Origin: a virus
Taxonomy: Duplodnaviria > Caudoviricetes
Virus record (IMG/VR): IMGVR_UViG_3300013382_000001
Location: 1 to 64,000 of that record
Direction: 5' to 3' (one strand)
Length of the DNA: 64,000 nucleotides
The notes under the pieces were generated by a model. The model saw only the letters and a list, made by a program, of their open reading frames with translations, had not been told where the DNA came from and ran no database searches. The translations under genes and the position numbers were made by a program. Within the stretch, counting starts at the first letter, position 1, and the number at the start of each line of letters is the position of its first letter. This document shows positions 1-64,000 of the stretch, one piece after another.

Positions 1-594
1 GCCTCGTTAACGTATGCCGCTTTGATTTTTAACACATTCCGTAATGGTTGAAAATTCAACTTTTGTAAGAATCTGACAGCCAAATTTAGGGCGAACTATA
101 CAGTTACCATACACTTTTAAACATAAAATCATACATAATGCATATTATATATGATATTAATTTACATATACTACCAAACGGGGGGTGGTTTCCAAAAATG
201 GAAAATGCTAACTTTTAATATTGAGGTGTAGCACCCCCAACCCACACACCTTAAAGCCAATTCACCCTAACCCCATCCTCGCACCCATTCAAATTTCAAC
301 CTTTTCCCCACCACCACTTATTTCTTTTCCCACTTTTCCCCATTTTTCACCCAAATTTTCACATTTTCCCACCACTATTTCACAAAATCTTGCGCTACTA
401 TATATTATATATATCTATTTTATATGATCATTTATTTTAATAATCACTACCACTTTACATAGTTATCAAAACTACATAAAATTCACCCTGCACAAAAAAT
501 ATAAAGCTCACTTTACAAATTATAAATTCTGCTCCCTATCAAAATTCTTGTGTGTTAGCCAAATCAATACAACTTCCCCTTTTTCATATGCAGA

Positions 595-955
595 ATAATT
601 AAATTAAATTAGTAATTTGAGCGTAGCGAAAATAACGAAGCCCGATAGGGCGAAGTGGTACTAATTTAATTTAATTATAAAAATAGGTAGTTCGCCGTTA
701 GGCAACTACCGTGTAAGATTGGCGCAAGCCAAACTTACGAATGCAGATGGCGCAAGCCACCAAAGATATATATTCTATTTATATTAATATAATAATATAA
801 ACGATAAGCCAAAATCAATTAGTTAAAATAATCAAACTGTCATAAAGGGAATTAACATTAAGAAAAATTAAGAAAACTAAAGTTTAGAAACCAAGTGGCT
901 AAAAAGCAAGCATAGCGCAAAGACTGCGTAGCAGGATTTAAGTGGAGCGTAGCTC
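595..955. repeat. Cluster of inverted repeats and GNA/GNRA mini-hairpins (candidate origin or ssDNA signal)
   Basis: Perfect 20-bp IR 595-614/659-678 enclosing GC-GTA-GC and GCCC-GATA-GGGC; hairpins 686-710, 713-738 (GCAA loop), 748-759, 925-933, 945-955. Confidence 0.75.
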
Positions 956-1228
956 ATAACAACCCTTTTCAAGTAAAGGACAAGCATAAGCGAAGGGCGC
1001 TTGAAAAGCATTATGTAACTTTGGAAAAATACTCGATAGAGGCGCAAGATATAATTTTTTGTACATTGTTGTCACAAATATAATTATATATAAGATATGT
1101 AGGACAAAGATGTACAAAAAATTTTTAAAAAATGCCTATACTTATTGATATTTCAATGGCTACAGGCGTTTATATAAAAATGAGCATATGTACAAAAAAT
1201 ATTTTAGAAGATGTATTTTAATTTATTG

Positions 1229-1257
1229 TTGATATTTCAATAATATTCGAGTATAAT
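1229..1257 (+). promoter_or_regulatory. sigmaA-type promoter
   Basis: TTGATA-17 nt-TATAAT upstream of the RBS (AAAGGAG) of ORF 1281. Confidence 0.75.
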
Positions 1258-1280
1258 GTTATAGTGAAAGGAGATTTAAA

Positions 1281-1577
1281 ATGAAATTATGTCAATGTAG
1301 AAGCTGTGGAAAAGAATTTGATATGCCATTGCCAACAATGATAAGTTGGCTTGAGTCAGATAGTTTATCGGTTCCTGTTACGGTAGAGGTTTGTCCTTAT
1401 TGCTTCAGTACAGATTTTGATATTATGATTCCAGATGAAACCCTATTAATGTTTCTTGCAAGCGGACTTAGTGAAGAAGAATTAAAATATGAAATTTGGT
1501 ATCAATTAGAACAAGCAAGACTAATTAAAGTAACTCCAAATGGAATTATAAATTTATGCAAAAAGGATATGCAATGA
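1281..1577 (+). CDS. Small Zn-ribbon protein
   Basis: CxxC...CPYC, good RBS. Confidence 0.7.
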   Translation: MKLCQCRSCGKEFDMPLPTMISWLESDSLSVPVTVEVCPYCFSTDFDIMIPDETLLMFLASGLSEEELKYEIWYQLEQARLIKVTPNGIINLCKKDMQ

Positions 1578-2626
1578 ATGAAAACAAGAATATAGAACAT
1601 TTATATAATTTGAATATTGAAGGGTTAGTAAACTTAATTAAGCAAGAAAAAGAAATTTCATATTCTAAATTTTGTCCTCTGATTGGATTAGAACCTATGA
1701 AGGGAAATAGTAAAAAAAGTCAGCTTAAAGCCCTTGAGCAAATTTGTGAATATGAGAAGGTTGGAACTAAATTTAAGTTTATTAGACTTAGAGATGAAGG
1801 CGAATTATCTTTGGGAAGCTCGAACACAAAATATTCAGGGCTTATTGAGGATATACTTGCAACCTACTTAATCAATCAAGACCAAGACATTGTATTTTTT
1901 ACAACTCTGGAGCTTATAGACTTTTTGGGGCTTGCTAATAAAAATTATTTATTCATTAAAAATGAACATGATAAGTGGTATAAGCGAAATGCAATAAGGG
2001 AATCTTGTAAAGACGATTTTAGCATGAAAGAATTAAATACCTTTTTAAATAATGCTTATCATGTTATTTTGAAGCCAATTATCCGTAATGCAATTAAATC
2101 TATGGATAATAAGCGGTCAGTAAGAATCCAAAATGCATACAAGGGCTTCATAATTGACGATAAAGAGAATCGAAAGTATTATAATATTTTATCCTCACAA
2201 GAAGACGGGATGAAATTTACATCTATTACCGCCAAGATACTTAAGGATTGTGGTTATGATAATATTCAACAAGTTCATTTGAGGGGCAAAGATACAATAA
2301 ACGAATTTTATAAAATGTGCAATATTCTTTGCAAGGAGACTACAAATTATGATGGATATTATGATTGTTATGCTATAATCTTAAATCGTGAGGGGCTTGG
2401 CTATTATCGAAATCAAAATATAGACAGTCTAAAGTATGAGTTAAATAAGAGAATCGTAAAAAGATTTTTAATTCAGAAGGATATGCGTAAAACTATTGCT
2501 GCGGAAAGTCAAGAAAATTTAATTGAGGCTTTTATTAGGACAGATTCCAAATATAATTTTCAACAAGATTATGAAGATTATAAAACTTATATTTGGAATA
2601 ATTGGAATCACAGGAGGAAAAAATGA
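1574..2626 (+). CDS. Phage hypothetical protein, possibly DNA-binding/replication initiator
   Basis: ~350 aa basic ORF next to the hairpin/palindrome region; ATG 1574 overlaps previous stop; function is inference. Confidence 0.55.
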   Translation: MNENKNIEHLYNLNIEGLVNLIKQEKEISYSKFCPLIGLEPMKGNSKKSQLKALEQICEYEKVGTKFKFIRLRDEGELSLGSSNTKYSGLIEDILATYLINQDQDIVFFTTLELIDFLGLANKNYLFIKNEHDKWYKRNAIRESCKDDFSMKELNTFLNNAYHVILKPIIRNAIKSMDNKRSVRIQNAYKGFIIDDKENRKYYNILSSQEDGMKFTSITAKILKDCGYDNIQQVHLRGKDTINEFYKMCNILCKETTNYDGYYDCYAIILNREGLGYYRNQNIDSLKYELNKRIVKRFLIQKDMRKTIAAESQENLIEAFIRTDSKYNFQQDYEDYKTYIWNNWNHRRKK

Positions 2627-3054
2627 TAAAATATCTTTATTTGACAATACCACGAGTGATAATAATCATCTTAGAGATTATAGCTTGTATTTATATAGTA
2701 ACACAGTCTCCAATCAGTAATACTATTTCAAGGATTTTCTTTCTGATTTCATTATCATTTATTATTATTATGTTAATAAATTTAACTATACATTGGCTAT
2801 CAATGCCATCATTCAATATGAATATGCAACATGTTGTATATGGCAATGAAGTTTTAAACTTAAAAGATATTTTTGATGTTAAAGTATATGATAACAAAGA
2901 CAGAGAGCTTGGCTTTTGTCGAGGAATATATTTTACAAAAGATTATAGTAGTATTATGGTAAAAAGTGCAGAAGATGATATGCAATTATATGATGTAAAA
3001 AATGTTTATTTTCAAGATGAACAAGATGAAGAGGGGGAAATGGATGAAAGATAG
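2623..3054 (+). CDS. Membrane protein (2 TM) with small soluble C-terminal domain
   Basis: RBS AGGAGG, two hydrophobic stretches. Confidence 0.65.
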   Translation: MIKYLYLTIPRVIIIILEIIACIYIVTQSPISNTISRIFFLISLSFIIIMLINLTIHWLSMPSFNMNMQHVVYGNEVLNLKDIFDVKVYDNKDRELGFCRGIYFTKDYSSIMVKSAEDDMQLYDVKNVYFQDEQDEEGEMDER

Positions 3055-3220
3055 AATTTTAATGATAACTATGCTAAAAGATGTTATGACAATGTTAGAG
3101 AGTGAATTACAAGAATATGAAAATAATTATTTAAGAGCAACTTTAAATTATGTGGGATGTGCTATCAATCAACTTGAAATTTGTAAAAGAGTAGAAGATA
3201 GTATAAGAGATGTAAAATAA
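3044..3220 (+). CDS. Small hypothetical protein
   Basis: RBS GAGGGGG, coupled to upstream gene. Confidence 0.55.
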   Translation: MKDRILMITMLKDVMTMLESELQEYENNYLRATLNYVGCAINQLEICKRVEDSIRDVK

Positions 3221-3245
3221 AATATCATACAAAAGGAGAAAACTT

Positions 3246-4295
3246 ATGCTTGGTAAGACAAATGTAAAAATTATTAAAGCGAAACCTACTTTAGGTTCAA
3301 AATGGCAAAAATCAGTTACAACGCCAACAATGTATAAATGCATCGACATTATGAATAATAGAATGACAGCTGTTGGATGGGGGGGGGCATATTATTCAGA
3401 TGATGGTGGCATAACCTTTCTACAAGCAAGTAGTACAGGGTTTGATGATGTAGAATATAATGATGGATTATTATTAAGTGTTTCTAGCTATTTGCCTGCA
3501 GGCGGTGGAATTTGGCAGTCAACGAATGGAGAATCTTTTAATTTAGTAGAGGATTCTACAATATGGGGCTATAATGATTTTATTCGAGGAGCAGGCAATC
3601 AATGGCTTATAGGATTATTTAGGGGAGGCGCTGACAGCACTTACGAAGCAACTACAAGTGAAATGAAGGATATTCCCCCAGATTTAAGTTCAACAGAACA
3701 ATCTATAGACCATTTTATCAAAGCTTTAAACACAGACCCAACAATTTGGGCTTATGATGCTGGTGATTATCTTGTTTTTTCTTCGCCGACAATATTTCAT
3801 GATACATACTTTCGCGTTAAGGCAAGAGGATCTATTACGGACGAAATATTGTCTTATGATGTTGTAAAATTTAATCATCTTTATATAGTTGGTACTTCAG
3901 AAGGGATACATTATACAGCTGATGAACTGAATTTTTCAACTTATGCCGACTTATCTTTTACACAATCTAATATCTCGAGTGGCACTATTTACAATATCCA
4001 TGCATCCGATAAAACTTGTATTGCAGTTGGAACGGATATATGGCGGTCAACCGATGGTAAAACTTGGACTGCTTTGGGTATTTCGGGTTCAACATTTAAA
4101 AAGATTTGTTCTGATGACAATGGTATTTGGGTTGCAGGTGGAAATAAGGGTGCATTGTACTATTCAAATGATGACGGTGTCACATTTACAAAAGTTGAAG
4201 ATTTGACAACGGCTAACATCTACTGGATTCATTATAATAAAAAATTTAAAACTTTTGTAATTTGTACAGCAGATGGTATTTATTATAGTAAATAA
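3246..4295 (+). CDS. Asp-box/BNR beta-propeller protein, candidate receptor-binding module with in-frame G9 tract
   Basis: Asp-box motifs YSDDGGITF, WQSTNGESF, WRSTDGKTW, YSNDDGVTF; N-terminus MLGKTN; G9 at 3379-3387. Confidence 0.7.
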   Translation: MLGKTNVKIIKAKPTLGSKWQKSVTTPTMYKCIDIMNNRMTAVGWGGAYYSDDGGITFLQASSTGFDDVEYNDGLLLSVSSYLPAGGGIWQSTNGESFNLVEDSTIWGYNDFIRGAGNQWLIGLFRGGADSTYEATTSEMKDIPPDLSSTEQSIDHFIKALNTDPTIWAYDAGDYLVFSSPTIFHDTYFRVKARGSITDEILSYDVVKFNHLYIVGTSEGIHYTADELNFSTYADLSFTQSNISSGTIYNIHASDKTCIAVGTDIWRSTDGKTWTALGISGSTFKKICSDDNGIWVAGGNKGALYYSNDDGVTFTKVEDLTTANIYWIHYNKKFKTFVICTADGIYYSK

Positions 4296-4305
4296 GGAGG
4301 ATTTT

Positions 4306-4686
4306 ATGAAGGGATTTAGTAATATTATAGAGAAAGTTAGTAGTAGTGGAGGGGGTGGCAATTCTTCCAGAAGAGATTATTGAGATAAAGAAATTTGAAG
4401 CGACGACAAATTCTACAGGTCAATTAAATATACAATTCGATAATGGAAAAGACACATCGGAAGACAATATATATACGATTGCTTTTATTGAATTAGATGG
4501 AACAGAAAATAATTTAATAGGTAATAGAGTTTTTATAGGAGCGTCGTGGGAAAGTTTGAATGTACTTCAAGTATATTTACTAAATGTTTTAATTGCGGTG
4601 CCCAATTAACCGCAAATGGCAAAATAAATATATACATTGAAGATTTGAATATTAATACAACTTATAATTATATAGGATTTTATTAA
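4306..4686 (+). pseudogene. Frameshifted small tail-tip-like gene (MKGFSN...SSSGG)
   Basis: RBS AAGGAGG + ATG 4306; stops at 4381 unless a G is lost in GGAGGGGG (4348-4355), which joins ORF 4346-4609; a second shift between 4528 and 4606 leads to ...TTYNYIGFY* at 4686. Confidence 0.6.
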
Positions 4687-4711
4687 AAACAAAATAACAA
4701 AAGGAGTTTTT

Positions 4712-5341
4712 ATGGCAGGATATTTAAGAAAATATGTTGGAACTTATGAAGTTCGAGCAGATTATGATGAAGACACAAAAGATTTTCCACGGTTACTCGA
4801 TGGAACAATTGACCCAAGTTTCGATGATTATTATATTAATTGTTCAAACGGAATAAAAATTCGTCATGCAACAGGGTCAATCCTCAGTTGTTATATTCCA
4901 AGTTTGCAAAGAGGTAATAATATTATTAAGCAATTAAATGATATTGGAAGTATTGTTATTGAGTCCGATATTCTCGATAGTGAAGTGTATTTTACTTTTC
5001 TCGCAAACGATATTGATGTAGTGGCAAAGTTGTGTAAGGTAAAGACAAAAGGAAAAAATATTCAGCCACTTTCACCTAAGACTTTACCAAAGAAGAAAAA
5101 TATTATTCCAGACAATGAAATGCAACGATATAAAAAAGTTTGTTCTAAGTTGGCTGAAAAACCACTTGATAGAGCGCAAATTATTATGAGAACTAATAAA
5201 GAATATGAAAAAAGACTTAATGATAATTATAAGCAAGAAATGAAGCGATTAATATTAGATTTTCGGAGCTATATTTGGCATATTGGTAAGTGGGATGAAT
5301 ATTTAGAGTTTTTGAGCGATTATAATAATAGTCAAGAATAG
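4712..5341 (+). CDS. Phage hypothetical protein
   Basis: 209 aa ORF, RBS AAGGAG. Confidence 0.75.
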   Translation: MAGYLRKYVGTYEVRADYDEDTKDFPRLLDGTIDPSFDDYYINCSNGIKIRHATGSILSCYIPSLQRGNNIIKQLNDIGSIVIESDILDSEVYFTFLANDIDVVAKLCKVKTKGKNIQPLSPKTLPKKKNIIPDNEMQRYKKVCSKLAEKPLDRAQIIMRTNKEYEKRLNDNYKQEMKRLILDFRSYIWHIGKWDEYLEFLSDYNNSQE

Positions 5342-5345
5342 AGAT

Positions 5346-5379
5346 AAACTGGGGTAAATCGCTCCAGTTTCGTTTTTTT
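5346..5379 (+). terminator. Intrinsic terminator
   Basis: AAACTGGGG...CTCCAGTTT hairpin followed by T-run. Confidence 0.65.
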
Positions 5380-5500
5380 ATATAGATTTTGATAAATATA
5401 TCGACCAAAGAAATAAAATCGCTTAAAATTTCTTACAATGTGGTTTAAGTAATGTTTATAATTGTAAACATAAACACCATTTTTGTTTATAATTATAGAC

Positions 5501-6481
5501 TTATTTATCATAAGCAAAATTATATAATTCTCTAAGTTGTGCATTATCGTCATAAATATTATCGTTCATTTCTATATCAATTCCAAATTCATCTTTAAGG
5601 ATTTGTTGAAGCTTGTCTAAGTCGACTTCAAAGAATTCTTTGTGAGTATTTTCTTTATTGACTCTACAATAGGCAAATCTTTTATGTAATTGAGCTTCTA
5701 ACGCAAAACAATCTTCCGAATAGATAAATGCATGGACTTTAAACTTAAAAGCGTGGCTTGCGTCTGATAATTCATCAATTCTAACTAATGGATTGACTCT
5801 GCGAGTTGTTCCAATTTTATAATATCCATATAACATATCTTCGTTGCTAATAATATAAATCCACCCTGCTTTTCTATCTCTGAGTAAGTGTCGAGTTTTT
5901 TCAATTTCTTGTTGTAACTCATTAGTTTGTTCGGTATCGCCGTTAAAAACACTTACAGATAATTGTTCTTCTAATTCTCGAAGCCTATCAAACCATTCTT
6001 TGTCGGCTTTTCGCTGCTCGGCGATTTTGCGAGCTTGCTCTTGTTTCTTCCATTTTTCTTCGGCTTGAAATAGAATGTAGTCATTTTCAAGTTCGGCTTG
6101 TTCGATTTTCAGACAGAATAATCTTTGAGTCTTAATGGTAATTTCTTGTTCATTACACACAGAAATTAGTTTGTTAGCGTAGTTTTTAATTTTTAAACGC
6201 ACACTTTCTAAGTTGTATCCATTTAACTTTTTTATTAGTTCTGAACATTCAAAATTAAAGTGTTGAATTAATATACTTGGAATATTCCCCTTTACATCAA
6301 ATAGATTTTTAGCATGAGAATAATATCTTTGCTCCTTCAAATTTTCTCGGATGGCTTTTCTAAATTCAGATTTAGTATTTAAGATATGTTTAGGTGTGTA
6401 TATTCCAACCTCTTCAAGTTTGTATTGCTCTAATTGTTTTTCGAGTTTTTTTATTTTTTCTCTTAATTCAAATTCATTCAT
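5501..6481 (-). CDS. DUF4041-like coiled-coil + T5orf172/MUG113 GIY-YIG nuclease
   Basis: AGWIYIISN...YKIGTTRR...RIDEL...HAFIYSED...LEAQLH...KEFF. Confidence 0.85.
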   Translation of the reverse strand: MNEFELREKIKKLEKQLEQYKLEEVGIYTPKHILNTKSEFRKAIRENLKEQRYYSHAKNLFDVKGNIPSILIQHFNFECSELIKKLNGYNLESVRLKIKNYANKLISVCNEQEITIKTQRLFCLKIEQAELENDYILFQAEEKWKKQEQARKIAEQRKADKEWFDRLRELEEQLSVSVFNGDTEQTNELQQEIEKTRHLLRDRKAGWIYIISNEDMLYGYYKIGTTRRVNPLVRIDELSDASHAFKFKVHAFIYSEDCFALEAQLHKRFAYCRVNKENTHKEFFEVDLDKLQQILKDEFGIDIEMNDNIYDDNAQLRELYNFAYDK

Positions 6482-6501
6482 AACATTTCCCTCCTTGTGA
6501 A

Positions 6502-6530
6502 ATTATAATAGAATTTTATTATTCTGTCAA
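6502..6530 (-). promoter_or_regulatory. Consensus sigmaA promoter for 5501-6481
   Basis: TTGACA-17 nt-TATAAT on minus strand. Confidence 0.85.
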
Positions 6531-6549
6531 GTGTAAATTTATGTAACTA

Positions 6550-6578
6550 TTGAAAATTTTTACTTTATAGGGTATAAT
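6550..6578 (+). promoter_or_regulatory. sigmaA promoter for the RNA polymerase operon
   Basis: TTGAAA-17 nt-TATAAT; shares TATAATGTTATAG with the 1229 promoter. Confidence 0.8.
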
Positions 6579-6600
6579 GTTATAGGAAGGAGGTATATAT

Positions 6601-6771
6601 GTGTATTTAGAAAATAAAGAATATTATTGGATTGAAATGAGTTATCATGTCTATAAAGCTCTATTACAAAAAGAACGATTAAAATACGAATATGAAGATG
6701 AGCAATATGAAATTTTAAATAGATGGATAGAACAAGAAGTATGCGAAAAATTTAGCTATAGGGAGGAGTGA
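6601..6771 (+). CDS. Small protein (56 aa) upstream of RNAP, not in ORF track
   Basis: RBS AAGGAGG + GTG 6601, open to TGA 6769-6771. Confidence 0.6.
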   Translation: MYLENKEYYWIEMSYHVYKALLQKERLKYEYEDEQYEILNRWIEQEVCEKFSYREE

Positions 6772-6775
6772 TTAA

Positions 6776-8728
6776 ATGGGGCAAGAATACGGAGTGCGTA
6801 TTAAAAATTTCTCTGCTGGACAATTGTATGAATATGGTTTAGGTGTTAGAGATTATTTACCCTACACAAATGCAATGCTTACTAATAGTTTATTTTTGGA
6901 CTTTTTATTACAGAATGGTTTAAAAGTATCAAAGAATGGTTATACAAGAGATGTAATTTGTATTAACTTTGATATGGGGGCAAAGGGATATGAAAAAACG
7001 CGAAAAAATATAGAAAATAAAATTAAAAAAGTAGATAATGAAACAAAAGAACGATTACAATATTTGTTGGACAATGTAAATGATCGCGCAGATTTATATG
7101 TAAAAAAGTCAAAAGAAGATATTAGGATAGAATATTACGAAAATGGAGTAGATATTAAATATATTACAAAAGACAAAAGTGGGCATGTAAAAAAAGAGGA
7201 AATTGTTCATTATAAAATGCTTTATCGTTCGGCGGGAAAAGCAAAACAAGGGTCAGTAATGTTTATTTGTAAACGACTCTATAAAATTGCCCATGACTTT
7301 ATATATATGGGAATTGAGTTACCTAAGCAAAATTCTCCGATTATAGAGGCAAGTGCTTATGTGTCGCTTGTAGCAAGTACGATTGTAGGACGAATAAAAA
7401 TTGAACCCGAAAATATTTTAATTCTTAAAGATGTGGATAGTTTTTTTCGACGAGAAGTTATAAGTATAAATATTGACGAGAACAAACATTGTCGGGCTAC
7501 AAGAATACAGGATTACGAACTAAAAAACACTTTATTCGATGGTCAAGCATTGATTGATGATTCAATTTTTCCCGAGTGGGGAGAAGGATATATTCTTTTG
7601 AGACATCACATGACCAAATGTGCAGCATTTCATACAAATATACAACAATTCTTTAGGGATTGGTTCGGTGACGAGTATGAAAGTGCTGTAGTTGTAGATA
7701 TGTGGGGTAATAAACATTATGCAAAAGATGTTAAGATGATAACCACAGACAACGCTATAAAGTGGGTGAAGTTCGGAGTATCATATGAATATTGGTGCCA
7801 GAAAGTTCACGAGAATGGTTGCCAATTTGGTATTGTTAAAACAGCACACAAAAGTAAATATGGCGATGTTCAGCGTATGAGTTATCAGATGATTAACACT
7901 CTTAATATAAATATTATGGATGGAGTACTTGAGAAAAGTAAGGTTTATGTTGAAAGTCTAAAAGGTGATAATAAAGTTTTTATAAATTATCTTCGAGATA
8001 ATGCAAATTTTTCTAATGATTATGAAGTATTAGTGGCGTTGTGTGAACAAGACGATGAATTTACTCGGAGCGAATATTTTAGGAGTAGAAAGAAAAAAAT
8101 AATTGATGGATATGTAAAAAATTTAAAATTTGGCAAGGTGTTACAAGAAGGAGATAATTTAGTAATGGTTGGTTCGCCTTATGCTATGTTGCTACATAGC
8201 GTGGGTGAAGATGTTGAAAAAGATGAAACATTTGAAGGTGAACAAGGTTGTATTCAATGCTATACGAAAAGGTTTGGTGTAGGGGAGTATTTGGCAGGAT
8301 TTAGAAGTCCACATAATAGTAAGTCGAATATATTGTCATTGCATAATGTGGGAAGTGATATTTTAGATAAATATTTGCATATTGGAGAACAATGCATTGC
8401 GATGAACTGTAAACATACAGATGTCCAAGATCGTTTAAATGGCTGCGACTGGGATTCTGACCAAGTGTTTGTAACGAATCAAGATGATATAGCTGATTAT
8501 GCTAAATGGTGTTATATTAATCATCCAACTATTGTAAATAATATTCCAAAAGAAAAGAATCATTACGATTTGTCTACGTATAATCATGCTGTGATTGATA
8601 ACAACCTTGCTAAAGCACAAATGGCAATTGGAGAATCAAGTAATCTTGCACAACTTGCATTGACATATGGATATAGTTTCATGGATAAAAATTACGATGA
8701 TTATGTTTGTATTTTAAGTGTAGTGGCT
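6776..8728 (+). CDS. yonO: YonO-like single-subunit RNA polymerase, exon 1
   Basis: DGQALID, FRSPHN, catalytic DRLNGCDWDSD; spliced with 9949-10542 gives 848 aa reading ...LSVVA|QAAIDNAKR. Confidence 0.88.
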
Positions 8729-9948
8729 TAATAAATGGGTCGGCTAAGTGGAAACACTTAGTAAAAAGTATTCAGTGAATAGTGGAAAGCTACGTATGGT
8801 ATTATTAAAAAAAATGAAAGGAGGTGAAGCAATGATGGATTATAAAATCTATTTATTAACATTTCCGAATGGAAAAAAATATGTTGGTATGACAAAGCAA
8901 AGATTAGAATCCAGATGGAAGAATGGACATGGATACGATTTTAACAAAGAGATGGACGATGATATTAAAAAGTTCGGTTGGGATAATATTAAAAAAGATG
9001 TTCTTGAAACAGGATTAACCGAACAAGAAGCCTTTGAAGCAGAAATGTATTATATCAAAGAAATGAAAACTAGAGAATTTGGATATAATAAAGGAGAAGG
9101 AGGTAAAATTAGTTGTCCTAATCGGATTATTGTAGAATATAATGGGCAAGAATGCACATCGTTAGATTTGGAAAAAATGGCACAAGATGGAATTACATAT
9201 CATGATATAACAACGCGATTAAGTAGAGGGTGGGATATTGATAGAGCTATTACGCAGAAGAAACATGAAAAAGTTTATGAATATGAGTACAATGGTAAAA
9301 TGTATACAATAGATGAGTTGTATGCAATGTGTAAGGTAGATATTGATAGAACGGCATTTATTAATAGACTAAGAACAGGTTGGACTATCGAAAGAGCGTT
9401 AACTTGGGAACAAGGTCGTAAATTGCAACCTTATATTAACACTTATAAATATAAGGGGAATGTTTATAATATTGGTGAACTTATACAAATAAGCAATGTT
9501 GAAGGTTTAACAGATGCGATTCTTAGAGACAGAATCAATAATAGACATTGGAGTATTGAAAAAGCAATAACGCAACCATTAAAAAAGCAAAATCAACTTT
9601 TTGAATATAAAGGGGAGTTATATAATTCTAAGCAATTAGCAAGTCTTAGTCCATATGAAATGACACATCATCATGTTATGGATAGAATTAGGGCAGGTTG
9701 GTCAATAGAAAAGACAATTAATACTCCAATTAATAAAAAATAATACCATATACGCTAACCATATGCCAAGCCTATTGAAGTTCTTTGGTAGATAGGAAGG
9801 CTCAGAGACTAGGGGGTGAGCAGAACGAGCAATAATCCTCCCACGAGTGCTGAACACCTAAACACAAAAGTGCATGGTGAAGATATAGTCCGATACTTTA
9901 AGGAAACTTAAAGAAGCTCTGGATAAAGAGCCAGAGATATAACAAATG
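8729..9948 (+). mobile_element. Group I intron (1220 nt) in RNA polymerase gene
   Basis: P1 with U8728-G8738 wobble, P/Q-like segments, R GCTCAGAGACTA ~9800, S GAAGATATAGTCC ~9879, terminal G 9948; in-frame exon joining. Confidence 0.92.
8832..9743 (+). CDS. Intron-encoded GIY-YIG homing endonuclease with four C-terminal repeats
   Basis: KIYLLTFPNGKKYVGMT...R...E...GYN; four YxG...RL/IxxGWxIExAIT repeats; RBS AAAGGAGG. Confidence 0.88.
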   Translation: MMDYKIYLLTFPNGKKYVGMTKQRLESRWKNGHGYDFNKEMDDDIKKFGWDNIKKDVLETGLTEQEAFEAEMYYIKEMKTREFGYNKGEGGKISCPNRIIVEYNGQECTSLDLEKMAQDGITYHDITTRLSRGWDIDRAITQKKHEKVYEYEYNGKMYTIDELYAMCKVDIDRTAFINRLRTGWTIERALTWEQGRKLQPYINTYKYKGNVYNIGELIQISNVEGLTDAILRDRINNRHWSIEKAITQPLKKQNQLFEYKGELYNSKQLASLSPYEMTHHHVMDRIRAGWSIEKTINTPINKK

Positions 9949-10542
9949 CAGGCAGCTATCGACAATGCAAAGCGCACTTACGATATTGACCTTAACTCAG
10001 AAATACGACGCATAAAATTAGAGCTTGACATTAGAACTCATGGTTATCCACGATTTTGGCTTTATGTCAATTATACAACGCCAAAAGAAAAAATCAATCA
10101 TTCGCTTCAATGTCCAATGAATGTGTTATTTGATTATAAACCACCCAAGATTCGTTCTAATGAATCAACTTTGCCGATGTGTTATTTTTATAATTATTAT
10201 CCGCTTAAAGATGATAGGCGTAAATCGAAAAAAGTTGAAGCACTTATTGAGGATTTTGGATTAAAACTCTATCAAAATGTTATGGATGATATAAATGATG
10301 ATTTAATATTAAGAGATGATTTTGATAAAATGATTGATTCCATTAGACAAATTTATATATCAAAAGAATATTTAGGATTGTTTAGTTGGTTAATAAATAG
10401 GGCTTTTCATATGAGAATAAATATCGATGGTAAAACAAAAAAACAAAGGGCTAAAACTGAAAAAAATAAAGCTCTTTTACTAAAAACATTATACACTATT
10501 AATCCAGTAAATTTACTTAAAATTTTCCAAAAAACTACATAA
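9949..10542 (+). CDS. yonO: YonO-like RNA polymerase, exon 2
   Basis: QAAIDNAKR, PRFW, CPMN; in frame after intron removal. Confidence 0.88.
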   Translation, partial: QAAIDNAKRTYDIDLNSEIRRIKLELDIRTHGYPRFWLYVNYTTPKEKINHSLQCPMNVLFDYKPPKIRSNESTLPMCYFYNYYPLKDDRRKSKKVEALIEDFGLKLYQNVMDDINDDLILRDDFDKMIDSIRQIYISKEYLGLFSWLINRAFHMRINIDGKTKKQRAKTEKNKALLLKTLYTINPVNLLKIFQKTT

Positions 10543-10803
10543 AATGTGTACATTTTCACTTTTGTAAGAATATGTAAGTATTGAAATTTCAACGATTATA
10601 AGGGTTTAAGTTAAGTTCTTATGTGATAGAAAGTGATTTTTTGTCACATAATTGTTCAGAAATGGCATTTTTGCAAAAGTAGAACGAGCGTTATTTATGC
10701 CAATACGCTATATAAATATGGCGATTGCAATTTATATTTTTTCGTGTCTCGTGCTTCCGTCTTGGAGGTGCGAGACTTTGAAAAGGAAGAAAGGATTTAA
10801 GGT

Positions 10804-11175
10804 ATGGGAGATACAGCACCAAGATTAAGTAAACCTGAAATCATAAGGCTTGTATCTGAATTATCTGGTGTGCCAAAATCAAGGTGTCAAGATGTTATTA
10901 ATGCTTATTTAAATGTTGTTCGAGATAGTTTAACAATTGGACAAGAAGTATATTTAGACCGTATTGGTATTTTGACTCTTAAATACAGAAAGTTTAAAAA
11001 AGGTAGAATGATGCCGAATGTCAATCATCATGGCGAAATGGTTATGACGAAAGACATTCAAGAACATAATTTACCAATTTTTAAAGTATCAAAACAACTT
11101 AAAGATGAGATTAGAGAATTATCGTGGGGAAATCCATTGTGGCAACCAGATAATGTAGAAGAAGAGGAGGATTAA
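10804..11175 (+). CDS. hup: HU/IHF-family DNA-binding protein
   Basis: SKPEIIRLVSE..., VYLDRIGIL, PIFKVSKQLKD. Confidence 0.85.
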   Translation: MGDTAPRLSKPEIIRLVSELSGVPKSRCQDVINAYLNVVRDSLTIGQEVYLDRIGILTLKYRKFKKGRMMPNVNHHGEMVMTKDIQEHNLPIFKVSKQLKDEIRELSWGNPLWQPDNVEEEED

Positions 11176-11179
11176 AGGT

Positions 11180-11374
11180 ATGAAGGATACTTATAGTCGT
11201 AAAACGACAATTAAAGTAATTGGATATTTAACGAAAGATGATATGGGGGATTATATCATTGAAGTTTATGACAAAAAAGACGCATCGCCAATTGTTGTTC
11301 GAGTTGATGAATTGCTTCACGATATGAAAGGTATGCAAGTTGCATTTGTTTCGGAAAGGTGTTGTAATGCGTGA
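11180..11374 (+). CDS. Small protein (YonK-like position and size)
   Basis: 64 aa, synteny with SPbeta-like phages. Confidence 0.55.
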   Translation: MKDTYSRKTTIKVIGYLTKDDMGDYIIEVYDKKDASPIVVRVDELLHDMKGMQVAFVSERCCNA

Positions 11375-12509
11375 TTATCAATCAGAACTTGATATTTTAA
11401 TTGATAAGGTAGAAGGTGTTACAGATAAGAATTGGGTGGAGGTTGTGGACGAACTTGGACTTGAGGTTCATCCAGATTCTCTTCGTAAATCTTTTACTGG
11501 TGGTCGATATTGTGGATACCAAGTTTATAAATATTTTCAAGAAAAACTTGAAAAGGGATATACAGAAGAAGAGTCGATTCGGCTCGAATCTTTAAGACAA
11601 GAATTATATAAAGAAAAATGTAAACTTCAAGATCAAAAACGCGAATATAGGAAACTTTTGCGTGAGCAAGCAAGATATGAACATCTTATTGATAAAATGG
11701 AAAAGGCTATTGGTGCAGTTGAACCTTTAAAGTTAGGTAGTTGTTACGAACCAAATCCATCCGACATCGAGGCTGTTTTAATTTTATCCGATTTTCATTA
11801 TGGACTTGAAGTTGATAATGTGCTTAATGAATATAATACAGAAATTGCAAAAGAACGATTAGATATTTTACTTGATAAAACGATTTATTATTGTAATATT
11901 CATAGAGTGCAAAAGTTGCATCTTGGTTTAGCAGGTGATTTAATTTGTGGAGCAATCCATTTACAATCTCGTGTTGCCGCAGAAGAAGATTTAATAAGTC
12001 AAGTTATTAATGTAAGTGAGTTGCTTGCTAACTTTATTAATTCGCTCAAGTCGAATATTCCAGAAGTTAAAGTATGGGGCGTTGTTGGCAATCATTCAAG
12101 AGTAAATGCTGATAAAAAATCTAATATGCCAGCCGAAAATTTTGAACGACTTATTTTTAAGTATATCGAGGTGAGATTGCCGAGTGTGACAATTGCCACA
12201 AACGGATTAGAAGATTGGATTACTTTTAGAGTAAACGATAAATTAGCGTTTATGACACATGGCGACAAAGATAGTTTAGGTAATATTAAACTTCATGCCG
12301 TAAATCTGCTTGGTGAAGTTCCAGATAGGATTTACTTTGGACATATTCATCATTTAAACATTAAAGATGATAATGGCACAGAGATTGTGGTAAATGGATC
12401 TATTGTGTCTACAGATGAGTATGCTATGGGATTGAGAGTACATACTGAACCTTATCAAATATTGCAAATATTCGATAAGGATGTTTGCACCTATAAATTA
12501 GAGCTTTAA
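11367..12509 (+). CDS. Calcineurin-like metallophosphoesterase (YonJ-like)
   Basis: SDFHYG, AGDL, GNHSR, THGD, GHIHH motifs. Confidence 0.85.
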   Translation: MRDYQSELDILIDKVEGVTDKNWVEVVDELGLEVHPDSLRKSFTGGRYCGYQVYKYFQEKLEKGYTEEESIRLESLRQELYKEKCKLQDQKREYRKLLREQARYEHLIDKMEKAIGAVEPLKLGSCYEPNPSDIEAVLILSDFHYGLEVDNVLNEYNTEIAKERLDILLDKTIYYCNIHRVQKLHLGLAGDLICGAIHLQSRVAAEEDLISQVINVSELLANFINSLKSNIPEVKVWGVVGNHSRVNADKKSNMPAENFERLIFKYIEVRLPSVTIATNGLEDWITFRVNDKLAFMTHGDKDSLGNIKLHAVNLLGEVPDRIYFGHIHHLNIKDDNGTEIVVNGSIVSTDEYAMGLRVHTEPYQILQIFDKDVCTYKLEL

Positions 12510-12537
12510 AAAAATATAAAAAAAATTACATTTACTA

Positions 12538-12565
12538 TTGACTTTTATAGAAAATGAGGTATAAT
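12538..12565 (+). promoter_or_regulatory. sigmaA promoter of the RNA island
   Basis: TTGACT-16 nt-TATAAT. Confidence 0.65.
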
Positions 12566-12700
12566 GATAATATAAAGAGCAAAACCCATTAAGTTTTGAT
12601 AGTGGCTCACCTACCTCTTTATATGATAACATTTTGACTTTGTGTTCTGTTCTTCTTTTCGATTTGTTGTACATTTTTTTAAAGGTGAGCCACAAGATAT

Positions 12701-12777
12701 TGCGGGGTAGACCAGTAGTTAAGTCGCAAGCCTCATAAGCTTGAAATCGTGAGTGCAAATCTCACCCCACGCAACCA
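12701..12777 (+). tRNA. tRNA with CAT anticodon (Met/fMet-like, atypical)
   Basis: CAAGC-CTCATAA-GCTTG anticodon arm, GTGAG-TGCAAAT-CTCAC T arm, encoded CCA; bulged A in acceptor stem. Confidence 0.8.
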
Positions 12778-12859
12778 AGTTTCTGTTTGAGTCATTGGTT
12801 AATATATTATCTAAAATATCGAATTCAATAACGAAATAGATAATATATTAACCACATAT

Positions 12860-12933
12860 AGTGGTATAGTGTAATGGTAGCACAGCAGATTTTGATTCTG
12901 CTAGTTGTGGTTCAAATCCACGTACCACCGCCA
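12860..12933 (+). tRNA. tRNA-Gln(TTG)
   Basis: GCAGA-TTTTGAT-TCTGC anticodon arm, TGTGG-TTCAAAT-CCACG T arm, CCA end. Confidence 0.92.
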
Positions 12934-13116
12934 GTACAATATCTATTTATTAGATATTAAAAGTTTCCGAATCAAGCCAGAGCCTAAGTCTTTATGATAT
13001 GGTAGGCAAGAGCTAAAAACAACGCTATTACCCAATAAGGAAACACCTTAACCAAATCCTTGGATATTGGAAGGATAACATGGGGTAAAACCCCGTGGAA
13101 AGTGCAGGGTATAAAA

Positions 13117-13739
13117 TACAGACAATTTCATAACGTATATCATAACTCGGTGTAGACCAAGAGCATGGTGCCGAGAGCGTGTCCATCCTACGGGTGAGAA
13201 TAGCCTATCCAGAACGATAGCTTTGGAGACGGTTAAAGACTTACATTGCGAGGTGTAAGATGCCACCTATGAATAGAATGGTTCCGGATACGTGTGCTTA
13301 TGCAGTCCTTATCAAAGACACTGTTCCTATCGGTTCCATAATAGAAGCCGAGCGTTAAAAGCGTGGGCTGAACCCAGAAACGGCGTTACTGTGGCAAGTA
13401 ACGTGAAATGAAGCAGTCTGGGAATGCCAATAAGGGATTTTGCTGATGATACTGGTAAAAGCCAGAGTATAAGATAGGGTCAAGGTACGAGTAGCTAAAG
13501 GCAATGACAGTAAGACATTCTTTAATTGAATTAAAAAAAATTCTATACAAGATGCTGAATGTGTAGTGAAAGTTATGGGTAGAAAAATTCCCATGTAGAG
13601 TTTGATGGATTTTCCATCTTGACAAGATGTTGTAGGGTAGCTCCCTATGGCACAGCCTTGTCAATCTAGTGGTCGAATATGATGATGCCTGCAGTTAGTA
13701 GGGCGAAAGTCCATGGTATGCGTTATGAAGTTGTCTGTA
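13117..13739 (+). ncRNA. Large structured RNA, ROOL-like (~620 nt)
   Basis: 27-bp terminal helix 13117-13143/13713-13739 whose only three deviations are G-U wobbles; many internal hairpins; no credible ORF; tRNA-cluster context. Confidence 0.7.
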
Positions 13740-13793
13740 AAAACATTTGAGAGAATTAGAGAATAATAGGATATTTAATATTGAGGTTGTTGT

Positions 13794-14135
13794 ATGGAAT
13801 ATGTAGAACGAAAAAACTATAATAAAGTAATCACGATTAAACTTGTAATCCCAAATGGTTGTAATGCAAAATGTCCATTTTGTTATAATAAGGACAAGAG
13901 TGCATCATATGATAAACAACAATTTTTAGATAATTTTATTAATTCTCTTGATAATCTTATTAATGAAATAGGAGATAAAAATCCAATATCTGTAGACATA
14001 ACGGGTGGAGAGCCAACATTAGATTTAGATTTTTTAACACGGGTATTAATAAAGTTAAAAGATTATAATATACTGAAAAGGGCGCGGGTTCGAGTCTCGC
14101 CGTTTCCATCCTGCGGAACTTGTTATTCGATATAG
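13794..14135 (+). pseudogene. Truncated radical SAM gene running into a tRNA 3' remnant
   Basis: CNAKCPFC and GGEPT motifs, only ~95 native codons, then T-arm GCGGG-TTCGAGT-CTCGC. Confidence 0.75.
14073..14108 (+). pseudogene. tRNA 3' fragment (possibly Phe)
   Basis: CTGAAAA loop-like segment, intact T arm and acceptor 3' strand CGTTTCC-A; no 5' half. Confidence 0.55.
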
Positions 14136-14261
14136 TATGAATAAGTTGAACGAGCTTGCCAAGCTTCTTCTTAGCTCAAATTGGCAAGACTTTTATGAAT
14201 TGGGGTATGTGTTTTCGGATGCATACTTAGCGAGCTAGGGAAACTTGACTCGCTTTATTAT

Positions 14262-14347
14262 GGAGAGTACCCGAATGGTTAGGAACAAGATTTGAAATCT
14301 TGGGTGGCGTAACAGCCTATAGGGTTCGATTCCCTAACTCTCCTCCA
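14262..14347 (+). tRNA. tRNA-Ser(TGA), atypical
   Basis: GGAGAGT/ACTCTCC acceptor, CAAGA-TTTGAAA-TCTTG, long variable arm, T arm, CCA. Confidence 0.85.
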
Positions 14348-14490
14348 AACAGTCGATTGATCTTACCACTAGGACATCGATAGTTGCTGGACGAAGGTAA
14401 GTGTCACGAGCAACCGTTCCTGAAACTCGAGATGAACAGGTGAGCTTTATGTGTCCGTGTACCGGGTAAATAATTCTCAAGCATAAGGTA

Positions 14491-14519
14491 ATCCCCTACG
14501 CAAAGGGGGTATTTTTTTT
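14491..14519 (+). terminator. Intrinsic terminator ending the RNA island
   Basis: CCCCT-ACGCAA-AGGGG then T8. Confidence 0.75.
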
Positions 14520-14548
14520 AATAGGATACCAGGAAGAGAGGATAGAAT

Positions 14549-14794
14549 GTGAAGATTAAAGGATTTGAAGCATTAAGAAATAAGTTAGGTCTTAAACCAT
14601 TAGAGCCTAAACAAGAAAAAGATATAATTTGTCGCAAGTGTGGTGCTGTAATGCACAAGACAGGTGAAAATGTTTATACTTGTGATGGTGTTATAAAAGA
14701 TAAAGAGGGCAATGTAATTAAGAATAAAGATGGTTCTAATAAGCGTTGTGGTAATTTTTATATTAAATCCTCTTTTGTAAATACATATAAATAG
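14549..14794 (+). CDS. Small Zn-ribbon protein
   Basis: CRKCG...C...CGN. Confidence 0.65.
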   Translation: MKIKGFEALRNKLGLKPLEPKQEKDIICRKCGAVMHKTGENVYTCDGVIKDKEGNVIKNKDGSNKRCGNFYIKSSFVNTYK

Positions 14795-14868
14795 CAAATA
14801 TATGTTATACAGATAAATTTAACCTTGCCGATGGTCGGTGGGGTTAAATTTATTTTAAGGAGAAAATT

Positions 14869-15729
14869 ATGAAAAATTATGAGATAAATGGCACTTTTAA
14901 GTTTGAGTTACCAATAGAAGATAATACTTCTAACTCTATTCCAACATTGACCAAAACTCAAAAACAAGAAATGAAACAGCTAATTGAAGATTATTTGTCT
15001 AATAAGAATAAATTCGTGTATGATGGTAGTTTTCGCAGAGAAAGTTATGCTTATCCAAAATCCGTAATATCTCTTAATGGTGATACTAATGGTTGTATGT
15101 ATAAGGGTAAATATATTATGAATTGTGGCATCTTTGCACAAATGATTTGGCTGGGCAGAAGTATTGAAGATTTTAAACCAGTGCCAACCACAGATATTAC
15201 AACAGTCTTTGATTAGGGTTATTATTTTAAGTTTTTAGCTGCTCAAGTAGCATATGGCATTAAAAAAAATTCTACAACTTACTATAAAGATAACACTTAT
15301 GAAAATGATTATGGTGACAGAGCATTTATTACATTTGACAATGCAGCAGCTATGGCTCAAGAACTTTATAAAATGGGTTGTGAAATTTCATATAGTCAAG
15401 CTGACATTGGCGATTTAGTGTTTTACCGCAGTACAAATGTAAGTGATGGAGATATAGATGGTTTAGAACAATCTTCATTTAGATATATTACTCATGTAGG
15501 TATTGTATGCGATATATTCGAAGAAGGTGAATTGACTATCGCAGAAAGTTCAAGTGCATATAAGGCTTGTCTTGGTAAAAGTGGACTTGGAAGTAATGTT
15601 ACAGCGTTTGGTAATGTTCGTGGCGCAGGTCAAGAACAAAGAGTTGTAATGTGTGCAAGACATCCTGTGGCGTTTGGGTTCGAGGGTAATGTGCCACATA
15701 TATTTACTACATATCGTAGAGAGGATTAG
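14869..15729 (+). pseudogene. NlpC/P60-like peptidase interrupted by one in-frame TAG
   Basis: ORFs 14869-15216 and 15352-15729 are one frame broken only by TAG 15214-15216; NCGIF, GDLVFY, THVGI motifs. Confidence 0.75.
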
Positions 15730-15744
15730 AAAGGAAGTGGTTAA

Positions 15745-16197
15745 ATGGCTGCAACTGTAAAAATTACAAAGTTGACAAAACATTTTTCAATAGATGAATA
15801 TACGGTTAATCAGACCGGACAATGTATATTAAATGCAAGTGCTATTTTACAGGCAATTTGTTTAGAAGAATTTAGACAATGGCTTGGAAAAGCGATGAGG
15901 GTAAACGCATGGTATAGAACTGTAGCGTATAATAAATCTGTTGGTGGAAGTTCTTCTTCTTCCCATCTTCGTGGTTGCGCTACAGATTGGAGCGTGCCAA
16001 ATGTTTCCAAAGCAGATTTTATTAAATATGCCAAAAAGTGGAGGAGTATTTGTAAGGCTCATGGTGTAGTTGGCGAAGCAGGATTATACAAATGGGGAAT
16101 TCATTTAGGTAGTTCTATCAAGTATTCTAAAACATTTTATCATTGGGATAGTAGAAGTGGCAAACAAATTAATATGCCGTTTAAAGCATTAAAGTAG
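15745..16197 (+). CDS. Peptidase M15 endolysin
   Basis: YR...N...GG...SSHLRGCATD and IHL motifs. Confidence 0.85.
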   Translation: MAATVKITKLTKHFSIDEYTVNQTGQCILNASAILQAICLEEFRQWLGKAMRVNAWYRTVAYNKSVGGSSSSSHLRGCATDWSVPNVSKADFIKYAKKWRSICKAHGVVGEAGLYKWGIHLGSSIKYSKTFYHWDSRSGKQINMPFKALK

Positions 16198-16205
16198 GTG
16201 GCTCT

Positions 16206-16466
16206 ATGAGGGAGTTATTTAAAAATAAACCATGGAAGAAATGGAAGACAAGAAAAGCTTCATTTATTGGAGTTCTTGTCTTTTTAATTTTATATACAAT
16301 ATTTAGCTTTATTATGTCATGGCACGACCATACGATTGATACTACAGTTACAACAGAAGTATTTAAGACTGGTAGATGGGTTATTATGACAGGAACGAGT
16401 ATTGTGCTTGCCGATTCGGTATCAAAATTGATAAAAAGGAAGGAAGAGGATTCTGATGATGAATGA
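16206..16466 (+). CDS. Holin-like membrane protein
   Basis: Two TM segments, next to endolysin. Confidence 0.6.
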   Translation: MRELFKNKPWKKWKTRKASFIGVLVFLILYTIFSFIMSWHDHTIDTTVTTEVFKTGRWVIMTGTSIVLADSVSKLIKRKEEDSDDE

Positions 16467-16851
16467 ATTTTTTAATGAATTATTAACGAATTTGATATAT
16501 GTAGCAATTGGAGCAGGGTTATTCCTTGTGTCATATTTAAGCAATATGTCTTTTTCGTTATATTATAACATTAAAATTTTAATGCAGAAATTTGACAAAA
16601 ACAAAATAATTAATTCTGCCCTTAGAGTTGCTTCTATAACTGTTGGACTTGCATTGTTATGTATTGCAATTACTACCATTCCACAATTTGCAACTTATGT
16701 AGGTTTAGAAATACCAGCAGAATATATTAACGTTTTTAGTAATTTAGCAATTTTAACATTGTTTGTAACATCTGCTTATAAATATGTTGCCGAGGCATAT
16801 GGTAAGTTTAAGAAGATTTTAGAAACAAGTAAAGATTTAACAGAGATATAG
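16456..16851 (+). CDS. Holin-like membrane protein (3 TM)
   Basis: Three hydrophobic segments, lysis cluster. Confidence 0.65.
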   Translation: MMNEFFNELLTNLIYVAIGAGLFLVSYLSNMSFSLYYNIKILMQKFDKNKIINSALRVASITVGLALLCIAITTIPQFATYVGLEIPAEYINVFSNLAILTLFVTSAYKYVAEAYGKFKKILETSKDLTEI

Positions 16852-16927
16852 GGAGTCATTAGACCTCCCTTATAGATTGGGGTGTGCCTTTGTGCCACCC
16901 CTTAAAGGAATAAAAGGAGGATAAGGA

Positions 16928-17794
16928 ATGGCTACTCAAAAAAAGACATTTGCATATTGTCTTAATCACGAGAAGCAATTACCTGTGACTAAGTTTTACC
17001 CAAGTAAAAATCCGAATCATCATGGATATATGCCATTTTGCAAAGATTGTTGTACTCAAATCTATCAGAGACACTATGAAGAATTTCAAGATTTAGAATC
17101 TGCTATTTGGTTTACTTGTGCAGATGTGGGAATTCCATTCATTAAGAGTTGTTTTGCGACTGTTAAGCGTAAAGTATCTGGTGAGCAATTAAGTAGAGAA
17201 AAGGCATTTGATGGATATATTTCGGCAATGAAAAATTCTAAAGCATCTAATAGCAATAAATGGAAAGAATTTTCAGATACCGATGCTACATTTGGCGAAA
17301 TTCGTACTGCTGTCAATCTCGACGAAGAAAGACAAGAAGAAATTGAAAAACTTCGTATGGCATGGGGTGATGATGCGACAGTTGATGATTTGGGATTTTT
17401 AGAGTGGAGATTTTTAACTTATACGGCAGGAATTGAAACAACAGAATATCAAGCAAGTAGGTATCGTGACCTTTGCATGTGTGAATTGAGGATTAAGAAA
17501 AATATTGATGCTCAGACAAATATGAAATTAAAATCTTCTATAGCAAAAGAACTTGGTATAGATAGATTTGAAATAGACAGAGAAAAGACAGCGGCTGAAA
17601 AATATATTGAGCATGATATATATATGATGGAAAAATATGAGCCTGCTGAATACTATAAAGATAAAAATTTATATAAGGATTTTTTAGGCATTCATAAGTA
17701 TTGGATTGATTGGGTGCTTAGACCTGTGAGAAATTTAATTGTTGGTTCTAAAGATTATGATGTCGATGCGAATAGTAAGTATGGTGATAAGTGA
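16928..17794 (+). CDS. Putative terminase small subunit / Zn-binding packaging protein
   Basis: C...H...FY...CKDC, directly upstream of TerL. Confidence 0.55.
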   Translation: MATQKKTFAYCLNHEKQLPVTKFYPSKNPNHHGYMPFCKDCCTQIYQRHYEEFQDLESAIWFTCADVGIPFIKSCFATVKRKVSGEQLSREKAFDGYISAMKNSKASNSNKWKEFSDTDATFGEIRTAVNLDEERQEEIEKLRMAWGDDATVDDLGFLEWRFLTYTAGIETTEYQASRYRDLCMCELRIKKNIDAQTNMKLKSSIAKELGIDRFEIDREKTAAEKYIEHDIYMMEKYEPAEYYKDKNLYKDFLGIHKYWIDWVLRPVRNLIVGSKDYDVDANSKYGDK

Positions 17795-19650
17795 TGACAA
17801 AAGAAGAATTATTAAAAGAGAGTTCGTATTATCCACTTATCACACAAGTAAGACGGAAGCGTTGGAAACAAGATAAGAAATTAACAAAAGAAGAAAAAGA
17901 TATTCGTACTAAACAATGGACTACTTTTTATCGAAGGAATTTGAATATATATATTGAGGAAAGACTTAGGATTAAACTAAGACCGTTTCAACATATCATG
18001 ATATATTTAATGTCTATAAGTGAAACATTTTGGTCTATATGTAGTAGAGGGTTAAGTAAAACCTTTTCATGTGCAGCGTTCGCCGTTGGTTGGGCAATGT
18101 TGTTTCCAAAGTCTGAAATAATCATAGTTTCATCTGTAATTAAACAAGCGAACCTTATTATTACTGAAAAAATAGAAGGGGAACTTATGAGTATATCTCC
18201 TGTTCTAAAACAAATGTACGAAGATAAACTTATTGAGTTTAAAGATGAAAACGATTGTAGATGTATGTATTTTAGGATTAATGATTCAAGTATAAAGGTT
18301 CTTCCTGAGGCTGAGAGTTCCAGAGGTAATCGTAGTACAATGCTTATTGCAGAAGAAGCACGACTTTTGACCAAAACAAAATATGATTCAATTTTTAGAG
18401 AAATGCTTCGACCACGAAATGCAGAATATAGGAATATGACAGAATATCAAGGTGATGAATATGCCGATAAAGCAAAAGAAATATTCTTAACATCTGCTTA
18501 TTTTAAATCAAGTTGGATTTGGCGAGCATTTAAACAATGTGTTAAGTCTTGTTTTAATGATAGGTTCGATAATTATAATTTCTTTGCAGGTGATATTTAT
18601 GTTGCAATTTATCACGGTATTAAAACATGGACAGAATTTAGAAAGTCTAAGACCAATTCTGATGAATTAAGTTTCCGCATGGAAACACTTAATGAAATGA
18701 TTGGTGAAGCAGATGGAGCTTACTATACTCTTGAAATGTTTCAACGCAATCAAATTCTTAAAAAAGCTTTACATCCACCAACTAATGAAGAATTTGAAGC
18801 TCGTGTTGATAAAAAGAATCGTAAAAAACAAAACAACGAATATCGTATTCTTTCTGTTGACTTGGCATTTTCAGAAGATGCAGTTGGTAAAAAAGAAGAA
18901 GCTGATAGGTGTGCTTTAGAGATTCTTTCAGTCGTTTGTCGAAAGGATGGTAGGGTAGAACGACGGCTTGAATATATTGAATCGATGGGTGGAGGAGATG
19001 AACAAGCTGTTCACCAAAGAATTAGAGAATTGTATTGGGATTTAAGTTGTGACTACTGTTTGGTTGATGTAAATGGGGGAGGAAATTTGTATTACGGTAT
19101 GCTTTCTTCGCCATGGCAACACCCAACACGGCAAGACTGGAATTCTCATGGTTTTGGTATATGTGAAGAGCCAAATATGCAAGTGTTATCTGAAGGTGTA
19201 TTAAATGAACTTAGACAGCGTACAGTTGACCCAGAATATATTCCATGTATGATACCAATGAAAGCAACAGCGGAGATGAACTCTAATATGTGGAAATCTT
19301 TATGGAAGTCCTTAAATAATAGTAGTTTACTTTTGCTTGAAGATGAGCTTCAAATAACAAAAGAATTTGATGAAGATGTAAGTTCATTAAAAGTTACATC
19401 AGAAGAAAGAGTAAGATATTTGTTACCATATGTTCAAACAAGTTTGCTTATCAACGAAGGTATCAACTTATCAGCAACGTGGAAAGATAATGGTATGTTA
19501 TCATTGTCTCAACCTCGTACTGGGCACAAAGACCGCATGAGTTCGCTCCAATATGCTAATTGGATAGCAGACAAAATAGAAAATAATTATGCAATCTCTC
19601 AAAATCAAGAAGAATTTAATCTTGATGATTTTGAGGGAGTATTGATATAA
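17791..19650 (+). CDS. terL: Terminase large subunit
   Basis: LRPFQ, SRGLSKT Walker A, SRGNR..LIAEEAR Walker B, LSVDLA nuclease, KDRMSS. Confidence 0.92.
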   Translation: MMTKEELLKESSYYPLITQVRRKRWKQDKKLTKEEKDIRTKQWTTFYRRNLNIYIEERLRIKLRPFQHIMIYLMSISETFWSICSRGLSKTFSCAAFAVGWAMLFPKSEIIIVSSVIKQANLIITEKIEGELMSISPVLKQMYEDKLIEFKDENDCRCMYFRINDSSIKVLPEAESSRGNRSTMLIAEEARLLTKTKYDSIFREMLRPRNAEYRNMTEYQGDEYADKAKEIFLTSAYFKSSWIWRAFKQCVKSCFNDRFDNYNFFAGDIYVAIYHGIKTWTEFRKSKTNSDELSFRMETLNEMIGEADGAYYTLEMFQRNQILKKALHPPTNEEFEARVDKKNRKKQNNEYRILSVDLAFSEDAVGKKEEADRCALEILSVVCRKDGRVERRLEYIESMGGGDEQAVHQRIRELYWDLSCDYCLVDVNGGGNLYYGMLSSPWQHPTRQDWNSHGFGICEEPNMQVLSEGVLNELRQRTVDPEYIPCMIPMKATAEMNSNMWKSLWKSLNNSSLLLLEDELQITKEFDEDVSSLKVTSEERVRYLLPYVQTSLLINEGINLSATWKDNGMLSLSQPRTGHKDRMSSLQYANWIADKIENNYAISQNQEEFNLDDFEGVLI

Positions 19651-19674
19651 ATTTATAAGAAAGGAGGAGATAAT

Positions 19675-21261
19675 TTGAAGGATTCAATTAAAAACGAATT
19701 AACCAAAGAACAAGTATTTAGCGTTGTGGAATTTGCACAAGGCTTGATTGATGGTGGTGGATTTTATACACCCGATTTATTAAATTACAACTTAATTGCT
19801 TTAATTGGTGATACAAAAGCACCAGATTATAAAAAGGTTCTTGAAGCTCTTAGCAAAGCAAGAGCGCAAGCAAAAGATTTGCAAGAATATTCAGCTTGGG
19901 TTGAATATAACAACATGCTTTATGCACGGTTAGTTCGATATTATGCAAATATGCTCTCCTTCGATTTAAAAGTTACTTGTATTAATGCAAGTGGCGAAGA
20001 TTATAAAAGTCAAGAGTATTTAGATGATAAAAAACGAGTATGGAAGTTCTTTGATAACTTTGATTATAAGCGTGAATTTGCTAAGGTTGTAGATATTTGC
20101 GCAAGACAGCAAGTCGATTTCACATGGTTTCGTACAACTCGTGGAACTTTCGACCCAACACCTGAAGATGTAAATAACGAAAAGGTTACTAAATTACCGA
20201 AATATACACTACAAGCCATGCCTCAAGATTATTGTAAAATTACAGGATATTTTGAGCAAGGTTTATTGTATGATTTTGATATGATGTATTTCTTAAAGCC
20301 GGGAGTTGACATTGAAGCTTTTGACCCTGTATTTAAGAAAAAGGCAAGAGAAATTTTTGATGAAAATAGTTTCATAAATTATGTTCCGACCAATCCGCTT
20401 AATCGGCGTGATGGGTCTTTTTCATATTGGGTACAAACATCACCTGACATGGGAGCATGGTGTTTTTGCCTTGACGAATTTAAGTTTGATGCAGTTCCAT
20501 TCTTGGCACCAACTTTACCAAATATGATTACTGATAGAGAACTTCAAGCGTTGCAGAAGGACAAAGATATTTCTGCTGCTTATGGGTTGCTTATGGGTGA
20601 GTTGGAACTTTTAGACAAGCAAAAGTCAGGTAATGTTAAGGATGCATTTGCAATTAATCCTAAAACACTTGGTCGATTAATGGGGCTTGTAAGAAAAGGG
20701 CTTGATAAACATATTAAGGTTGGAGGACTGCCAGTTAAAAATCTCGACTTTTATCAATATGAAGACAAAAATCCAGACAGTTATAAGACTCAAGTAGAAA
20801 CTTCGAGTGCTATTGGTGCAAGTGCAGGAAATATGCTCTTTAGCACAAGTAAATTGAGTCAAGAAGAAGCAAGAAATGCAATTATTAATGATAGTAATAT
20901 TATCAAACGAATGTATGCTCAATTCAATGCTTTCTTAAATTTCTATGTAAATAAAAAGACAAGAAAATACAAGTTCTCATTTGAATTTGAAGGTATTAAC
21001 TTTCCATTTGAGCAGGAATACCGACAAAAGAAAGTTATGGAGCTTGCTAATGTTGGTATTGTTCTTCCAAGTGCAATCGGAGCCGCTTATGGTTACAAAC
21101 CGCAAGATTTTGAACGCATGATGGAAGAGGCGAAGTATAGCGGATTTACTGATAATTTAGTTCAGCTCATGTCAATCCACACATCAAGTGACAAAGGTGG
21201 TAGACCAGCACAAAGTGAAGTTAAGACTGAGGCTCGTGAATATGATGATTCAGAAAGTTAA
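19675..21261 (+). CDS. Portal protein
   Basis: 528 aa after TerL, C-terminal GGRP, synteny. Confidence 0.8.
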   Translation: MKDSIKNELTKEQVFSVVEFAQGLIDGGGFYTPDLLNYNLIALIGDTKAPDYKKVLEALSKARAQAKDLQEYSAWVEYNNMLYARLVRYYANMLSFDLKVTCINASGEDYKSQEYLDDKKRVWKFFDNFDYKREFAKVVDICARQQVDFTWFRTTRGTFDPTPEDVNNEKVTKLPKYTLQAMPQDYCKITGYFEQGLLYDFDMMYFLKPGVDIEAFDPVFKKKAREIFDENSFINYVPTNPLNRRDGSFSYWVQTSPDMGAWCFCLDEFKFDAVPFLAPTLPNMITDRELQALQKDKDISAAYGLLMGELELLDKQKSGNVKDAFAINPKTLGRLMGLVRKGLDKHIKVGGLPVKNLDFYQYEDKNPDSYKTQVETSSAIGASAGNMLFSTSKLSQEEARNAIINDSNIIKRMYAQFNAFLNFYVNKKTRKYKFSFEFEGINFPFEQEYRQKKVMELANVGIVLPSAIGAAYGYKPQDFERMMEEAKYSGFTDNLVQLMSIHTSSDKGGRPAQSEVKTEAREYDDSES

Positions 21262-21276
21262 GGAAGGAGGTATAAA

Positions 21277-21786
21277 ATGCTAATCTCTAAAAAGACAAGT
21301 GAAGCGTTGGATATTCTATACGGACAATTCTTTAACTTAAATTCGTTGTTGGACAACGCAGTTAGTTATATGCTCAACGAATGGGCTATGGTACAAGCAA
21401 GTGAAATTATTCATTTGCGCCTTGCGCATTTAATGGGTGTCATGGCAGATTTTATAAGTGAAATAAAAGATGATTATGATGAACGGTCAATTAGACCTGA
21501 AGTTCCAAAACACGATGAAACATATTCGTCTTTAAAAGAAATGTTTGATTATATTTATGATGAGTTTGAAGCAACTTATCGTATGATTGTGCTTACAAAT
21601 AAAATCGCTCTTGAAGAAGGTGATATTAATGTTCATGCAGGGCTTATGGACTTTATGCGTAAGTTCAATAAAGTAATTGGACAGATTATTACACTTAAAA
21701 ATAAAGCAGACCAAGGACTTGATTTTGATACATTTGATTTTAGGATTAAGGATTGGGGTATTGTTGGATTGGATGGTGAGGCGTAA
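21277..21786 (+). CDS. Ferritin/Dps-like four-helix-bundle protein
   Basis: All-helical 169 aa, ...IALEEGDINVHAGLMDF pattern. Confidence 0.55.
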   Translation: MLISKKTSEALDILYGQFFNLNSLLDNAVSYMLNEWAMVQASEIIHLRLAHLMGVMADFISEIKDDYDERSIRPEVPKHDETYSSLKEMFDYIYDEFEATYRMIVLTNKIALEEGDINVHAGLMDFMRKFNKVIGQIITLKNKADQGLDFDTFDFRIKDWGIVGLDGEA

Positions 21787-21962
21787 TGATTTTACGACAA
21801 GAGCCACAAAATCCAAGCCTGTATTATATTGTAGACGAACAAACTCATCTAAAATGGTCGGCTTTAGGACTTTTCCCTACTCATTTATGGCAAGGAAAAT
21901 TTTATTATAGAATAACAAAAGAATTAAATGAAACAATCAAGAAAGGTGGTGATTGCAATTAA
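21786..21962 (+). CDS. Small protein (58 aa), not in ORF track
   Basis: TAATG coupling, MILRQEPQ...KKGGDCN*. Confidence 0.55.
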   Translation: MILRQEPQNPSLYYIVDEQTHLKWSALGLFPTHLWQGKFYYRITKELNETIKKGGDCN

Positions 21963-23661
21963 AGAGCAAAAGGTAAAATTTTCTATCGAAGATTTAAAAT
22001 TAGAAGATTACAACGATGACGAATTTGCGATTGCAAATGTTACTTTCCTTTCCACAAGTAAAAATCAACATAAACTTATTATTACAGAAGAGGTGTTAAG
22101 AGAAAATGCGAAAAGTGTTCTTGGCAAATGGCTCGTAGGTGAATATGATAAGTTTTATAATGATGTAACAACTCATACAGATAACCAACAAATTTTTGGG
22201 TATTTTCCACCAAATCAAGAAGTTGTGTTTATGGAAGATAGAGACATTGTAAAAGCTTCGGCTAATGCAATTATTTCTAAAATTTATTCAAAACAACTTT
22301 GTGATTTATTTGCAGATGAGAAAACTCGAAAAGATGTATCTGTAGAAATGTTGGTAAATGGCGATGAACATGATGATGGTAGTACGGATGTTGATAGTTT
22401 TAGAATTGTAGGCGTTACAGTTCTTGGAAAAGCTCTTGGACGAGAAGTACATGGTTCATGTCCTGATGCCGAAATGAATATGGTTAGATTCTCAATGGAG
22501 GATGCTAATAGATTTTATGAGAGCCACAATAACTCTCTTGCTGAATTACAGCGATTTTCAGAGGAAAGGAGGAAAAATATGGCTGATAAGTACAAAATCA
22601 ATAAGACAGAATTAAAAGATACTCCATGGGGCGATGTTGATAAAACTGAAATGAGAAATAAAATCATGGAAGCTAGTAACAGAGCTATATTGGTAAATTT
22701 TGTATATATGCTTGTTGAGGATGGTTGGAAAGATGCTCCTTCTGAACATTTAAAATATCCAGTTGCACAGCTTGTTGATGATACTTTCTATTATAACCGC
22801 TATGGTCTTGCCTCTGCACTCGCTTATGCAAAACAAGAGGGTGAAGATGAAGTGGTTTCTAAAATAGAAAAGATTTATGACAAGTTTAACTTGGATGTTG
22901 AAAAGAAGGAGGATATGGCAATGAAAGAGATTGAATTTGCTGCTGTCAACCTTAATGATATGTGGGAAAAGGTTTATGCTGCCTTAAATAAGAAAGACGC
23001 TTATAGGTTCTATATTGTTGGACTTTATGAAGAAGACAATAAAAAATTCGCTGTTATTAAAGATAGTGATGCTAATATTTATAAAGTAGACTATTCTTAT
23101 ACAGAGGAAGGACTTATTCTTGCGGACGAATATCAAAAGGTTGAGGTTGAATTTGTTCCGACTGATGATATGAAAAAGTTTGCGGAACCCGAAAATGCTG
23201 AAAAATATACAAAGTTTGCAGACGATGAAGAGCATGATGATGATAGCGACGATGAAGAAGATGAAGAGATAGAAATGTCTGACACTGAGAAACTTGCAGA
23301 TGTTATCGCTCAATGTGAAGAACTCAAAAAAGCTTTAGAAGATAAAGAAAATATCATTATGGAACAAACAGCAGAGCTTGAAGAACTTAGAAAATTCAAG
23401 ACTGAAGCTGAAAATAAAGAAAAAATGACAAAAATTGATGAAGTCATGTGCGATGTAGAAAAGTTCTTAACAAATGACCAGTTTAATGAATTCAAGGTTG
23501 ATGGAATGGCTTGCGAACTTTCTGCTATTAAAAATTGGGAAAATAAAGTTAAAGCTTTTTGTTTCTCATCCGTAGCTAATCAAGATGATAATTTAACACT
23601 CAGAATTACTAACCCTATGAATTTAGAAGATAAGAAAAATTCTGTATGGGATAGATTATAA
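21928..23661 (+). CDS. Prohead protease / scaffold fusion (YonD-like)
   Basis: TTH, VSVEM, GVTVLG protease-like N-terminus; acidic coiled-coil C-terminus; internal RBS-ATG sites. Confidence 0.75.
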   Translation: MKQSRKVVIAIKEQKVKFSIEDLKLEDYNDDEFAIANVTFLSTSKNQHKLIITEEVLRENAKSVLGKWLVGEYDKFYNDVTTHTDNQQIFGYFPPNQEVVFMEDRDIVKASANAIISKIYSKQLCDLFADEKTRKDVSVEMLVNGDEHDDGSTDVDSFRIVGVTVLGKALGREVHGSCPDAEMNMVRFSMEDANRFYESHNNSLAELQRFSEERRKNMADKYKINKTELKDTPWGDVDKTEMRNKIMEASNRAILVNFVYMLVEDGWKDAPSEHLKYPVAQLVDDTFYYNRYGLASALAYAKQEGEDEVVSKIEKIYDKFNLDVEKKEDMAMKEIEFAAVNLNDMWEKVYAALNKKDAYRFYIVGLYEEDNKKFAVIKDSDANIYKVDYSYTEEGLILADEYQKVEVEFVPTDDMKKFAEPENAEKYTKFADDEEHDDDSDDEEDEEIEMSDTEKLADVIAQCEELKKALEDKENIIMEQTAELEELRKFKTEAENKEKMTKIDEVMCDVEKFLTNDQFNEFKVDGMACELSAIKNWENKVKAFCFSSVANQDDNLTLRITNPMNLEDKKNSVWDRL

Positions 23662-23683
23662 TTAAAGAAAGGAAGATTTTATT

Positions 23684-24208
23684 ATGGCAACAAATACACA
23701 TGGTGTAGTAAATACTACTCATTGCTCCTGTTGGGATAACGACGCTCTTAATTATAGCGGCATTGCGGCAACAGATATTGATAATGGTACATTTGTAGCA
23801 CTTGGAGATTTACAGAAAACTGATGAATTTATTGATGAATATACTTTTACAGTAACTGCAAATGCTAATGGTGCTGCTTCTGATATTATGTATATCGTAG
23901 ATACTCCGATTGTTGGTAAGACTATTGATATGCAAATTTATAATGATCCAAGATATTTCTACAATATTGCAGGTCAAGCTATGAGTATCAAACAACTTCA
24001 GAAGGGCAACTGTATTGAAGTTAATGCAGAAGCTATGGAAGCAAATGCAACCCCTGTCGATCAACCAACTTATACTCTTGCATCAATTGGTGCAACTGGT
24101 AAATTACAAATGGTTCAGCAAGGTGGTTCTTTTAGATACCTCGGTGTAGTTGAAAGAGGTATTGGTCAAGAAGTTGTTCCGCATTATGTATTCCAGCTTA
24201 TGGCTTAA
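23684..24208 (+). CDS. Head decoration/stabilising protein
   Basis: DIDNGTFV motif, between scaffold and capsid. Confidence 0.65.
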   Translation: MATNTHGVVNTTHCSCWDNDALNYSGIAATDIDNGTFVALGDLQKTDEFIDEYTFTVTANANGAASDIMYIVDTPIVGKTIDMQIYNDPRYFYNIAGQAMSIKQLQKGNCIEVNAEAMEANATPVDQPTYTLASIGATGKLQMVQQGGSFRYLGVVERGIGQEVVPHYVFQLMA

Positions 24209-24234
24209 TAATTTTATAGAAAGGAAAAGATGCA

Positions 24235-25302
24235 ATGATTACAAATGAATTAAAGAAATTTGCAGCAGGCAATACCGATTTTTATGTTGCATTTGATGAA
24301 TATTATGGTTGTATGAATGATTCTAAGAGAACTCCGTCTATTCCGATGATGGAAATGTCTGAAAAGATTCATTCTGGACTTATCAAGGAAATGGAAAGAC
24401 TGTCTGGCGTTCCACAGGCTACAATGCCAAATGCCTGGACTTCTCATCCGTCAGTCCAATGGTCATATTTTGCAATTCAGAACGAGATTATTAACTCGCT
24501 CATTCCGCAGTACATGACTAATTCTCTTAGCCCGTTCGTAGATTTTAGAACAGTTGACTATGGAGATGTTGTTAAGTTTAAGATTACGCCGAAAACTTTA
24601 TTTATCGTTTCGCGCGGGGGTACGGGCGAAAGAACTAGCTTCCGTCAGAAACAATATGCAGGTGATGCAGTGCTTGCACCGGAAGAACATCTTGTAACAG
24701 TATTCTCTGATTGGCTTGCTGTAGTTGCGGGTAAAGAAGATTTTGCTGAAGCAGTAAGACTCGCTGTGGTTTCTATTGAAAGAAGCATGACAGCTGAAGC
24801 TGTTCAAGCTCTTAATGATGGACTTAATGTAGCTAATAACTATCCAACTCGGTTCATCGAAACTGGCGCATTCAGCTCTCAAACTGCGATTAAGCTAGCG
24901 CAAAAAGTACAAGCTTACAACTTTGGTGCAAAACCTGTATTCTTGGGAACTGCTGCTGCATTATCTAAGGTTCTTCCAGATTACTCCGCAGGCTTTAGAA
25001 TGAATGTTGCAGGTGCTGATGGTTCTGTAAGAATTATGAAGGACTTCTATGGATTTGACTTAGTTGAACTTCCGCAGATTCCGTCTGGTAAGAATTTCGG
25101 TATGATGTTAGATGACGATACTCTGTATGTTGTTCCAACATCTGTTGACAGGGTTGTTAAGGGTGTAATGTGTCCGACTATGACGAACACGAACCAGTTC
25201 TTTGATAACGCTGATATTACTACCAACTATACACTTAGAAGATGGTATAATTTCGGTTTCATCTCAGCGGGGTATGCAGGTCTTTATAAGATTACTGCTT
25301 AA
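24235..25302 (+). CDS. Major capsid protein
   Basis: 355 aa, position, high-expression codon usage, followed by terminator. Confidence 0.8.
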   Translation: MITNELKKFAAGNTDFYVAFDEYYGCMNDSKRTPSIPMMEMSEKIHSGLIKEMERLSGVPQATMPNAWTSHPSVQWSYFAIQNEIINSLIPQYMTNSLSPFVDFRTVDYGDVVKFKITPKTLFIVSRGGTGERTSFRQKQYAGDAVLAPEEHLVTVFSDWLAVVAGKEDFAEAVRLAVVSIERSMTAEAVQALNDGLNVANNYPTRFIETGAFSSQTAIKLAQKVQAYNFGAKPVFLGTAAALSKVLPDYSAGFRMNVAGADGSVRIMKDFYGFDLVELPQIPSGKNFGMMLDDDTLYVVPTSVDRVVKGVMCPTMTNTNQFFDNADITTNYTLRRWYNFGFISAGYAGLYKITA

Positions 25303-25320
25303 TTAAAGTTAAAATATAAT

Positions 25321-25350
25321 GGAGAGCCATCCATTTGGCTCTCCTATTTT
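25321..25350 (+). terminator. Terminator after capsid gene
   Basis: GGAGAGCCA...TGGCTCTCC + T-rich tail. Confidence 0.7.
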
Positions 25351-25376
25351 ATAAGGAAAGAAAGGAATAAAAGGAA

Positions 25377-26060
25377 ATGGCAAGACCTAAGAAAGAAACT
25401 GTTAATGTTACAAATGAAGCTGTTATCGATGAAATAAAAGTAGAAAATACTGATACACAAGCTAAAAAAAATATTAACTTAGAATTTGATTCACAAGATC
25501 AGCTTAAAGCACAAGCTGAACAAATTGCAAACTTACAAGCTCAACTTGAACTTATGATGAGAGCGCAAGCAAACACTCAATCCGTTCCAACTCAATTTGA
25601 AGCGACCAAGAAGCGTAAAATGATTAAGATTATTAATTTATCAGCAGGTGGTTTGACCCTCCAGGGTTCTCGTGTTATTCGTATTGAGAAGCAATTTGAT
25701 AGTGTGACAGTTACAGAAAATGAAGCACGCTTGATTATTTCTAATATGCCAAATTCTGCTCGTAGTGGCATATTTTATATTGCTGATGCGGATTTTGTCG
25801 AAGAGAATAATTTAGATGACTCATATCAGGCAATGCTTGATGAAAAGCAGTTAAAAACTTTGCTGTCTAAGAATGTTAAAGAAGTTTTTGACATTTATCG
25901 TAATGCACCAGATGCTCAAAAGAAAATTATTAACGATATGATTGTTGATGGTAGATTGATGGGTGTTTCGATTGACGCAAATATCTTAGTGGAGCTTGGT
26001 AAATTAAGTGGCATTGACTACTTAAACATCGAAGAAATGGAACAGGATGCAACACAGTAG
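25377..26060 (+). CDS. Head-associated protein (YonA-like position)
   Basis: 227 aa, synteny. Confidence 0.6.
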   Translation: MARPKKETVNVTNEAVIDEIKVENTDTQAKKNINLEFDSQDQLKAQAEQIANLQAQLELMMRAQANTQSVPTQFEATKKRKMIKIINLSAGGLTLQGSRVIRIEKQFDSVTVTENEARLIISNMPNSARSGIFYIADADFVEENNLDDSYQAMLDEKQLKTLLSKNVKEVFDIYRNAPDAQKKIINDMIVDGRLMGVSIDANILVELGKLSGIDYLNIEEMEQDATQ

Positions 26061-26075
26061 TAAGATAGAGAGGTA

Positions 26076-26540
26076 ATGATGGGAACGCTATTTGAAAAAG
26101 TTTATGATAGAGCCTTAATAGTTATTGAGGATTACAAACTTAACAAATTGGCTGAACAAGATTATGAAGCCTTTTTGCTTTACTTACAAGGAACTTTGGA
26201 ACGGTCGATTCCAGATTTCACTTCTTGTAATACCGATTTGTCTTATAATGAAGTTGAGGATGAAAATGGCAATATGGTGATGGCATTTGATAATGAACTT
26301 AGTAATAAAGAAATCAATATTTTATCATCTATTATGGTGTATAATTGGTTTAGTCGCAAAGTTCAAGATGTTACACAATTTCAAGGACACCTCAGCAATA
26401 AAGAATTTAAAGCCCACTCTGAGGCTAATAATTTAAAAGAAAAGTCTGAATATCTTGATAGACTCAGAGAGAAATACAATCAAGATATTGTAGATTATCA
26501 AGTTGAAGCTATGGACTCCTATTTAAACATTATTATATAG
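26076..26540 (+). CDS. Head-tail adaptor
   Basis: FxxVY...FDNELSNKEINIL...KEFKAHSEAN, position. Confidence 0.65.
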   Translation: MMGTLFEKVYDRALIVIEDYKLNKLAEQDYEAFLLYLQGTLERSIPDFTSCNTDLSYNEVEDENGNMVMAFDNELSNKEINILSSIMVYNWFSRKVQDVTQFQGHLSNKEFKAHSEANNLKEKSEYLDRLREKYNQDIVDYQVEAMDSYLNIII

Positions 26541-26542
26541 GG

Positions 26543-26836
26543 GTGATAGTAATGAGAAAAACAAAGAAAAAAATTTTAATCGATATGGTTTTTAAAGTTT
26601 TGTGTGCATATGAGGGATATGAAGATAAGCGAGATAGTTTAGAATCATATCAATCTTGCATACGAACTGCAATTGTGGCTCTTTCGAGTCAACAAGATTC
26701 TGATTCAGTGCTTAATAGCATTATTTTACTCAATGGATTGTTTAATATGGGAGCAAAAGCAAAACACGAAGATGTTAAGCGAGTGGTATTCCATGTTACA
26801 AATGAAATTGAGCGAAAGGTTGAGGAGGTGTTGTAA
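26543..26836 (+). CDS. Small virion-module protein
   Basis: 97 aa, coupled to neighbours. Confidence 0.55.
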   Translation: MIVMRKTKKKILIDMVFKVLCAYEGYEDKRDSLESYQSCIRTAIVALSSQQDSDSVLNSIILLNGLFNMGAKAKHEDVKRVVFHVTNEIERKVEEVL

Positions 26837-28092
26837 TGGCTTTGAAATTTTTTCAAAATTACATGAACACCAATATGGCTCAATCACCAGATGAAGAATA
26901 TAGAGAACTTTTACAGGCTTGTGTGGATGACCAATGGGATAATACTACACAAGTGGTGCAAGTTTTAGAACAAAGTTGTATTGGTGGCACTTGTTGGAAT
27001 CAGATAGATGTTCGAGTAGATTATGCAATTGAAATGGGAACAGGGTTTAAACAAGATGATGATTTTAAGGTATTTGCATTTAAAGACCTTAATCGAAAAG
27101 TTCCAAAAGGACTTATGTATCAATATGATGATGATTATTGGCTTGTAATAAATGCAGGAGAACTTGGTTCGGTTACAAGTGAGATTACTGTTCGTAGATG
27201 CAATAATGTTATGCGTTGGGTTGATAAGTATACAGGTTACATTTATGAATATCCATGCATAATTGAATATGTGCTTGAATCACCACAACAACTTAAAGAT
27301 AAAGATGTGATTACAGCCAATGGACACATTAGTGTTTTATGTCAAGGCGATGAACTTACAAGATGCTTAGATAAGAATTTGCGGTTTTTATTTAATGGTC
27401 AACCATATAAATTGCTCGCTTACCAAAATATGCTCAATGAGGGTGTTAAGGACAATATGGCAAGTAATTTACTCTATCTTGATATGTATTTAGATATGAT
27501 TGAACCCGATGATTGCTTAGAGCGCAATGTGGCTAATTTGAATTCGTATTTATATACAATAGAATTTGTTAATCCACCAACCACAGTTTCAGTTGGGTCA
27601 AAAGGTCAATTACATTCAGTTGTAATGTTAAATGGTCAAGTTGTAGAACGTGGTATTGAATTTTGTTGTAATCAAAATATTACAATAGAAGATAACGGGA
27701 CATTTACAATTATAGGCAACAGTGGTCATAAAGCATATGTTGAGGCTCGAATGGCAGGAAATCCGAATATAAAAGCAAGTGTAAGCATGGATATTGTAGA
27801 AGAACAAGAAGATGTATACTCACTTGTATTTTCTCCATTTATTGACTCATTGAGAGTAGATAAAAATATTGAATTTGATGTATTGATTTATAAGAAGGGT
27901 GTTAAGTATAGCGATTTTATCGAACTCACATCTGAAGGTTTAGATAGTAATGCTTATACACTTACTCGAATAGGCAAAAGTAATCGGTTCAACTTAGAAG
28001 CAAAAGAGATTAGCTCGACACCGCTTATAATAATAGCAAGTTACCACGAGACAACAGCTAAGATGAATATTGTATTTACGAGTATGTTTTAG
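26836..28092 (+). CDS. Head closure/neck protein with Ig-like C-terminus
   Basis: YWLV...RRCNN...W motif, position. Confidence 0.6.
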   Translation: MALKFFQNYMNTNMAQSPDEEYRELLQACVDDQWDNTTQVVQVLEQSCIGGTCWNQIDVRVDYAIEMGTGFKQDDDFKVFAFKDLNRKVPKGLMYQYDDDYWLVINAGELGSVTSEITVRRCNNVMRWVDKYTGYIYEYPCIIEYVLESPQQLKDKDVITANGHISVLCQGDELTRCLDKNLRFLFNGQPYKLLAYQNMLNEGVKDNMASNLLYLDMYLDMIEPDDCLERNVANLNSYLYTIEFVNPPTTVSVGSKGQLHSVVMLNGQVVERGIEFCCNQNITIEDNGTFTIIGNSGHKAYVEARMAGNPNIKASVSMDIVEEQEDVYSLVFSPFIDSLRVDKNIEFDVLIYKKGVKYSDFIELTSEGLDSNAYTLTRIGKSNRFNLEAKEISSTPLIIIASYHETTAKMNIVFTSMF

Positions 28093-28103
28093 GAGGTGGA
28101 ATT

Positions 28104-28673
28104 ATGGCAAGTTTTAACAAATTTACAAGTTTACCATTTGTTCCATATCGAATCGTGGTTAAACTCACAGAGAACGATAACTTCTTTAAATTATTAAAGT
28201 ATAATACATATGATGCTTTGTCGATGCCTAATTTAACTGAAGATGAAAAACTTGAGTTGATTTGTAAGGATTTTGATGATATGCATAATTTTAATATTTT
28301 CCTTACGAATATTGAACCAAATGAACTCGTTAGTTCTAAAACAATTTTAAAACTATATCGTTATGATACATTGCCAGATAATTATGTTATCTCGACAATT
28401 TCTTATAAATTTGATATTCTATACGGCACAAAAAATGCTTTAGTAGATTATCAAGGAGTTCCATGTCCAAGAGTTGATGTAATGGAAATGGAACTAATGA
28501 AAACATTAAATGGAGCAGATGTTGCAGGAGTTGGTAAATTACAATTCAACCATGACCTATCTCGTCTTTGTCGCTCAACACTTAATATTGGAAACAACTA
28601 TACTTTTACAGGAACTTCTATAGTTATGGCTACACAACTATCTGATACTGGAGGAGATGGAGTTTGTGGATAA
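28104..28673 (+). CDS. Tail completion/terminator protein
   Basis: KLLKY...DAL, GVGKLQF; position. Confidence 0.55.
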   Translation: MASFNKFTSLPFVPYRIVVKLTENDNFFKLLKYNTYDALSMPNLTEDEKLELICKDFDDMHNFNIFLTNIEPNELVSSKTILKLYRYDTLPDNYVISTISYKFDILYGTKNALVDYQGVPCPRVDVMEMELMKTLNGADVAGVGKLQFNHDLSRLCRSTLNIGNNYTFTGTSIVMATQLSDTGGDGVCG

Positions 28674-29493
28674 TATTGAAACTTATGTTGAGAAATATCG
28701 AACATTTGATGAACCCGTTCCATTTAAAGATGTTTTGATTTATCCTGTAAAGGTAAAAGATTATTATAGATTTATGTCAAATATTGACATTTTAAAAATA
28801 GATAAAGATAAGATTCCAGATGTCAGAGTAATGCAAATGAGTTATTTAACATTTATACTTGGAATTATAATAGAAAGTGAAGAATATAGAGATATGTTTA
28901 TTAATATATTAGAGCTTTGTCTGCATATAACGCAAGATGATGAATGTTATAATCAGAAATTCCCTTATAAGGAGATTTTATATGGAACTATTGATAATAA
29001 AGAAATTTATTTTATCAATGGTTATGATGTAAATATTGAATTTGATGGGAAAAGTTCCATATTAAATATTGGAACAACTAGGCTCTATGCACAAGATTTA
29101 GATGATATTATTGATATTATTTGTTATCAGAATTTTAACGATTATGATAATGATGAAATGTCAGAAGATTTTAAAAAATTACTTGAAGAATATTGTCATT
29201 TAAAAAATAAGAATATTAAGCCGCCAACTTTAGAGGAACAGCTTATTGCGATTATGGCGCAAAATGGTATGACTAAGCGTGAATTGATAGATGAAACAAT
29301 GTATACTGTAAGAGGTATGATTGATTCCATTGTTGGTTGTGTGGATTATCAGATACAGCATAATTATCGTGCTAATGCCATGACTGATAAGAAGTTACCA
29401 GATATTGAACATTGGCTTATTAAGTCTAACAAGGGTAAATATGACGATATGTTCTCTGACTTGGATTCGTTTAAGAAAAACTTTGAACTTTAA
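28657..29493 (+). CDS. Tail-module protein (YomV-like position)
   Basis: 278 aa, IYPVKVKDY...IEHW. Confidence 0.55.
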   Translation: MEFVDNIETYVEKYRTFDEPVPFKDVLIYPVKVKDYYRFMSNIDILKIDKDKIPDVRVMQMSYLTFILGIIIESEEYRDMFINILELCLHITQDDECYNQKFPYKEILYGTIDNKEIYFINGYDVNIEFDGKSSILNIGTTRLYAQDLDDIIDIICYQNFNDYDNDEMSEDFKKLLEEYCHLKNKNIKPPTLEEQLIAIMAQNGMTKRELIDETMYTVRGMIDSIVGCVDYQIQHNYRANAMTDKKLPDIEHWLIKSNKGKYDDMFSDLDSFKKNFEL

Positions 29494-29513
29494 ATAAATT
29501 AAGGAGGAAAAGT

Positions 29514-30572
29514 ATGAAAAAGTTTGTTTTAGCGGGCGTTGGAACTGTAACGGGTTTTGACGGTGATGCTTTACTTTTTAATGCAAAGACTTTAACTGAA
29601 TCTTCGATTTCATTAGAAGTTACGGAAGAAGAAATCCGAGGTGGATTGGCAAATCCTTTAATTGCTAAATATTTCCATGATGCAATTTTGAATGCAACTA
29701 TTACTGATGCATTATTTGACATGCAATATCTGGCTCTTAATGCAGGTGGCGAAATTACAATCGGTGGAGATTCTATTGTAGATGAACAAGTAACTATTAC
29801 TACTGAAAATCAGATTACTGTAACGGGAACTCCTGTCGCTTTTGGTAATGCAGGTATTGTTGGTTGGTATAGCAAACCAAATGAAGACAATTGGAGTCCA
29901 ATTACATTTGTGGGTCAAACTGCACAAGCTACTATTGCTGTTGGCGAGACGGTTTGTGTAAAGTATAATGCAATTGATGATGCTTTGAGTCAATTTATTA
30001 TTCCATCTAATGTAATTCCGTCTGAAATTAGATTAGAAATGAAATTCCCAGTATTTTCCGCAGGAACGGATAAATTGACCCGTTCATCTCAAGTTGGCGA
30101 ATTTATTGTATCTATTCCAAGATATATACTTAGTGGCTCATTTGAACTTTCCATGACTTCAACAGGTGCAGCTACATCTGACCTTTCTGGCTCTGCTCTC
30201 GTAGCTTATGAAGGAACTGGATGTAATGACTTGGGTCAATTCGCAACTGTAAAGTTAAGAGAATATGGTAAAAAATGGTATGACGGTTTAACGGCTATCG
30301 CTGTTTATAATGCAGATATGAGACTTGAAACTGGTAAAACTTTGACATTAAAGCTCCGTGGTCTTTACGACAATGGTTCTGCGATGTCTACAGATTTATT
30401 GGATAATACCAAGATGACTTATAGTGTAAATCCGTCAAATATTGCTTCTGTATCGGCAGCAGGTGTAGTTACTGCAAATAATGCAGGCACTGCTGAAATT
30501 AAGATTGTGGCAACAGATACCGCAACTCTTGCTGACCCGATTGAGGCATATGCAAGCATCACAGTATCTTAA
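29514..30572 (+). CDS. Major tail tube protein with C-terminal Ig-like (Big_2) domain
   Basis: EEIRGGLAN motif; IASVSAAGVVTA..AGTAEI Ig motif; followed by terminator. Confidence 0.8.
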   Translation: MKKFVLAGVGTVTGFDGDALLFNAKTLTESSISLEVTEEEIRGGLANPLIAKYFHDAILNATITDALFDMQYLALNAGGEITIGGDSIVDEQVTITTENQITVTGTPVAFGNAGIVGWYSKPNEDNWSPITFVGQTAQATIAVGETVCVKYNAIDDALSQFIIPSNVIPSEIRLEMKFPVFSAGTDKLTRSSQVGEFIVSIPRYILSGSFELSMTSTGAATSDLSGSALVAYEGTGCNDLGQFATVKLREYGKKWYDGLTAIAVYNADMRLETGKTLTLKLRGLYDNGSAMSTDLLDNTKMTYSVNPSNIASVSAAGVVTANNAGTAEIKIVATDTATLADPIEAYASITVS

Positions 30573-30585
30573 TTAAAATTTAATC

Positions 30586-30615
30586 GGACAGGCATCTATT
30601 TGCCTGTCCATTTTT
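30586..30615 (+). terminator. Terminator after tail tube gene
   Basis: GGACAGGCA...TGCCTGTCC + T5. Confidence 0.75.
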
Positions 30616-30623
30616 AGTTAGGA

Positions 30624-31007
30624 GTGATTTATATGTTTTGTAAATATTGTAATATTGCTGAATATAATAAATTTTGCACTTGTGCAAAAAATGGTGAAAT
30701 TTGTCCATTTGTACGAAGATGTACGAATGAAAGGCGTTGGAAACCATTAGATACAATGAGTAAATGTAAATTAGGAAAGGATGAAGTAGTAGTGCCAAAA
30801 GGACAGAATAAGGTACGCTTTGCACTTCATGGAGAACTTTATGTCGAGGATGGAGAATTTGTGTATAGTATAAAAAATCCATATGACTATGTTCCTGAAT
30901 TTGTAGAAATTGTGGACATAGATGGGATTAAATACATTAAGGGTTTTGAACCTCAAATAAAGTCATCTAAAAAGAAGAAGAAAGACGAGGAGGATGCAGA
31001 ATGTTAG
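30624..31007 (+). CDS. Cys-rich hypothetical protein
   Basis: CKYC...C.C...CP..RRC. Confidence 0.6.
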   Translation: MIYMFCKYCNIAEYNKFCTCAKNGEICPFVRRCTNERRWKPLDTMSKCKLGKDEVVVPKGQNKVRFALHGELYVEDGEFVYSIKNPYDYVPEFVEIVDIDGIKYIKGFEPQIKSSKKKKKDEEDAEC

Positions 31008-31312
31008 TAAAAGGTAACTGTGGGGGCATGATTCCTGTCAATGATAGTACATTTGGAGTTAATACTAAAGGTGAATTAACTATGAATGTTGGTGAACAAA
31101 ATGCTGTTCCATTTAAAAATATTGATGTTGAGGGCGATGCTACAATTAATCATCTTGATGTTGTAGATAGTATTGTAGTTCCAGACCCAACTGACCTTAA
31201 AGAAGCTACAAATAAAAAATATGTAGATGCTCACTATATTACATCTCCTAATGGAACGCAGTATAAGATTGTAGTAGATGACAATGGTGAATTATCTACT
31301 ACGAGTGTTTAA
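31001..31312 (+). CDS. Small tail-fibre-like protein
   Basis: PT...ATNKKYVD and SPNGTQYKIVVDDNGELST motifs. Confidence 0.6.
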   Translation: MLVKGNCGGMIPVNDSTFGVNTKGELTMNVGEQNAVPFKNIDVEGDATINHLDVVDSIVVPDPTDLKEATNKKYVDAHYITSPNGTQYKIVVDDNGELSTTSV

Positions 31313-31324
31313 TAGGAGGTAGCT

Positions 31325-31642
31325 ATGGAAAGTGTAGAAGTTACCTTACAAGGTTTAAAAAAAGATGTCAAGGGTTTAGAATATCGGATGAGTCATGTAG
31401 AACAACTTAGTGAAAATGTAAATCGTTTGGCAACTTCTATTGAGGTTATGGCTACCAATATGGAAGCGATGACATATGAACAGCGTAGATTAGCTGACGC
31501 TCAAGAAAAAGCAGATGAACGCATTCACACACTTGAAATGCAACCTGTGGAAGCATGGGATAGCGTAAAAAAGACATTGGTTACTTGTATAGTGTCTGCT
31601 ATTGGTGGGGCAATTATCGGAGGTTTACTTCCAATTCAATGA
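31325..31642 (+). CDS. Coiled-coil + C-terminal TM protein (XhlA/holin-like)
   Basis: Heptad region then IVSAIGGAIIGGLL. Confidence 0.6.
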   Translation: MESVEVTLQGLKKDVKGLEYRMSHVEQLSENVNRLATSIEVMATNMEAMTYEQRRLADAQEKADERIHTLEMQPVEAWDSVKKTLVTCIVSAIGGAIIGGLLPIQ

Positions 31643-32007
31643 AAAAGTTCGTCAATCAATGGGGTGTGTATGTTGTGGATTTGGGTAACAAGGACGGGTC
31701 TGTGCAAAGTGGGATTCGTCCTTGTGTAATTTTACAAGGGATGATAGGTAATTCATGCAGCCCCACAACGATATGTTTACCTATTACCAGTAAAGTAAAA
31801 AAGTCGAATATACCACCCCATTATATGTTACATAAAAAAGATTATCCATTTTTTGATTGCGAAGAGAATGTTGTGCTTTGCGAACAAGTTTGTACTATCG
31901 ATGTAAATAAACAAGTTCAGAAGTGGCTCGGAACATTAAAAGAAAAGGATAAAAAAGAATTATTTGAGGCTTTTTTAAGCAATTTTCAACTCATAAAGGA
32001 GGAATAA
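31639..32007 (+). CDS. mazF: PemK/MazF-family endoribonuclease (no adjacent antitoxin)
   Basis: YVVDLG..GSVQSGIRPCVILQ...N..SPTTICLPITS...VLCEQVCTID; ATGA coupling. Confidence 0.85.
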   Translation: MKKFVNQWGVYVVDLGNKDGSVQSGIRPCVILQGMIGNSCSPTTICLPITSKVKKSNIPPHYMLHKKDYPFFDCEENVVLCEQVCTIDVNKQVQKWLGTLKEKDKKELFEAFLSNFQLIKEE

Positions 32008-32012
32008 AAGGA

Positions 32013-32441
32013 ATGAAGGAATTAAAACGACCAGAGACAATTTATATAGGTGAATATGATATAAATTTAAGACCATATTTAACCCTTCAAGAGCAAGAAG
32101 CAATTGTATCCTTAATGTTAAATTCAGATAATTTAGTTGAAAGAGAAGTAAAATTGATTACAGGTGTGGTCGAATTTTGTACCGATATTCCAACTGATAG
32201 TGATGTTGATATAAATGATATTATTATTAGTGGCTTATGGGATGAGATTCAAGATAAAATGGGTGATTATATTTGGAATGTTGAACATATGGTATCAAAA
32301 TATGATTCTATGGATTTTACATTTTCAAAACTTGTTAATCTTCTCGCTGAAAAGTTAGATTCTCTTGCTAATGCGCTCCCTAATGAAAATCAATTGGTAG
32401 AGATAGCTAAGGGGTTATTAGAAAAAGATGTTGATAAATAA
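32013..32441 (+). CDS. Putative tail assembly chaperone
   Basis: Acidic 142 aa upstream of tape measure. Confidence 0.5.
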   Translation: MKELKRPETIYIGEYDINLRPYLTLQEQEAIVSLMLNSDNLVEREVKLITGVVEFCTDIPTDSDVDINDIIISGLWDEIQDKMGDYIWNVEHMVSKYDSMDFTFSKLVNLLAEKLDSLANALPNENQLVEIAKGLLEKDVDK

Positions 32442-32946
32442 TTCATTAGAATTACAAAATAGAGCAAATCAAGCTTTGATGACTGTGGTAGATAATACTA
32501 TACAAATTGCACTTGATAAACTTTTGGACATTATTGAACAGACCGTATATTCATATGGTGCTACTTGGACAAATGGTCAAGGTGGTGACTTTGGTCGAAC
32601 CCATGAGTTCTATGACACATGGGGTAAAACAAAGGCAAGGTTCACAAGTTCATTTTTTGGTTCAGCAGTAGAAGCTTCGATTTTACAAACATTACCATTA
32701 AGTTACCACGAACCATTTAGCCATGGTTCTATTGTAAGTGGTGGTGCTATTAGTAAAAATGATTTAAGCAATATTATAAATGAAGGTCTAAGTGAATCAA
32801 ATCTTAACTTTCCGGCTATTGAGGCTCGATCATTCTGGGATGAATTTGAAAGATGGTGCGACAAAAATTTGATTAATATATTTACATCAGAATGTAAAAG
32901 GATGGGATTGAATATTGGAGCGAGTGCAACTTATTCAATCGGATGA
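32428..32946 (+). CDS. Neck/tail-module protein
   Basis: VYSY...RT...ARSFW pattern. Confidence 0.5.
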   Translation: MLINNSLELQNRANQALMTVVDNTIQIALDKLLDIIEQTVYSYGATWTNGQGGDFGRTHEFYDTWGKTKARFTSSFFGSAVEASILQTLPLSYHEPFSHGSIVSGGAISKNDLSNIINEGLSESNLNFPAIEARSFWDEFERWCDKNLINIFTSECKRMGLNIGASATYSIG

Positions 32947-32958
32947 AAGGATTAAAGG

Positions 32959-33588
32959 ATGTTTATTTTAGGATTAGATATGAGTACACAGAAAACAGGT
33001 TATGCTGTGTTTGAAATATCAGATAACAAAAAGGAACTTATTGATTATGGCTGTTTTGAAATGTTGAGTTCAATTGAAAAAGATTGGAGAGTTCGTATTA
33101 AATATATGGCAAATCAACTTGGTGAATTGATGGGTCAATACGAATTTAGCAAGGTTTATATTGAGGATGTTCCACCAATTGTGAACAACTCACAGACGGT
33201 CAAGACACTTGGAGCCTTGCAGGGTATTGTGCTTGGGGTTACGGGAGTATACGCTGTACCAACTGAGTTTACCCCAGTTGAAACATGGAAAACCCAATTG
33301 AATATCAACCTTTCACATAGCAAGGAATACAATAGGGTTAAAAAGGATTTAAAAGGTGATAAAAAGAGTTTGGAATCTCTTAAAGGTAAAGTTAAGGCTT
33401 ATGAGAAAAAAATGAGTATAGACCTTGTTAATCGTTATTTTGGGCTTGAGTTAAGGTGGAAAAGCTTTGGGTCTAAACAAAATGACGATGATATTGCAGA
33501 CGCAATTAATATTGTGGCAAGTAAATTATTTGAAGGTTATAAATATGTTTTAAGAGATTTTGAAGATATTATGAATGAAATAAAATAA
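32959..33588 (+). CDS. ruvC: RuvC-like Holliday junction resolvase
   Basis: ILGLDMST..TGYAV, VYIED, DDIADAINI. Confidence 0.85.
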   Translation: MFILGLDMSTQKTGYAVFEISDNKKELIDYGCFEMLSSIEKDWRVRIKYMANQLGELMGQYEFSKVYIEDVPPIVNNSQTVKTLGALQGIVLGVTGVYAVPTEFTPVETWKTQLNINLSHSKEYNRVKKDLKGDKKSLESLKGKVKAYEKKMSIDLVNRYFGLELRWKSFGSKQNDDDIADAINIVASKLFEGYKYVLRDFEDIMNEIK

Positions 33589-33612
33589 CCTCTGTAGAAA
33601 GGGGGAATATAT

Positions 33613-34668
33613 ATGGCTGTTGACCTTTTTCAACTTGATTTAAAGGCTAAAGTTGATGTTGCTGATATAAAAAAGCAATTAAGAGAGGTTAGCAAAACCA
33701 CTGAAATTAAATTAAATGCCGATAATACACGAAGAGCAACAAAAAATATAACTGAATTTAAAGATGCTACAGGGCAAGCTTATACGGCAACTGAAAAATT
33801 CAATAAAGAAGGAAAGCTTTTAAGCACAACATTAAAGACAACTGCGAAAGAATCAGAAACATTAGGAACAAAACTTTCTAATATGGGGTCGAAAATACAA
33901 TCAATAAATGGTATATTTCAAGCCCTTAAAAATGTTGCCGTTAGTTTTGGTCAAGCATTACAACCATTATTAGAATTTGAAGATTCGTTGACGGAACTGA
34001 AGAAAGTTAGTGATTTATCGGGTACATCTTTAGATAATTATACTGATAAGCTTGCTCAAATGGGTCAAGAGGTAGGTAAATCTCGTTCTCAAATGGTAGA
34101 AGCGGCAACTGAATTTGTTAAGTCTGGGTTCAGTGAATCTGATTCTGCTGAATTGGCAAGAGTTGCAAATTTATATATGAATATTGCCGACGAAGAATTA
34201 AATGCAGGAGATGCGGCTAATTTTATTATTAGCCAAATGAAAGCATTTAATCTTGAGGCTCAAGATGCCGAACATATTATCGACAGTTTAAATAATGTGT
34301 CAAATAATACAGCTGTTAGTTCAGCCGACTTAGCAACTAACATTGGAAAAGCATCTGCTGCATTGGCAGTAGGTGGAAACACATATGAAGATGTTCTTAG
34401 TTTAATGACGGCAGGCGTTGAGATTACCCGTTCTGGCGCAAAAGTTTCAAGAGCATTGGTATCAGTACAATCTCGTTACAATCAAACTATAGACGAAACA
34501 TCTTCAACAGGTCAAAAACTTATTGAATGGTATAATAAACATAATATCGCAATTAAAGACCAAGAAGGACAACAAAGAAAGCTTTATGACACATTAAGTG
34601 ATGTATCAAAGATATGGAATGACCTTAGTAAAGATGAACAACTTTACTATCTTAATATCCAAGCGGGT
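33613..34668 (+). CDS. Tape measure protein, exon 1
   Basis: TP901-type core (LTELKKVSD, AATEFVKSG, LNNVSNN); splices ...IQAG|ANQTQNL (1497 aa total). Confidence 0.9.
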
Positions 34669-35014
34669 GAATTGCGCCCCTTCAAGGTGAATTGCTGGAA
34701 GCCTTAAAGTTTTATTTACTACAACATAAGCATGAAATAAAGCTAAGTGTGAATGTTATAAAAAACAATAAAAATATATAGGTAATCAGCAGCCAAGCTC
34801 CGAACAGGAGAAGGTTCAGAGACTATTCCAATGGCGAGGTAAATGCTCGCAATAGAAGTACGACCACAAAGCTAGTGGTGGGTGAGATTCCCTTAAATGG
34901 AAGTGCCTTGACACGAAAGTGAAGATATAGTCCGAACTTATAGGAAACTATAAGGAAGAAAGTTTTATAAATAAAACTTTCTTTGGCTAATGTAGCGAAT
35001 TAGCTTAACAATTG
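34669..35014 (+). mobile_element. ORF-less group I intron (346 nt) in tape measure gene
   Basis: P1 U34668-G34676, P10 TTGC/GCAA, P AATTGCTGGAA, Q AATCAGCAGC, R GTTCAGAGACTA, S GAAGATATAGTCC, terminal G 35014. Confidence 0.93.
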
Positions 35015-38000
35015 GCAAATCAAACACAAAATTTGAGTGCCATTCTTCAAAATTTTGACCAAGTTTTAAATGCACATGATTTAGCATTGAATGCATCGGG
35101 TTCGGCTGTGACAGAAAATGCTCGTGCAATGGAGAATCTTAACAAAAAGATTGATAACTTAAAAGCGTCTTGGTCTGAAATAGTTCTTGCATTTGTAAAT
35201 TCTGAGGCAATTGGCAACATTCTTGATAAAGTTAGTTCTGCACTTCGTGATATTGCAAATAATGAAGCAGCAATTAACACAATTGTAACTCTTGTTAAAA
35301 CTTTACTTCTTTTAGCAGGTTCTAAAGCTATAGTAGACTTTTTTAGTGGAGTAAAAGCATCAGTAGTACAGTTGCTTCCTAAGATTACAGAATTTATCAC
35401 AAAATTGACCGCAGTGAAGGCTGTTTTGATAGGTGCTGAAACAGCAACAGGTACATTAGGTACAGCATTTTTGGGTTTAGTTACACCTCTTGGGGTAGTT
35501 ATAGGTTTACTTTCTGTTCTTGCTATAGGTATTGCTGCTTATAACAAGGTTCAAAAAGCACCATCAGAACGCCTTGAAAAAGATAAAAAGACCCTTGAAG
35601 ATACTAAGGAAAAATATACTGAAATCAAGAAAGAATACGACGAACTTCTTAGCCGTCAAAAGACTCTAAACTCTCAAGGTAAAGACCTTAATGACGCAGA
35701 AAAAAAGCGTTTGGAATTACTCGAACAACAAACAAAGGAACTCGAAGAACAAGAAAAGCAACAGATGGCAAATGTTGCCGCAAGTACCGTTGGCACATTA
35801 CAATATACCCAAACAGGAACTAAGACTGTTAGAAAAGGGCAAGAATTTGCTGTTGTTGATACAGAAGAAGTTTATAAAGGTCAAAAGGCATTTGATGCAA
35901 TGGCTAATGCGATTGCCGAAGCCACGGAGCAATACGAAAAAGGCGAAATTACACTTAATGATTATAATGGTCGGACAGGCGAATTAAAAGAACAACTTGA
36001 TACAGTTTATGATTCGTATTTGGAAGTTATTCGTTCGGGTGGCGAGCTTAATGAACAAGACCAACTTAACTATGTCACACTTGTTAATTTAAAGGCGGCA
36101 TGGGTTGATGCCGAAGGTGCATCAAGCGCTTATGCTCAAGCATTAGCTAAAGTTTCGCCCAATACAAATGAAGCAATACAATTAACTGACTTATATAGTG
36201 ATTCTTTGGTGCGTGTAGGGAATCAATATTATTTCGTTACACAAGCCGCAAAAGATGCTGCAATAAAGCAGCTCTCAACAGAAATTTCTTTAACAAAGAA
36301 TGTGCTCGAACAAGTACAAACAAGGATTGCAGCTCGTGCATTAGAATATGATTCGATTGTGCAATTTAATAAAGAGGCTTTAAAACACGCTTCTCCAACT
36401 AGTGCGGGGCAATTTTACGAGAGCAATCAAGGGCAAGCAGTTCAAAAATATTATAAATTAAAACGAAACCTTGAAAAGCTGAAAAATATTAAAGTTAAAA
36501 GTAACAGTATAGATGACACAAAGTCTCCGAACAAAGATACGACAAAAGGCAGGGGTAGCTCATCGGGTGGCGGTAGTTCCTCATCTGACACTTCTCAAAA
36601 ATCCCGTGAACTTCTTGAAAAATATAAAAAAGAATTAGAGGAATATCAAGAAGCACAAGAAGATGCTTATAAAAAAGGTGAAATCTCAGCTTCTAAATAT
36701 TATTCTAATATTCAAAAGAAGGGTAAAGCCCTTTGGCAAGATCTAAAAAAGCGTGGCAAAGATTATGCAGATTCGGCTCAATCTATGTTTGACGCTTATG
36801 TGAGTGCTAATTCTAATTCAGTTAAAGAGATTTTCTCCGAGCTAGATTATCGTTACAAAGAAGGCGATCTTACAGGTAGACAATACTACAATAATCTTTG
36901 GAAATATGCTAATAAGTTCTACAAGAATGGAAAGCTTTCTTTTGATGAATATAGAGATTATGTATCTAAGGGCTATGACGCTTTATTTGACCAACTTGAA
37001 GATAATTATAATGATGGTACAATTAGTGCTGAAAAATATCAAGAACAAGTAAAAAAGGCTCAATCTGACGCAAGTGAAGCAATTCGTAACGCAACTAAAA
37101 AGGGTTTAATTGATAAATCTGTAGCCAGTGAAGTTTACAATCTTTTAGTTAAGCGTGGGGCAGAAGCGGCAAATAGTGTTGCTAAGGCACTTCATGATTC
37201 TATGGTTAAGGCTGCAAAAGAGGCTGTTGCGGAAGCTGAAGCTGAACTTGAAAAGGCTCAAAAGAGACAAACTCAAGCCGAAACCTATATTAGTGCTTTG
37301 CAATTTTGGTCTGACGAAGAGCAAGAACGAATTGACAAGGTTATTGATGGTTACAATGACGAGATTGATAAACTTCAAGAACAACTTGATTTACTTGATG
37401 AACAAAATGATGCATTAGACAAGCAAGCAGAGCGGGTAGAACTTGTGAATGCTTTAGAAAATGCGAAAAAGAAAAAAGTTCGTATATATGATGCAAAATA
37501 TGGCTGGGCATGGGGTGAAGATAAAAAGGCTGTATCTGAGGCTCAAACCGCTCTTGATGAGTTCGATAAAGAGCAAGCACGACAAAAAGAAAAAGACGCT
37601 ATCAATGCCGAAATTAAAGCTCTTGAGGAACTGATTAAGAAAAAAGAAGCTGAAAAGCAAGCATATCAAGATGTAATTGATGAACAAACAAAAGCCCTTA
37701 ATCGTTATAATATAGAAGCTCAACTTGGTGTCACTATTGAAGAAGCCATATTCCAAGATAGAATTGAAAATTTTGATAATTGGAAAAATTCGTATATTAG
37801 TGGCATACATGAAGTTATTTCTGCTATTGAGGCTGTTAATGACGCTCAAAGTAGAGTTGATTTTTCGCAGTCTGAACTTGATAGAATTGAAGCTGAAGAA
37901 GCCCCAGAGATTAAAACAGGTAAAACTTCAACCACTGGTGCAGGATATCAATATACTGACGATATGTCGAAGCAAGAAAAGCGTAACGCTGCTGTTCGTG

Positions 38001-38452
38001 CTAATATTGAAATGCGTAAAGCACAAGGGTATGAAGTTACTGAATGGTATGATTCAAATGGTGATTTGCACTATAAAGCTTCAAGTACGAAAACTTCCAA
38101 GAGTAATGTTAAATCTGGTGATGCAACCAATCTAAAGAAGAACAAACGTGCCTCTGGCGATGTTTCAATTCCTAAATCTGGAGTTTATAATGTAAACGAA
38201 CTTGGAGACGAGCTTATCGTACCACCAAAAGGTAATTTCGATTATCTTAAAAAGGGTACTGGGGTAGTTCCTGCTAACTTAACAAGAAATCTCATGGATT
38301 GGGGTAAGTTTAATCCTAAAAATTTACTTGGTAAACAAATGTCAAGCGTTACGAACGACCATTCGATTACAATTCAAAATCTTACAGTGCAATCGGATAA
38401 CGCAAAAGATTTCGTAAGACAATTACAAAATCTTGCAATTGTTAAACAATAA
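35015..38452 (+). CDS. Tape measure protein, exon 2
   Basis: Long helical/coiled-coil with TM segments, C-terminal VNELGDEL...GTGVVP. Confidence 0.9.
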   Translation, partial: ANQTQNLSAILQNFDQVLNAHDLALNASGSAVTENARAMENLNKKIDNLKASWSEIVLAFVNSEAIGNILDKVSSALRDIANNEAAINTIVTLVKTLLLLAGSKAIVDFFSGVKASVVQLLPKITEFITKLTAVKAVLIGAETATGTLGTAFLGLVTPLGVVIGLLSVLAIGIAAYNKVQKAPSERLEKDKKTLEDTKEKYTEIKKEYDELLSRQKTLNSQGKDLNDAEKKRLELLEQQTKELEEQEKQQMANVAASTVGTLQYTQTGTKTVRKGQEFAVVDTEEVYKGQKAFDAMANAIAEATEQYEKGEITLNDYNGRTGELKEQLDTVYDSYLEVIRSGGELNEQDQLNYVTLVNLKAAWVDAEGASSAYAQALAKVSPNTNEAIQLTDLYSDSLVRVGNQYYFVTQAAKDAAIKQLSTEISLTKNVLEQVQTRIAARALEYDSIVQFNKEALKHASPTSAGQFYESNQGQAVQKYYKLKRNLEKLKNIKVKSNSIDDTKSPNKDTTKGRGSSSGGGSSSSDTSQKSRELLEKYKKELEEYQEAQEDAYKKGEISASKYYSNIQKKGKALWQDLKKRGKDYADSAQSMFDAYVSANSNSVKEIFSELDYRYKEGDLTGRQYYNNLWKYANKFYKNGKLSFDEYRDYVSKGYDALFDQLEDNYNDGTISAEKYQEQVKKAQSDASEAIRNATKKGLIDKSVASEVYNLLVKRGAEAANSVAKALHDSMVKAAKEAVAEAEAELEKAQKRQTQAETYISALQFWSDEEQERIDKVIDGYNDEIDKLQEQLDLLDEQNDALDKQAERVELVNALENAKKKKVRIYDAKYGWAWGEDKKAVSEAQTALDEFDKEQARQKEKDAINAEIKALEELIKKKEAEKQAYQDVIDEQTKALNRYNIEAQLGVTIEEAIFQDRIENFDNWKNSYISGIHEVISAIEAVNDAQSRVDFSQSELDRIEAEEAPEIKTGKTSTTGAGYQYTDDMSKQEKRNAAVRANIEMRKAQGYEVTEWYDSNGDLHYKASSTKTSKSNVKSGDATNLKKNKRASGDVSIPKSGVYNVNELGDELIVPPKGNFDYLKKGTGVVPANLTRNLMDWGKFNPKNLLGKQMSSVTNDHSITIQNLTVQSDNAKDFVRQLQNLAIVKQ

Positions 38453-38483
38453 TTATACCCCCTTATTGGGGGTATAAATTTTT
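38453..38483 (+). terminator. Hairpin/terminator after tape measure
   Basis: TTATACCCCC-TTATT-GGGGGTATAA + T-run. Confidence 0.65.
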
Positions 38484-38503
38484 ATAGAAAGGGGAAATTA
38501 GAT

Positions 38504-40405
38504 ATGCTTTTTCAACCTTCATATCCACAGCCCTATTTTTCCGATGTAGATGGCACAAAAGAATCTACATTTTCATGTTACATAAACGCAGATAGTAATA
38601 CTCAAGTATCTGCTTATCAATTAAAAATTAATAATTTGGGTGGCGATGAGGTTTATAGTTCGGGGCGTATTATTTTGCCGACATCCCTATATGGCAATCA
38701 GCAATTAAACATTAATTTGCCAATAGACCAATTGTCTAATGGGGAAGATTATACTTGGAGTGTAGATTTATATGAAGACGATGCCGATATATGGATAACA
38801 AGTGGAATTATGACATCATTTCCTGTTACGGGCACATCGTCAACTATGGATTTAAGAATTAACTCACTTATTGAAGTTGGAATGGTCGTTGCCAATAACA
38901 ATCAAAGAGCAATTATTACGGGTATCGATACAACTAGCAATGACTATATGAAAGTCACGATTAGTCCAACTATTGTGCTTAATTCTTCAAATCCGTCATA
39001 TACAATTTATGACAATAAGATTCAATCAAATGATTATTATTTTCGAGCAAGAACGACTCCAACTTTAACTTTAGAAGCAGTTCCACATCAAATTGCTTCA
39101 AAAGCGTATACTTTTAAGGCTAATTATTCTCAGCTTGAAAATGTGGGATATAAATATTTCGAGTGGACAATTTATGATTCGGTCGGAAACGCCCTAAATC
39201 AAAGTGGGCAAATCAATGTGGGTGAAATTATTTACACATTCGATGGTTTTTTAAATAATACAACTTATGGTATTGGTTTAACAGTAGAAAATCAAGATGG
39301 TACGGTAATGACATTGCAGCCGATATATTTTGATGTATTATATGATTTACCATCTCTTGAAAATACACCGAAAGCAGAGGTTGTTTGCAATAAAGATGCA
39401 ATTATGTTAACATGGAATCCGTTGCTTATTAACAACGGGGTGGCAACAAATACAAATGGTGATATATCACCATGGTATGACTTTGTAAATAATGAACCAT
39501 ACACAGGAGGCTCAAGTGTTAATATTCATCAAAATAGTTCTGTTTCGTGGGCAATAGGTTCTGAAAGTTCACCCGTTCTTATTCCTTATGAATCCACAAC
39601 TTATTTTTATTGGCACACAGCGGACATCAATTTTCGAGGGCTTGTATATGAACAAAAGGGCGAATATGTAAATTTATTAGCTATGAATACAATTGCCCCT
39701 ACTAGTGCAAGCAAAGGGGATAAATATTATAATCTCAAGGATATGCTGATATATACGGCTGTTGATACTAATATTTGGGGTATTACAGGTGAAAATCCGA
39801 AAAGTGAATTAATTTATTACTTATCTTCTAACAAGACAAAATATGTGTGGAATGGTGTCGATATGATAAATACCGATTATTCTGAACCCACTTATACAAT
39901 AAGATACAATGCAGGTATTTTTACTTATACAATCCATAATGGAGATGTTAATAAGACAGGACAAATTAAAGTTGCAGATGTTGGCGAACAATGGTTGTTA
40001 CAACCAAGAGACACACTTAAGACCGCAATGTATATATGGGACAGCAACAAAAAATGGGATGACACACTTTATTGGACGGAAACGACACAATCAACTTTAA
40101 CCGATAATTGGTTCAAAATAACTTTATTGCCGACAGAGATACAAATCAAAACTCTTGTCTCTAATACAATTACTTTTTATATCCGTGATAAATCGAGTCC
40201 ATTTTACGCAGATAGGGGAATGACTTGGGATACATGGGTTGAGAGTACATATAGTCAAGCCTATCTGGGAGATATAGAGTTTTCTGTTGATAAGATTAAA
40301 AATAAAGTTATAGCTACAACTCCAGCCGACGTTTGGTATATACAATATAATGACAATGATGTTACTCCATCTGATATCATTATTGATAAGGCTTTTTATA
40401 GTTAG
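38504..40405 (+). CDS. Baseplate/distal tail protein with FN3-like domains
   Basis: Beta-rich, LSNGEDYTW and FLNNTTYGIGLTV motifs; position. Confidence 0.6.
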   Translation: MLFQPSYPQPYFSDVDGTKESTFSCYINADSNTQVSAYQLKINNLGGDEVYSSGRIILPTSLYGNQQLNINLPIDQLSNGEDYTWSVDLYEDDADIWITSGIMTSFPVTGTSSTMDLRINSLIEVGMVVANNNQRAIITGIDTTSNDYMKVTISPTIVLNSSNPSYTIYDNKIQSNDYYFRARTTPTLTLEAVPHQIASKAYTFKANYSQLENVGYKYFEWTIYDSVGNALNQSGQINVGEIIYTFDGFLNNTTYGIGLTVENQDGTVMTLQPIYFDVLYDLPSLENTPKAEVVCNKDAIMLTWNPLLINNGVATNTNGDISPWYDFVNNEPYTGGSSVNIHQNSSVSWAIGSESSPVLIPYESTTYFYWHTADINFRGLVYEQKGEYVNLLAMNTIAPTSASKGDKYYNLKDMLIYTAVDTNIWGITGENPKSELIYYLSSNKTKYVWNGVDMINTDYSEPTYTIRYNAGIFTYTIHNGDVNKTGQIKVADVGEQWLLQPRDTLKTAMYIWDSNKKWDDTLYWTETTQSTLTDNWFKITLLPTEIQIKTLVSNTITFYIRDKSSPFYADRGMTWDTWVESTYSQAYLGDIEFSVDKIKNKVIATTPADVWYIQYNDNDVTPSDIIIDKAFYS

Positions 40406-40422
40406 AACTAAGGAGGTATTTT

Positions 40423-41277
40423 ATGACATTTTCATATAATAAAGCAACTTTATATGGACAGAGTTATGTTGATTACCTCTGGATTAAAAATAAAGTTGAC
40501 ACACAAACAGAAATAGATTCTACATTATCGTATACTTATAAACCCGCATGGGATAATGATACTTTGTTATTGGCAAATTTTGACAATACGTTAGGTGGAG
40601 GAAATATTCCATCTTTGACTGATAATATTCTTTATTGGCAAATCTACCGTAAACAACCGGAAGATACAACCTTAACTTTTGTGTGTAAAGTACCTGCATC
40701 ACAATATCGATTAATAGATTTTAATGTTTTAAATAATGCTGAATATCAATATACTATCTTTGCTGAAACCGAAACGACTATTTCTGCGCCATTTGAGCAA
40801 GTAGGTTATATTACAACAAATTGGTGGAATTGGTCGCTCGTGGGTTTGCAAGAAAGCGAGACAACAGGTTTATATTATGCCGACAATGATAATATTTGGT
40901 TGTTTGATACCGAATTAGCTAGCTCGGGTTTAGATCAAAATATTGCAAAATATGTTATGGATAATTTTACGCGTTATCCATCAATCTCAAGTGGTGTAAA
41001 AAATTATATGACAGGTTCGCTAACAGCATTTCTTAGTAATGTAGATGTAAAAGTTGGTAAATATGAAGATACGGTTGCTCAATACAATGCCTTTGTTACA
41101 TTTATTGCGCAGCCTACCCTAAAATTATTACGGGATAGAAAAGGTAATGGATGGATTGTTTCGACAACTGATGCTAATGCACAATACATTGATGAATCAC
41201 CACAACAAATTACGAGAGTGTCTTTTGGTTTTACACAATTAAATGATATAGATAGTATTAATATAATAGGAGGATAA
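40423..41277 (+). CDS. Distal-tail-like protein
   Basis: WQIYRK...DFNV.NN.EYQY; KLLRDRKG. Confidence 0.6.
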   Translation: MTFSYNKATLYGQSYVDYLWIKNKVDTQTEIDSTLSYTYKPAWDNDTLLLANFDNTLGGGNIPSLTDNILYWQIYRKQPEDTTLTFVCKVPASQYRLIDFNVLNNAEYQYTIFAETETTISAPFEQVGYITTNWWNWSLVGLQESETTGLYYADNDNIWLFDTELASSGLDQNIAKYVMDNFTRYPSISSGVKNYMTGSLTAFLSNVDVKVGKYEDTVAQYNAFVTFIAQPTLKLLRDRKGNGWIVSTTDANAQYIDESPQQITRVSFGFTQLNDIDSINIIGG

Positions 41278-41279
41278 GA

Positions 41280-42476
41280 ATGGCTGATATTAGCTTTAAT
41301 CAAATTAATCCCCAAAGATATATTACACTTGTAAAAGACCAAGCGATACGTCCACGTTTTCGCTTAAATTTACTATATCAAGATGAAAGTATTAGAGAAG
41401 ATATTACTCCTTATATTATTGATGGGTCGGGTAGCTTGCAAATTCAATATGCGCAAGGCAAACGCAGAAGTTTAAATTTTACCTTAAATAACGAAACAGG
41501 GCAATTTACTCCTGTGGATATGAATAGCAAAATATGGGTTAATACAAAATTTAAGCTTGAACTTGGTATGGAATTTGCAAATGGTGATATTGTATGGAAT
41601 AACGCAGGAATTTTTGTTGTTGGTAATCCAAGCGCAATAAGACAAGGTGGACAAACAACAATGGATATACAATGTTATGATAAATTTGCTTTGCTTGATG
41701 GAACACTCGGGGGCACTCTTGAAGCGACCTATGAAATTGATGCAGATGAAAAAATTTATAATATTGTAGTTGATACATTGACTCAAGATAATGGCAATGG
41801 TTATCCGATTGATTTAAAACCTGTTTTGTTTGATAATTCACTTATTGACGAAAAAACAGTTTACGCCTTATCTAAAGCTGCGAATGAATCGCTTGGGGCA
41901 ATTTTGATTGAACTTGCAGATATGATTGCTTGTGATATTTACTATAACGAAGAAGGAAATCTTGTAATTGATTCGGGAATCAAGGATATTGCTCAAGTGA
42001 ATAAACCTACACTTTGGACTTTTTCCGACGAAGAGTTTTCTTATATTTCTAATACCGTGACGTATGACTTTACGAAACTCCGCAATAGGGTAACGGTTGT
42101 AGGGTCAAATGTGAATGGTGATAATATATATGTAGCAACATCTGAGAATACCAACCCTCGTTCGTCAAGTAGAATTGAGGTTGTGGGGATTAGAAATTAT
42201 TATTTAGAAGATGCAAATATATATTCAGACTACTTGGCTCAATCAAGGGCTGATTATGAGCTTAACAAACTTTCAATATTGCAACAAACAATACAAATAT
42301 CAAGTACTTTTATGATACATTTAGATGTAAATAATTGTATTGCTCTTGAGGACAATTTCTTTAATTATTACGACTCAAGATTTATTATTCAATCAATTTC
42401 AATTCCTTTATCAACAAGGTCACAAATTTCGATTGAATGTACGAATATTGCAAGTTTACCATATTATCCAAGCTAA
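41280..42476 (+). CDS. Baseplate hub / tail protein
   Basis: RRSLNF, GIFVV, CYDKFALLDG, YYNEEGNL, HLDVN motifs. Confidence 0.7.
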   Translation: MADISFNQINPQRYITLVKDQAIRPRFRLNLLYQDESIREDITPYIIDGSGSLQIQYAQGKRRSLNFTLNNETGQFTPVDMNSKIWVNTKFKLELGMEFANGDIVWNNAGIFVVGNPSAIRQGGQTTMDIQCYDKFALLDGTLGGTLEATYEIDADEKIYNIVVDTLTQDNGNGYPIDLKPVLFDNSLIDEKTVYALSKAANESLGAILIELADMIACDIYYNEEGNLVIDSGIKDIAQVNKPTLWTFSDEEFSYISNTVTYDFTKLRNRVTVVGSNVNGDNIYVATSENTNPRSSSRIEVVGIRNYYLEDANIYSDYLAQSRADYELNKLSILQQTIQISSTFMIHLDVNNCIALEDNFFNYYDSRFIIQSISIPLSTRSQISIECTNIASLPYYPS

Positions 42477-42487
42477 AGGAGGATAAC

Positions 42488-42769
42488 ATGAATAATGAAG
42501 AAATGCAAACACTCATAGATATTATGAAGCAAGTTGCAAGAACAGAATGTAAAAAAATTCTAAAAGAAAATAATATAGAAACAATTATGTATGGAAAAGT
42601 TATCGCCTCCACAAGTAAAGGATATACAATTCAAATTGCAGGAGGCGATAAGCCATACACTGGTCTTAAAAATAAAAGCAATAGTTCTATTTCTATTGGA
42701 GATTCCGTTATTGTAAAAGCAATTAATGGAAACGCAGGAAATGGTTATATTGCAGTCAAAATGGGATAG
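42488..42769 (+). CDS. Small OB-fold spike-like protein
   Basis: GKVI...YTIQI...IGDSVIV; RBS AAGGAGG. Confidence 0.6.
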   Translation: MNNEEMQTLIDIMKQVARTECKKILKENNIETIMYGKVIASTSKGYTIQIAGGDKPYTGLKNKSNSSISIGDSVIVKAINGNAGNGYIAVKMG

Positions 42770-42783
42770 AAAGGAGGATTTAT

Positions 42784-43137
42784 ATGGCATGGACAAATAT
42801 TGCTAATGGCGATAATACAGGCGATATACTTAATAAGATTAATGGTATTGGGGCATACTTAGCAAGTGCAACAGAGATAATAGAAAATTATCAAATTCCA
42901 ACTTCTGCGTGGGTTAATGATTCAACTTATACAGATTTTCCATATAAAGCCGATATCCCATTTAGTGCTTGTACTCCTAATCATATCCCATATGTTCATT
43001 TTGGAATTGACCAAGAGATAAGTGGAAGTTATATTGGTGCTACAAGCGGAGATGGAAAGGTGAGTATATGGAGTGATAAGAAAGAATCTTTTATAATTCC
43101 ATATATATTACTTTTTGAAGGGAGTGATAATATATGA
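42784..43137 (+). CDS. Tail adaptor-like protein, paralogue 1
   Basis: IPTSAWV..FPYKADI...GKVSIWS...IIPYI; paralogous to 43134 and to C-terminus of 49296. Confidence 0.65.
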   Translation: MAWTNIANGDNTGDILNKINGIGAYLASATEIIENYQIPTSAWVNDSTYTDFPYKADIPFSACTPNHIPYVHFGIDQEISGSYIGATSGDGKVSIWSDKKESFIIPYILLFEGSDNI

Positions 43138-43493
43138 GTTTAGATTGGAAAAATATTGCAGATGGTGACATTGCAAGTTCGGTTAGAACGAAATTAAATA
43201 ACTTAGGGCAATATGCAAGTGATTTAATCTCAATTATTGAAAATACAACTATTCCAACTTCAACATGGGTTAGTGATACTACACATTCACCTTTAGCTTT
43301 TAAGGCAACGATTCGTATAAGTGACATAAGTAATACCGATATTGCAGTTATTCTTTTTTCACAAGTTGACCAATCAACCTACAATTATGCAGGAGGCGAA
43401 ACAGGGAATGGAATTCTTACGATTTACGCGCTTACAAAACCAACTGAAACAATTACAATTCCGCAAATCCTAGTATTTAAGGGGGTGTCATAA
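43134..43493 (+). CDS. Tail adaptor-like protein, paralogue 2
   Basis: IPTSTWV..AFKATI...GILTIYA..KPTETITIP. Confidence 0.65.
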   Translation: MSLDWKNIADGDIASSVRTKLNNLGQYASDLISIIENTTIPTSTWVSDTTHSPLAFKATIRISDISNTDIAVILFSQVDQSTYNYAGGETGNGILTIYALTKPTETITIPQILVFKGVS

Positions 43494-44815
43494 TGGCGAA
43501 TGGTTGGACAAATGCAAATAATTTTAAACCATGGACGCAATATGAATTTACTCCAGGAACAGAGGATATTATAATTCCGAAAGGTAGTTATTTAAGTCAG
43601 ACTATTAAAGTACATGGTGATTCAAATTATGCATCGTGTAATATTGTACAAGGTGAAAGTGTGGGCGATATTCCATATGGATCTGCAAATACACCTGTGC
43701 GCAATTTTCCATGTGGAGAATTTTATTCTAAAAACTCTTCTTTCCCATGTGGATGTATTGATATACAATATAATCAGTCGTTTCTTTCAACAAAAGAGGC
43801 TACCTTTAACAACCATGTCATAAAATGCGATGAAACGGGGGTTTATTGGATATTTATCGTCAACAGCAAAACAACAATCAATGATAAAAATGCATATAGA
43901 AGTGAAGATTCTGGAGCTACTTGGACTCCTATTCGGACACAGCTGGATGATCTTACTAAGAGTGCATTAGATTATGTAATAATTAATAATATAAATTATT
44001 GGCTTGTCTCTGGTGTTGATTGGATAGATGAAGATCCAACCGATACTGTATGCTCGTATTCAACTGATTACGGCAACACATGGGAAGTAGGTCGCTATGA
44101 TAAAAATGTAAAAGCATCATATTTTATAATAGGATGTCCCGGAAAAACAGATGAATTTCCATTTATGGGCATTATTAAGACTGTCGATAATCAAATCGAT
44201 ATTATACAATCCAGAGATTGCGAACAATGGACAAAAGTACAAACATTAACTGTTTCTGATACAACACAGCCATTAGACATGATATGGGATAAAAACCAAA
44301 AATGTTATTATATTTTAATGGCAGGCAACTTATATAAGAATGGTCAACTTATGAATATATCAATACCCGAATCCGATTTGGTAACACAAATAGTTTTGGG
44401 AAGAGAAACCGATCATTTGTATGCAGTAATACCCAATGGTTTATATGATATAAATACTACAACAAATGCAATTTCTGTGTCAAAAACTTTACAAGAGTAT
44501 TTGAGTAATATTGCTACACTCGGTATAAATCATACAGAATGGATAACTAGAGTGGAATATTTTAATTCGGTATTCTTTTTAATAGGAAGTTCTGAAACGC
44601 CTTACATACTAGAATATTGGGTAGAAGGTAGTTCGATAGGGCTTGTGTCAACATCGTTTGCATCTAATTGCTGTTGGATGCACGCGTCCAGCAACAAAAT
44701 ATATACTTCATATCGGGTATTGGTGCAGTCAATTTATGAAAGCGGTCGTTATCACTATCCGAGCAAATTTCCTATGTTAACACAGTGCGACATTACCATA
44801 AAAGGAGAGATATAA
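43493..44815 (+). CDS. Candidate receptor-binding protein (fibre motif + Asp-box propeller)
   Basis: MANGWTN; TPGTEDIIIPKGSYL...VHGDSN; YRSEDSGATW, YSTDYGNTW. Confidence 0.65.
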   Translation: MANGWTNANNFKPWTQYEFTPGTEDIIIPKGSYLSQTIKVHGDSNYASCNIVQGESVGDIPYGSANTPVRNFPCGEFYSKNSSFPCGCIDIQYNQSFLSTKEATFNNHVIKCDETGVYWIFIVNSKTTINDKNAYRSEDSGATWTPIRTQLDDLTKSALDYVIINNINYWLVSGVDWIDEDPTDTVCSYSTDYGNTWEVGRYDKNVKASYFIIGCPGKTDEFPFMGIIKTVDNQIDIIQSRDCEQWTKVQTLTVSDTTQPLDMIWDKNQKCYYILMAGNLYKNGQLMNISIPESDLVTQIVLGRETDHLYAVIPNGLYDINTTTNAISVSKTLQEYLSNIATLGINHTEWITRVEYFNSVFFLIGSSETPYILEYWVEGSSIGLVSTSFASNCCWMHASSNKIYTSYRVLVQSIYESGRYHYPSKFPMLTQCDITIKGEI

Positions 44816-46219
44816 ATGATAAGTAAATGTAATCTTAATCAATGTGCAAAAAAAATTTCAGGTATATCTTTTTATCCTACAAGAGAGACAACTTATGTGC
44901 CAGCTCGTTCTTCATATTTACAAGATAATGGTATAGTCAAAAAAGTTATTAATTTAAACACATTGAGTATTATTAAGAATAAAACAATTTTTGGTGTTTC
45001 AGGGAGTGTTCAGACTTATCAGTATAAAATTGCTTCTCACTCTTCATATGTAGGTGGTGTAACTGTCGCAGATTATAGCGTAATTCACAAGGGAGGAGAT
45101 ACAGAATATAGGAGTATTACCCCTATATCTCGTCAACCCCAACAAATATCTTTTTCTACAGCACCATGTTACCCCACAAAAATGGGGTGTGTTTTTTCTG
45201 ATTATATTACAAAGAACTTACAGCTTTTAGGAGTCAAAAATAATTATATATATATGCTCAATGATAATCAATGGATTATTTGTCAAATAAGAAATACAGA
45301 AACTTATACGTGGCAAAAAAACATAAACATAATTGATACTTCTACCATTAGAGCATACTGCGATGATACAGGTCTTTATTTGTATGCTGATAATATTTTA
45401 AGGAAATACGCCGTTGATGATGGTAATGTAACATGGACAAAACAAATGGCTATAGATTATTTCAAAGTTACTCAGGATAGTATCGTTATTGCTTTATCTG
45501 CTAATAATGTGTATTATATTGATTCAAATTCGGGCAATATATTACATACCTACAAACAATCCTTTTTTTCTGTTGGTAGAGATAACATATCCATTGATTG
45601 GATTTCGGGTTATGTGGTCATGCATAATATCTCTAACAACAATCAAGCATATAGAGTCATTGTCCTTAATAAAGATGGTGAGGTTTTGTATAATTTAACA
45701 AGTGGGTTTCCATTTCTCTATGATAACATACAAACAATTGCGATTTTATCAAATCAAAAACTGGTTGTCGTTTATAAAGCTATAGATACATATGGTAATA
45801 TAACACACACGATGGGGGCATTAATAACCTTGTCAACATTAACATATACTCTTTTAGACTATGATTATACGCCTTATCAAACGATTTGTAGCGACGACAT
45901 TCAGGAAGTGGTTTCTCCAAATGGTAATGGCATATATACTGTTTTGTCTACAGGTTCGGCTACTGGTTTGGAAAATAAAATTATAGTTACGAGAATGCAA
46001 ATTACAAACGGTAGAGCAGGATTCAATCAAATATTAGAGAATAAGGTTACACAAAATCTACCTTTTATGCCTTCTTGCTGTTTTGATAACAACAAAATAT
46101 ATTATATTGCAAATGACGAAGCTAATTCACAAACAAATCGAATTATGGGGATGTGTGATAATTATGGCTGTGCAACATATTTTATAGATACTGTTTATAT
46201 ATTAGATAGATATGATTAA
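44816..46219 (+). CDS. Candidate receptor-binding protein (fibre motif + beta-propeller)
   Basis: MISKCN; PTRETTYVP..SYL...NKTIFGVSG; propeller-like repeats (DDGNVTW). Confidence 0.6.
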   Translation: MISKCNLNQCAKKISGISFYPTRETTYVPARSSYLQDNGIVKKVINLNTLSIIKNKTIFGVSGSVQTYQYKIASHSSYVGGVTVADYSVIHKGGDTEYRSITPISRQPQQISFSTAPCYPTKMGCVFSDYITKNLQLLGVKNNYIYMLNDNQWIICQIRNTETYTWQKNINIIDTSTIRAYCDDTGLYLYADNILRKYAVDDGNVTWTKQMAIDYFKVTQDSIVIALSANNVYYIDSNSGNILHTYKQSFFSVGRDNISIDWISGYVVMHNISNNNQAYRVIVLNKDGEVLYNLTSGFPFLYDNIQTIAILSNQKLVVVYKAIDTYGNITHTMGALITLSTLTYTLLDYDYTPYQTICSDDIQEVVSPNGNGIYTVLSTGSATGLENKIIVTRMQITNGRAGFNQILENKVTQNLPFMPSCCFDNNKIYYIANDEANSQTNRIMGMCDNYGCATYFIDTVYILDRYD

Positions 46220-46238
46220 ATAGCAAGGGGGTAAATAT

Positions 46239-46598
46239 ATGATTGGATTCTAGTTTGTTGTCTACGGCTCTGCCACTAAACAGTGAAACTGTAGAACTAC
46301 CTGCGTATGACGCGGATATCAAACCGAATACCTTTGTGTCGATTGCAGATACGCAAGCAGATTCTTGGATTACAGAGCTTCAAGACAACACAATAGTAGA
46401 AGACAGTAGCTCTAATGATGCAACGCAAGCACAATTTTTCAGTATAGACACAACGCATTTTGCATTGATGTATTTCACAAACAGTTATACATTGTAAAAA
46501 TTGCAAAGGTCAATACAGACGGAACATGTGAAATTATACACACCTTCTCTGACAACAGTAGTTATAATTACACAAACAAAATAGATGAAGTAGAATAG
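46239..46598 (+). pseudogene. Decayed receptor-binding gene remnant
   Basis: RBS + ATG ATT GGA TTC TAG; shifted frames continue (46243-46497, then to TAG 46598). Confidence 0.55.
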
Positions 46599-46607
46599 GA
46601 GGAAAAA

Positions 46608-47021
46608 ATGTCATGCGTAAATTTACTTATTAGCCACAATATAATCATTCAAGGTTCAACCCCAACTCTCTGTCTTCACCTTGATTATGATATATCAGAC
46701 CCACAGACAGAGGAAGAGGCAGAATATAAAGATTATTATGACACGACCGTAATTATCAAATATAGCCTTACTGATTATCTTTATTATACATCTCAAAACG
46801 ACCTCACAATTCTGCCCGATGTTATTGATGAAGAATCATGTTCGTGTGAGTGTCAACAAGGATGCACGATTTTTCTTGATTTATCTCAAGAAGATACAAT
46901 TAAATTCAAGAAGCAAATTTATATACAAGTTATTGCCAAGAATAAAAATAGCGGAGCTGTGTTGGAAACATTTGAAGTTCCGATTAATATATGTAGAAAA
47001 TTAGATAGGAAGGTGATATAG
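46608..47021 (+). CDS. BppU-like baseplate upper protein fragment
   Basis: IIQGSTPT...LSQEDT.KF....IQV motif. Confidence 0.55.
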   Translation: MSCVNLLISHNIIIQGSTPTLCLHLDYDISDPQTEEEAEYKDYYDTTVIIKYSLTDYLYYTSQNDLTILPDVIDEESCSCECQQGCTIFLDLSQEDTIKFKKQIYIQVIAKNKNSGAVLETFEVPINICRKLDRKVI

Positions 47022-47383
47022 TGGGAAATTGTAATTGTGGGTCAAATACAACGAATATGTGTATTCCCAATAAGCCTCTAAATGATTCATACAATTATAA
47101 TAATTTACGAAATAAACCCGAAATCAATGGTGTTTCCCTTATGGGAAAACAGACATCGGTTGATTTAGGGCTTTATGGGGAAGGAAATCCCGAAACATAT
47201 GCATTTGAACAGAAAGTTGCAAGTGCGCTCTGGCACATTGAACATAATTTGAAAAAGTTTCCAAGTGTAACTGTTGCTGATTCCGCAGGTAATATTGTAG
47301 TCGGTGAAGTTATATATATAGATGAGGGAGCTTTAGAGATTGCTTTTAGTGGTGCTTTTAGTGGCATTTGTTATTTAAACTAA
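47021..47383 (+). CDS. Tail fibre-associated protein
   Basis: YNNLRNKPEINGVSL; WHIEHNL.KFPSVTV...FSG..YLN. Confidence 0.7.
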   Translation: MGNCNCGSNTTNMCIPNKPLNDSYNYNNLRNKPEINGVSLMGKQTSVDLGLYGEGNPETYAFEQKVASALWHIEHNLKKFPSVTVADSAGNIVVGEVIYIDEGALEIAFSGAFSGICYLN

Positions 47384-47407
47384 TTTTTATTTAGGAGGAA
47401 ACCCCTT

Positions 47408-49273
47408 ATGAAATTTTTAACATCTATTAACTTATTACAGAACGAATTACAAAATGCAGTTATTCAACCTTTAGCTGTTGCACCAGAAAACCCAGTTGAG
47501 GGTCAAATTTATTATAATTCTACAAAGAAAACTCTCGAACAGTATGATGGAGCTAATTGGAATGTAGTAGGTAAAGAATATACATTACCGACAGCAAGTG
47601 CTGACGTTCTTGGTGGTATCAAAGTTGGTGCAGGATTACAGATTTCTGACCAAGGCACTCTTTCCACAACTGGTGGCGGTGTTGCTGATTCCGTTGAATG
47701 GACAGGCGTACTTGATACACCGACCGATTTAGCAGGATATGGAATTACTGACGCTAAGATTGAAAATGGTGTAATCACATTAGGTAAAACCACAATTACA
47801 CCTGTAACAACTGTAAATGGTAAGACTGGCAATACAGTTACACTTACAGCTGCGGATGTTAAGGCACTTGCTGATGATACTACTTATGTGGAATCTGTTG
47901 ACGGACAAAGTGGAGTAGTTACGACAAATGCTGTTAAGTATACAACTCAAACTTTAACTGATGAACAGAAGCAACAGGCAAGAACAAATATCGGAGCAGG
48001 AACTTCGAGCTTTGATGGCGATTATAATAGCTTATCTAACACGCCAACTATCGATACAGCTTTAAGTGCAACTTCTACGAACGCTGTTGAAAACAAAGCT
48101 GTGACAGCTGAACTTAACAAGAAATATGATGAAACTAATCAACCACCATATCCTGTAACAAGTGTAGCTGGTAAGACTGGTGCAGTTACGCTTGCTAAAG
48201 GCGATGTTGGTTTAGGTAATGTTGCAAATGTTCTCCAATATTCTGCTGATAACGAACCGCCTTATCCTGTAACAAGTGTTGATGGTGAAACGGGTGCGGT
48301 TGTACTGAGCGATGTTAAGTATACAGAACAGACTTTAAGTGAAGCTCAGAAGACTCAAGCAAGAACTAATATTGGTGCAGGCACAAGCTCCTTCTCTGGC
48401 AGTTATAATGACTTAGATGATAAGCCAACTGTTGATACTGCTATGAGTGCAGACTCCACAAATGCAGTTCAGAACAAGGTTATCAAAGCTTATGTTGATG
48501 GTATTGTAGCAGCAAGCCAAGGTATTGTTTATAAGGGAACAATTAATAAGACGGATGATATTCCTACAACTTATAATGTTGGCGACCTCTATATGATTGC
48601 AACCGCAGGTACTTATGTAGGACAAGTATGTGAAGTTGGAGATTTGATGATTGCTGTTGTAGAAAGGAAAGGTACAGGTAACCAAAATTCTGACTGGGAT
48701 GTTATTCAGACGAATATTGATGGTGCAATCACTGAAATTACTGGTGACGCTCCGATTTCTGTAACTGGAACAGGTGCAAGTAGAGAAATTGCTCTTGCTG
48801 ATTCTGGTGTAACAACTGGTGGATATGGTGATACTGCTAATCAAACTCCTGCATTTGGTGCAACATTCAAAGTTCCAAGCTTTACAGTTGACCAATATGG
48901 TAGATTGACAGCAGCAGGTGAACACACAGTAACCATTCCGGCAACTGTTGCAACAGATACGGTAGCAGGTATTATGAGTGCCGCAGACCACAAGAAATTA
49001 ACTAATGGTCTTGCTGATATTGGAACATTAAAAACTGATGTAGAGACACTTAAGGGCAAAGATGTAACTAAATATGTTGTTACTATTCCAACAGGACAAA
49101 CAACTGCAACTGCTACGATTGCGGAAAGTGTTGATGTTCTTTCTGTGATCGCTACAAATAATACAACAGGTGAAGAAGTAATGATTGATAGTTCTGTAAG
49201 TGGCACAACATTTACAGCTTCTATTGCTAAATCTGTTGGTTATGCTGTAAAGGTAGTTGTTACTGTATTATAA
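47408..49273 (+). CDS. Tail fibre protein with internal repeats
   Basis: YTLPTAS..LGGIKVG; two QTL..QK.QARTNIGAGTSSF.G.YN.L repeats; PPYPVTSV repeats. Confidence 0.8.
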   Translation: MKFLTSINLLQNELQNAVIQPLAVAPENPVEGQIYYNSTKKTLEQYDGANWNVVGKEYTLPTASADVLGGIKVGAGLQISDQGTLSTTGGGVADSVEWTGVLDTPTDLAGYGITDAKIENGVITLGKTTITPVTTVNGKTGNTVTLTAADVKALADDTTYVESVDGQSGVVTTNAVKYTTQTLTDEQKQQARTNIGAGTSSFDGDYNSLSNTPTIDTALSATSTNAVENKAVTAELNKKYDETNQPPYPVTSVAGKTGAVTLAKGDVGLGNVANVLQYSADNEPPYPVTSVDGETGAVVLSDVKYTEQTLSEAQKTQARTNIGAGTSSFSGSYNDLDDKPTVDTAMSADSTNAVQNKVIKAYVDGIVAASQGIVYKGTINKTDDIPTTYNVGDLYMIATAGTYVGQVCEVGDLMIAVVERKGTGNQNSDWDVIQTNIDGAITEITGDAPISVTGTGASREIALADSGVTTGGYGDTANQTPAFGATFKVPSFTVDQYGRLTAAGEHTVTIPATVATDTVAGIMSAADHKKLTNGLADIGTLKTDVETLKGKDVTKYVVTIPTGQTTATATIAESVDVLSVIATNNTTGEEVMIDSSVSGTTFTASIAKSVGYAVKVVVTVL

Positions 49274-49295
49274 TATGACTTAAAAAGGAGGGTCT

Positions 49296-50534
49296 TTGAC
49301 CATGAAAAATTTAGGGGCAATTTCAGACCCGAAAGACATAATTACAAAAGAATATTTAGATGAGGGTATTGGCAAAACTGTCAATACCCTTGAAGATAAT
49401 GTACAAATGGCTGAAAGTGATATTGAGTCACTTCAGACTGATGTTGGCACATTACAAACAGATAATACTGCAACAAAGGCAGCTGTTAAAACCTTACAAG
49501 ATACATATGTGCCGAATACCAGGAAGGTGAATGGTAAGGCGCTTGATGTCGATATAGAATTAACTGCTTTCGATGTAGGTACTCAACCCGCTGAATGGGA
49601 GTGGAAGGGCGACCGTGCTTATGGCTTGGTTATCGGCACAGGAAGCGGACACGACGTTGAAATAGGTCAAATGACAGTGGAAACGACCGAAGATAGTTAT
49701 GTTGCTTATTATTATGGTCGTTATGTGGATAATTCTTATATTAAGACATCTTTTGATTCTGCATCAAGTTATCGAGCTGTTGAAGTATCAATCGAGCCGA
49801 CTACTGATATGGGGATTGTTAATAAAAAGTTTTTAGAAACTCAACTTGCGAATATATCTATTCCAACAAAAACCTCACAGCTCACTAATGATAGTGGGTT
49901 CCTTACTTCTGCCCCAGTCACTAGTGTAAACAGTAAGACAGGGGCTGTGAAACTTACGGCTTCTGATGTGGGGGCATTATCGTTAAATGACGGTGGTTCA
50001 GTTGGTGGTGGCGTTACCTTCAATGGTAGCGTTATTATAAATGGTGGTGTTAGTCTTAATGGTGTTTTAAAGACAGATATAGATTTGGCAAATGCTCATA
50101 TGTTAAAAAATGGAACAATAGAAAATGTTACCTTTAAAGAATGTACACTAAGTAGCGATTTTAATACAGGCGGTTATTCCATTGCAGGTCTTCCAACTCC
50201 TACATCCAGTTCTGAAGCTACCAATAAAGAATATGTTGATGGTCTTGCTATTCACACAGTTTTATCCACATCCGTTCCGACTACAGCATGGGTAACTAAC
50301 ACTAACTCTCAAGCCACAACTCAAGAAAAAACGGATTTTCCATTTATGGCAACCATATCCATTTCGGGTATGACTACGAATTTTGGTGTTGATGTGTTAT
50401 TGACTTATGATGACCAAATAAGTGGTAATTTCTGTTCATGTGTATATTCTACATCTGGTGGCGTTATTATTGAGGCTAAGGAAAAACCAACTACTACAAT
50501 CACAATTCCTGTGATTCGTTATTGGAAATCTTGA
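49296..50534 (+). CDS. Tail fibre protein ending in adaptor-like domain
   Basis: IPTKTSQLTNDSGF, VTSVNSKTGAV, ATNKEYVD; C-terminal VPTTAWV..FPFMATI...KPTTTITIP. Confidence 0.75.
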   Translation: MTMKNLGAISDPKDIITKEYLDEGIGKTVNTLEDNVQMAESDIESLQTDVGTLQTDNTATKAAVKTLQDTYVPNTRKVNGKALDVDIELTAFDVGTQPAEWEWKGDRAYGLVIGTGSGHDVEIGQMTVETTEDSYVAYYYGRYVDNSYIKTSFDSASSYRAVEVSIEPTTDMGIVNKKFLETQLANISIPTKTSQLTNDSGFLTSAPVTSVNSKTGAVKLTASDVGALSLNDGGSVGGGVTFNGSVIINGGVSLNGVLKTDIDLANAHMLKNGTIENVTFKECTLSSDFNTGGYSIAGLPTPTSSSEATNKEYVDGLAIHTVLSTSVPTTAWVTNTNSQATTQEKTDFPFMATISISGMTTNFGVDVLLTYDDQISGNFCSCVYSTSGGVIIEAKEKPTTTITIPVIRYWKS

Positions 50535-50565
50535 TAAAAACAACAAAAAAAAGGAGTACATGATT

Positions 50566-50962
50566 ATGATAGGACGGGCTAATATATTAAATAATGTTTC
50601 GGGGGGGGGGGGGGGGGGATCATTGTTGATATCAAAAAGGATATAGACCTTCCAATCAAAGTTGATTTTATACCAACATTTGTTGGTATAAATGATAAAA
50701 CATATAGTGGGTAACTCTTTCGAGATTTATATTAGGTTGTAGTGATGTATACATTATAAATACTGATTTACCTCAAAGTATTTTGTCGGAAGATGTTCAT
50801 ATATCTTATAAATTTACTGACGCGTTAGATTATAGAACTAAAATGATTTGGGTGTATTCAACCACATCTCAAATGTTGAATAGGTATATCGATAACGGAT
50901 CTATATATTCAATATCGCCTATGTCTGATATAGATTTCTTACTTATATGTCAAACGAATTAA
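50566..50962 (+). pseudogene. G18-interrupted small tail-tip gene (phase-variable, OFF)
   Basis: RBS AAGGAG, MIGRANILNNVS then G18 (50601-50618); stops at 50644; other frames give IIVDIKKDIDLPIKVDFIPTFVGI and an open frame 50708-50962. Confidence 0.65.
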
Positions 50963-50983
50963 ATTAATAAAAGGAGGTATTAA

Positions 50984-51880
50984 ATGGCTAAATTTTGCGG
51001 AGGCTTCAAGTTTAACCCAACAAGCCTCAAGTTGATAAAGGGGATTCTTTGCCTTTCCGATGCTCAAGATGCCGATATAACAAAAGCCGTGACTGGCTGC
51101 GGGCAGATGTGGGATGGAGAGACATTTAAAATTGTAAAAGTCGATGGTTATAAACCATGCATTACATTGAAAACAAATGGTCATCCTGTTCAAAATATAC
51201 TTATAGGAAATTGCGGTATTAGTTTGGATGGTGAATTCTTTATGAAGGACTCATCCACACAAGCCGTTAGTGTAGTCAACGGTTATATTTTGAAGATTAC
51301 AGTTATTCCATCATCTGCACAAGTTGTAGTAATGAACGAAGCTCAAGAGGTCATTCAGCCAACAGGCATTAATACATACACTTTGAGTGACATTGATGCA
51401 AAATATAGTGTGACTGTCAGTGAAAAAGGATATATTGGACAAAGTAGAACAATTGTGAATAATCAAAACCAGAGTTTGATTTTGATGTTAAGTAATGTTC
51501 TGTCACTTTACAATGGTAGCATTGATATTCAAAACAAGGCGACTTATGGCGATGTAGACCAATATGTAGTATCGTTCCCTACTCCAATTGCATTTGAAAC
51601 AGGTCAACAATATCAAGTAACCTTTGATCATAAAAAATATATTGTGACAGCGCAAAGTGCAGCAAACACTGATGTAACAGGTTCTTATACGCTTGTATAT
51701 TTAGGTACTACAAATGGTGATATTAAAATTGGTACAGCTGGAACAATTGAGAATCCATCCTTCACTGATTATCCATTTATGTTGAAAACTAAGATAGATG
51801 ATAAAGGTGAATTAGAATCTACATCGATTTCTGCTACTAAAGCAGGTAATTATGAACTTAAAATTATTCCATGGGAATAA
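50984..51880 (+). CDS. Virion-associated beta-rich protein (PEGA-like central domain)
   Basis: YSVTVSEKGY; GxCG...DG..F repeats resembling the N-terminus of ORF 31001. Confidence 0.55.
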   Translation: MAKFCGGFKFNPTSLKLIKGILCLSDAQDADITKAVTGCGQMWDGETFKIVKVDGYKPCITLKTNGHPVQNILIGNCGISLDGEFFMKDSSTQAVSVVNGYILKITVIPSSAQVVVMNEAQEVIQPTGINTYTLSDIDAKYSVTVSEKGYIGQSRTIVNNQNQSLILMLSNVLSLYNGSIDIQNKATYGDVDQYVVSFPTPIAFETGQQYQVTFDHKKYIVTAQSAANTDVTGSYTLVYLGTTNGDIKIGTAGTIENPSFTDYPFMLKTKIDDKGELESTSISATKAGNYELKIIPWE

Positions 51881-51909
51881 AAAGACAGAGAATCAACTCT
51901 GTCTTTTTT
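51880..51909. terminator. Bidirectional terminator at convergent junction
   Basis: AAAAGACAGAG-AATCAA-CTCTGTCTTTT. Confidence 0.75.
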
Positions 51910-52091
51910 CGGATTCATTTAGATTCTATAATTGTTACATCTTTTATAGCATTTTCCTCTTTGGTCTTATGCCCCCATCATGCGATTATTTCGCCCTAAT
52001 ACAATATGGACTATTATCTGCAAAAGCAAATAATGCAACATCTGGTTTACATAAACGGCATGTTTTACATACGCACGCATTGTTATGAATG

Positions 52092-52574
52092 CTAATGGAG
52101 TTTTTTATCTGTTGGCAGTTTGACACCATTAGTACTACCGAATCCCCCATCTTTTCGTTCGCTATCAATCGTCATAATTTCTTCTTCTGTATATTCTTCA
52201 ATCACTTTTTTTGGATTCGGAATAAGTACCCCTTGTGCAATTGCTTGAGTCAGATCAAGATTATAAGGTTTGTCTGTTGTGTTCTCTAAGCACACAATTA
52301 TTTCCCCTCTATACCCACTATCAATAACGCCTGCTCTAAGTGCAATACCTTGTGAACCAAGTGAACTACGTTCCTTGAGAATCATGCTATATTCTTTATC
52401 CATAGCCATAATAATACCAGTCGACAACTTTGCCACCATATGTGGTTCGAGCGTATATTGTAATTGAGACTGATTAAAATAGTAAAAATCTAATCCTAAA
52501 TCTTCTTCCCTCCCTGTTGGAATTGTTGCTGTAGGTAAGCACTTAGCGAACTTAATTGTAGTAACATCTCTCAT
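52092..52574 (-). CDS. dut: Trimeric dUTPase
   Basis: RSSLG, GVIDSGYRGEI, AQ, R..GGFGST. Confidence 0.93.
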   Translation of the reverse strand: MRDVTTIKFAKCLPTATIPTGREEDLGLDFYYFNQSQLQYTLEPHMVAKLSTGIIMAMDKEYSMILKERSSLGSQGIALRAGVIDSGYRGEIIVCLENTTDKPYNLDLTQAIAQGVLIPNPKKVIEEYTEEEIMTIDSERKDGGFGSTNGVKLPTDKKLH

Positions 52575-53232
52575 AAAATTCGTTATCCTCCTGTTCTTTC
52601 TTTATTTCTCGAATTGTATCAGCGTAAGCTTCGGCTGCATTAATACAAAATCTTACCAAACCATCATTAAATTCATTCCATGTGTAGTCACATATTGTTG
52701 TGGTATTCCATGGTTGTAAAATTTTAATAACGGCAAATGGTGGATTTTGCTTTAGCATAAACTTTTCTAGCGTTTCTGGTTTATCATCAATGACGATATC
52801 TGCATCAAGCCTCCACTTTTCTTTCATGCAGATAATTTGGCTTGGTTTGATAAACGGAAACAACTCAAAAAAGCGGTTTAATTTAGCTGTAGCCGTTTTA
52901 TAATGGGTATCCGTACAAATTATTAAGTCGATATTTTTGTGGGCATTGAGTGTATTTAACGCAGTTTTGATGGTTGGTGAAACAGTAATATTCTGCCAAA
53001 AGATATCATCAGCTAAAACATCCCAGAATAATTTTTTATTACTCGGATTAAGACGCTCTTCAATATCCCAAGAAGTTACCATTGATTTATTGAGTGACTT
53101 ATCGTGTTCATCGTCTAAAATAGCGTACTTATAACTTTGTGCCCGTCGTTTTTTATAAGTTGTAATCCAGTTTTCCACTAAATCCCATATACAATCATCA
53201 ATATCTATCATTATGGTAATTTTGTCATACAT
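52552..53232 (-). CDS. HAD 5'(3')-deoxyribonucleotidase
   Basis: IDIDDCI, K, IVIDD, PWN motifs. Confidence 0.8.
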   Translation of the reverse strand: MYDKITIMIDIDDCIWDLVENWITTYKKRRAQSYKYAILDDEHDKSLNKSMVTSWDIEERLNPSNKKLFWDVLADDIFWQNITVSPTIKTALNTLNAHKNIDLIICTDTHYKTATAKLNRFFELFPFIKPSQIICMKEKWRLDADIVIDDKPETLEKFMLKQNPPFAVIKILQPWNTTTICDYTWNEFNDGLVRFCINAAEAYADTIREIKKEQEDNEFYERCYYN

Positions 53233-53837
53233 TTTTTTTCTCCTTGATAATAATGGTCTAATTCTGCCATGCTCATAAGATGGTAAATTTGAAGCCCGGC
53301 CTTTTCAATAGTGTCATTTAAATTGTTAGTAACTGCAAATGTATATTGCAAATTATCAAATTTTTTAACATCGTTTGTAATTCTAGCTCCGATAGTTTCG
53401 TCATCATCTCCTCTTATCTCCATACGTGCAGCACGAACATAAACACTTGCATAAAGATATATAGTTAAAAGCTCTTTATTTAACCCATATTTTTCTTTAT
53501 ATTGTTTCAGAGTTTCAATTCCATCAGGGTCAATAATATAAATGTCTGAATTTTCAACTTGTTCTTTTGTTGCACAATATTTATATCCGTCAAATTCTGT
53601 ATAGGCAACCTTATCCTCGAGAGCCTCAAATTCCTCTTCTGATATAAAAATATGTCCTTTTTCACCCTCAAATCTTGGTGGACGTGTGGTATAAGATTCT
53701 AAAACCTTCATATCAAAATTTTGTGCTACAAAGTTTGCAATCGATGTTTTACCACATCCCGATTCTCCGACAAGTAATGTCAATACTTTTTTATCATGAT
53801 TTCTCATAATAATATTAACCATTTTTTGACTAATCAT
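53211..53837 (-). CDS. gmk: Guanylate kinase
   Basis: GESGCGKT, SYTTRPPR..E, HIF, DPDG. Confidence 0.9.
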   Translation of the reverse strand: MISQKMVNIIMRNHDKKVLTLLVGESGCGKTSIANFVAQNFDMKVLESYTTRPPRFEGEKGHIFISEEEFEALEDKVAYTEFDGYKYCATKEQVENSDIYIIDPDGIETLKQYKEKYGLNKELLTIYLYASVYVRAARMEIRGDDDETIGARITNDVKKFDNLQYTFAVTNNLNDTIEKAGLQIYHLMSMAELDHYYQGEKKCMTKLP

Positions 53838-53846
53838 AATTCCTCC

Positions 53847-54119
53847 TTAATCTTCCCATTCTTCCACTAAAATTAAGATTGTATTGTATTCATCATCATT
53901 TGTAGCAGGGTTAAAATAAATTCCAACAATATCTTTGAAGGTAATTGCTCCTAAAAAATCCCTTTCTTTATTGCATATTGTTATGCCTTCAGTTTTTAAA
54001 ACAGTTAAATATGATTCAATCATATCTTTATGAATACGAGTGGCGAAATAATACTCTTTAAATTCAACATCATTTGCATTAATATATTTAACTAAATAAT
54101 AATTATCTACATTCATCAT
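53847..54119 (-). CDS. Hypothetical protein
   Basis: RBS GAAGGTGG + ATG 54119. Confidence 0.55.
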   Translation of the reverse strand: MMNVDNYYLVKYINANDVEFKEYYFATRIHKDMIESYLTVLKTEGITICNKERDFLGAITFKDIVGIYFNPATNDDEYNTILILVEEWED

Positions 54120-54354
54120 CTTTTCCACCTTCTTTCTTGCGATAATGTTCAAGCCATGCTTTTTCTTGAATTGTGTGTTCCATTCCATAGAAAGCTTTAT
54201 AATTCAACCAATAATAGTGTTGCAAATCATATTCATCTTGACTTAAAGTAATGAAATTTACATTTCTTTGTGCGCAAAATTCCTCAAAAGTCTTAGCAAT
54301 CTTAGCTTTGAATTGTTTGTTGTTTTTCTTGCGTTTATTGTGACTGTAGCTCAT
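54103..54354 (-). CDS. Hypothetical protein
   Basis: RBS AGGAGG; TTGACA promoter-like element upstream (54405-54410). Confidence 0.6.
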   Translation of the reverse strand: MSYSHNKRKKNNKQFKAKIAKTFEEFCAQRNVNFITLSQDEYDLQHYYWLNYKAFYGMEHTIQEKAWLEHYRKKEGGKDDECR

Positions 54355-54418
54355 ATTGTACCTCCTTTATTTTGTCACGAATATTAATAATAAACGAGAC
54401 AATTTGTCAAGGGAAAGA

Positions 54419-54793
54419 TTATTTATCTTTCCCTTTTTTCTTATGCGCTTTACGGACATCTTTAAGTTCAACCCAATGATTCTTGTCGTTGCGATAATCC
54501 TTAAGTTCCCAGTCATTGAACAACTTAGCCACTTCATCATTGCTCATGAGCTTCTTCAGTACACAAAACGCCAAGCCTGCATCTGGGTTGTAAAGGGTAT
54601 CCTTTGGGCATACATTACGAGTTTCTGTACCATCGCTCCAAAAGACGATTGTGGCAGGATTATTGTAAAGAATTCTTTCAATATAAACTTTGTTACCTAA
54701 TACTCCATATACATCTTTTACATAAATTGGTGATAAAGTGCCTCCATATTCTGCTTTTTCTAATGGTTTAGTGTAAATAATTTCATCCTTCAT
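54419..54793 (-). CDS. Conserved phage protein
   Basis: YNNPATIVFWSDGT.T...GLAFC..KK motif. Confidence 0.7.
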   Translation of the reverse strand: MKDEIIYTKPLEKAEYGGTLSPIYVKDVYGVLGNKVYIERILYNNPATIVFWSDGTETRNVCPKDTLYNPDAGLAFCVLKKLMSNDEVAKLFNDWELKDYRNDKNHWVELKDVRKAHKKKGKDK

Positions 54794-55400
54794 TTTGTTC
54801 TCCTTTCTTCTTATCCCATTTATCATATAACCATGTATTATATATTTTATACCGCTCTTGGATATTTGTCAAGTCAATTTTTACAAATGGCAACCACTTT
54901 TCTACCATTTTGCAGCAATTCATCTCACAACATCCACACCGATACACACAATTGGGAATCATCATATCGGCAATCAACGGTTCAATTTTATGCAACTCAT
55001 ACTTAAACTCTTCCCAAAGTTCCCTTGTTTCTTTACTCGCTTGGAAACACAATCTTTTTCTGCTCGTGTCAATTAAGTGTTGCACATTTAACTCACAACG
55101 CATAGATACAGGGGAATCTTGGGGTAGAGTATGTCTATCTACCCCTGTCCGATCAGTGCGCTGTGTCTGTACGAACTTTTCCCATTTGTGTCGAACAAGA
55201 TGTGTCGCTACCCATGTTGGAATATTCTCAAAGTCTACGCGAATGATTAAATCACGAATTGGAGAATGTTCGGCGGTCAAGATTGATTGCTTAAATTTAT
55301 CACTTGGTTCTTTGGTAAGAGGCGGTTTGCTGACTGTAAATCGACAATCATTAAGTACCTCATTCCATGAGCCTTTTAAGTTAATATTAGTTATTTTCAT
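54783..55400 (-). CDS. thyX: Flavin-dependent thymidylate synthase
   Basis: AEHSPIR, THLVRH, RLC..AS.ETR. Confidence 0.85.
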   Translation of the reverse strand: MKITNINLKGSWNEVLNDCRFTVSKPPLTKEPSDKFKQSILTAEHSPIRDLIIRVDFENIPTWVATHLVRHKWEKFVQTQRTDRTGVDRHTLPQDSPVSMRCELNVQHLIDTSRKRLCFQASKETRELWEEFKYELHKIEPLIADMMIPNCVYRCGCCEMNCCKMVEKWLPFVKIDLTNIQERYKIYNTWLYDKWDKKKGEQNEG

Positions 55401-55648
55401 ATCAATACCTCGCCCTTATGTTCAGACTTATCGTTCTTTTCAAAATGTAAGGTAATATCTATACTACCATCATCATTTTTTACAATGTCGTGGTCTGTGA
55501 TAGTATATAACTTTGACACTCGTTCTGGAATATATTCTTTTGCCCACGAGTAAACTTTAGCAGTACTTGGATTGAGGTCATGGGTTACAAGAACATAGCC
55601 AAGAATAAGAGCAAGGATGATGATAATAATTATTAAGATTTTTTTCAT
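55397..55648 (-). CDS. Small membrane-anchored protein
   Basis: N-terminal hydrophobic stretch. Confidence 0.6.
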   Translation of the reverse strand: MKKILIIIIIILALILGYVLVTHDLNPSTAKVYSWAKEYIPERVSKLYTITDHDIVKNDDGSIDITLHFEKNDKSEHKGEVLI

Positions 55649-55658
55649 TTAGACCTCC

Positions 55659-57173
55659 TTAATCGCATTTACTATAGCCACATGCTTTGCAAAGATTACA
55701 TCCGCCCTCGAACACTAATGGTTCGCCACATTCTGGGCATATAGGTTTAAGTGGTTTGATGTGTCCTTCTTCGTTGCCATCAACATATTTATCTTCTTCT
55801 TGTGTTACAGGGGAACTAATTGTCAATGGTTTTTCTTCGTATTCTTCTAAATCGAAATCTGCAAAACAGCGTTCTTTAATCTTGTCACATAAGTCCTCTA
55901 ATGCATATCCAATAGCACTTGGACAACTTGAGCCTTTGCTTGTGTCATGTTTTTTATTAGTACGAGATACATAAGCCGTGCAAGGTTTAATTGATTTACA
56001 TTGGTCAATAATATCCTCAACAGACACTCCTGCTCTAAGTGCTAATGACATAAGACGAGAAATAAGTTGAAGATTTCTTTCGCATGAGCCGCTAGACCCT
56101 ACATTGATAAATGTTTCCATTGGCTCACCTGTTAATTCATCAAAATATGTTTCAAAATGAATTGAGCCACAACCTGTTTGCAGCTTACGCTTCGCACCAA
56201 TAAGGTCATCAGATACAGATAAAATCGTACCACGAGAAAGTTTTGTCTTGGGTTTTTCGTTTTGTTCTGTTTCTTTGTCATCTTGAGTTGTCAAAATCCC
56301 AAGTCTCTTACATCCATCTCGAAAAATTGTTACACCTTTTAAGCCACAGCTCCAAGCATACAAGTATAGTTCTTCAATCTCTTCTTGAGTGGTTTCCTTT
56401 GGAAGATTTACAGTAGAGCTAATTGCAGTATCAATATGTTTTTGAATAACTGCTTGTGTCTTAATTCTATCTCTCCAATGGATATCAGCACTCGACACAA
56501 AATAATCTGGGAGTTCACCCATGTTGCCTGTAATTCTGCGATATTCTTTTACAATATTTGAAGCAATTTTATATGATTCATTCAAATTGTCAGTTCTACG
56601 AGTGTAAGATAAAGCGAACTCAGGCTCTATCCCGCCCGAGCCACCGACCATTGTACTAATACTCCCGTTGGGAGCGATAGATAAAAGAGTACAATTCCTA
56701 AAATATAATGCACCTCTTTCTTTTAAATTTTGGGGTGCGTGATTCTGAAATATTCTTGAATTTTGAACTAAATAACCATTAAATCTAGGATAGTTACCAT
56801 TTTTTTCTCCTCTATCATTATTCGATACAATTGCTTCAGCCATCATAAACATGAATAAATCATCTGTAAATCGGATAGCATCCTCACTGCCATATTTTAA
56901 ACCTAATGCCATGAGCATATGTGCGTAATTAAATACGCCAAGCCCAATATTTCGCCAATCATAAGCATTTGCCTTATACGTATCTAATTCTTTTGGTAAT
57001 CTTGGAGCATTTTCTTCAATAATGTCATCAAGAGCATTTGAAGCAATATTAATGGCTTTTTTAAACTCTACAAAATCAAAGTAAGCATTAGGTGTAAATT
57101 TTTCTTTAACAAATTCATATAGATTCAATGAACCTAAATTACAGCAAGTCTTTGCTTTAAGTGGTTGTTCTCC
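55659..57173 (-). CDS. nrdJ: Class II (B12) ribonucleotide reductase, exon 2
   Basis: GEQPL, CNLGSLN, R.IGLG, IAPNGSIS, SGGIEP, AISSTVNL, GLKGVT.FR, TSCPD-like domain and Zn-ribbon tail. Confidence 0.93.
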   Translation of the reverse strand, partial: GEQPLKAKTCCNLGSLNLYEFVKEKFTPNAYFDFVEFKKAINIASNALDDIIEENAPRLPKELDTYKANAYDWRNIGLGVFNYAHMLMALGLKYGSEDAIRFTDDLFMFMMAEAIVSNNDRGEKNGNYPRFNGYLVQNSRIFQNHAPQNLKERGALYFRNCTLLSIAPNGSISTMVGGSGGIEPEFALSYTRRTDNLNESYKIASNIVKEYRRITGNMGELPDYFVSSADIHWRDRIKTQAVIQKHIDTAISSTVNLPKETTQEEIEELYLYAWSCGLKGVTIFRDGCKRLGILTTQDDKETEQNEKPKTKLSRGTILSVSDDLIGAKRKLQTGCGSIHFETYFDELTGEPMETFINVGSSGSCERNLQLISRLMSLALRAGVSVEDIIDQCKSIKPCTAYVSRTNKKHDTSKGSSCPSAIGYALEDLCDKIKERCFADFDLEEYEEKPLTISSPVTQEEDKYVDGNEEGHIKPLKPICPECGEPLVFEGGCNLCKACGYSKCD

Positions 57174-58073
57174 CAAGTACAACCATAAACTTTAGACTAT
57201 ATCTTATCCCTCAACTTTACTTGCTAGGGCAATCGCACTTATAGAGTTTTGAAACTTCCAATCTTCTTCATTCATCCATTTTGGTCGTTTCTCGTATCCC
57301 AGATATAACTTATAAATCATACTTGGAACAATATATGGTTTGATTAAATTTATGAATTTACAATAATCTTTTGTTCTTAATCTGATTCTATAACTATTGT
57401 TTCTTTTTATTGGACAAAATTCTATATCAAACTTTCTATGTATTTCCTTACATATCATATTTATATTTTCTAAAGAATATCTATCTGTGCAAATATCAAC
57501 TCTTCTATTTTTGATATGTCCACTTTGAATACCTACCAAACAAATATATCCATCTGACATATACCAATTCGCTATTCCGTTTGGAGTCAACCAATTTATC
57601 GCATTTTTTGTTATTATTCTGTGTTTATAGTCATCATAAAAATTATGATATTTTTTTGCGAAATATGGGTGTGCGCTAATAACAAACTCCCAACTCTCTT
57701 TATGGGTGATATTATGCATGTCAGTATAAGATTTATAGTGTTTAATATAGCTATTAAATGTATTACATGAATTAATATCCTCATATAATTTATAAATAAA
57801 ATCTCTATAAATAGATTTTATCCTAAATGCTCTTTTAGTGACACCAGAATCAATATGTCCATCTCCAATAATCAAACCTGTTAAATATCCTTTTAACTCA
57901 CTTGTATTCATTTGCGTTATAACCTCCTATAACTTTGCTATTTAAACTCTAACTTAGTCGTTGAACCTTATTCTGTATTTCAACAGAATCTTGGCTGCTG
58001 ATTAGCTGTCGCTTTCCAGCAATTCACGATTGATTATTTCATAAAATTACTTTTATGCCGTGCAGATTGGTTT
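57174..58073 (-). mobile_element. Group I intron (900 nt) in nrdJ
   Basis: P1 CCGUGU/GCACGG, P AATTGCTGGAA, Q AATCAGCAGC, R GTTCAACGACTA, S AAGATATAGTC; restores NPC|GEQPL. Confidence 0.93.
57204..57911 (-). CDS. Intron-encoded LAGLIDADG homing endonuclease
   Basis: YLTGLIIGDG and IANWYMSDG motifs, IVPSMIYK. Confidence 0.9.
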   Translation of the reverse strand: MNTSELKGYLTGLIIGDGHIDSGVTKRAFRIKSIYRDFIYKLYEDINSCNTFNSYIKHYKSYTDMHNITHKESWEFVISAHPYFAKKYHNFYDDYKHRIITKNAINWLTPNGIANWYMSDGYICLVGIQSGHIKNRRVDICTDRYSLENINMICKEIHRKFDIEFCPIKRNNSYRIRLRTKDYCKFINLIKPYIVPSMIYKLYLGYEKRPKWMNEEDWKFQNSISAIALASKVEG

Positions 58074-58868
58074 ACACGGATTGCAAGTTTCTATGCTATA
58101 TTCGTCATCAAACTCTAAGAAATTATGGTTTCTAAATTCATCAACAAAGATACACCCTGGCTCTCCATAATCCCATACAACTTTCATCATAAGTTTGTAT
58201 AAGTCAATAGGCACAATATCATATTCTACAATGTGTCCATTGTAATCGTATTTTTTATGGAATGTTTTTACCGTTCCATCATAATAATATTCTTGAACAG
58301 CTGTCATAAACTCATCATCAATTTCCATAGAAAGATTCGCTTTTGTGACAGCATCTAAATCTGTTTTAAGCTTGATAAAGCTTTCAGCCTCTTTATGGTT
58401 GATGTCTAAGCTAATCATCAATGCACCTTTTCTTGCGCCACCTTGTGAAGTTCCCTTTGTCACAGTATTGAACATTTCAATAAATGGGATAATACCATCA
58501 GATTCATAATTATCACCGATTTTAGTTCCTTTTGGTCTAAGTTTCGACATTGAGATGCCTTGCCCGCCTTGATATTTAAAAGTAATGCCAACTTCTTTTA
58601 GGACATCCATAATTCCTGCATAGTCATCTGGAACGTATCCTGCACTGAAGCAATTATAAAAATTTCCACTGTTAGGAATGCCACGATTTGCAAGAACTCT
58701 TCCTCCAAATAAAAATTTTTTATCCTTGATTAATTGTCTAAGTTTTTCATTGTTACCACTTACCCTATCAAGCCATTTATCGAATGTCTCATTGTTATAT
58801 TGATATTTTTTATGCCAAATATCTTGTCCAATTTGGTTATCTTCTCCTAGCCATTCTTCTATTCTCAT
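58074..58868 (-). CDS. nrdJ: Class II ribonucleotide reductase, exon 1
   Basis: FLFGGRVL, NCF, GGGQG..S.LRP, QGGARKGA, GEPG, TCNPC; 769 aa spliced. Confidence 0.93.
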
Positions 58869-59437
58869 CTACATCCCTCCAATTCTCTCGCCACTACTGG
58901 GCGAATTTGTGTTTTAATTTTATATGAAACTGCTTGAACGGATATTCCTTTCATTGCAGCAATTTCAACGCAATTATATCCTTGTCTAAGGAGCTGAAAT
59001 AATTCTAAGTGAGTGATTTTGCTATTAGAATTATAGACTTTATTGCTTAGCTTCTTTTCGATATTATTAAATGCTTGACTAAGCTCTAACTGATTATATT
59101 GTTTTTCTTCTTCACCATATAATTCTTGCAGTTCAAATTCATCTCCACCTTCGTTCCGCAAAAGTTTATCAAAAGACACTATCTGGATGTCTTTAGGAGT
59201 GGTTTTACGCTTTTGGCTACGAATATATTTATATTTCCCATTATCAAGAGCCTTGCGAACTAATGTAGATAATGCCCCTCTGTTTGAATCCCATGCACAC
59301 ACAGCATAACAATAATATTCGAGCAAAATATCAAGCCACTCATCTTCATTCAATCCATTATCATATAGATATTTATATACTAATTTTATATTATCTTCTG
59401 CAATTTTGCGTTGTTCGTCGGTCATTTTTGTTCGCAT
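58865..59437 (-). CDS. Phage sigma-70-family factor
   Basis: AEDNIKLVY region 2; GYNCVEIAAMKGISVQAVS region 4 HTH. Confidence 0.8.
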   Translation of the reverse strand: MRTKMTDEQRKIAEDNIKLVYKYLYDNGLNEDEWLDILLEYYCYAVCAWDSNRGALSTLVRKALDNGKYKYIRSQKRKTTPKDIQIVSFDKLLRNEGGDEFELQELYGEEEKQYNQLELSQAFNNIEKKLSNKVYNSNSKITHLELFQLLRQGYNCVEIAAMKGISVQAVSYKIKTQIRPVVARELEGCR

Positions 59438-61773
59438 TATTTCACCTCCTCTGTCAATAATTCTTTAAGCCAAGTATCTCTAAGTCTTGTTTCATTTACC
59501 TTAAGAGCATTGCTAATCGTTGCAACATCACCAATCTCAACCAACATTTCTTTGGCTCTTGTGAGCGACATATAGCATAAATTCTTTGATAGCATCCGCT
59601 GATGACTTGGATGAGTTAAGAAAATAACCCCTTTAGCCTCACATCCTTGACTTGCGTGACTGGTACAAGCATATGAAAGAAGTAAATTTTCAAGGTCGGA
59701 TTTACGATATACAATCATTTCTTCGTCAAATTGCACCCATACGTTACCTTTGTTATCAATATCTCGGATAAAGCCAATATCTCCATTGTAAATTGTTGCT
59801 TCTTCAGGCTGTTGATTGTTTAAGGTTATAAGTTTATCTTCTGCTTCTAAGACTCTTTTATCATTAGCACCAAATTCGACTTTAAGTCTATCGATATCAC
59901 CTTGCATTTGAACCGATGTTATCCAATGTCTAAACCCTTCTTCAGTTAAAGCATGATAGTTGTTCTTTTTGTTAATTACTTTGTCTCCTATATGATAGTT
60001 AAGCACCTCCATTGGAACTCCAAGTGACTTTGGCAATTTACGGCTTGCAATATCGTCAATTGGGTCTGCCGGATTATACTTTTTTTGAATCGCTTGATTG
60101 ATAGCATAAGTACCGAACTCACCTTTGTTATATGGCGTAAGGATTAGAATATCCTTAGCACGATACTTTTTTCTAAGTTTATCATACTCTTCCAAGACTT
60201 GTTCAAGTGGGCTATCATTTACTTGAACAAACTTATAATCTTTAATTTTACTTGCATTTTCGCAATTTAACTCGCCTGTACTTGTAAGGTATTCTTTCCC
60301 ATTCCGAGCATCTGAGCCAACTGTAGCAATACCCCCAACACCATAACGGAATACCTTTGTGAGTTGCGCACATGGCACAATATGTGAATCCATAAGGTCT
60401 TGAACTAGATTGCCACATTGAATTGAGGCAAGTTGTGCAGAATCAAATACAAGGATGATTTTACTGCAATCTTCAATATTATTAAGTAGTGTTGAAAATA
60501 AGTTTACATCTACCATTGACACCTCATCAATTACAACTACATCTGTATCGATCATTACACCACTTGCTAATTTGCGGTGAATTGTATTTGCTGCTCGACC
60601 TGTTGTTTCGCGAAGACGCTTAGCTGCAATCCCACTTGGAGCAAGAAGAGTGTAAGATTTGTCATTATCTTCAAGTAAGTCAATAAGGGCTTTAACAGAA
60701 CTTGATTTCCCACTACCTGAACTGCCAATCAACATGCTAAAATCATATTTACATATCAGTTCCAAAATACCCATTTGCTCATTAGTAAGTGTAATACTAT
60801 CATTGGAACGATACTTTTCAATATCAACACTCCAAATTTGAGCATTGTTGTTTCTATTTTTTATCGTCTGTGCAATATTACATTCTGATAAATATGTTGC
60901 CATGAGCGACAACTTTTTTGCACCTTCATCATAGTAAATTTTAGCACTTTTTTGCACCAAATCTACAATATATTCATTGAGTTTTGGATTATATTGATTA
61001 ATTACACTTGCAATATCGGCAGCATCAATTCTTGTGTTACCATCCTCTTCATTACACTCAAGTAGATAACAAGTTAGATACAGACATCTCGCTTCAGAAT
61101 CTTCCCACTTCTCATCGTGTTCACATATTGCCCTATCTGTATTTTGAAAATCTCGCCCAAGTACATCTATCAGTACCTCGTATGGCTTGTTATCAATCAT
61201 GTATTGAGCATTTTTAAGCGTTGAATAAGCCGAGCAAAGTTCCCCACATTCCGAAAATGAAAGTGCATAATCGAGGTTATCAAGGTGGAGTTTATAATAT
61301 TTAAACCGCTCATTGACCTTATTGATATACCCTTTTAATCGAATCTCGGCTACATTATGGATATTCTTGTAGTCAATTTTATCCTGTTCACCCATAAGCA
61401 CTAAACGAATAAAGTTCGGATATGCCTCATGCACATATTGGGCTTGGCTATTAGTCATAAAAGATTTAAGCATTTCAGCTTCTTGTTCATCGGTCATTTC
61501 CTCGATGTCATCTATGTTAAAATCTTCTATCTCTGGGAAGCCTATTAACCAATATTCATAGCCATATGAACCCGTCTTCTCTTCGATTTCAATAGTGTAT
61601 TCCTCTCCCACCTCAAGCAGGCTCAAATCACCTTTTAACGTAAAATTCCCATACTTATTGAGGTGTATCTTATCCATATCTGTATTAGCTGGCACACACC
61701 CATAGATAGAGAATGTACCATCTGCATTTGTAAATACATTGCGTACTACTTTACAACGGATTTTTATTTTCAT
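59437..61773 (-). CDS. recD2: RecD2-like SF1B helicase
   Basis: GSSGSGKS, LAPSGIAAKRL, IDEVSMVD, LTKVFR, YNGDIG, YACTSHASQG, YMSLTRAK. Confidence 0.92.
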   Translation of the reverse strand: MKIKIRCKVVRNVFTNADGTFSIYGCVPANTDMDKIHLNKYGNFTLKGDLSLLEVGEEYTIEIEEKTGSYGYEYWLIGFPEIEDFNIDDIEEMTDEQEAEMLKSFMTNSQAQYVHEAYPNFIRLVLMGEQDKIDYKNIHNVAEIRLKGYINKVNERFKYYKLHLDNLDYALSFSECGELCSAYSTLKNAQYMIDNKPYEVLIDVLGRDFQNTDRAICEHDEKWEDSEARCLYLTCYLLECNEEDGNTRIDAADIASVINQYNPKLNEYIVDLVQKSAKIYYDEGAKKLSLMATYLSECNIAQTIKNRNNNAQIWSVDIEKYRSNDSITLTNEQMGILELICKYDFSMLIGSSGSGKSSSVKALIDLLEDNDKSYTLLAPSGIAAKRLRETTGRAANTIHRKLASGVMIDTDVVVIDEVSMVDVNLFSTLLNNIEDCSKIILVFDSAQLASIQCGNLVQDLMDSHIVPCAQLTKVFRYGVGGIATVGSDARNGKEYLTSTGELNCENASKIKDYKFVQVNDSPLEQVLEEYDKLRKKYRAKDILILTPYNKGEFGTYAINQAIQKKYNPADPIDDIASRKLPKSLGVPMEVLNYHIGDKVINKKNNYHALTEEGFRHWITSVQMQGDIDRLKVEFGANDKRVLEAEDKLITLNNQQPEEATIYNGDIGFIRDIDNKGNVWVQFDEEMIVYRKSDLENLLLSYACTSHASQGCEAKGVIFLTHPSHQRMLSKNLCYMSLTRAKEMLVEIGDVATISNALKVNETRLRDTWLKELLTEEVK

Positions 61774-61799
61774 GTCTACTCCTTTCTCCATCTATGGGT

Positions 61800-61828
61800 A
61801 GTATAACATAGGTCTAAGAGTGTGTCAA
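61800..61828 (-). promoter_or_regulatory. sigmaA promoter with extended -10
   Basis: TTGACA-17 nt-TATACT with TG. Confidence 0.75.
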
Positions 61829-61831
61829 GTG

Positions 61832-63139
61832 TTATTTTTCAAAATCTACTCTTTCTAATGCTTTTTCAAAGGCACCGATTCCACTAAATAAACTTATGAC
61901 ATTCATCCCTGTTATAAAGTCATTAGGATAAGCATCGTGTAAACATTTGTATATCTCTTCAAGCACATTTACGACAATAGAGTTACCTGCTTGTTTGTAG
62001 AGCTGTGAATTACTATTAACCTTTTTGGCTCTCTCAAAGTCCTCATCGCTAAATACCATAAGTCTATAACATTCTTTTGGAGTAAGTTTACGGATTCGGA
62101 AATCTTTTGGCGTTAATACTTTGGGTTGTCTATTTCCACCTTCCATTGTGTTAAGTGTTGGGGATAAACCATCTGAACCATAAACCCTACGAATCTGCTC
62201 ATTTCCCTTTATATCTAATAATCCAAGCATTTGAATTTTATTATGCTCATTTTCACATAATTCACTCACACTAAATGCTGACTTATTTGTATCTATCTGT
62301 GGTGTATTGATAAAAAACTGGTCTACTTTATCTTGTTTAATGTAGTACCTCTCTTCAACCTCATTTTCAAGAAAATCTCTTAATCTTAATCCATTATCAA
62401 AAGGTTTCGGGAATAAACTCGTATCATTTCTATCATAATACTTATTATGTGTGATGTGTCCTGTATAATTTTGGTTATTATCAACATCTTCACGCACAGA
62501 AATAGCATAAATACGCTCTCTATTCTGTGGAATATCATAATTTTTCGCATTTAACACTTGATAATAAGTATTATACCCCATATTTTTCATCTCATCAACA
62601 TAAGTATCAAATACAGGTTTGTGTTTTTTAGATAAGACATTTTTAACGTTCTCCCAAATAACGAATTTTGGTTTACAATGTCTGATAATCTCGACCGAAT
62701 TCCATAAGAGGCTTGAACGAGTTCCAGAACTCTTTACTCCACCATGCTGCTTACCGGAAATTGAAAAACTTTGACAAGGCGATCCGTGTGTAATCAAGTC
62801 AATATTGGTTGGCAGTTTATCAATATCAATCTGTGTAATATCACCAAGATTTAATCTTTCATCTACTCCATGTATAGCACAATAACTCTTTACCGCATAC
62901 TTATCAAATTCACAAAAATTCACTAAATTATAATTCATTTTATACTCCTTATATTCTTTTTTATTATCTTTGCCATTTGTATGACTATCTTTTAGGAGTA
63001 CCCCCCCCCCCCCCGAGCAGCATATCCCACCACAGTTTGCTGTAGTTAGTGTAGTACAAATACCATGAGATAAATCAATTAAATCATATGGCGCAAACAC
63101 ACTTGGAATTTTGCCATACTTATCTATCATTTCTTTCAT
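61832..63139 (-). CDS. Circularly permuted C5-cytosine DNA methyltransferase; internal start at 62938; G14-linked N-terminal TRD-like module
   Basis: FCEFD, GSPCQ, ENV, PQNRER, RKLTPKEC, QAGNS, and motif I SLFSGIGAFE at extreme C-terminus; C14 at 63001-63014 on + strand. Confidence 0.9.
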   Translation of the reverse strand: MKEMIDKYGKIPSVFAPYDLIDLSHGICTTLTTANCGGICCSGGGGVLLKDSHTNGKDNKKEYKEYKMNYNLVNFCEFDKYAVKSYCAIHGVDERLNLGDITQIDIDKLPTNIDLITHGSPCQSFSISGKQHGGVKSSGTRSSLLWNSVEIIRHCKPKFVIWENVKNVLSKKHKPVFDTYVDEMKNMGYNTYYQVLNAKNYDIPQNRERIYAISVREDVDNNQNYTGHITHNKYYDRNDTSLFPKPFDNGLRLRDFLENEVEERYYIKQDKVDQFFINTPQIDTNKSAFSVSELCENEHNKIQMLGLLDIKGNEQIRRVYGSDGLSPTLNTMEGGNRQPKVLTPKDFRIRKLTPKECYRLMVFSDEDFERAKKVNSNSQLYKQAGNSIVVNVLEEIYKCLHDAYPNDFITGMNVISLFSGIGAFEKALERVDFEK

Positions 63140-63157
63140 CTTTCTTTCAATCCATAT

Positions 63158-64000
63158 TTATTCTTCCTCCACATCTACATAAGCACTAAGTATATATTCA
63201 AACTCCCCACTTAGCACCCATTTGTCATTAACTTTTTTTCTTTTTTCCTTCGGCTTAAACACGCACTTCATAATACCGCCCATCACATATTTGCCGATAT
63301 TATCTTTTGGTAACGGATGCTCTTCAAAGTATTTCTTATCCATCTTACATTCAATCACACCACCATCATAGAGCCGATAAAGTTTAACAAATGGTGTGCC
63401 ATACTTATTGACTTCGACCCCTTGTAGCGCAAAATAATTCATCGGTGCGCTAAGTGTAGTGAGCATTGTATATCCCATAATCTCGATTTGGTTTTGGATA
63501 AGGGCATATTCACTATCTGGTGGAATGGCATGTTGAGCGAATATCTTGCGACAAAGTGCAAGGTTGTCAAGCTGCGAATATTGTTTTGCGGTTTCTTTAT
63601 CGAAACAACCTTCAACATCAAAGTCGCATGGCTTCTTGAGCGTCTTCTTTGTACCATAGGTGTTGTAGATTTCCTTAGCTATGGTGAGCTGGTTAATTGT
63701 GCCAAATTGGGCAAAGTAGCCGATACGGATAAGTTTGTCAAGTTGTGTTTTGTTAATGCTTAAAGATTTAGCATTAGTCAAGATATCAAAGAAATCTTGC
63801 GGTTGTTCATTTTGTGCATACTCGTATAAGTTGTCACCAATTTGAATATTCATGTCTTTAATTGAGCCAATGCCTTTATAAATTGAATTTTCGCTTTTAT
63901 CCATCCAAAAGTCGCCTTTTGATTTACCAAATACAGGAGGTAAAATCTTGAATCCTTGTTTAATTGCATAATTTGTAATCGCTTGGCTTTTAAGTTTGTC
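63158..64000 (-). CDS. dnaE: DNA polymerase III alpha subunit, C-terminal part (runs off window)
   Basis: ILPPVFGKSK...IYKGIGSIK...LDKLIRIGYF; frame open to window edge. Confidence 0.8.
   Translation of the reverse strand, partial: DKLKSQAITNYAIKQGFKILPPVFGKSKGDFWMDKSENSIYKGIGSIKDMNIQIGDNLYEYAQNEQPQDFFDILTNAKSLSINKTQLDKLIRIGYFAQFGTINQLTIAKEIYNTYGTKKTLKKPCDFDVEGCFDKETAKQYSQLDNLALCRKIFAQHAIPPDSEYALIQNQIEIMGYTMLTTLSAPMNYFALQGVEVNKYGTPFVKLYRLYDGGVIECKMDKKYFEEHPLPKDNIGKYVMGGIMKCVFKPKEKRKKVNDKWVLSGEFEYILSAYVDVEEE

What the first reader, a model, noticed from the sequence alone, without database searches (positions are those of the whole stretch)
3246..50962. Candidate plug-in receptor-binding system: six unrelated genes share one short N-terminal peptide, matched by three adaptor-like domains
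Seen: N-termini MLGKTN (3246), MKGFSN (4306), MANGWTN (43493), MISKCN (44816), MIGF[S]S (46239, broken) and MIGRAN (50566) fit a loose M-x-G-x-[TSAC]-N pattern, while their bodies differ (Asp-box propellers, other propellers, ~130-aa small domains). Two of them (43493, 50566) directly follow a gene ending in a shared ~85-aa domain (PTxxWV...F/YxAxI...GxxxIxA..KPT.TITIP), of which there are three copies; 44816 and 46239 continue the first cluster. Three are intact, three are broken, and three carry G-tracts near the 5' end. Inference: the peptide is a docking strand that plugs interchangeable receptor-binding modules into tail adaptors, giving heterogeneous virions and switchable host range without invertases or a DGR. 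I do not know a description of this arrangement.
Basis: partly seen in the sequence, partly recalled or inferred. Interest (0 to 1): 0.85.

Follow-up and report, generated by a model that had tools for sequence, protein, structure and literature searches.

The report
Plug-and-socket tail tips with poly-G switches
A 98-kb gut phage, like many other phages of Clostridia, ends its tail fibres in a small conserved domain and starts the next gene with a matching 7-residue peptide. This most likely clips interchangeable host-binding modules onto the fibre, and in this phage lineage several of those modules are switched on and off by slippery runs of G.

Summary
Within the complete 98,184-bp phage genome, six ribosome-site-preceded starts fit M-x-G-x-[TSAC]-N (one with an extra residue), against 0.36 expected (p 2e-6). 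Three copies of one ~85-aa beta-sandwich domain exist. The pairing is general. In 104 unrelated Clostridia phage and prophage loci the domain is always the C-terminal end of a protein. In 95 of 101 readable cases the next gene starts M-(A)-I-G-R/K-T-N-A plus a glycine run, with unrelated bodies (LRR plus lectin-like, Ig-like, gp38-type glycine-rich, propeller-like). One natural co-swap fits a matched plug and socket: a relative has a different fibre end and a different leader on a homologous body. No binding was shown; the complex prediction gave no answer.

Of the six window genes, four carry a solid leader (3246, 4306, 43493, 50566). The leader of 44816 is a glycine-less variant, and 46239 is a stub.

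G tracts are real switches. Orthologues in other samples differ in tract length and reading state. However, the three broken window genes each carry at least two lesions and look decayed, not merely off.

The principle is known (KP32 conserved peptide, BppU-BppL). This family is not in Pfam, NCBIfam or PDB. Verdict: new variant of a known kind. The scan has noted analogous tags, of other families, in other phages.

The parts
42784..43137 (+). Stand-alone adaptor 1 (117 aa): conserved N-terminal ~30 aa plus the adaptor beta-sandwich
   Evidence: tblastn E 5.6e-20 to adaptor 2; family HMM E 1e-36; present in all six kin phages
43134..43493 (+). Stand-alone adaptor 2 (119 aa). Its stop overlaps the start of the next gene
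   Evidence: AF2 model pLDDT 95: helix 14-29 plus an 8-strand sandwich 31-119. 1964 representative clusters in the family. BFVD neighbours are the ends of proteins annotated as tail fibre or receptor-binding protein
43493..44815 (+). Plug-in 1 (440 aa). The leader MANGWTNA matches the MA-x-G-x-T-N-A form. The first ~90 aa are nearly invariant and the body is variable and propeller-like
   Evidence: Homologues share the N-terminal ~90 aa at 60-73% identity while the bodies diverge. BNR_2 and Sortilin hits are below threshold
44816..46219 (+). Second propeller-like protein (467 aa) with a glycine-less leader variant (MISKCN)
   Evidence: Kin phages start this gene M-x-x-x-[TS]-N-I-N. PQQ_2 hit below threshold. 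The N-terminal ~45 aa resemble those of 43493 (read directly)
46239..46600 (+). Decayed small plug-in gene in the variable slot before the conserved 137-aa gene. It reads MIGF, then a stop, and has at least two frame breaks
   Evidence: Sequence and frames. The same slot is empty in L004 and holds intact leader genes of 425 and 462 aa in L005 and L007
49296..50534 (+). Fibre 2 (412 aa): coiled-coil N-terminus, adaptor domain at the C-terminus (about 50250-50531)
   Evidence: tblastn E 7e-7; HMM E 2.8e-26, residues 321-415 of the open frame; tail-fibre PHROGs
50566..50962 (+). Plug-in gene after fibre 2: leader MIGRAN, G18 tract at 50601-50618 encoding the glycine linker. It is out of frame, with a second break at GGG 50709-50711
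   Evidence: Contigs from runs X2 and X3 replace 49967-50971 with other sequence, so this is a swapped cassette
3246..4295 (+). Intact plug-in (349 aa): canonical leader MLGKTN, Asp-box/propeller-like body, in-frame G9 tract at 3379-3387. It lies 40 kb from the tail module
   Evidence: Orthologues carry G8 (in frame), G7 and G5 (out of frame) at the same tract. PSII_BNR E 1.2e-5, below threshold
4306..4686 (+). Decayed small plug-in: leader MKGFSN, serine/glycine linker with G5, and frame breaks at about 4350 and about 4545
   Evidence: The orthologue in L112 has one break only, with a different offset. In L113 and L114 only a stub of leader plus gene end remains

Best explanation
**Proposed mechanism.** The ~85-aa beta-sandwich is a socket. 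It ends fibre 2 and forms the body of the two mini-fibres (117 and 119 aa). The N-terminal peptide M-(A)-x-G-x-[TS]-N-x, usually followed by a glycine-rich linker, is the plug. It attaches the product of the next gene, or of a distant gene, non-covalently to the fibre end, probably as an added strand or a short clasp. The variable bodies are the distal host-binding modules: propeller-like here, and LRR plus lectin-like, Ig-like or gp38-type glycine-rich domains elsewhere.

In this ~98-kb phage lineage the linker, or a nearby Gly-Gly site, is encoded as a run of G. Replication slippage therefore turns single plug-ins on and off. Copies that stay off decay: 4306, 46239 and 50566 in this window.

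**Shown:**
- the pairing, its conservation and its position;
- the diversity of the bodies;
- the polymorphism of the G tracts.

**Inferred:**
- physical docking;
- presence in the virion;
- an effect on host range.
For: 1. The adaptor family is large and strictly C-terminal. It has 1964 representative clusters, and all 105 domains found in 104 loci lie within 12 aa of the protein end.
2. 95 of 101 readable loci have a leader start within -45 to +40 nt of the adaptor gene's stop, mostly as an ATGA overlap. In 24 diverse Clostridia genomes the motif heads 15 of 21 downstream genes against 3 of 348 other genes (p 2e-19). Two of the four genome loci without an adjacent leader gene (L105, L110) carry one within the 4-kb flank.
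3. The leader is conserved at the protein level in genomes whose adjacent glycine linkers use different codons, so it is not a DNA element.
4. The bodies are unrelated and look like binding modules.
5. Co-swap: fibre 2 of L115 keeps its N-terminal 94 aa but ends in a different domain, which the adaptor HMM does not detect. The next protein is homologous from residue ~10 onward to L005 12618 (E 8e-48) but carries a different leader.
6. Some family members have the adaptor fused in one chain to further distal domains, and tandem adaptors also occur.
7. A BFVD structural neighbour combines a BppU N-terminal domain with this fold at its C-terminus. BppU's C-terminal domain is the known holder of receptor-binding trimers (PMC4742702).
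8. G-tract states:
   - gp3246 family: G9 and G8 in frame; G7 and G5 out of frame.
   - The plug-in after fibre 2: intact in L116; out of frame at G9 in L004 and at G10 in L117.
   - Of nine tracts of G7 or longer, six are out of frame, which is the share expected for a random phase.
Against: - No binding or virion data exist for any member.
- The genome has three sockets but up to eight leader genes, and 3246, 4306 and 88111 lie far from any socket.
- The leaders of 44816 and 46239 are degenerate.
- The domain could itself be the receptor-binding head. Its weak fold neighbours are C-terminal domains of tailspikes, H-type lectins and proteins annotated as receptor-binding protein.
- The co-swap and the one protein with both leader and adaptor (P0057, a single 1-kb contig) are single cases.
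- The loci surveyed are phylogenetically redundant (34 distinct leaders).
- The G-tract differences are between samples and come from assemblies. They are not measured within one population.
Confidence: 0.58

Rival explanations
1. The leader targets the proteins into the virion, but to another site (baseplate, the mini-fibres' N-terminal region or another plug-in), not to the beta-sandwich. The sandwich itself is the receptor-binding head of the fibre.
For: The genome has more leaders than sockets, and some leader genes are distant from any socket. The fold neighbours of the domain are fibre and tailspike ends, lectins and proteins annotated as receptor-binding protein. 44816-type genes follow gp43493, not an adaptor.
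Against: The 94% adjacency with strictly C-terminal adaptors across lineages and the co-swap in L115 are hard to explain if the two do not interact.
Confidence: 0.15
2. The downstream proteins are fibre-tip assembly factors or transient caps (Tfa-like or chaperone-cap-like). They are needed to fold the C-terminal domain and are not lasting host-binding modules.
For: Their position directly after the fibre gene matches that of Tfa, gp38 and the chaperone caps of Alteromonas phages (PMC10579305). The N-terminal part is conserved and the rest is variable.
Against: The bodies range from 60 to 480 aa and carry LRR_5, Laminin_G_3, Ig-like, Gly_rich_2 and propeller-like domains. No window protein matched a tail-fibre assembly family in Pfam or PHROGs. 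Adaptors occur without any such gene in 6 of 101 loci. Leader genes also occur far from fibres.
Confidence: 0.1
3. The leader with its ribosome-binding site is mainly a recombination handle. It would be a shared gene start that lets cassettes be exchanged or deleted by homologous recombination, with no docking role.
For: Stubs made of leader plus gene end remain after loss of the body (L113, L114, L005 18225). An identical leader occurs on two genes of L005. A swapped cassette spans 49967-50971.
Against: About 20 nt is short for homologous recombination. The peptide, not the DNA, is conserved between distant lineages. This explanation also does not account for the strict pairing with one protein domain.
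Confidence: 0.08
4. The similarity of the six N-termini is chance in an AT-rich genome, and the frame breaks are assembly errors.
For: The motif is short and loose. Homopolymers are error-prone in sequencing.
Against: Six observed against 0.36 expected. The same leader sits at the same position in about 100 other loci. Breaks at 4545, 46250 and 46497 are not in homopolymers. All long genes of the record are open.
Confidence: 0.02

Closest known systems
Anchor-branch receptor-binding systems of Klebsiella podophages KP32/K11 (conserved N-terminal peptide of RBP2 docks on the T4gp10-like domain of RBP1; PMC13579863)
   Same: A short conserved N-terminal peptide on an otherwise variable second receptor-binding protein, matched to a conserved domain of the preceding protein. 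The modules are exchanged horizontally.
   Different: The socket here is a C-terminal ~85-aa beta-sandwich with no sequence match to T4gp10-like domains. The plug is about 7 residues plus a glycine linker, not about 35 aa. The bodies are binding modules rather than depolymerase spikes, and the hosts are Clostridia.
BppU-BppL(-BppA) tripod of lactococcal phages TP901-1/Tuc2009 (PMC4742702)
   Same: In a Gram-positive phage, the C-terminal ~100 residues of an adaptor protein hold separately encoded receptor-binding proteins. In Tuc2009 a BppU hairpin completes a beta-sheet of the accessory carbohydrate-binding protein. A BFVD neighbour of the domain studied here carries a BppU N-terminal domain.
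   Different: No sequence or clear fold match to BppU was found here. The plug-ins are mostly single, diverse modules rather than one trimeric RBP.
T2/S16-type gp37 fibre with separately encoded gp38 tip adhesin, and Tfa-type fibre assembly proteins
   Same: The gene after the fibre encodes a protein that binds the fibre tip through its N-terminal part. Some leader proteins elsewhere carry the Gly_rich_2 domain. From memory, this is the gp38-type polyglycine sandwich.
   Different: There is no homology in the docking parts. No window protein has that domain.
Hypermutable poly-G tracts in Campylobacter phages (Sorensen et al. 2021, Cell Rep 35:109214, cited in PMC10877375) and phage contingency loci (bioRxiv 10.1101/2025.10.21.683753)
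   Same: Long G runs near the 5' ends of genes for putative host-binding proteins, and of a methyltransferase, with length variants that shift the frame.
   Different: Here the tract often doubles as the codons of a poly-glycine linker behind a docking peptide. The host group is different. No phenotype has been measured.
Shared N-terminal tags on swappable virion proteins noted earlier in this scan (Rak2-like jumbo coliphage, Bellamy-like cyanophage; e1-249163, e1-5802480)
   Same: The same logic: one short tag on unrelated bodies.
   Different: The tag and partner families are unrelated. Those notes were not checked here.

Membership tests
KP32/K11-type anchor-branch RBP system | T4gp10-like branching domain in the first RBP | tested here: inconclusive
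   No Pfam or NCBIfam hit for any adaptor. One Atlas structural neighbour cluster carries PF21939 Gp10_C (TM 0.76 by query), which is a lead only.
KP32/K11-type anchor-branch RBP system | Conserved ~35-aa N-terminal peptide on the second RBP | tested here: not met
   The conserved part is about 7 residues plus a glycine run. Only the gp43493 family has a longer conserved N-module, about 90 aa.
BppU-BppL tripod (TP901-1/Tuc2009) | BppU N-terminal domain on the adaptor protein | tested here: not met
   No such Pfam or PHROG hit for 42784, 43134 or 49296. It was seen only in a BFVD neighbour.
BppU-BppL tripod (TP901-1/Tuc2009) | C-terminal domain of the adaptor binds the N-terminus of the RBP | not testable with these tools
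   Needs a structure or a binding assay.
Tail fibre assembly proteins / gp38 adhesins | Tfa (Caudo_TAP) or gp38-type glycine-rich domain in the downstream protein | tested here: not met
   None in the window's leader proteins. Gly_rich_2 occurs in leader proteins of L105 and L094 only.
Phage contingency loci (poly-G) | Homopolymer of about 7 or more within a coding region, far above chance | tested here: met
   G9, G18 and G14 in a genome with 17% G. By my own arithmetic, the expected number of G9-or-longer runs is about 0.02.
Phage contingency loci (poly-G) | Tract length varies and shifts the frame in natural populations | tested here: met
   Seen between samples: G9/G8 in frame and G7/G5 out of frame in gp3246 orthologues; ON, G9 off and G10 off for the plug-in after fibre 2. 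Variation within one population was not measured (one search did not cover the tract).
BNR/Asp-box (sialidase-like) beta-propellers | Pfam BNR-type match above the gathering score | tested here: not met
   gp3246 scored PSII_BNR 25.2 bits against a cutoff of 27. gp43493 scored BNR_2 18 bits against 31.4. The fold was not modelled.

The most novel reading that the evidence does not exclude
Clostridia phages and prophages share a general, undescribed assembly code. A 7-residue N-terminal strand plus glycine linker docks any binding module onto a conserved beta-sandwich at the fibre end. Leader type and fibre-end type would be matched in several specificities. In the ~98-kb lineage the linker is written as a hypermutable G tract, so each burst would yield virions with a stochastic set of tips.
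Probability: 0.4. Interest if true: 0.8.

Novelty: new variant of a known kind. Interest (0 to 1): 0.68.

Why it matters
Host range of gut Clostridia phages is almost unstudied, because few are cultured. A simple sequence rule (fibre-end domain plus M-I-G-R-T-N leader) would help in several ways.
- It would flag the true distal host-binding proteins in thousands of uncultured phage and prophage genomes.
- It would explain why such proteins can sit far from the tail genes.
- It would give a minimal tag for attaching chosen binding modules to these phages in laboratory host-range studies.
- The poly-G linker adds a case of phase variation in phage tip genes outside Campylobacter and the T-even phages.

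Tried and rejected
- **Complex prediction.** Three copies of gp43134 with residues 1-95 of gp43493 gave 'no answer' (score 0.02). This is no evidence either way.
- **Self-docking trick.** An AF2 model of P0057 (leader plus adaptor in one chain) left residues 1-12 at pLDDT below 50, so it gave no information.
- **Kin in IMG/VR.** None were found with the three-copy alignment or with the conserved 137-aa neighbour. The 60-member alignment was too diverse to scan with.
- **Isolated phages.** tblastn against isolated phage records found no match for the window's adaptor. The canonical adaptor matched only one metagenomic virus, held under two accessions. No cultured example or proteome is therefore at hand.
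- **PDB.** There was no sequence match and no clear fold match (best Z 4.7).
- **Curated families.** Pfam on all 60 family members gave no shared family, and NCBIfam gave none.
- **Literature.** A search by motif found nothing relevant.
- **Read laying.** No contig bridges the G18 tract, so its length heterogeneity is untested.
- **Promoter scan around 3246.** Matches were at chance level.
- **Programmed frameshift at the G tract.** Rejected, because the leader-to-body offset differs between the window's 4306 and its L112 orthologue.
- **Conserved DNA or RNA element instead of a peptide.** Rejected, because the codons of the adjacent linker differ between lineages while the residues are kept.
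Full report
**Setting.** The window is the first 64 kb of a complete 98,184-bp virus record with terminal repeats. It has about 33% G+C and is distantly related to ~100-kb Enterocloster phages. The tail module runs from a tape-measure gene split by a group I intron through baseplate-like genes to 42769. Then come two small paralogues (42784, 43134), two propeller-like genes (43493, 44816), a broken small gene (46239), two conserved small genes, two fibres (47408, 49296), another broken small gene (50566) and a 298-aa protein.

**Observation.** The six N-termini are as quoted. Genome-wide, six ribosome-site-preceded ATGs fit M-x-G-x-[TSAC]-N or the form one residue longer. Expectation is 0.36 (p 2e-6). 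Two of the six (88111 and 84923, minus strand) lie beyond the window.

The ~85-aa domain occurs exactly three times. The bodies show no mutual similarity. 4306, 46239 and 50566 each carry at least two frame breaks.

Homopolymers of G are far above chance: G9 in 3246, G18 in 50566, G14 in the 5' part of a cytosine methyltransferase gene, and G7 in 88111.

**The domain.** A profile of the three copies finds 1964 representative clusters, 521 of them at E of 1e-10 or better. The domain lies at the very C-terminus of proteins of 107-1380 aa, or in stand-alone proteins of about 115-140 aa. A few proteins have the domain in tandem or followed by further domains.

The AF2 model is confident (pLDDT 95): one helix and an eight-strand sandwich. 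No solved structure matches clearly. Weak neighbours are C-terminal domains of tailspikes and fibres, and H-type lectins.

Predicted viral structures with the same fold are the ends of proteins annotated as tail fibre or receptor-binding protein, and one carries a BppU N-terminal domain. Pfam, NCBIfam and PHROGs give no named family; the only hit is phrog_23587, of unknown function.

**The pairing is general.**
- In 80 IMG/VR loci and 24 loci from Clostridia genomes, 105 domains were found. The genomes include Oscillospiraceae, Lachnospiraceae, Christensenellales and two prophages of cultured Lawsonibacter faecis. All 105 domains are C-terminal.
- 95 of 101 loci with readable downstream DNA have a gene starting M-(A)-I-G-R/K/M-T/V-N-A/T followed by glycines. 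The start lies within a few bases of the stop, mostly as an ATGA overlap.
- In the 24 genome loci the motif heads 15 of 21 downstream genes, against 3 of 348 others (p 2e-19).
- The loci are redundant (34 distinct leaders), so these are not 95 independent events. The genome set does span families.
- Of the four genome loci without an adjacent leader gene, the adaptor gene is followed by a holin-like or lysin-like gene in three (L096, L105, L107), and two (L105, L110) have a leader gene within 4 kb.
- Bodies of leader proteins include LRR_5 plus Laminin_G_3, carboxypeptidase-regulatory-like Ig folds, Gly_rich_2 and DUF6273.

**The window's lineage.** Six kin phages (L004, L005, L007, L115-L117) keep the same gene order. 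gp43493 homologues share an almost invariant first ~90 residues and then diverge. Its start, MANGWTNA, aligns with the MA-I-G-K-T-N-A form found elsewhere.

The slot between the second propeller gene and the conserved 137-aa gene varies:
- empty in L004;
- 425 and 462 aa in L005 and L007, both with the leader M-K-G-L-T-N-I;
- a decayed ~120-aa gene in the window.

Genes after fibre 2 also start with the leader (L005 17737, L004 16300, L117 16416).

L115 is the most telling case. Its fibre 2 keeps the N-terminal 94 residues but ends in a domain that the adaptor HMM does not detect. The next protein is homologous from residue ~10 onward to the L005 slot protein (E 8e-48) yet carries another leader. 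A third pair recurs in three phages: a C-terminus ending in A-E-A-V-T-S followed by M-G-N-M-I-N on an LRR plus lectin-like protein.

**G tracts.**
- Other lineages encode the glycine linker with mixed codons (G runs of 2-5). In this lineage long G runs sit in or near it.
- Orthologues of gp3246 carry G9 (window, in frame), G8 (L114, in frame), G7 (L113, out of frame) and G5 plus a 1-nt deletion (L112, out of frame).
- The plug-in after fibre 2 is intact in L116, out of frame at G9 in L004 and at G10 in L117.
- Six of nine tracts of G7 or longer are out of frame, as a random phase would give.
- The leader-to-body offsets differ between orthologues, which argues against programmed frameshifting.
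- Bodies can be lost altogether, leaving stubs of leader plus gene end.
- Contigs of two runs replace 49967-50971, the distal half of fibre 2 plus its plug-in, with other sequence.

**Interpretation.** The best reading is a plug-and-socket attachment of interchangeable distal binding modules, with slippage-driven on/off switching in this lineage and decay of copies that stay off. I put this at 0.58. The pairing, the position, the body diversity and the tract polymorphism are shown. Docking, virion presence and an effect on host range are inferred.

The main rivals are:
- targeting to another virion site, with the sandwich acting as the receptor-binding head;
- a chaperone or cap role for the downstream proteins;
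- a recombination-handle role for the leader.

**Known analogues.** These are the conserved peptide and T4gp10-like domain of KP32/K11 (PMC13579863), the BppU-BppL/BppA tripod (PMC4742702), tip adhesins of the gp38 type, and poly-G contingency loci in phages (bioRxiv 10.1101/2025.10.21.683753; Sorensen 2021 as cited in PMC10877375). The principle is therefore known. This domain-peptide family, its spread in Clostridia phages and the use of the glycine linker as the slippery tract appear undescribed in the libraries and papers searched.

Noticed in passing
window 13122-13731 (+): Full-length ROOL RNA (Rfam RF03087, 271.7 bits) beside two tRNA genes (12702-12773, 12860-12930).
   Followed up: partly
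window 34641-34954 (+): A group I intron (RF00028, 65.4 bits) splits the tape-measure gene into 33613-34707 and 35012-38452. The gene is uninterrupted in kin L005, L115 and L117.
   Followed up: partly
window 61832-63139 (-), tract 63001-63014: A G14 tract lies about 125 nt into a C5 cytosine methyltransferase gene whose FxGxG motif sits at the C-terminus (a permuted order). The upstream 45 codons look like a target-recognition piece. This may be a further slippage switch.
   Followed up: no
window 49967-50971: In contigs of two public runs this stretch (distal half of fibre 2 plus the plug-in gene) is replaced by unrelated sequence with sharp borders. This is a naturally swapped cassette.
   Followed up: partly
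L007 16880-17953: An IS605-type OrfB/TnpB gene sits inside fibre 1 of a kin phage and splits it into 341-aa and 159-aa parts.
   Followed up: no
L116 12735-12850: A kin phage has a deletion that joins the start of the conserved 137-aa gene to the last codons of fibre 2. Both fibres are removed, yet an intact leader gene follows.
   Followed up: no
genome 84875-84923 (-), outside the window: A leader-like 16-codon stub (M-R-G-L-T-N) is followed by an unusually G+C-rich ~120-nt stretch of unknown nature.
   Followed up: no
window 44790-44815 and kin: gp43493 homologues mostly end in a conserved strand ([LV]-x-[IV]-[RK]-G). They are always followed by the second propeller gene with its own M-x-x-x-[TS]-N-I-N start. 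This may be a second plug-and-socket pair.
   Followed up: no
BK063680.1 19270-19560; L110: The adaptor domain also turns up in a virus assigned to Methanomassiliicoccales and in a contig binned with a Methanomicrobiales MAG. This could be real spread to archaeal viruses or a binning artefact.
   Followed up: no

Follow-up and report, generated by a model that had tools for sequence, protein, structure and literature searches.

The motif order of cytosine-5 methyltransferases (C5-MTases) is held to be unusually uniform. In the window, the whole 64,000-nt stretch of virus DNA that was analysed, a methyltransferase gene was found whose product (P0002, 368 aa) starts at motif II and carries motif I at its C-terminal end. 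The question raised by this locus was whether the order reflects a natural circular permutation of a working enzyme or a relic or artefact of assembly. Sequence comparisons indicated that P0002 is apparently a functional, natural and conserved C5-MTase permuted between motifs I and II. The phage is from the gut, and the gene sits in its replication module, with a DnaE polymerase gene on one side and a RecD-like helicase gene on the other. The features of the locus were as follows.

59437..61791, minus strand: RecD-like SF1 helicase (AAA_30, SH3_13, UvrD_C_2), downstream neighbour of the MTase gene.
61800..61828, minus strand: promoter-like TTGACA-17 nt-TATACT, read by eye, directly 3' of the MTase stop and before the helicase gene.
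61832..62938, minus strand: coding sequence of the permuted C5-MTase (P0002, 368 aa plus stop), motif order II-III-IV-V-VI-VII-VIII-TRD-IX-X-linker-I.
61835..61906, minus strand: relocated motif I, MNVISLFSGIGAFEKALERVDFEK, residues 345-368, with strand beta1, the FSGIG SAM loop and helix alphaA.
61907..61939, minus strand: 11-residue linker HDAYPNDFITG, residues 334-344, bridging the former C- and N-termini.
61964..61993, minus strand: motif X, QAGNS (316-320) within QAGNSIVVNV, residues 316-325, where the last helix of canonical enzymes begins.
62051..62092, minus strand: motif IX, RKLTPKECYRLMVF, residues 283-296.
62096..62491, minus strand: variable region with the target recognition domain (TRD), residues about 150-281, differing in length and content among relatives (one to about three TRD modules).
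62513..62527, minus strand: motif VIII, QNRER, residues 138-142.
62645..62653, minus strand: motif VI, ENV, residues 96-98.
62771..62785, minus strand: motif IV, GSPCQ, residues 52-56, with the catalytic Cys55.
62903..62929, minus strand: motif II, NLVNFCEFD, residues 4-12, forming the new N-terminus and strand beta2; E10 aligns with E40 of HhaI.
62945..62950, minus strand: ribosome-binding site AAGGAG, 6 nt 5' of the ATG at 62936-62938.
62939..63139, minus strand: in-frame 67-codon extension, present in only part of the family, without a confident fold and holding a weakly TRD-like stretch (GICTTLTT..GG).
63001..63014, minus strand: G14 tract inside the extension.
63158..64000, minus strand: C-terminal part of a DnaE-type polymerase (HHH_6), upstream neighbour, running off the window.

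The protein started with MNYNLVNFCEFD, which holds motif II, and its stop codon was at 61832-61834. An earlier note on this DNA had read a ribosome-binding site and an ATG at 62938, followed by motifs II, IV, VI, VIII, the TRD, IX, X and a tail with motif I, and each of these was found where it had been placed. The linear I-to-X order was absent from P0002, whose order was II..X and then I. The motif set of the family (I FxGxG, II acidic, IV PC, VI ENV, VIII QxRxR, IX RxLTxxE, X GNS) was complete and aligned with the residues of HhaI, and the catalytic and SAM residues were all in place (E10, D33, P54-C55, E96-N97-V98, Q138/R140/R142, G318-N319-S320 and F351-x-G353-x-G355).

An HMM of 354 positions was built from the 21 nearest canonical relatives. 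P0002 gave two matches to it in reversed order, residues 2-333 to positions 24-350 and residues 345-366 to positions 2-23 (i-E 4.7e-6). The same reversed pair was obtained with seven other members of the family, and a canonical control protein gave one match. The split fell at positions 23/24 with nothing lost or repeated, so the protein is of unit length. The reversed-order matches proposed as a check in the earlier note were thus obtained, with the HMM of canonical relatives and not with PF00145 itself. PF00145 scored 234-236 bits against a cut-off of 22 and covered profile positions 21/22-320 of 324, with the first 20 profile positions missing at the N-terminus of P0002; TIGR00675 scored 224 bits against a cut-off of 100.65. 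A phmmer search of the PDB matched residues 9-329 to residues 39-314 of HhaI and, separately, residues 342-364 to residues 9-31, the FxGxG segment. When the last 24 residues were set before the protein start, they reproduced the canonical N-terminus (for example that of P0092) almost residue for residue, and the N-terminus of canonical relatives, MK(V/I)LSLFSGIGAFEKAL, equalled the tail of P0002. The permutation of P0002 is circular and of unit length, with its cut in the loop that separates helix alphaA (motif I) from strand beta2 (motif II).

AlphaFold2 with a 40-row alignment gave a model with pLDDT 78 and pTM 0.82, in which DSSP assigned a strand to residues 345-350 and a helix to residues 356-363, both at pLDDT 85-95. 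In a second run, on a 435-aa form with a different alignment, the strand (E412-417) and the helix (H423-430) had a pLDDT of about 92. The core of the model was superimposed on HhaI with Z 26 and rmsd 2.5 Å over 283 residues, model residues 1-340 lying on HhaI 29-325. Since this match reaches Z 26, the altered motif order changes the topology and not the fold. The AlphaFold check suggested in the earlier note was borne out for the tail, which forms a confident strand and helix; that the strand completes the Rossmann fold, by filling the beta1 slot of the same chain, is what we infer from the DSSP strand, its high pLDDT and the otherwise empty beta1 slot.

P0002 is most probably (about 0.8) a working orphan DNA cytosine-5 methyltransferase, a unit-length permutant whose tail is inserted in cis and which protects the phage DNA. 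Its chain opens with strand beta2 (motif II), and the catalytic motifs IV-VIII, a single TRD and then IX and X follow. What is usually the last helix of these enzymes leads here, by way of the Pro-containing linker of 11 residues, to beta1, the FSGIG loop and helix alphaA at the C-terminal end. The tail would insert in cis as the central part of the Rossmann sheet, where E10 of motif II, D33 of motif III and motif X would form the SAM pocket with it. The enzyme may methylate phage DNA and so protect it from host restriction.

The AlphaFold2 models, being monomers, fit equally well an enzyme that needs tail swapping in a dimer or oligomer for its activity, with beta1-alphaA of one chain filling the slot of another and the multimer obligate. 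A strand at a chain end, tethered by 11 residues, could well be exchanged between chains, and fragments 1-61 and 62-395 of MpeI complemented each other when expressed separately (PMC5944983), which shows that N-terminal SAM-binding pieces can bind in trans. However, the canonical C-terminal helix and N-terminal strand adjoin, so that 11 residues suffice for the tail to insert in cis, and engineered permutants with directly fused termini are active (PMC5944983). No sequence sign of a dimer interface was seen, and an obligate swapped multimer is considered unlikely.

Among the other structural matches, MpeI reached Z 24.5, and DNMT2 and 8yf3, a Cx-SAM enzyme, reached 21 or less. The last two leave room for a use of the fold other than plain DNA m5C protection, with another substrate, as in DNMT2 (tRNA), or another donor, as in the carboxymethyl-transferring 8yf3. 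By far the best matches were nevertheless the bona fide DNA MTases HhaI and MpeI, the identity to HhaI was 33-35% with the TRD included, and modular TRDs such as those of the family are usual in phage DNA MTases; a different substrate or donor is therefore slightly less probable even than the swapped multimer.

Relatives of P0002 were collected from a search of 5.8 billion proteins, of which the best 120 cluster representatives were listed. About 40-42 of these 120, the closest ones, began with MNYNL(V/I)NFCE and ended with SLFSGIGAFEKAL, at identities as low as about 50%, and the next-ranked representatives after about 42 permuted ones were canonical. The members came from independent assemblies (Logan, ENA, NCBI and IMG/VR), and the permuted genes lay in at least four contexts: between DnaE and helicase genes in the order DnaE-MTase-helicase, which is also that of the window (L086, L089), between RecJ and DnaE (L082-L084), and in two others (L087, L088). 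The stop codon in relatives lay 1-9 residues past the tail helix. The pattern S-x-F-S-G-I-G-A-x-E-x-A and the linker Pro were invariant in 28 of 28 permuted sequences. The core identity to canonical metagenomic relatives was 49-59%, the nearest canonical ones being P0077 and P0092. Searches of GenBank phages with near and distant DNA methods revealed no close relative and gave short conserved-motif matches and one unannotated 9-kb faecal contig; blastn gave a short match to rho11s. Four permuted relatives (P0015, P0022, P0027 and P0029) carried an intein whose insertion point in motif IV directly precedes the catalytic Cys (GSP|C...HN|CQSF), with a LAGLIDADG domain in one of the four.

The pN/pS ratio was calculated from seven genes, with the tail taken as 18 codons. 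Motif I in the tail had a pS of 0.59, a pN of 0.039 and a pN/pS of 0.066, compared with 0.084 for motif X, 0.226 for motifs IV-VI and 0.32 for the linker, and the synonymous divergence of the tail was near saturation. Strong purifying selection acts on the C-terminal motif I, whose constraint is close to that of motif X and stronger than that of motifs IV-VI, while the linker is looser.

Comparison of gene ends showed that relatives retain the same Met with a ribosome-binding site before it, even where stop codons lie a short way 5' of them. A promoter-like site after the MTase stop was arranged alike in relatives. The G+C content of the gene was about 0.32, similar to that of the flanking DNA. 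The source record is a 98,184-bp virus genome with direct terminal repeats, rated complete. PF00145 matched one gene in this complete 98-kb genome, the MTase gene, so no second motif I is available there. Mis-assembly of tandem MTase copies, which the earlier note had named as the finding that would undo its reading, was excluded by the single MTase in the complete genome and by the same gene ends in many independent assemblies and contexts.

In motif IX, codon 295 (62054-62056) encoded Val, giving RLMVF instead of RLMGF; Gly stood at this site in at least 90% of the family, and also in relatives 99% identical to P0002. V295 might weaken the allele in the window. A rival reading, in which the gene is a mis-assembly or what is left of a degrading array of tandem MTases and its tail has no function, would agree with V295 and with the real MTase wrecks close in sequence space, such as a prophage remnant in Clostridium faecium (L155), but this reading is largely refuted, and very improbable, given the intact frame with all motifs, the same ends in dozens of independent assemblies, the low pN/pS of the tail at near-saturated synonymous divergence, and a single copy in a complete genome, bounded by a ribosome-binding site, a stop and a promoter-like site.

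The open frame reaches further upstream than the earlier note had it, through the G14 tract to an ATG at 63139 (435 aa). Tract lengths that are not a multiple of 3 away from G14 led to a stop within 2-5 codons, and the 67 codons are in frame with the MTase only because of the length of the tract. The tract length differed among relatives at least 99% identical (P0003, P0004 and P0007), and P0012 and P0017 lacked the extension altogether. BLAST of the extension against the family gave weak matches to the TL..GG piece, the best with an E-value of about 1e-3 and most above 0.1, and residues 1-59 of the 435-aa form had an AF2 pLDDT below 50. With these E-values and this pLDDT, the extension as a functional extra TRD was not supported. 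The 368-aa protein is regarded as the principal product, the extension being an optional addition, and the N-terminus may vary. Besides the G14 tract, a G18 homopolymer was seen at 50601-50618 (plus strand) in this phage of 35% G+C, where none is expected by chance.

Plant DRM enzymes have the motif order VI-X and then I-V, that is, a cut between V and VI; they are eukaryotic and carry UBA domains. P0002 has the X-to-I junction in common with plant DRM (NtDRM, PDB 4onj), and 4onj was matched across the junction by residues 349-431 of the long form with a full-sequence E-value of 6e-5, no single stretch passing the threshold alone. The order of P0002 differs from that of the DRM type in that motifs II-V precede VI, and plant DRM was absent from the best 50 structural matches listed. 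The multispecific C5-MTases of phages hold tandem TRDs between motifs VIII and IX, each with its own target. As in those of Bacillus phages (SPR, phi3T, rho11s), the number of TRD modules varies in the P0002 family, where TL..GG modules were repeated and the variable regions of relatives measured between about 130 and about 300 aa; the copy in the window has one TRD. The canonical C5-MTases of phages and Firmicutes are close to P0002 in the core, as the 49-59% identity given above for metagenomic relatives shows, but differ from it in motif order.

A published scan of 20,677 REBASE C5-MTases for motif X before motif I gave 27 natural permutants, all of them cut in the variable region with IX-X before I-VIII; their uniformity was remarked upon, and the question was raised why other viable topologies are absent in nature (PMC5944983). 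These Type H enzymes (M.BssHII, M.Alw26I, M2.Eco31I, M.Esp3I and M2.BsaI) resemble P0002 in being permuted PF00145 proteins with motif X and then motif I in one chain. However, their cut lies in the variable region and leaves the two structural domains whole, whereas that of P0002 lies inside the SAM-binding subdomain. Type H proteins are recognised by an N-terminus in the variable region and by IX-X before I-VIII, and P0002 starts at motif II and has only motif I after X. The earlier note had proposed a II-X-I class distinct from the known natural permutants, and this was supported: the order is real, of unit length and conserved, and it departs from all natural permutations named in the accessible literature. 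Its list of known permutants (M.BssHII, M.Alw26I/Eco31I and plant DRM) was right as to the cut sites, all of which differ from that of P0002; plant DRM does, however, have the X-to-I junction in common with P0002.

The closest precedents were the engineered cp35M.MpeI and cp33M.SssI, which gave full or nearly full protection in vivo, although cp35M.MpeI was poorly soluble (PMC5944983). As in P0002, their new N-terminus falls just behind the motif I helix, ahead of motif II, and the former ends of the chain have been linked. The cp35 start is at residue 35 of MpeI, which corresponds to the cut site of P0002, because motif I of MpeI spans residues 8-30 (phmmer against the PDB). Unlike P0002, which is natural and has a conserved, Pro-containing 11-residue linker and a large family, they are man-made, with termini directly fused or joined by a designed linker. 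In the open literature, with subscription papers and REBASE outside reach, no natural permutant cut between I and II was found beyond the engineered ones of PMC5944983. The II..X-I order is new as a natural class and not as a viable fold, the precedent found in the literature being engineered only.

The spread of the junction was searched with a 62-residue query (motif X, linker and motif I) against 1.84 billion representatives at 50% identity. This gave 632 matches with E <=1e-3, and about 125 of the best 150 had the whole junction in one stretch. Many of the matches were fragments, and about 20 were full-length II..X-I proteins. The linkers were of two kinds, YPNDF-like and MPYLF-like. One permuted member was in a MAG of Robinsoniella sp. 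(L090), which hints at Lachnospiraceae or other Clostridia as hosts. In five proteins, 60-160 residues beyond motif I were unmatched by the MTase profile; P0166 (540 aa) and P0250 were full II..X-I proteins, P0239, P0228 and P0175 were partial, and a few of the extensions held GGGG/TL TRD-like pieces. Two candidate sets were rejected as permutants: the L091/L092 matches were two separate tandem genes, and L155:2423-2676 (Clostridium faecium N37), a match in an isolate genome, was a prophage remnant with motif I followed directly by an out-of-frame motif X, an internal deletion of a canonical gene.

A phylogenetic tree was constructed from a 251-column alignment of the catalytic core of 20 permuted and 25 canonical proteins, in which the clade of 9 that holds the window's protein had an SH-aLRT of 97. 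A single origin of the II..X-I order was rejected on the core (delta lnL 145, AU p 3e-43), with at least 3 changes forced, although three rows were long-branched. The presence of the order on several branches reflects either several origins or reversions, or recombination among modular genes that mimics multiple origins.

Other arrangements were found near P0002. The MTase at L050:2974-4098 (IMGVR_UViG_3300004782_000003) started just before motif IV (MNKAKVIFHGSPCQ) and ended with motifs I, II and III after X; its residues 9-311 matched HMM positions 69-353 and residues 315-362 matched positions 2-49. Its order, IV..X-I-II-III, is a second unreported topology. Three more arrangements came from matches of the junction search: P0210 (L171:2501-3904), whose complete Type H gene has a similar linker (SYPNV); P0153, with two whole MTase units fused in frame; and L091:1505-3706, with two canonical MTase genes in tandem. 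The fused unit, the tandem pair and the Type H gene are possible stages of permutation by duplication, and together with the L050 gene they agree with the path to permutation cited in PMC5944983, by duplication, fusion and trimming. For P0002, the simplest origin would be that tandem MTase genes fused in frame and the product was then trimmed at either end; the existing fused MTases (P0153) and tandem gene pairs (L091) provide possible precursors. It is suggested tentatively, and with the odds somewhat against it, that the phage C5-MTases near P0002 are a natural record of permutation by duplication, in which the II..X-I order arose, or was transferred by recombination, several times.

The P0002 family, which is abundant in gut phages and has an intact and selected motif I at the C-terminus, is a counter-example to a single natural type of permutation that keeps both domains whole, as found in the survey of PMC5944983. 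With natural proteins, the question of topology becomes testable through SAM affinity, folding and the distinction between monomer and swapped dimer, and the family offers natural scaffolds for split or permuted methyltransferase tools. In annotation, a profile match that begins at position 21-22 makes these enzymes look truncated at the N-terminus, and they could be mistaken for pseudogenes. If the II..X-I order did arise or was transferred several times, a cut in the SAM subdomain would be repeatedly favoured in phages and not merely tolerated, possibly because of easier module exchange or the timing of SAM-site completion.

Follow-up and report, generated by a model that had tools for sequence, protein, structure and literature searches.

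A putative poly-G contingency locus joining an N-terminal leader to a circularly permuted C5-methyltransferase in an uncultured gut phage

Does a run of 14 G within the methyltransferase gene of a phage work as a switch and, if so, does it switch the enzyme itself or only a part attached to it? The question was raised by the window, by which the whole analysed stretch of 64,000 nucleotides is meant. It represents the first 64 kb of a 98,184-bp IMG/VR virus record (34% GC) with 89-bp direct terminal repeats, and its source is an uncultured gut phage with a virulent-type genome. Flanked by the end of a DnaE-like gene (HHH_6) and by a RecD-like helicase, a long ORF on the minus strand unites a leader, a linker and a C5-methyltransferase, with the run placed where leader and linker meet (Table 1). 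The G14 tract lies far beyond chance, since only ~3e-6 G/C runs of 14 nt are expected in a 98-kb genome at 34% GC (arithmetic from base composition). It is made up of the rarest Gly codon (GGG, 13%) and the rarest Arg codon (CGG, 5.5%) of the genome. Elsewhere in the whole genome, G/C runs of at least 9 nt are confined to G9 (3379-3387) and G18 (50601-50618), and a (CT)8 repeat is located at genome 76183-76198, outside the window. The G9 falls within ORF 3246-4295, the G18 stands immediately 3' of a short MIMIGRANILNNVS leader, which follows a fibre-like gene (window 50560-50646), and a C7 run was seen at genome 88064-88070.

Table 1. Features of the leader-methyltransferase locus, in positions of the window.
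Feature	Positions	Strand	Basis
Long ORF, 435 aa: leader, linker and circularly permuted C5-methyltransferase	61832..63139	-	ORF list, Pfam PF00145
Core methyltransferase, 368 aa: motifs II-VIII, TRD, IX, X, then I	61832..62938	-	motif positions, phmmer, AF2
Motif I (..ISLFSGIGAF..), displaced to the C-terminus	61847..61909	-	motif scan, AF2, phmmer
TL core of the internal TRD, SDGLSPTLNTMEGGN, residues 322-336	62132..62176	-	hhalign, phmmer
Lys/Asn-rich linker between leader and core	62939..62989	-	relatives' alignment, in-silico alleles
Internal Shine-Dalgarno (SD) AAGGAG, 6 nt before ATG 62936-62938	62945..62950	-	DNA; K-E codons conserved in all relatives
Stops in both alternative frames: TAA 62992-62994, TAG 62985-62987	62985..62994	-	DNA; tails of natural split alleles fit
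Leader module, about 50 codons, conserved across the subfamily	62990..63139	-	alignment A1; fused and stand-alone homologues
G14 homopolymer (C14 on the + strand), coding for a Gly run at the leader/linker joint	63001..63014	-	DNA letters
GGG where relatives have GG (GGTGG to GGTGGG), second-site +1	63026..63028	-	alignment of L082 with genome
TRD-core-like motif SHGICTTLTTANCGG, residues 24-38	63026..63070	-	hhalign vs family TRD profile
Start region: SD GGAGGA 63165-63170; DnaE-like gene stop 63158-63160; ATA 63155-63157; first usable ATG 63137-63139	63137..63170	-	window and L082 vs L083

The core has the features of a C5 methylase in an unusual order. Pfam PF00145 matched residues 69-398 to profile positions 21-320 (E 3.6e-69), and motifs IV (PCQ), VI (ENV), VIII (QxRxR) and X (GNS) were located at residues 121, 163, 205 and 385, respectively. 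Motif I (FxGxG) was found at residues 418-422, placed in the fold with its order permuted. A phmmer comparison with M.HhaI (E 8e-36) aligned query residues 76-396 with HhaI 39-314 and query residues 409-431 with HhaI 9-31. In the AF2 model (48-row alignment) pLDDT was ~90 or higher over most of the core and ~90 for strand 412-417 and helix 423-430, and the best Foldseek match of the model was M.HhaI as well (E 4e-18). Because motif I was found at the C-terminus and placed there by both phmmer and AF2, the enzyme is a complete, circularly permuted C5 methylase with motifs II-X followed by I. Unpermuted relatives, which read ...FSGIGAFEKAL..IEYELVGFSEIDKYA, show that the break lies between motifs I and II.

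Kinship with the multispecific methyltransferases of the SPbeta group was confirmed by tblastn, in which the nearest enzymes among GenBank phages were those of SPR, SPbeta-like phages, rho11s and H2 (67-69% identity over residues 72-110); blastn also matched rho11s. The TL pair of the internal TRD aligns with ..ITLSAYGGG.. in M.HhaI. The window protein has no tandem of TL modules between motifs VIII and IX but a single one, and its second TL motif is N-terminal; the relatives P0007 and P0017 have two internal TL modules. Whole TL modules are gained or missing in the internal variable region of enzymes otherwise 80-99% identical (P0007, P0012, P0017, P0028), a pattern of module shuffling such as multispecific methylases show. 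Many close relatives (P0132, P0021, P0023, P0026, P0027, P0030, P0032-P0036) carry inteins (PF07591/PF14890, some with LAGLIDADG) inside catalytic motif IV; in P0132 the junctions are GSP/C...HN/CQSF, which makes the catalytic Cys the intein's +1 residue.

As to the frames around the run, window tracts of G11, G14 and G17 read through in silico, while G(3n+1) leads to ...GYS-stop at the TAA and G(3n) to ...GTPKR-stop at the TAG, the stops being 2-5 codons past the run in the two out-of-frame states. The expectation that G14 is in frame and that one G more or less meets TAA or TAG within five codons was correct, with G13 running into the TAA and G15 into the TAG. A homopolymer of at least about 8 nt within an ORF and stops in both other frames, as are typical of SSR contingency loci, are both found here. 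A ribosome-binding site belonging to the core had likewise been predicted, and AAGGAG with an ATG is present. At the matching position L083 has GAGGAG, and no relative was seen in which the core lacks an SD/ATG of its own. Because this internal SD/ATG is conserved in every lineage, the enzyme would not be switched off, and the claim that the tract toggles the fusion of the leader and not the enzyme itself holds.

In the window clade (assemblies with at least 98% amino acid identity to the window protein; here the window and L082) an ATA is found where relatives have an SD-served start ATG (MWIERK...), and the leader start is shifted 18 nt downstream to a weaker ATG. Since the SD-served ATG of the family is mutated to ATA, the long form may be weakly made. 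The strong SD in the window clade now precedes a two-codon mini-ORF, ATG-GAT-TGA, in another frame.

The frame of the window allele depends on a second site. An extra G 12 nt upstream of the tract puts G14 back in frame, and codons 39-42 read ICCS in the window and YAAR in the family. Over 61.75-66.0 kb (4.3 kb) the window and L082 are nearly identical, and the only indels are a 3-nt tract difference and the extra G. The statement that G14 keeps the leader in frame is thus true of this window, but only through the extra G relative to its relatives, for G14 alone belongs to the lengths that are out of frame in the family. Two origins come into consideration for the extra G, suppression at a second site or a compromise in the assembly.

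Within the clade the tract was found at lengths of G9, G11, G12, G13, G14 and G18, where G11 was read from DNA (L082) and G9, G12, G13 and G18 were inferred from proteins differing only in Gly number, on the assumption that R = CGG and G = GGG, as in two DNA copies; all lengths are those of consensus assemblies, in which +/-1 is unreliable at long G runs. The leader is fused to the core in P0004 (YAAR-G2-VLL, 433 aa, G9), P0003 (two contigs, three Gly, 434 aa, G12), P0142-P0145 (three Gly, G12), P0002 (five Gly, 436 aa, G18) and the window, here by G14 plus the upstream +1. P0143, with YAAR-G12 on a 98,054-bp contig, shares the two core positions of the window protein at which most other clade members differ. 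Split alleles are P0005, which starts MLLGGGGVLL out of frame (G13), L082, a 108 kb DNA with GGTGGATATGCTGCTC-G11-TAC in which the leader ORF ends ...RGGGYS-stop, and P0146, a core-only 368-aa gene call on 10 contigs, L082 among them. P0006 comprises core-only gene calls of 368 aa; the proteins that the search returned for the clade (P0002-P0006) were 98-99% identical. Pattern scans of viral contigs and genome contigs gave no matches, and a metagenome scan gave two loci. Length polymorphism among near-identical genomes, with in-frame and out-of-frame states both present, is what distinguishes contingency loci, and tract-length variation, originally suggested as a check on reads, was observed in assemblies from G9 to G18, in fused as well as split alleles.

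Long G runs are error-prone, and one short contig (P0128, 520 nt) has a garbled tract, so that the differences in length might be homopolymer errors of sequencing or assembly on a sequence that is in truth fixed. However, lengths of 9 to 18 recur across independent JGI, ENA and Logan assemblies on contigs of 75-108 kb, which is far over +/-1, and the break is at the same place in diverged lineages too. Such an artefact is regarded as highly improbable.

More weight has to be given to a neutral origin of the variation. In the window clade ~9 contigs are fused and ~11 split, a ratio not significantly different from the 1/3 expected of unselected lengths, and this, together with the loss of the family start codon in the clade, would fit a neutral hypermutable tract whose leader is just an upstream ORF or a remnant that can be dispensed with, the core enzyme doing all the work. 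The G run would have grown by slippage from ancestral ..CGN GGN GGN.. codons and its length would drift; at most, the frame would tune translation of the core, by read-through versus termination 50 nt upstream. The composition of the run from the rarest codons of the genome, the further long repeats at gene starts in the same genome and the second-site, frame-restoring indel of the window allele all speak against drift.

Relatives beyond the clade bear on this as well. Members 58-79% identical (P0008-P0011, P0014, P0021, P0031, P0132) also have a fused leader, whose joint holds ..RGG.. and no longer Gly run. Searching for the leader by itself gave 10 clusters of stand-alone ORFs of 47-68 aa, nearly all of which stop soon after RGG(G); the tails read GTIKR-stop, GTPKR-stop, GTAKR-stop or GYS-stop, i.e. 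the two alternative frames of ..GVLLKD... An exhaustive profile search added further distant stand-alone leaders ending ..GGC-stop or similar (P0133, P0134, P0137, P0139). Twelve of 13 stand-alone leader ORF clusters break right after ..RGG(G), in either alternative frame (clusters listed: P0122-P0131, P0133, P0134, P0137, P0139, P0149), and core-side gene calls begin a few codons ahead of GGVLL (P0013, P0016, P0019, P0020, P0026). The stand-alone leader of P0126 reads past the G run and breaks in the A-rich linker (..YID/RKNIRRTR-stop), which suggests a possible second, weaker slippage site there. Four lineages (P0017, P0022, P0024, P0028; DNA seen in L083) present a clean deletion of the leader (MWIERKMKE/ENKMNYN), from which it follows that the leader is dispensable. 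The leader/linker joint is thus a hot spot of frameshifts throughout the family, and the leader is conserved yet dispensable.

The frequency of stand-alone leader ORFs (47-69 aa), and their strong SD in relatives, could also mean that the leader works in trans in both states, as a small subunit of its own like those of C5 methylases built from two polypeptides. A related idea is that slippage of RNA polymerase or ribosome yields both isoforms from any allele, long homopolymers being known sites of transcriptional slippage. Tract length would then be no binary switch. However, fusion is found in many lineages whose joint holds no more than ..RGG.., a sign that covalent attachment is of importance, and we consider both variants of this explanation improbable.

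The neutral explanation gains from the deletions in several lineages and from the absence of the leader in all more distant permuted relatives. It is at odds with a leader peptide that persists at 40-90% identity in split alleles and from one lineage to another, and with breaks that sit at the G run in all but one of the stand-alone clusters and not at random places. We judge it rather unlikely, though it is the foremost of the alternatives.

In IMG/VR, ~70 permuted relatives (about 40-50% identity) have no leader. They lend no support to the idea that the permutation had made the switch possible. The DNA ahead of these distant permuted genes conceals no leader in a different frame either; it is non-coding. 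A conserved non-coding element, found ~60-130 nt upstream of the start in distant permuted methylases from 90-160-kb IMG/VR phages (L009, L016, L028, L067, L070 and others), reads ..ttctaggataaa..gattgcgcaatc..taaagga.. and ends at what is probably a TTG start codon; it may act in regulation or form a hairpin.

What the leader contributes is the second part of the question. In its alignment (A1), 20 columns are invariant, and distant homologues can still be recognised at 40-50% identity. It is intact in split alleles, which argues against decay. Among fused forms the mean identity of the leader is 60% versus 77-84% for the core, and P0008 has a strongly diverged leader beside a core 91-95% identical; a leader that diverges faster than its core would behave like a variable, TRD-like region. 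When the leader profile was compared by hhalign with the last-TRD segments of the family, SHGICTTLTTANCGG was equated with SDGLSPTLNTMEGGN (P 2e-6, score 31.8), whereas 150 column shuffles scored 8.8 +/- 1.9 with a maximum of 16.6, and 0/150 reached 31.8. The resemblance to the internal TRD, on which the original prediction was built, is hence real, but short, as it spans 15 profile columns. With all 368 columns of the core profile as target, the leader profile again matched the internal TL core best (P 7e-4), and in the rho11s enzyme it matched all three TL cores and nothing else, with 9/15 residues identical to the first. A TL core with a flanking G..GG pattern in a module of ~40 aa, as expected of TRD modules, is present.

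Searches of 1.84 billion representatives and of the PDB with the leader profile gave no canonical TRD, only family members or spurious matches, and an ESM Atlas search with the leader gave a weak lead only. In the AF2 model (48-row alignment) residues 1-59 had pLDDT <50, with values <45 for the leader and no docking pose, and the internal TRD was <45 too; the missing confident fold of the leader is a further point for the neutral explanation. The leader is situated outside the VIII-IX variable region in which TRDs normally act, and no motif IX comes after it. Another origin, the leader as a decayed copy of the X-I junction and motif I left by tandem duplication, was rejected, as hhalign gave P 0.045 and a score of 16.6, equal to the best shuffle; weak similarity to the X-I junction is limited to the first 27 leader residues.

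The explanation we favour is a switch between isoforms. Slipped-strand mispairing in the poly-G at the leader/linker joint would change the reading frame. In one frame the leader would be joined via a flexible Lys/Asn-rich linker to the permuted C5-cytosine methyltransferase to give a protein of 433-436 aa; in the other two the leader would stop and the 368-aa enzyme would be produced by itself, starting at the SD/ATG ~50 nt downstream. The sequence and the natural alleles bear these steps out. The switch is taken as real because runs of many lengths, covering all three frames, occur in related phages, and as the leader of the split state would still be translatable (~50 aa peptide), the choice would be between fused and separate, not between present and absent. 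As far as sequences can tell, the locus would be a genuine contingency locus toggling an N-terminal appendage and not the enzyme, and that it is a real, selected isoform switch is considered probable.

The consequences of fusion are to be worded with more caution. The leader is predicted to carry the conserved TL core of a TRD that in size and type would match the modular ones of the SPbeta group. The fused isoform would most likely have altered target recognition, i.e. an added or shifted specificity, and the phage population would hold mixed methylation patterns versus varying host restriction systems. A change in recognition is plausible because the core is kin to the multispecific enzymes of the SPbeta group, because TRD modules are visibly gained and lost in the family, and because one multispecific enzyme is reported, by the title of the work cited in PMC8936443, with TRDs at separated locations. 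It is weakened because the leader is N-terminal without motif IX and dispensable, the ratio of fused to split is near random, and the SD-served ATG has become ATA. A second specificity of the fused form is accordingly put forward as a possibility that we hold to be doubtful. In its widest form the proposal would describe a 'phasevarion' of the phage's own, in which poly-G attaches and detaches a portable target-recognition module at a non-canonical N-terminus, sibling virions protect different sites and, with the other repeats of the genome, a coordinated bet-hedging against restriction and receptor variation results. This is a speculative and rather unlikely extension.

Phase-variable methylases in bacteria and poly-G switches in Campylobacter phages are known already; the present locus combines an SSR contingency locus with a modular phage C5 methylase, and a literature search, incomplete in coverage, found no phage methylase gated by a repeat-run fusion switch. 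If true, a repeat-gated, recognition-like module on a phage methylase would mean that phages also randomise their own epigenetic protection, and it would provide a natural test of whether a TRD works when tethered outside its usual variable region. As fused, split and deleted natural alleles occur in the family, the comparative experiment is already laid out.

Among known systems, the poly-G study in Campylobacter phages reportedly deals with receptor-binding proteins. By its title it connects hypermutable polyG tracts with phenotypic diversity and evasion of bacterial resistance (Sorensen et al. 2021, Cell Rep 35:109214; ref 58 of PMC12823448). Judged by this title, the systems are alike in that a phage-coded G run in coding sequence gives rise to subpopulations with different products, and the present phage also has its G18 and G9 near tail genes; here, in contrast, the phage is an uncultured one from the gut and no Campylobacter phage, the gene with the run codes for a DNA methyltransferase that remains expressible, and what is toggled is a module at its N-terminus.

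The multispecific C5-methyltransferases of the Bacillus phages SPR, phi3T, rho11s and H2 have tandem TRDs (PMC8936443, citing Wilke 1988 and others). Common to them and the present enzyme are a related core, the TL motif of the leader, and internal TRD modules gained or lost in relatives. However, their motifs follow the canonical order with TRDs in tandem between VIII and IX, whereas motifs II-X precede I here and the extra module is N-terminal, without a following motif IX, and poly-G-gated. To our knowledge, no repeat switch has been described for these Bacillus phage enzymes. A multispecific C5 methylase with TRDs at separated locations is known by title (Sethmann 1999, EMBO J 18:3502; PMC8936443 ref 59). 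As its title has it, this enzyme is a precedent for TRDs that need not be contiguous in the variable region. We know of no phase variation in it.

Permuted motif orders have their own parallels, and in M.BssHII motifs IX-X are said to precede I-VIII. Circular permutants of C5 methylases, both natural and engineered, are on record (M.BssHII, Xu 1997; Albert 2018; both as cited in PMC7544214). As far as these citations go, a complete motif set in permuted order is shared with the present enzyme, in which, unlike there, only motif I was moved, to the C-terminus.

Bacterial phasevarions, finally, comprise Type III mod, Type I hsdS and Type IIG methyltransferases (PMC12707154, PMC4889913). Slipped-strand mispairing in a homopolymer of a methylase gene is the common element, leading to methylation heterogeneity there. 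In bacteria the enzyme is turned ON or OFF, or HsdS halves are swapped, in a cellular genome, whereas in the phage genome an appendage would be toggled and, because the catalytic core has its own start, only this appendage.
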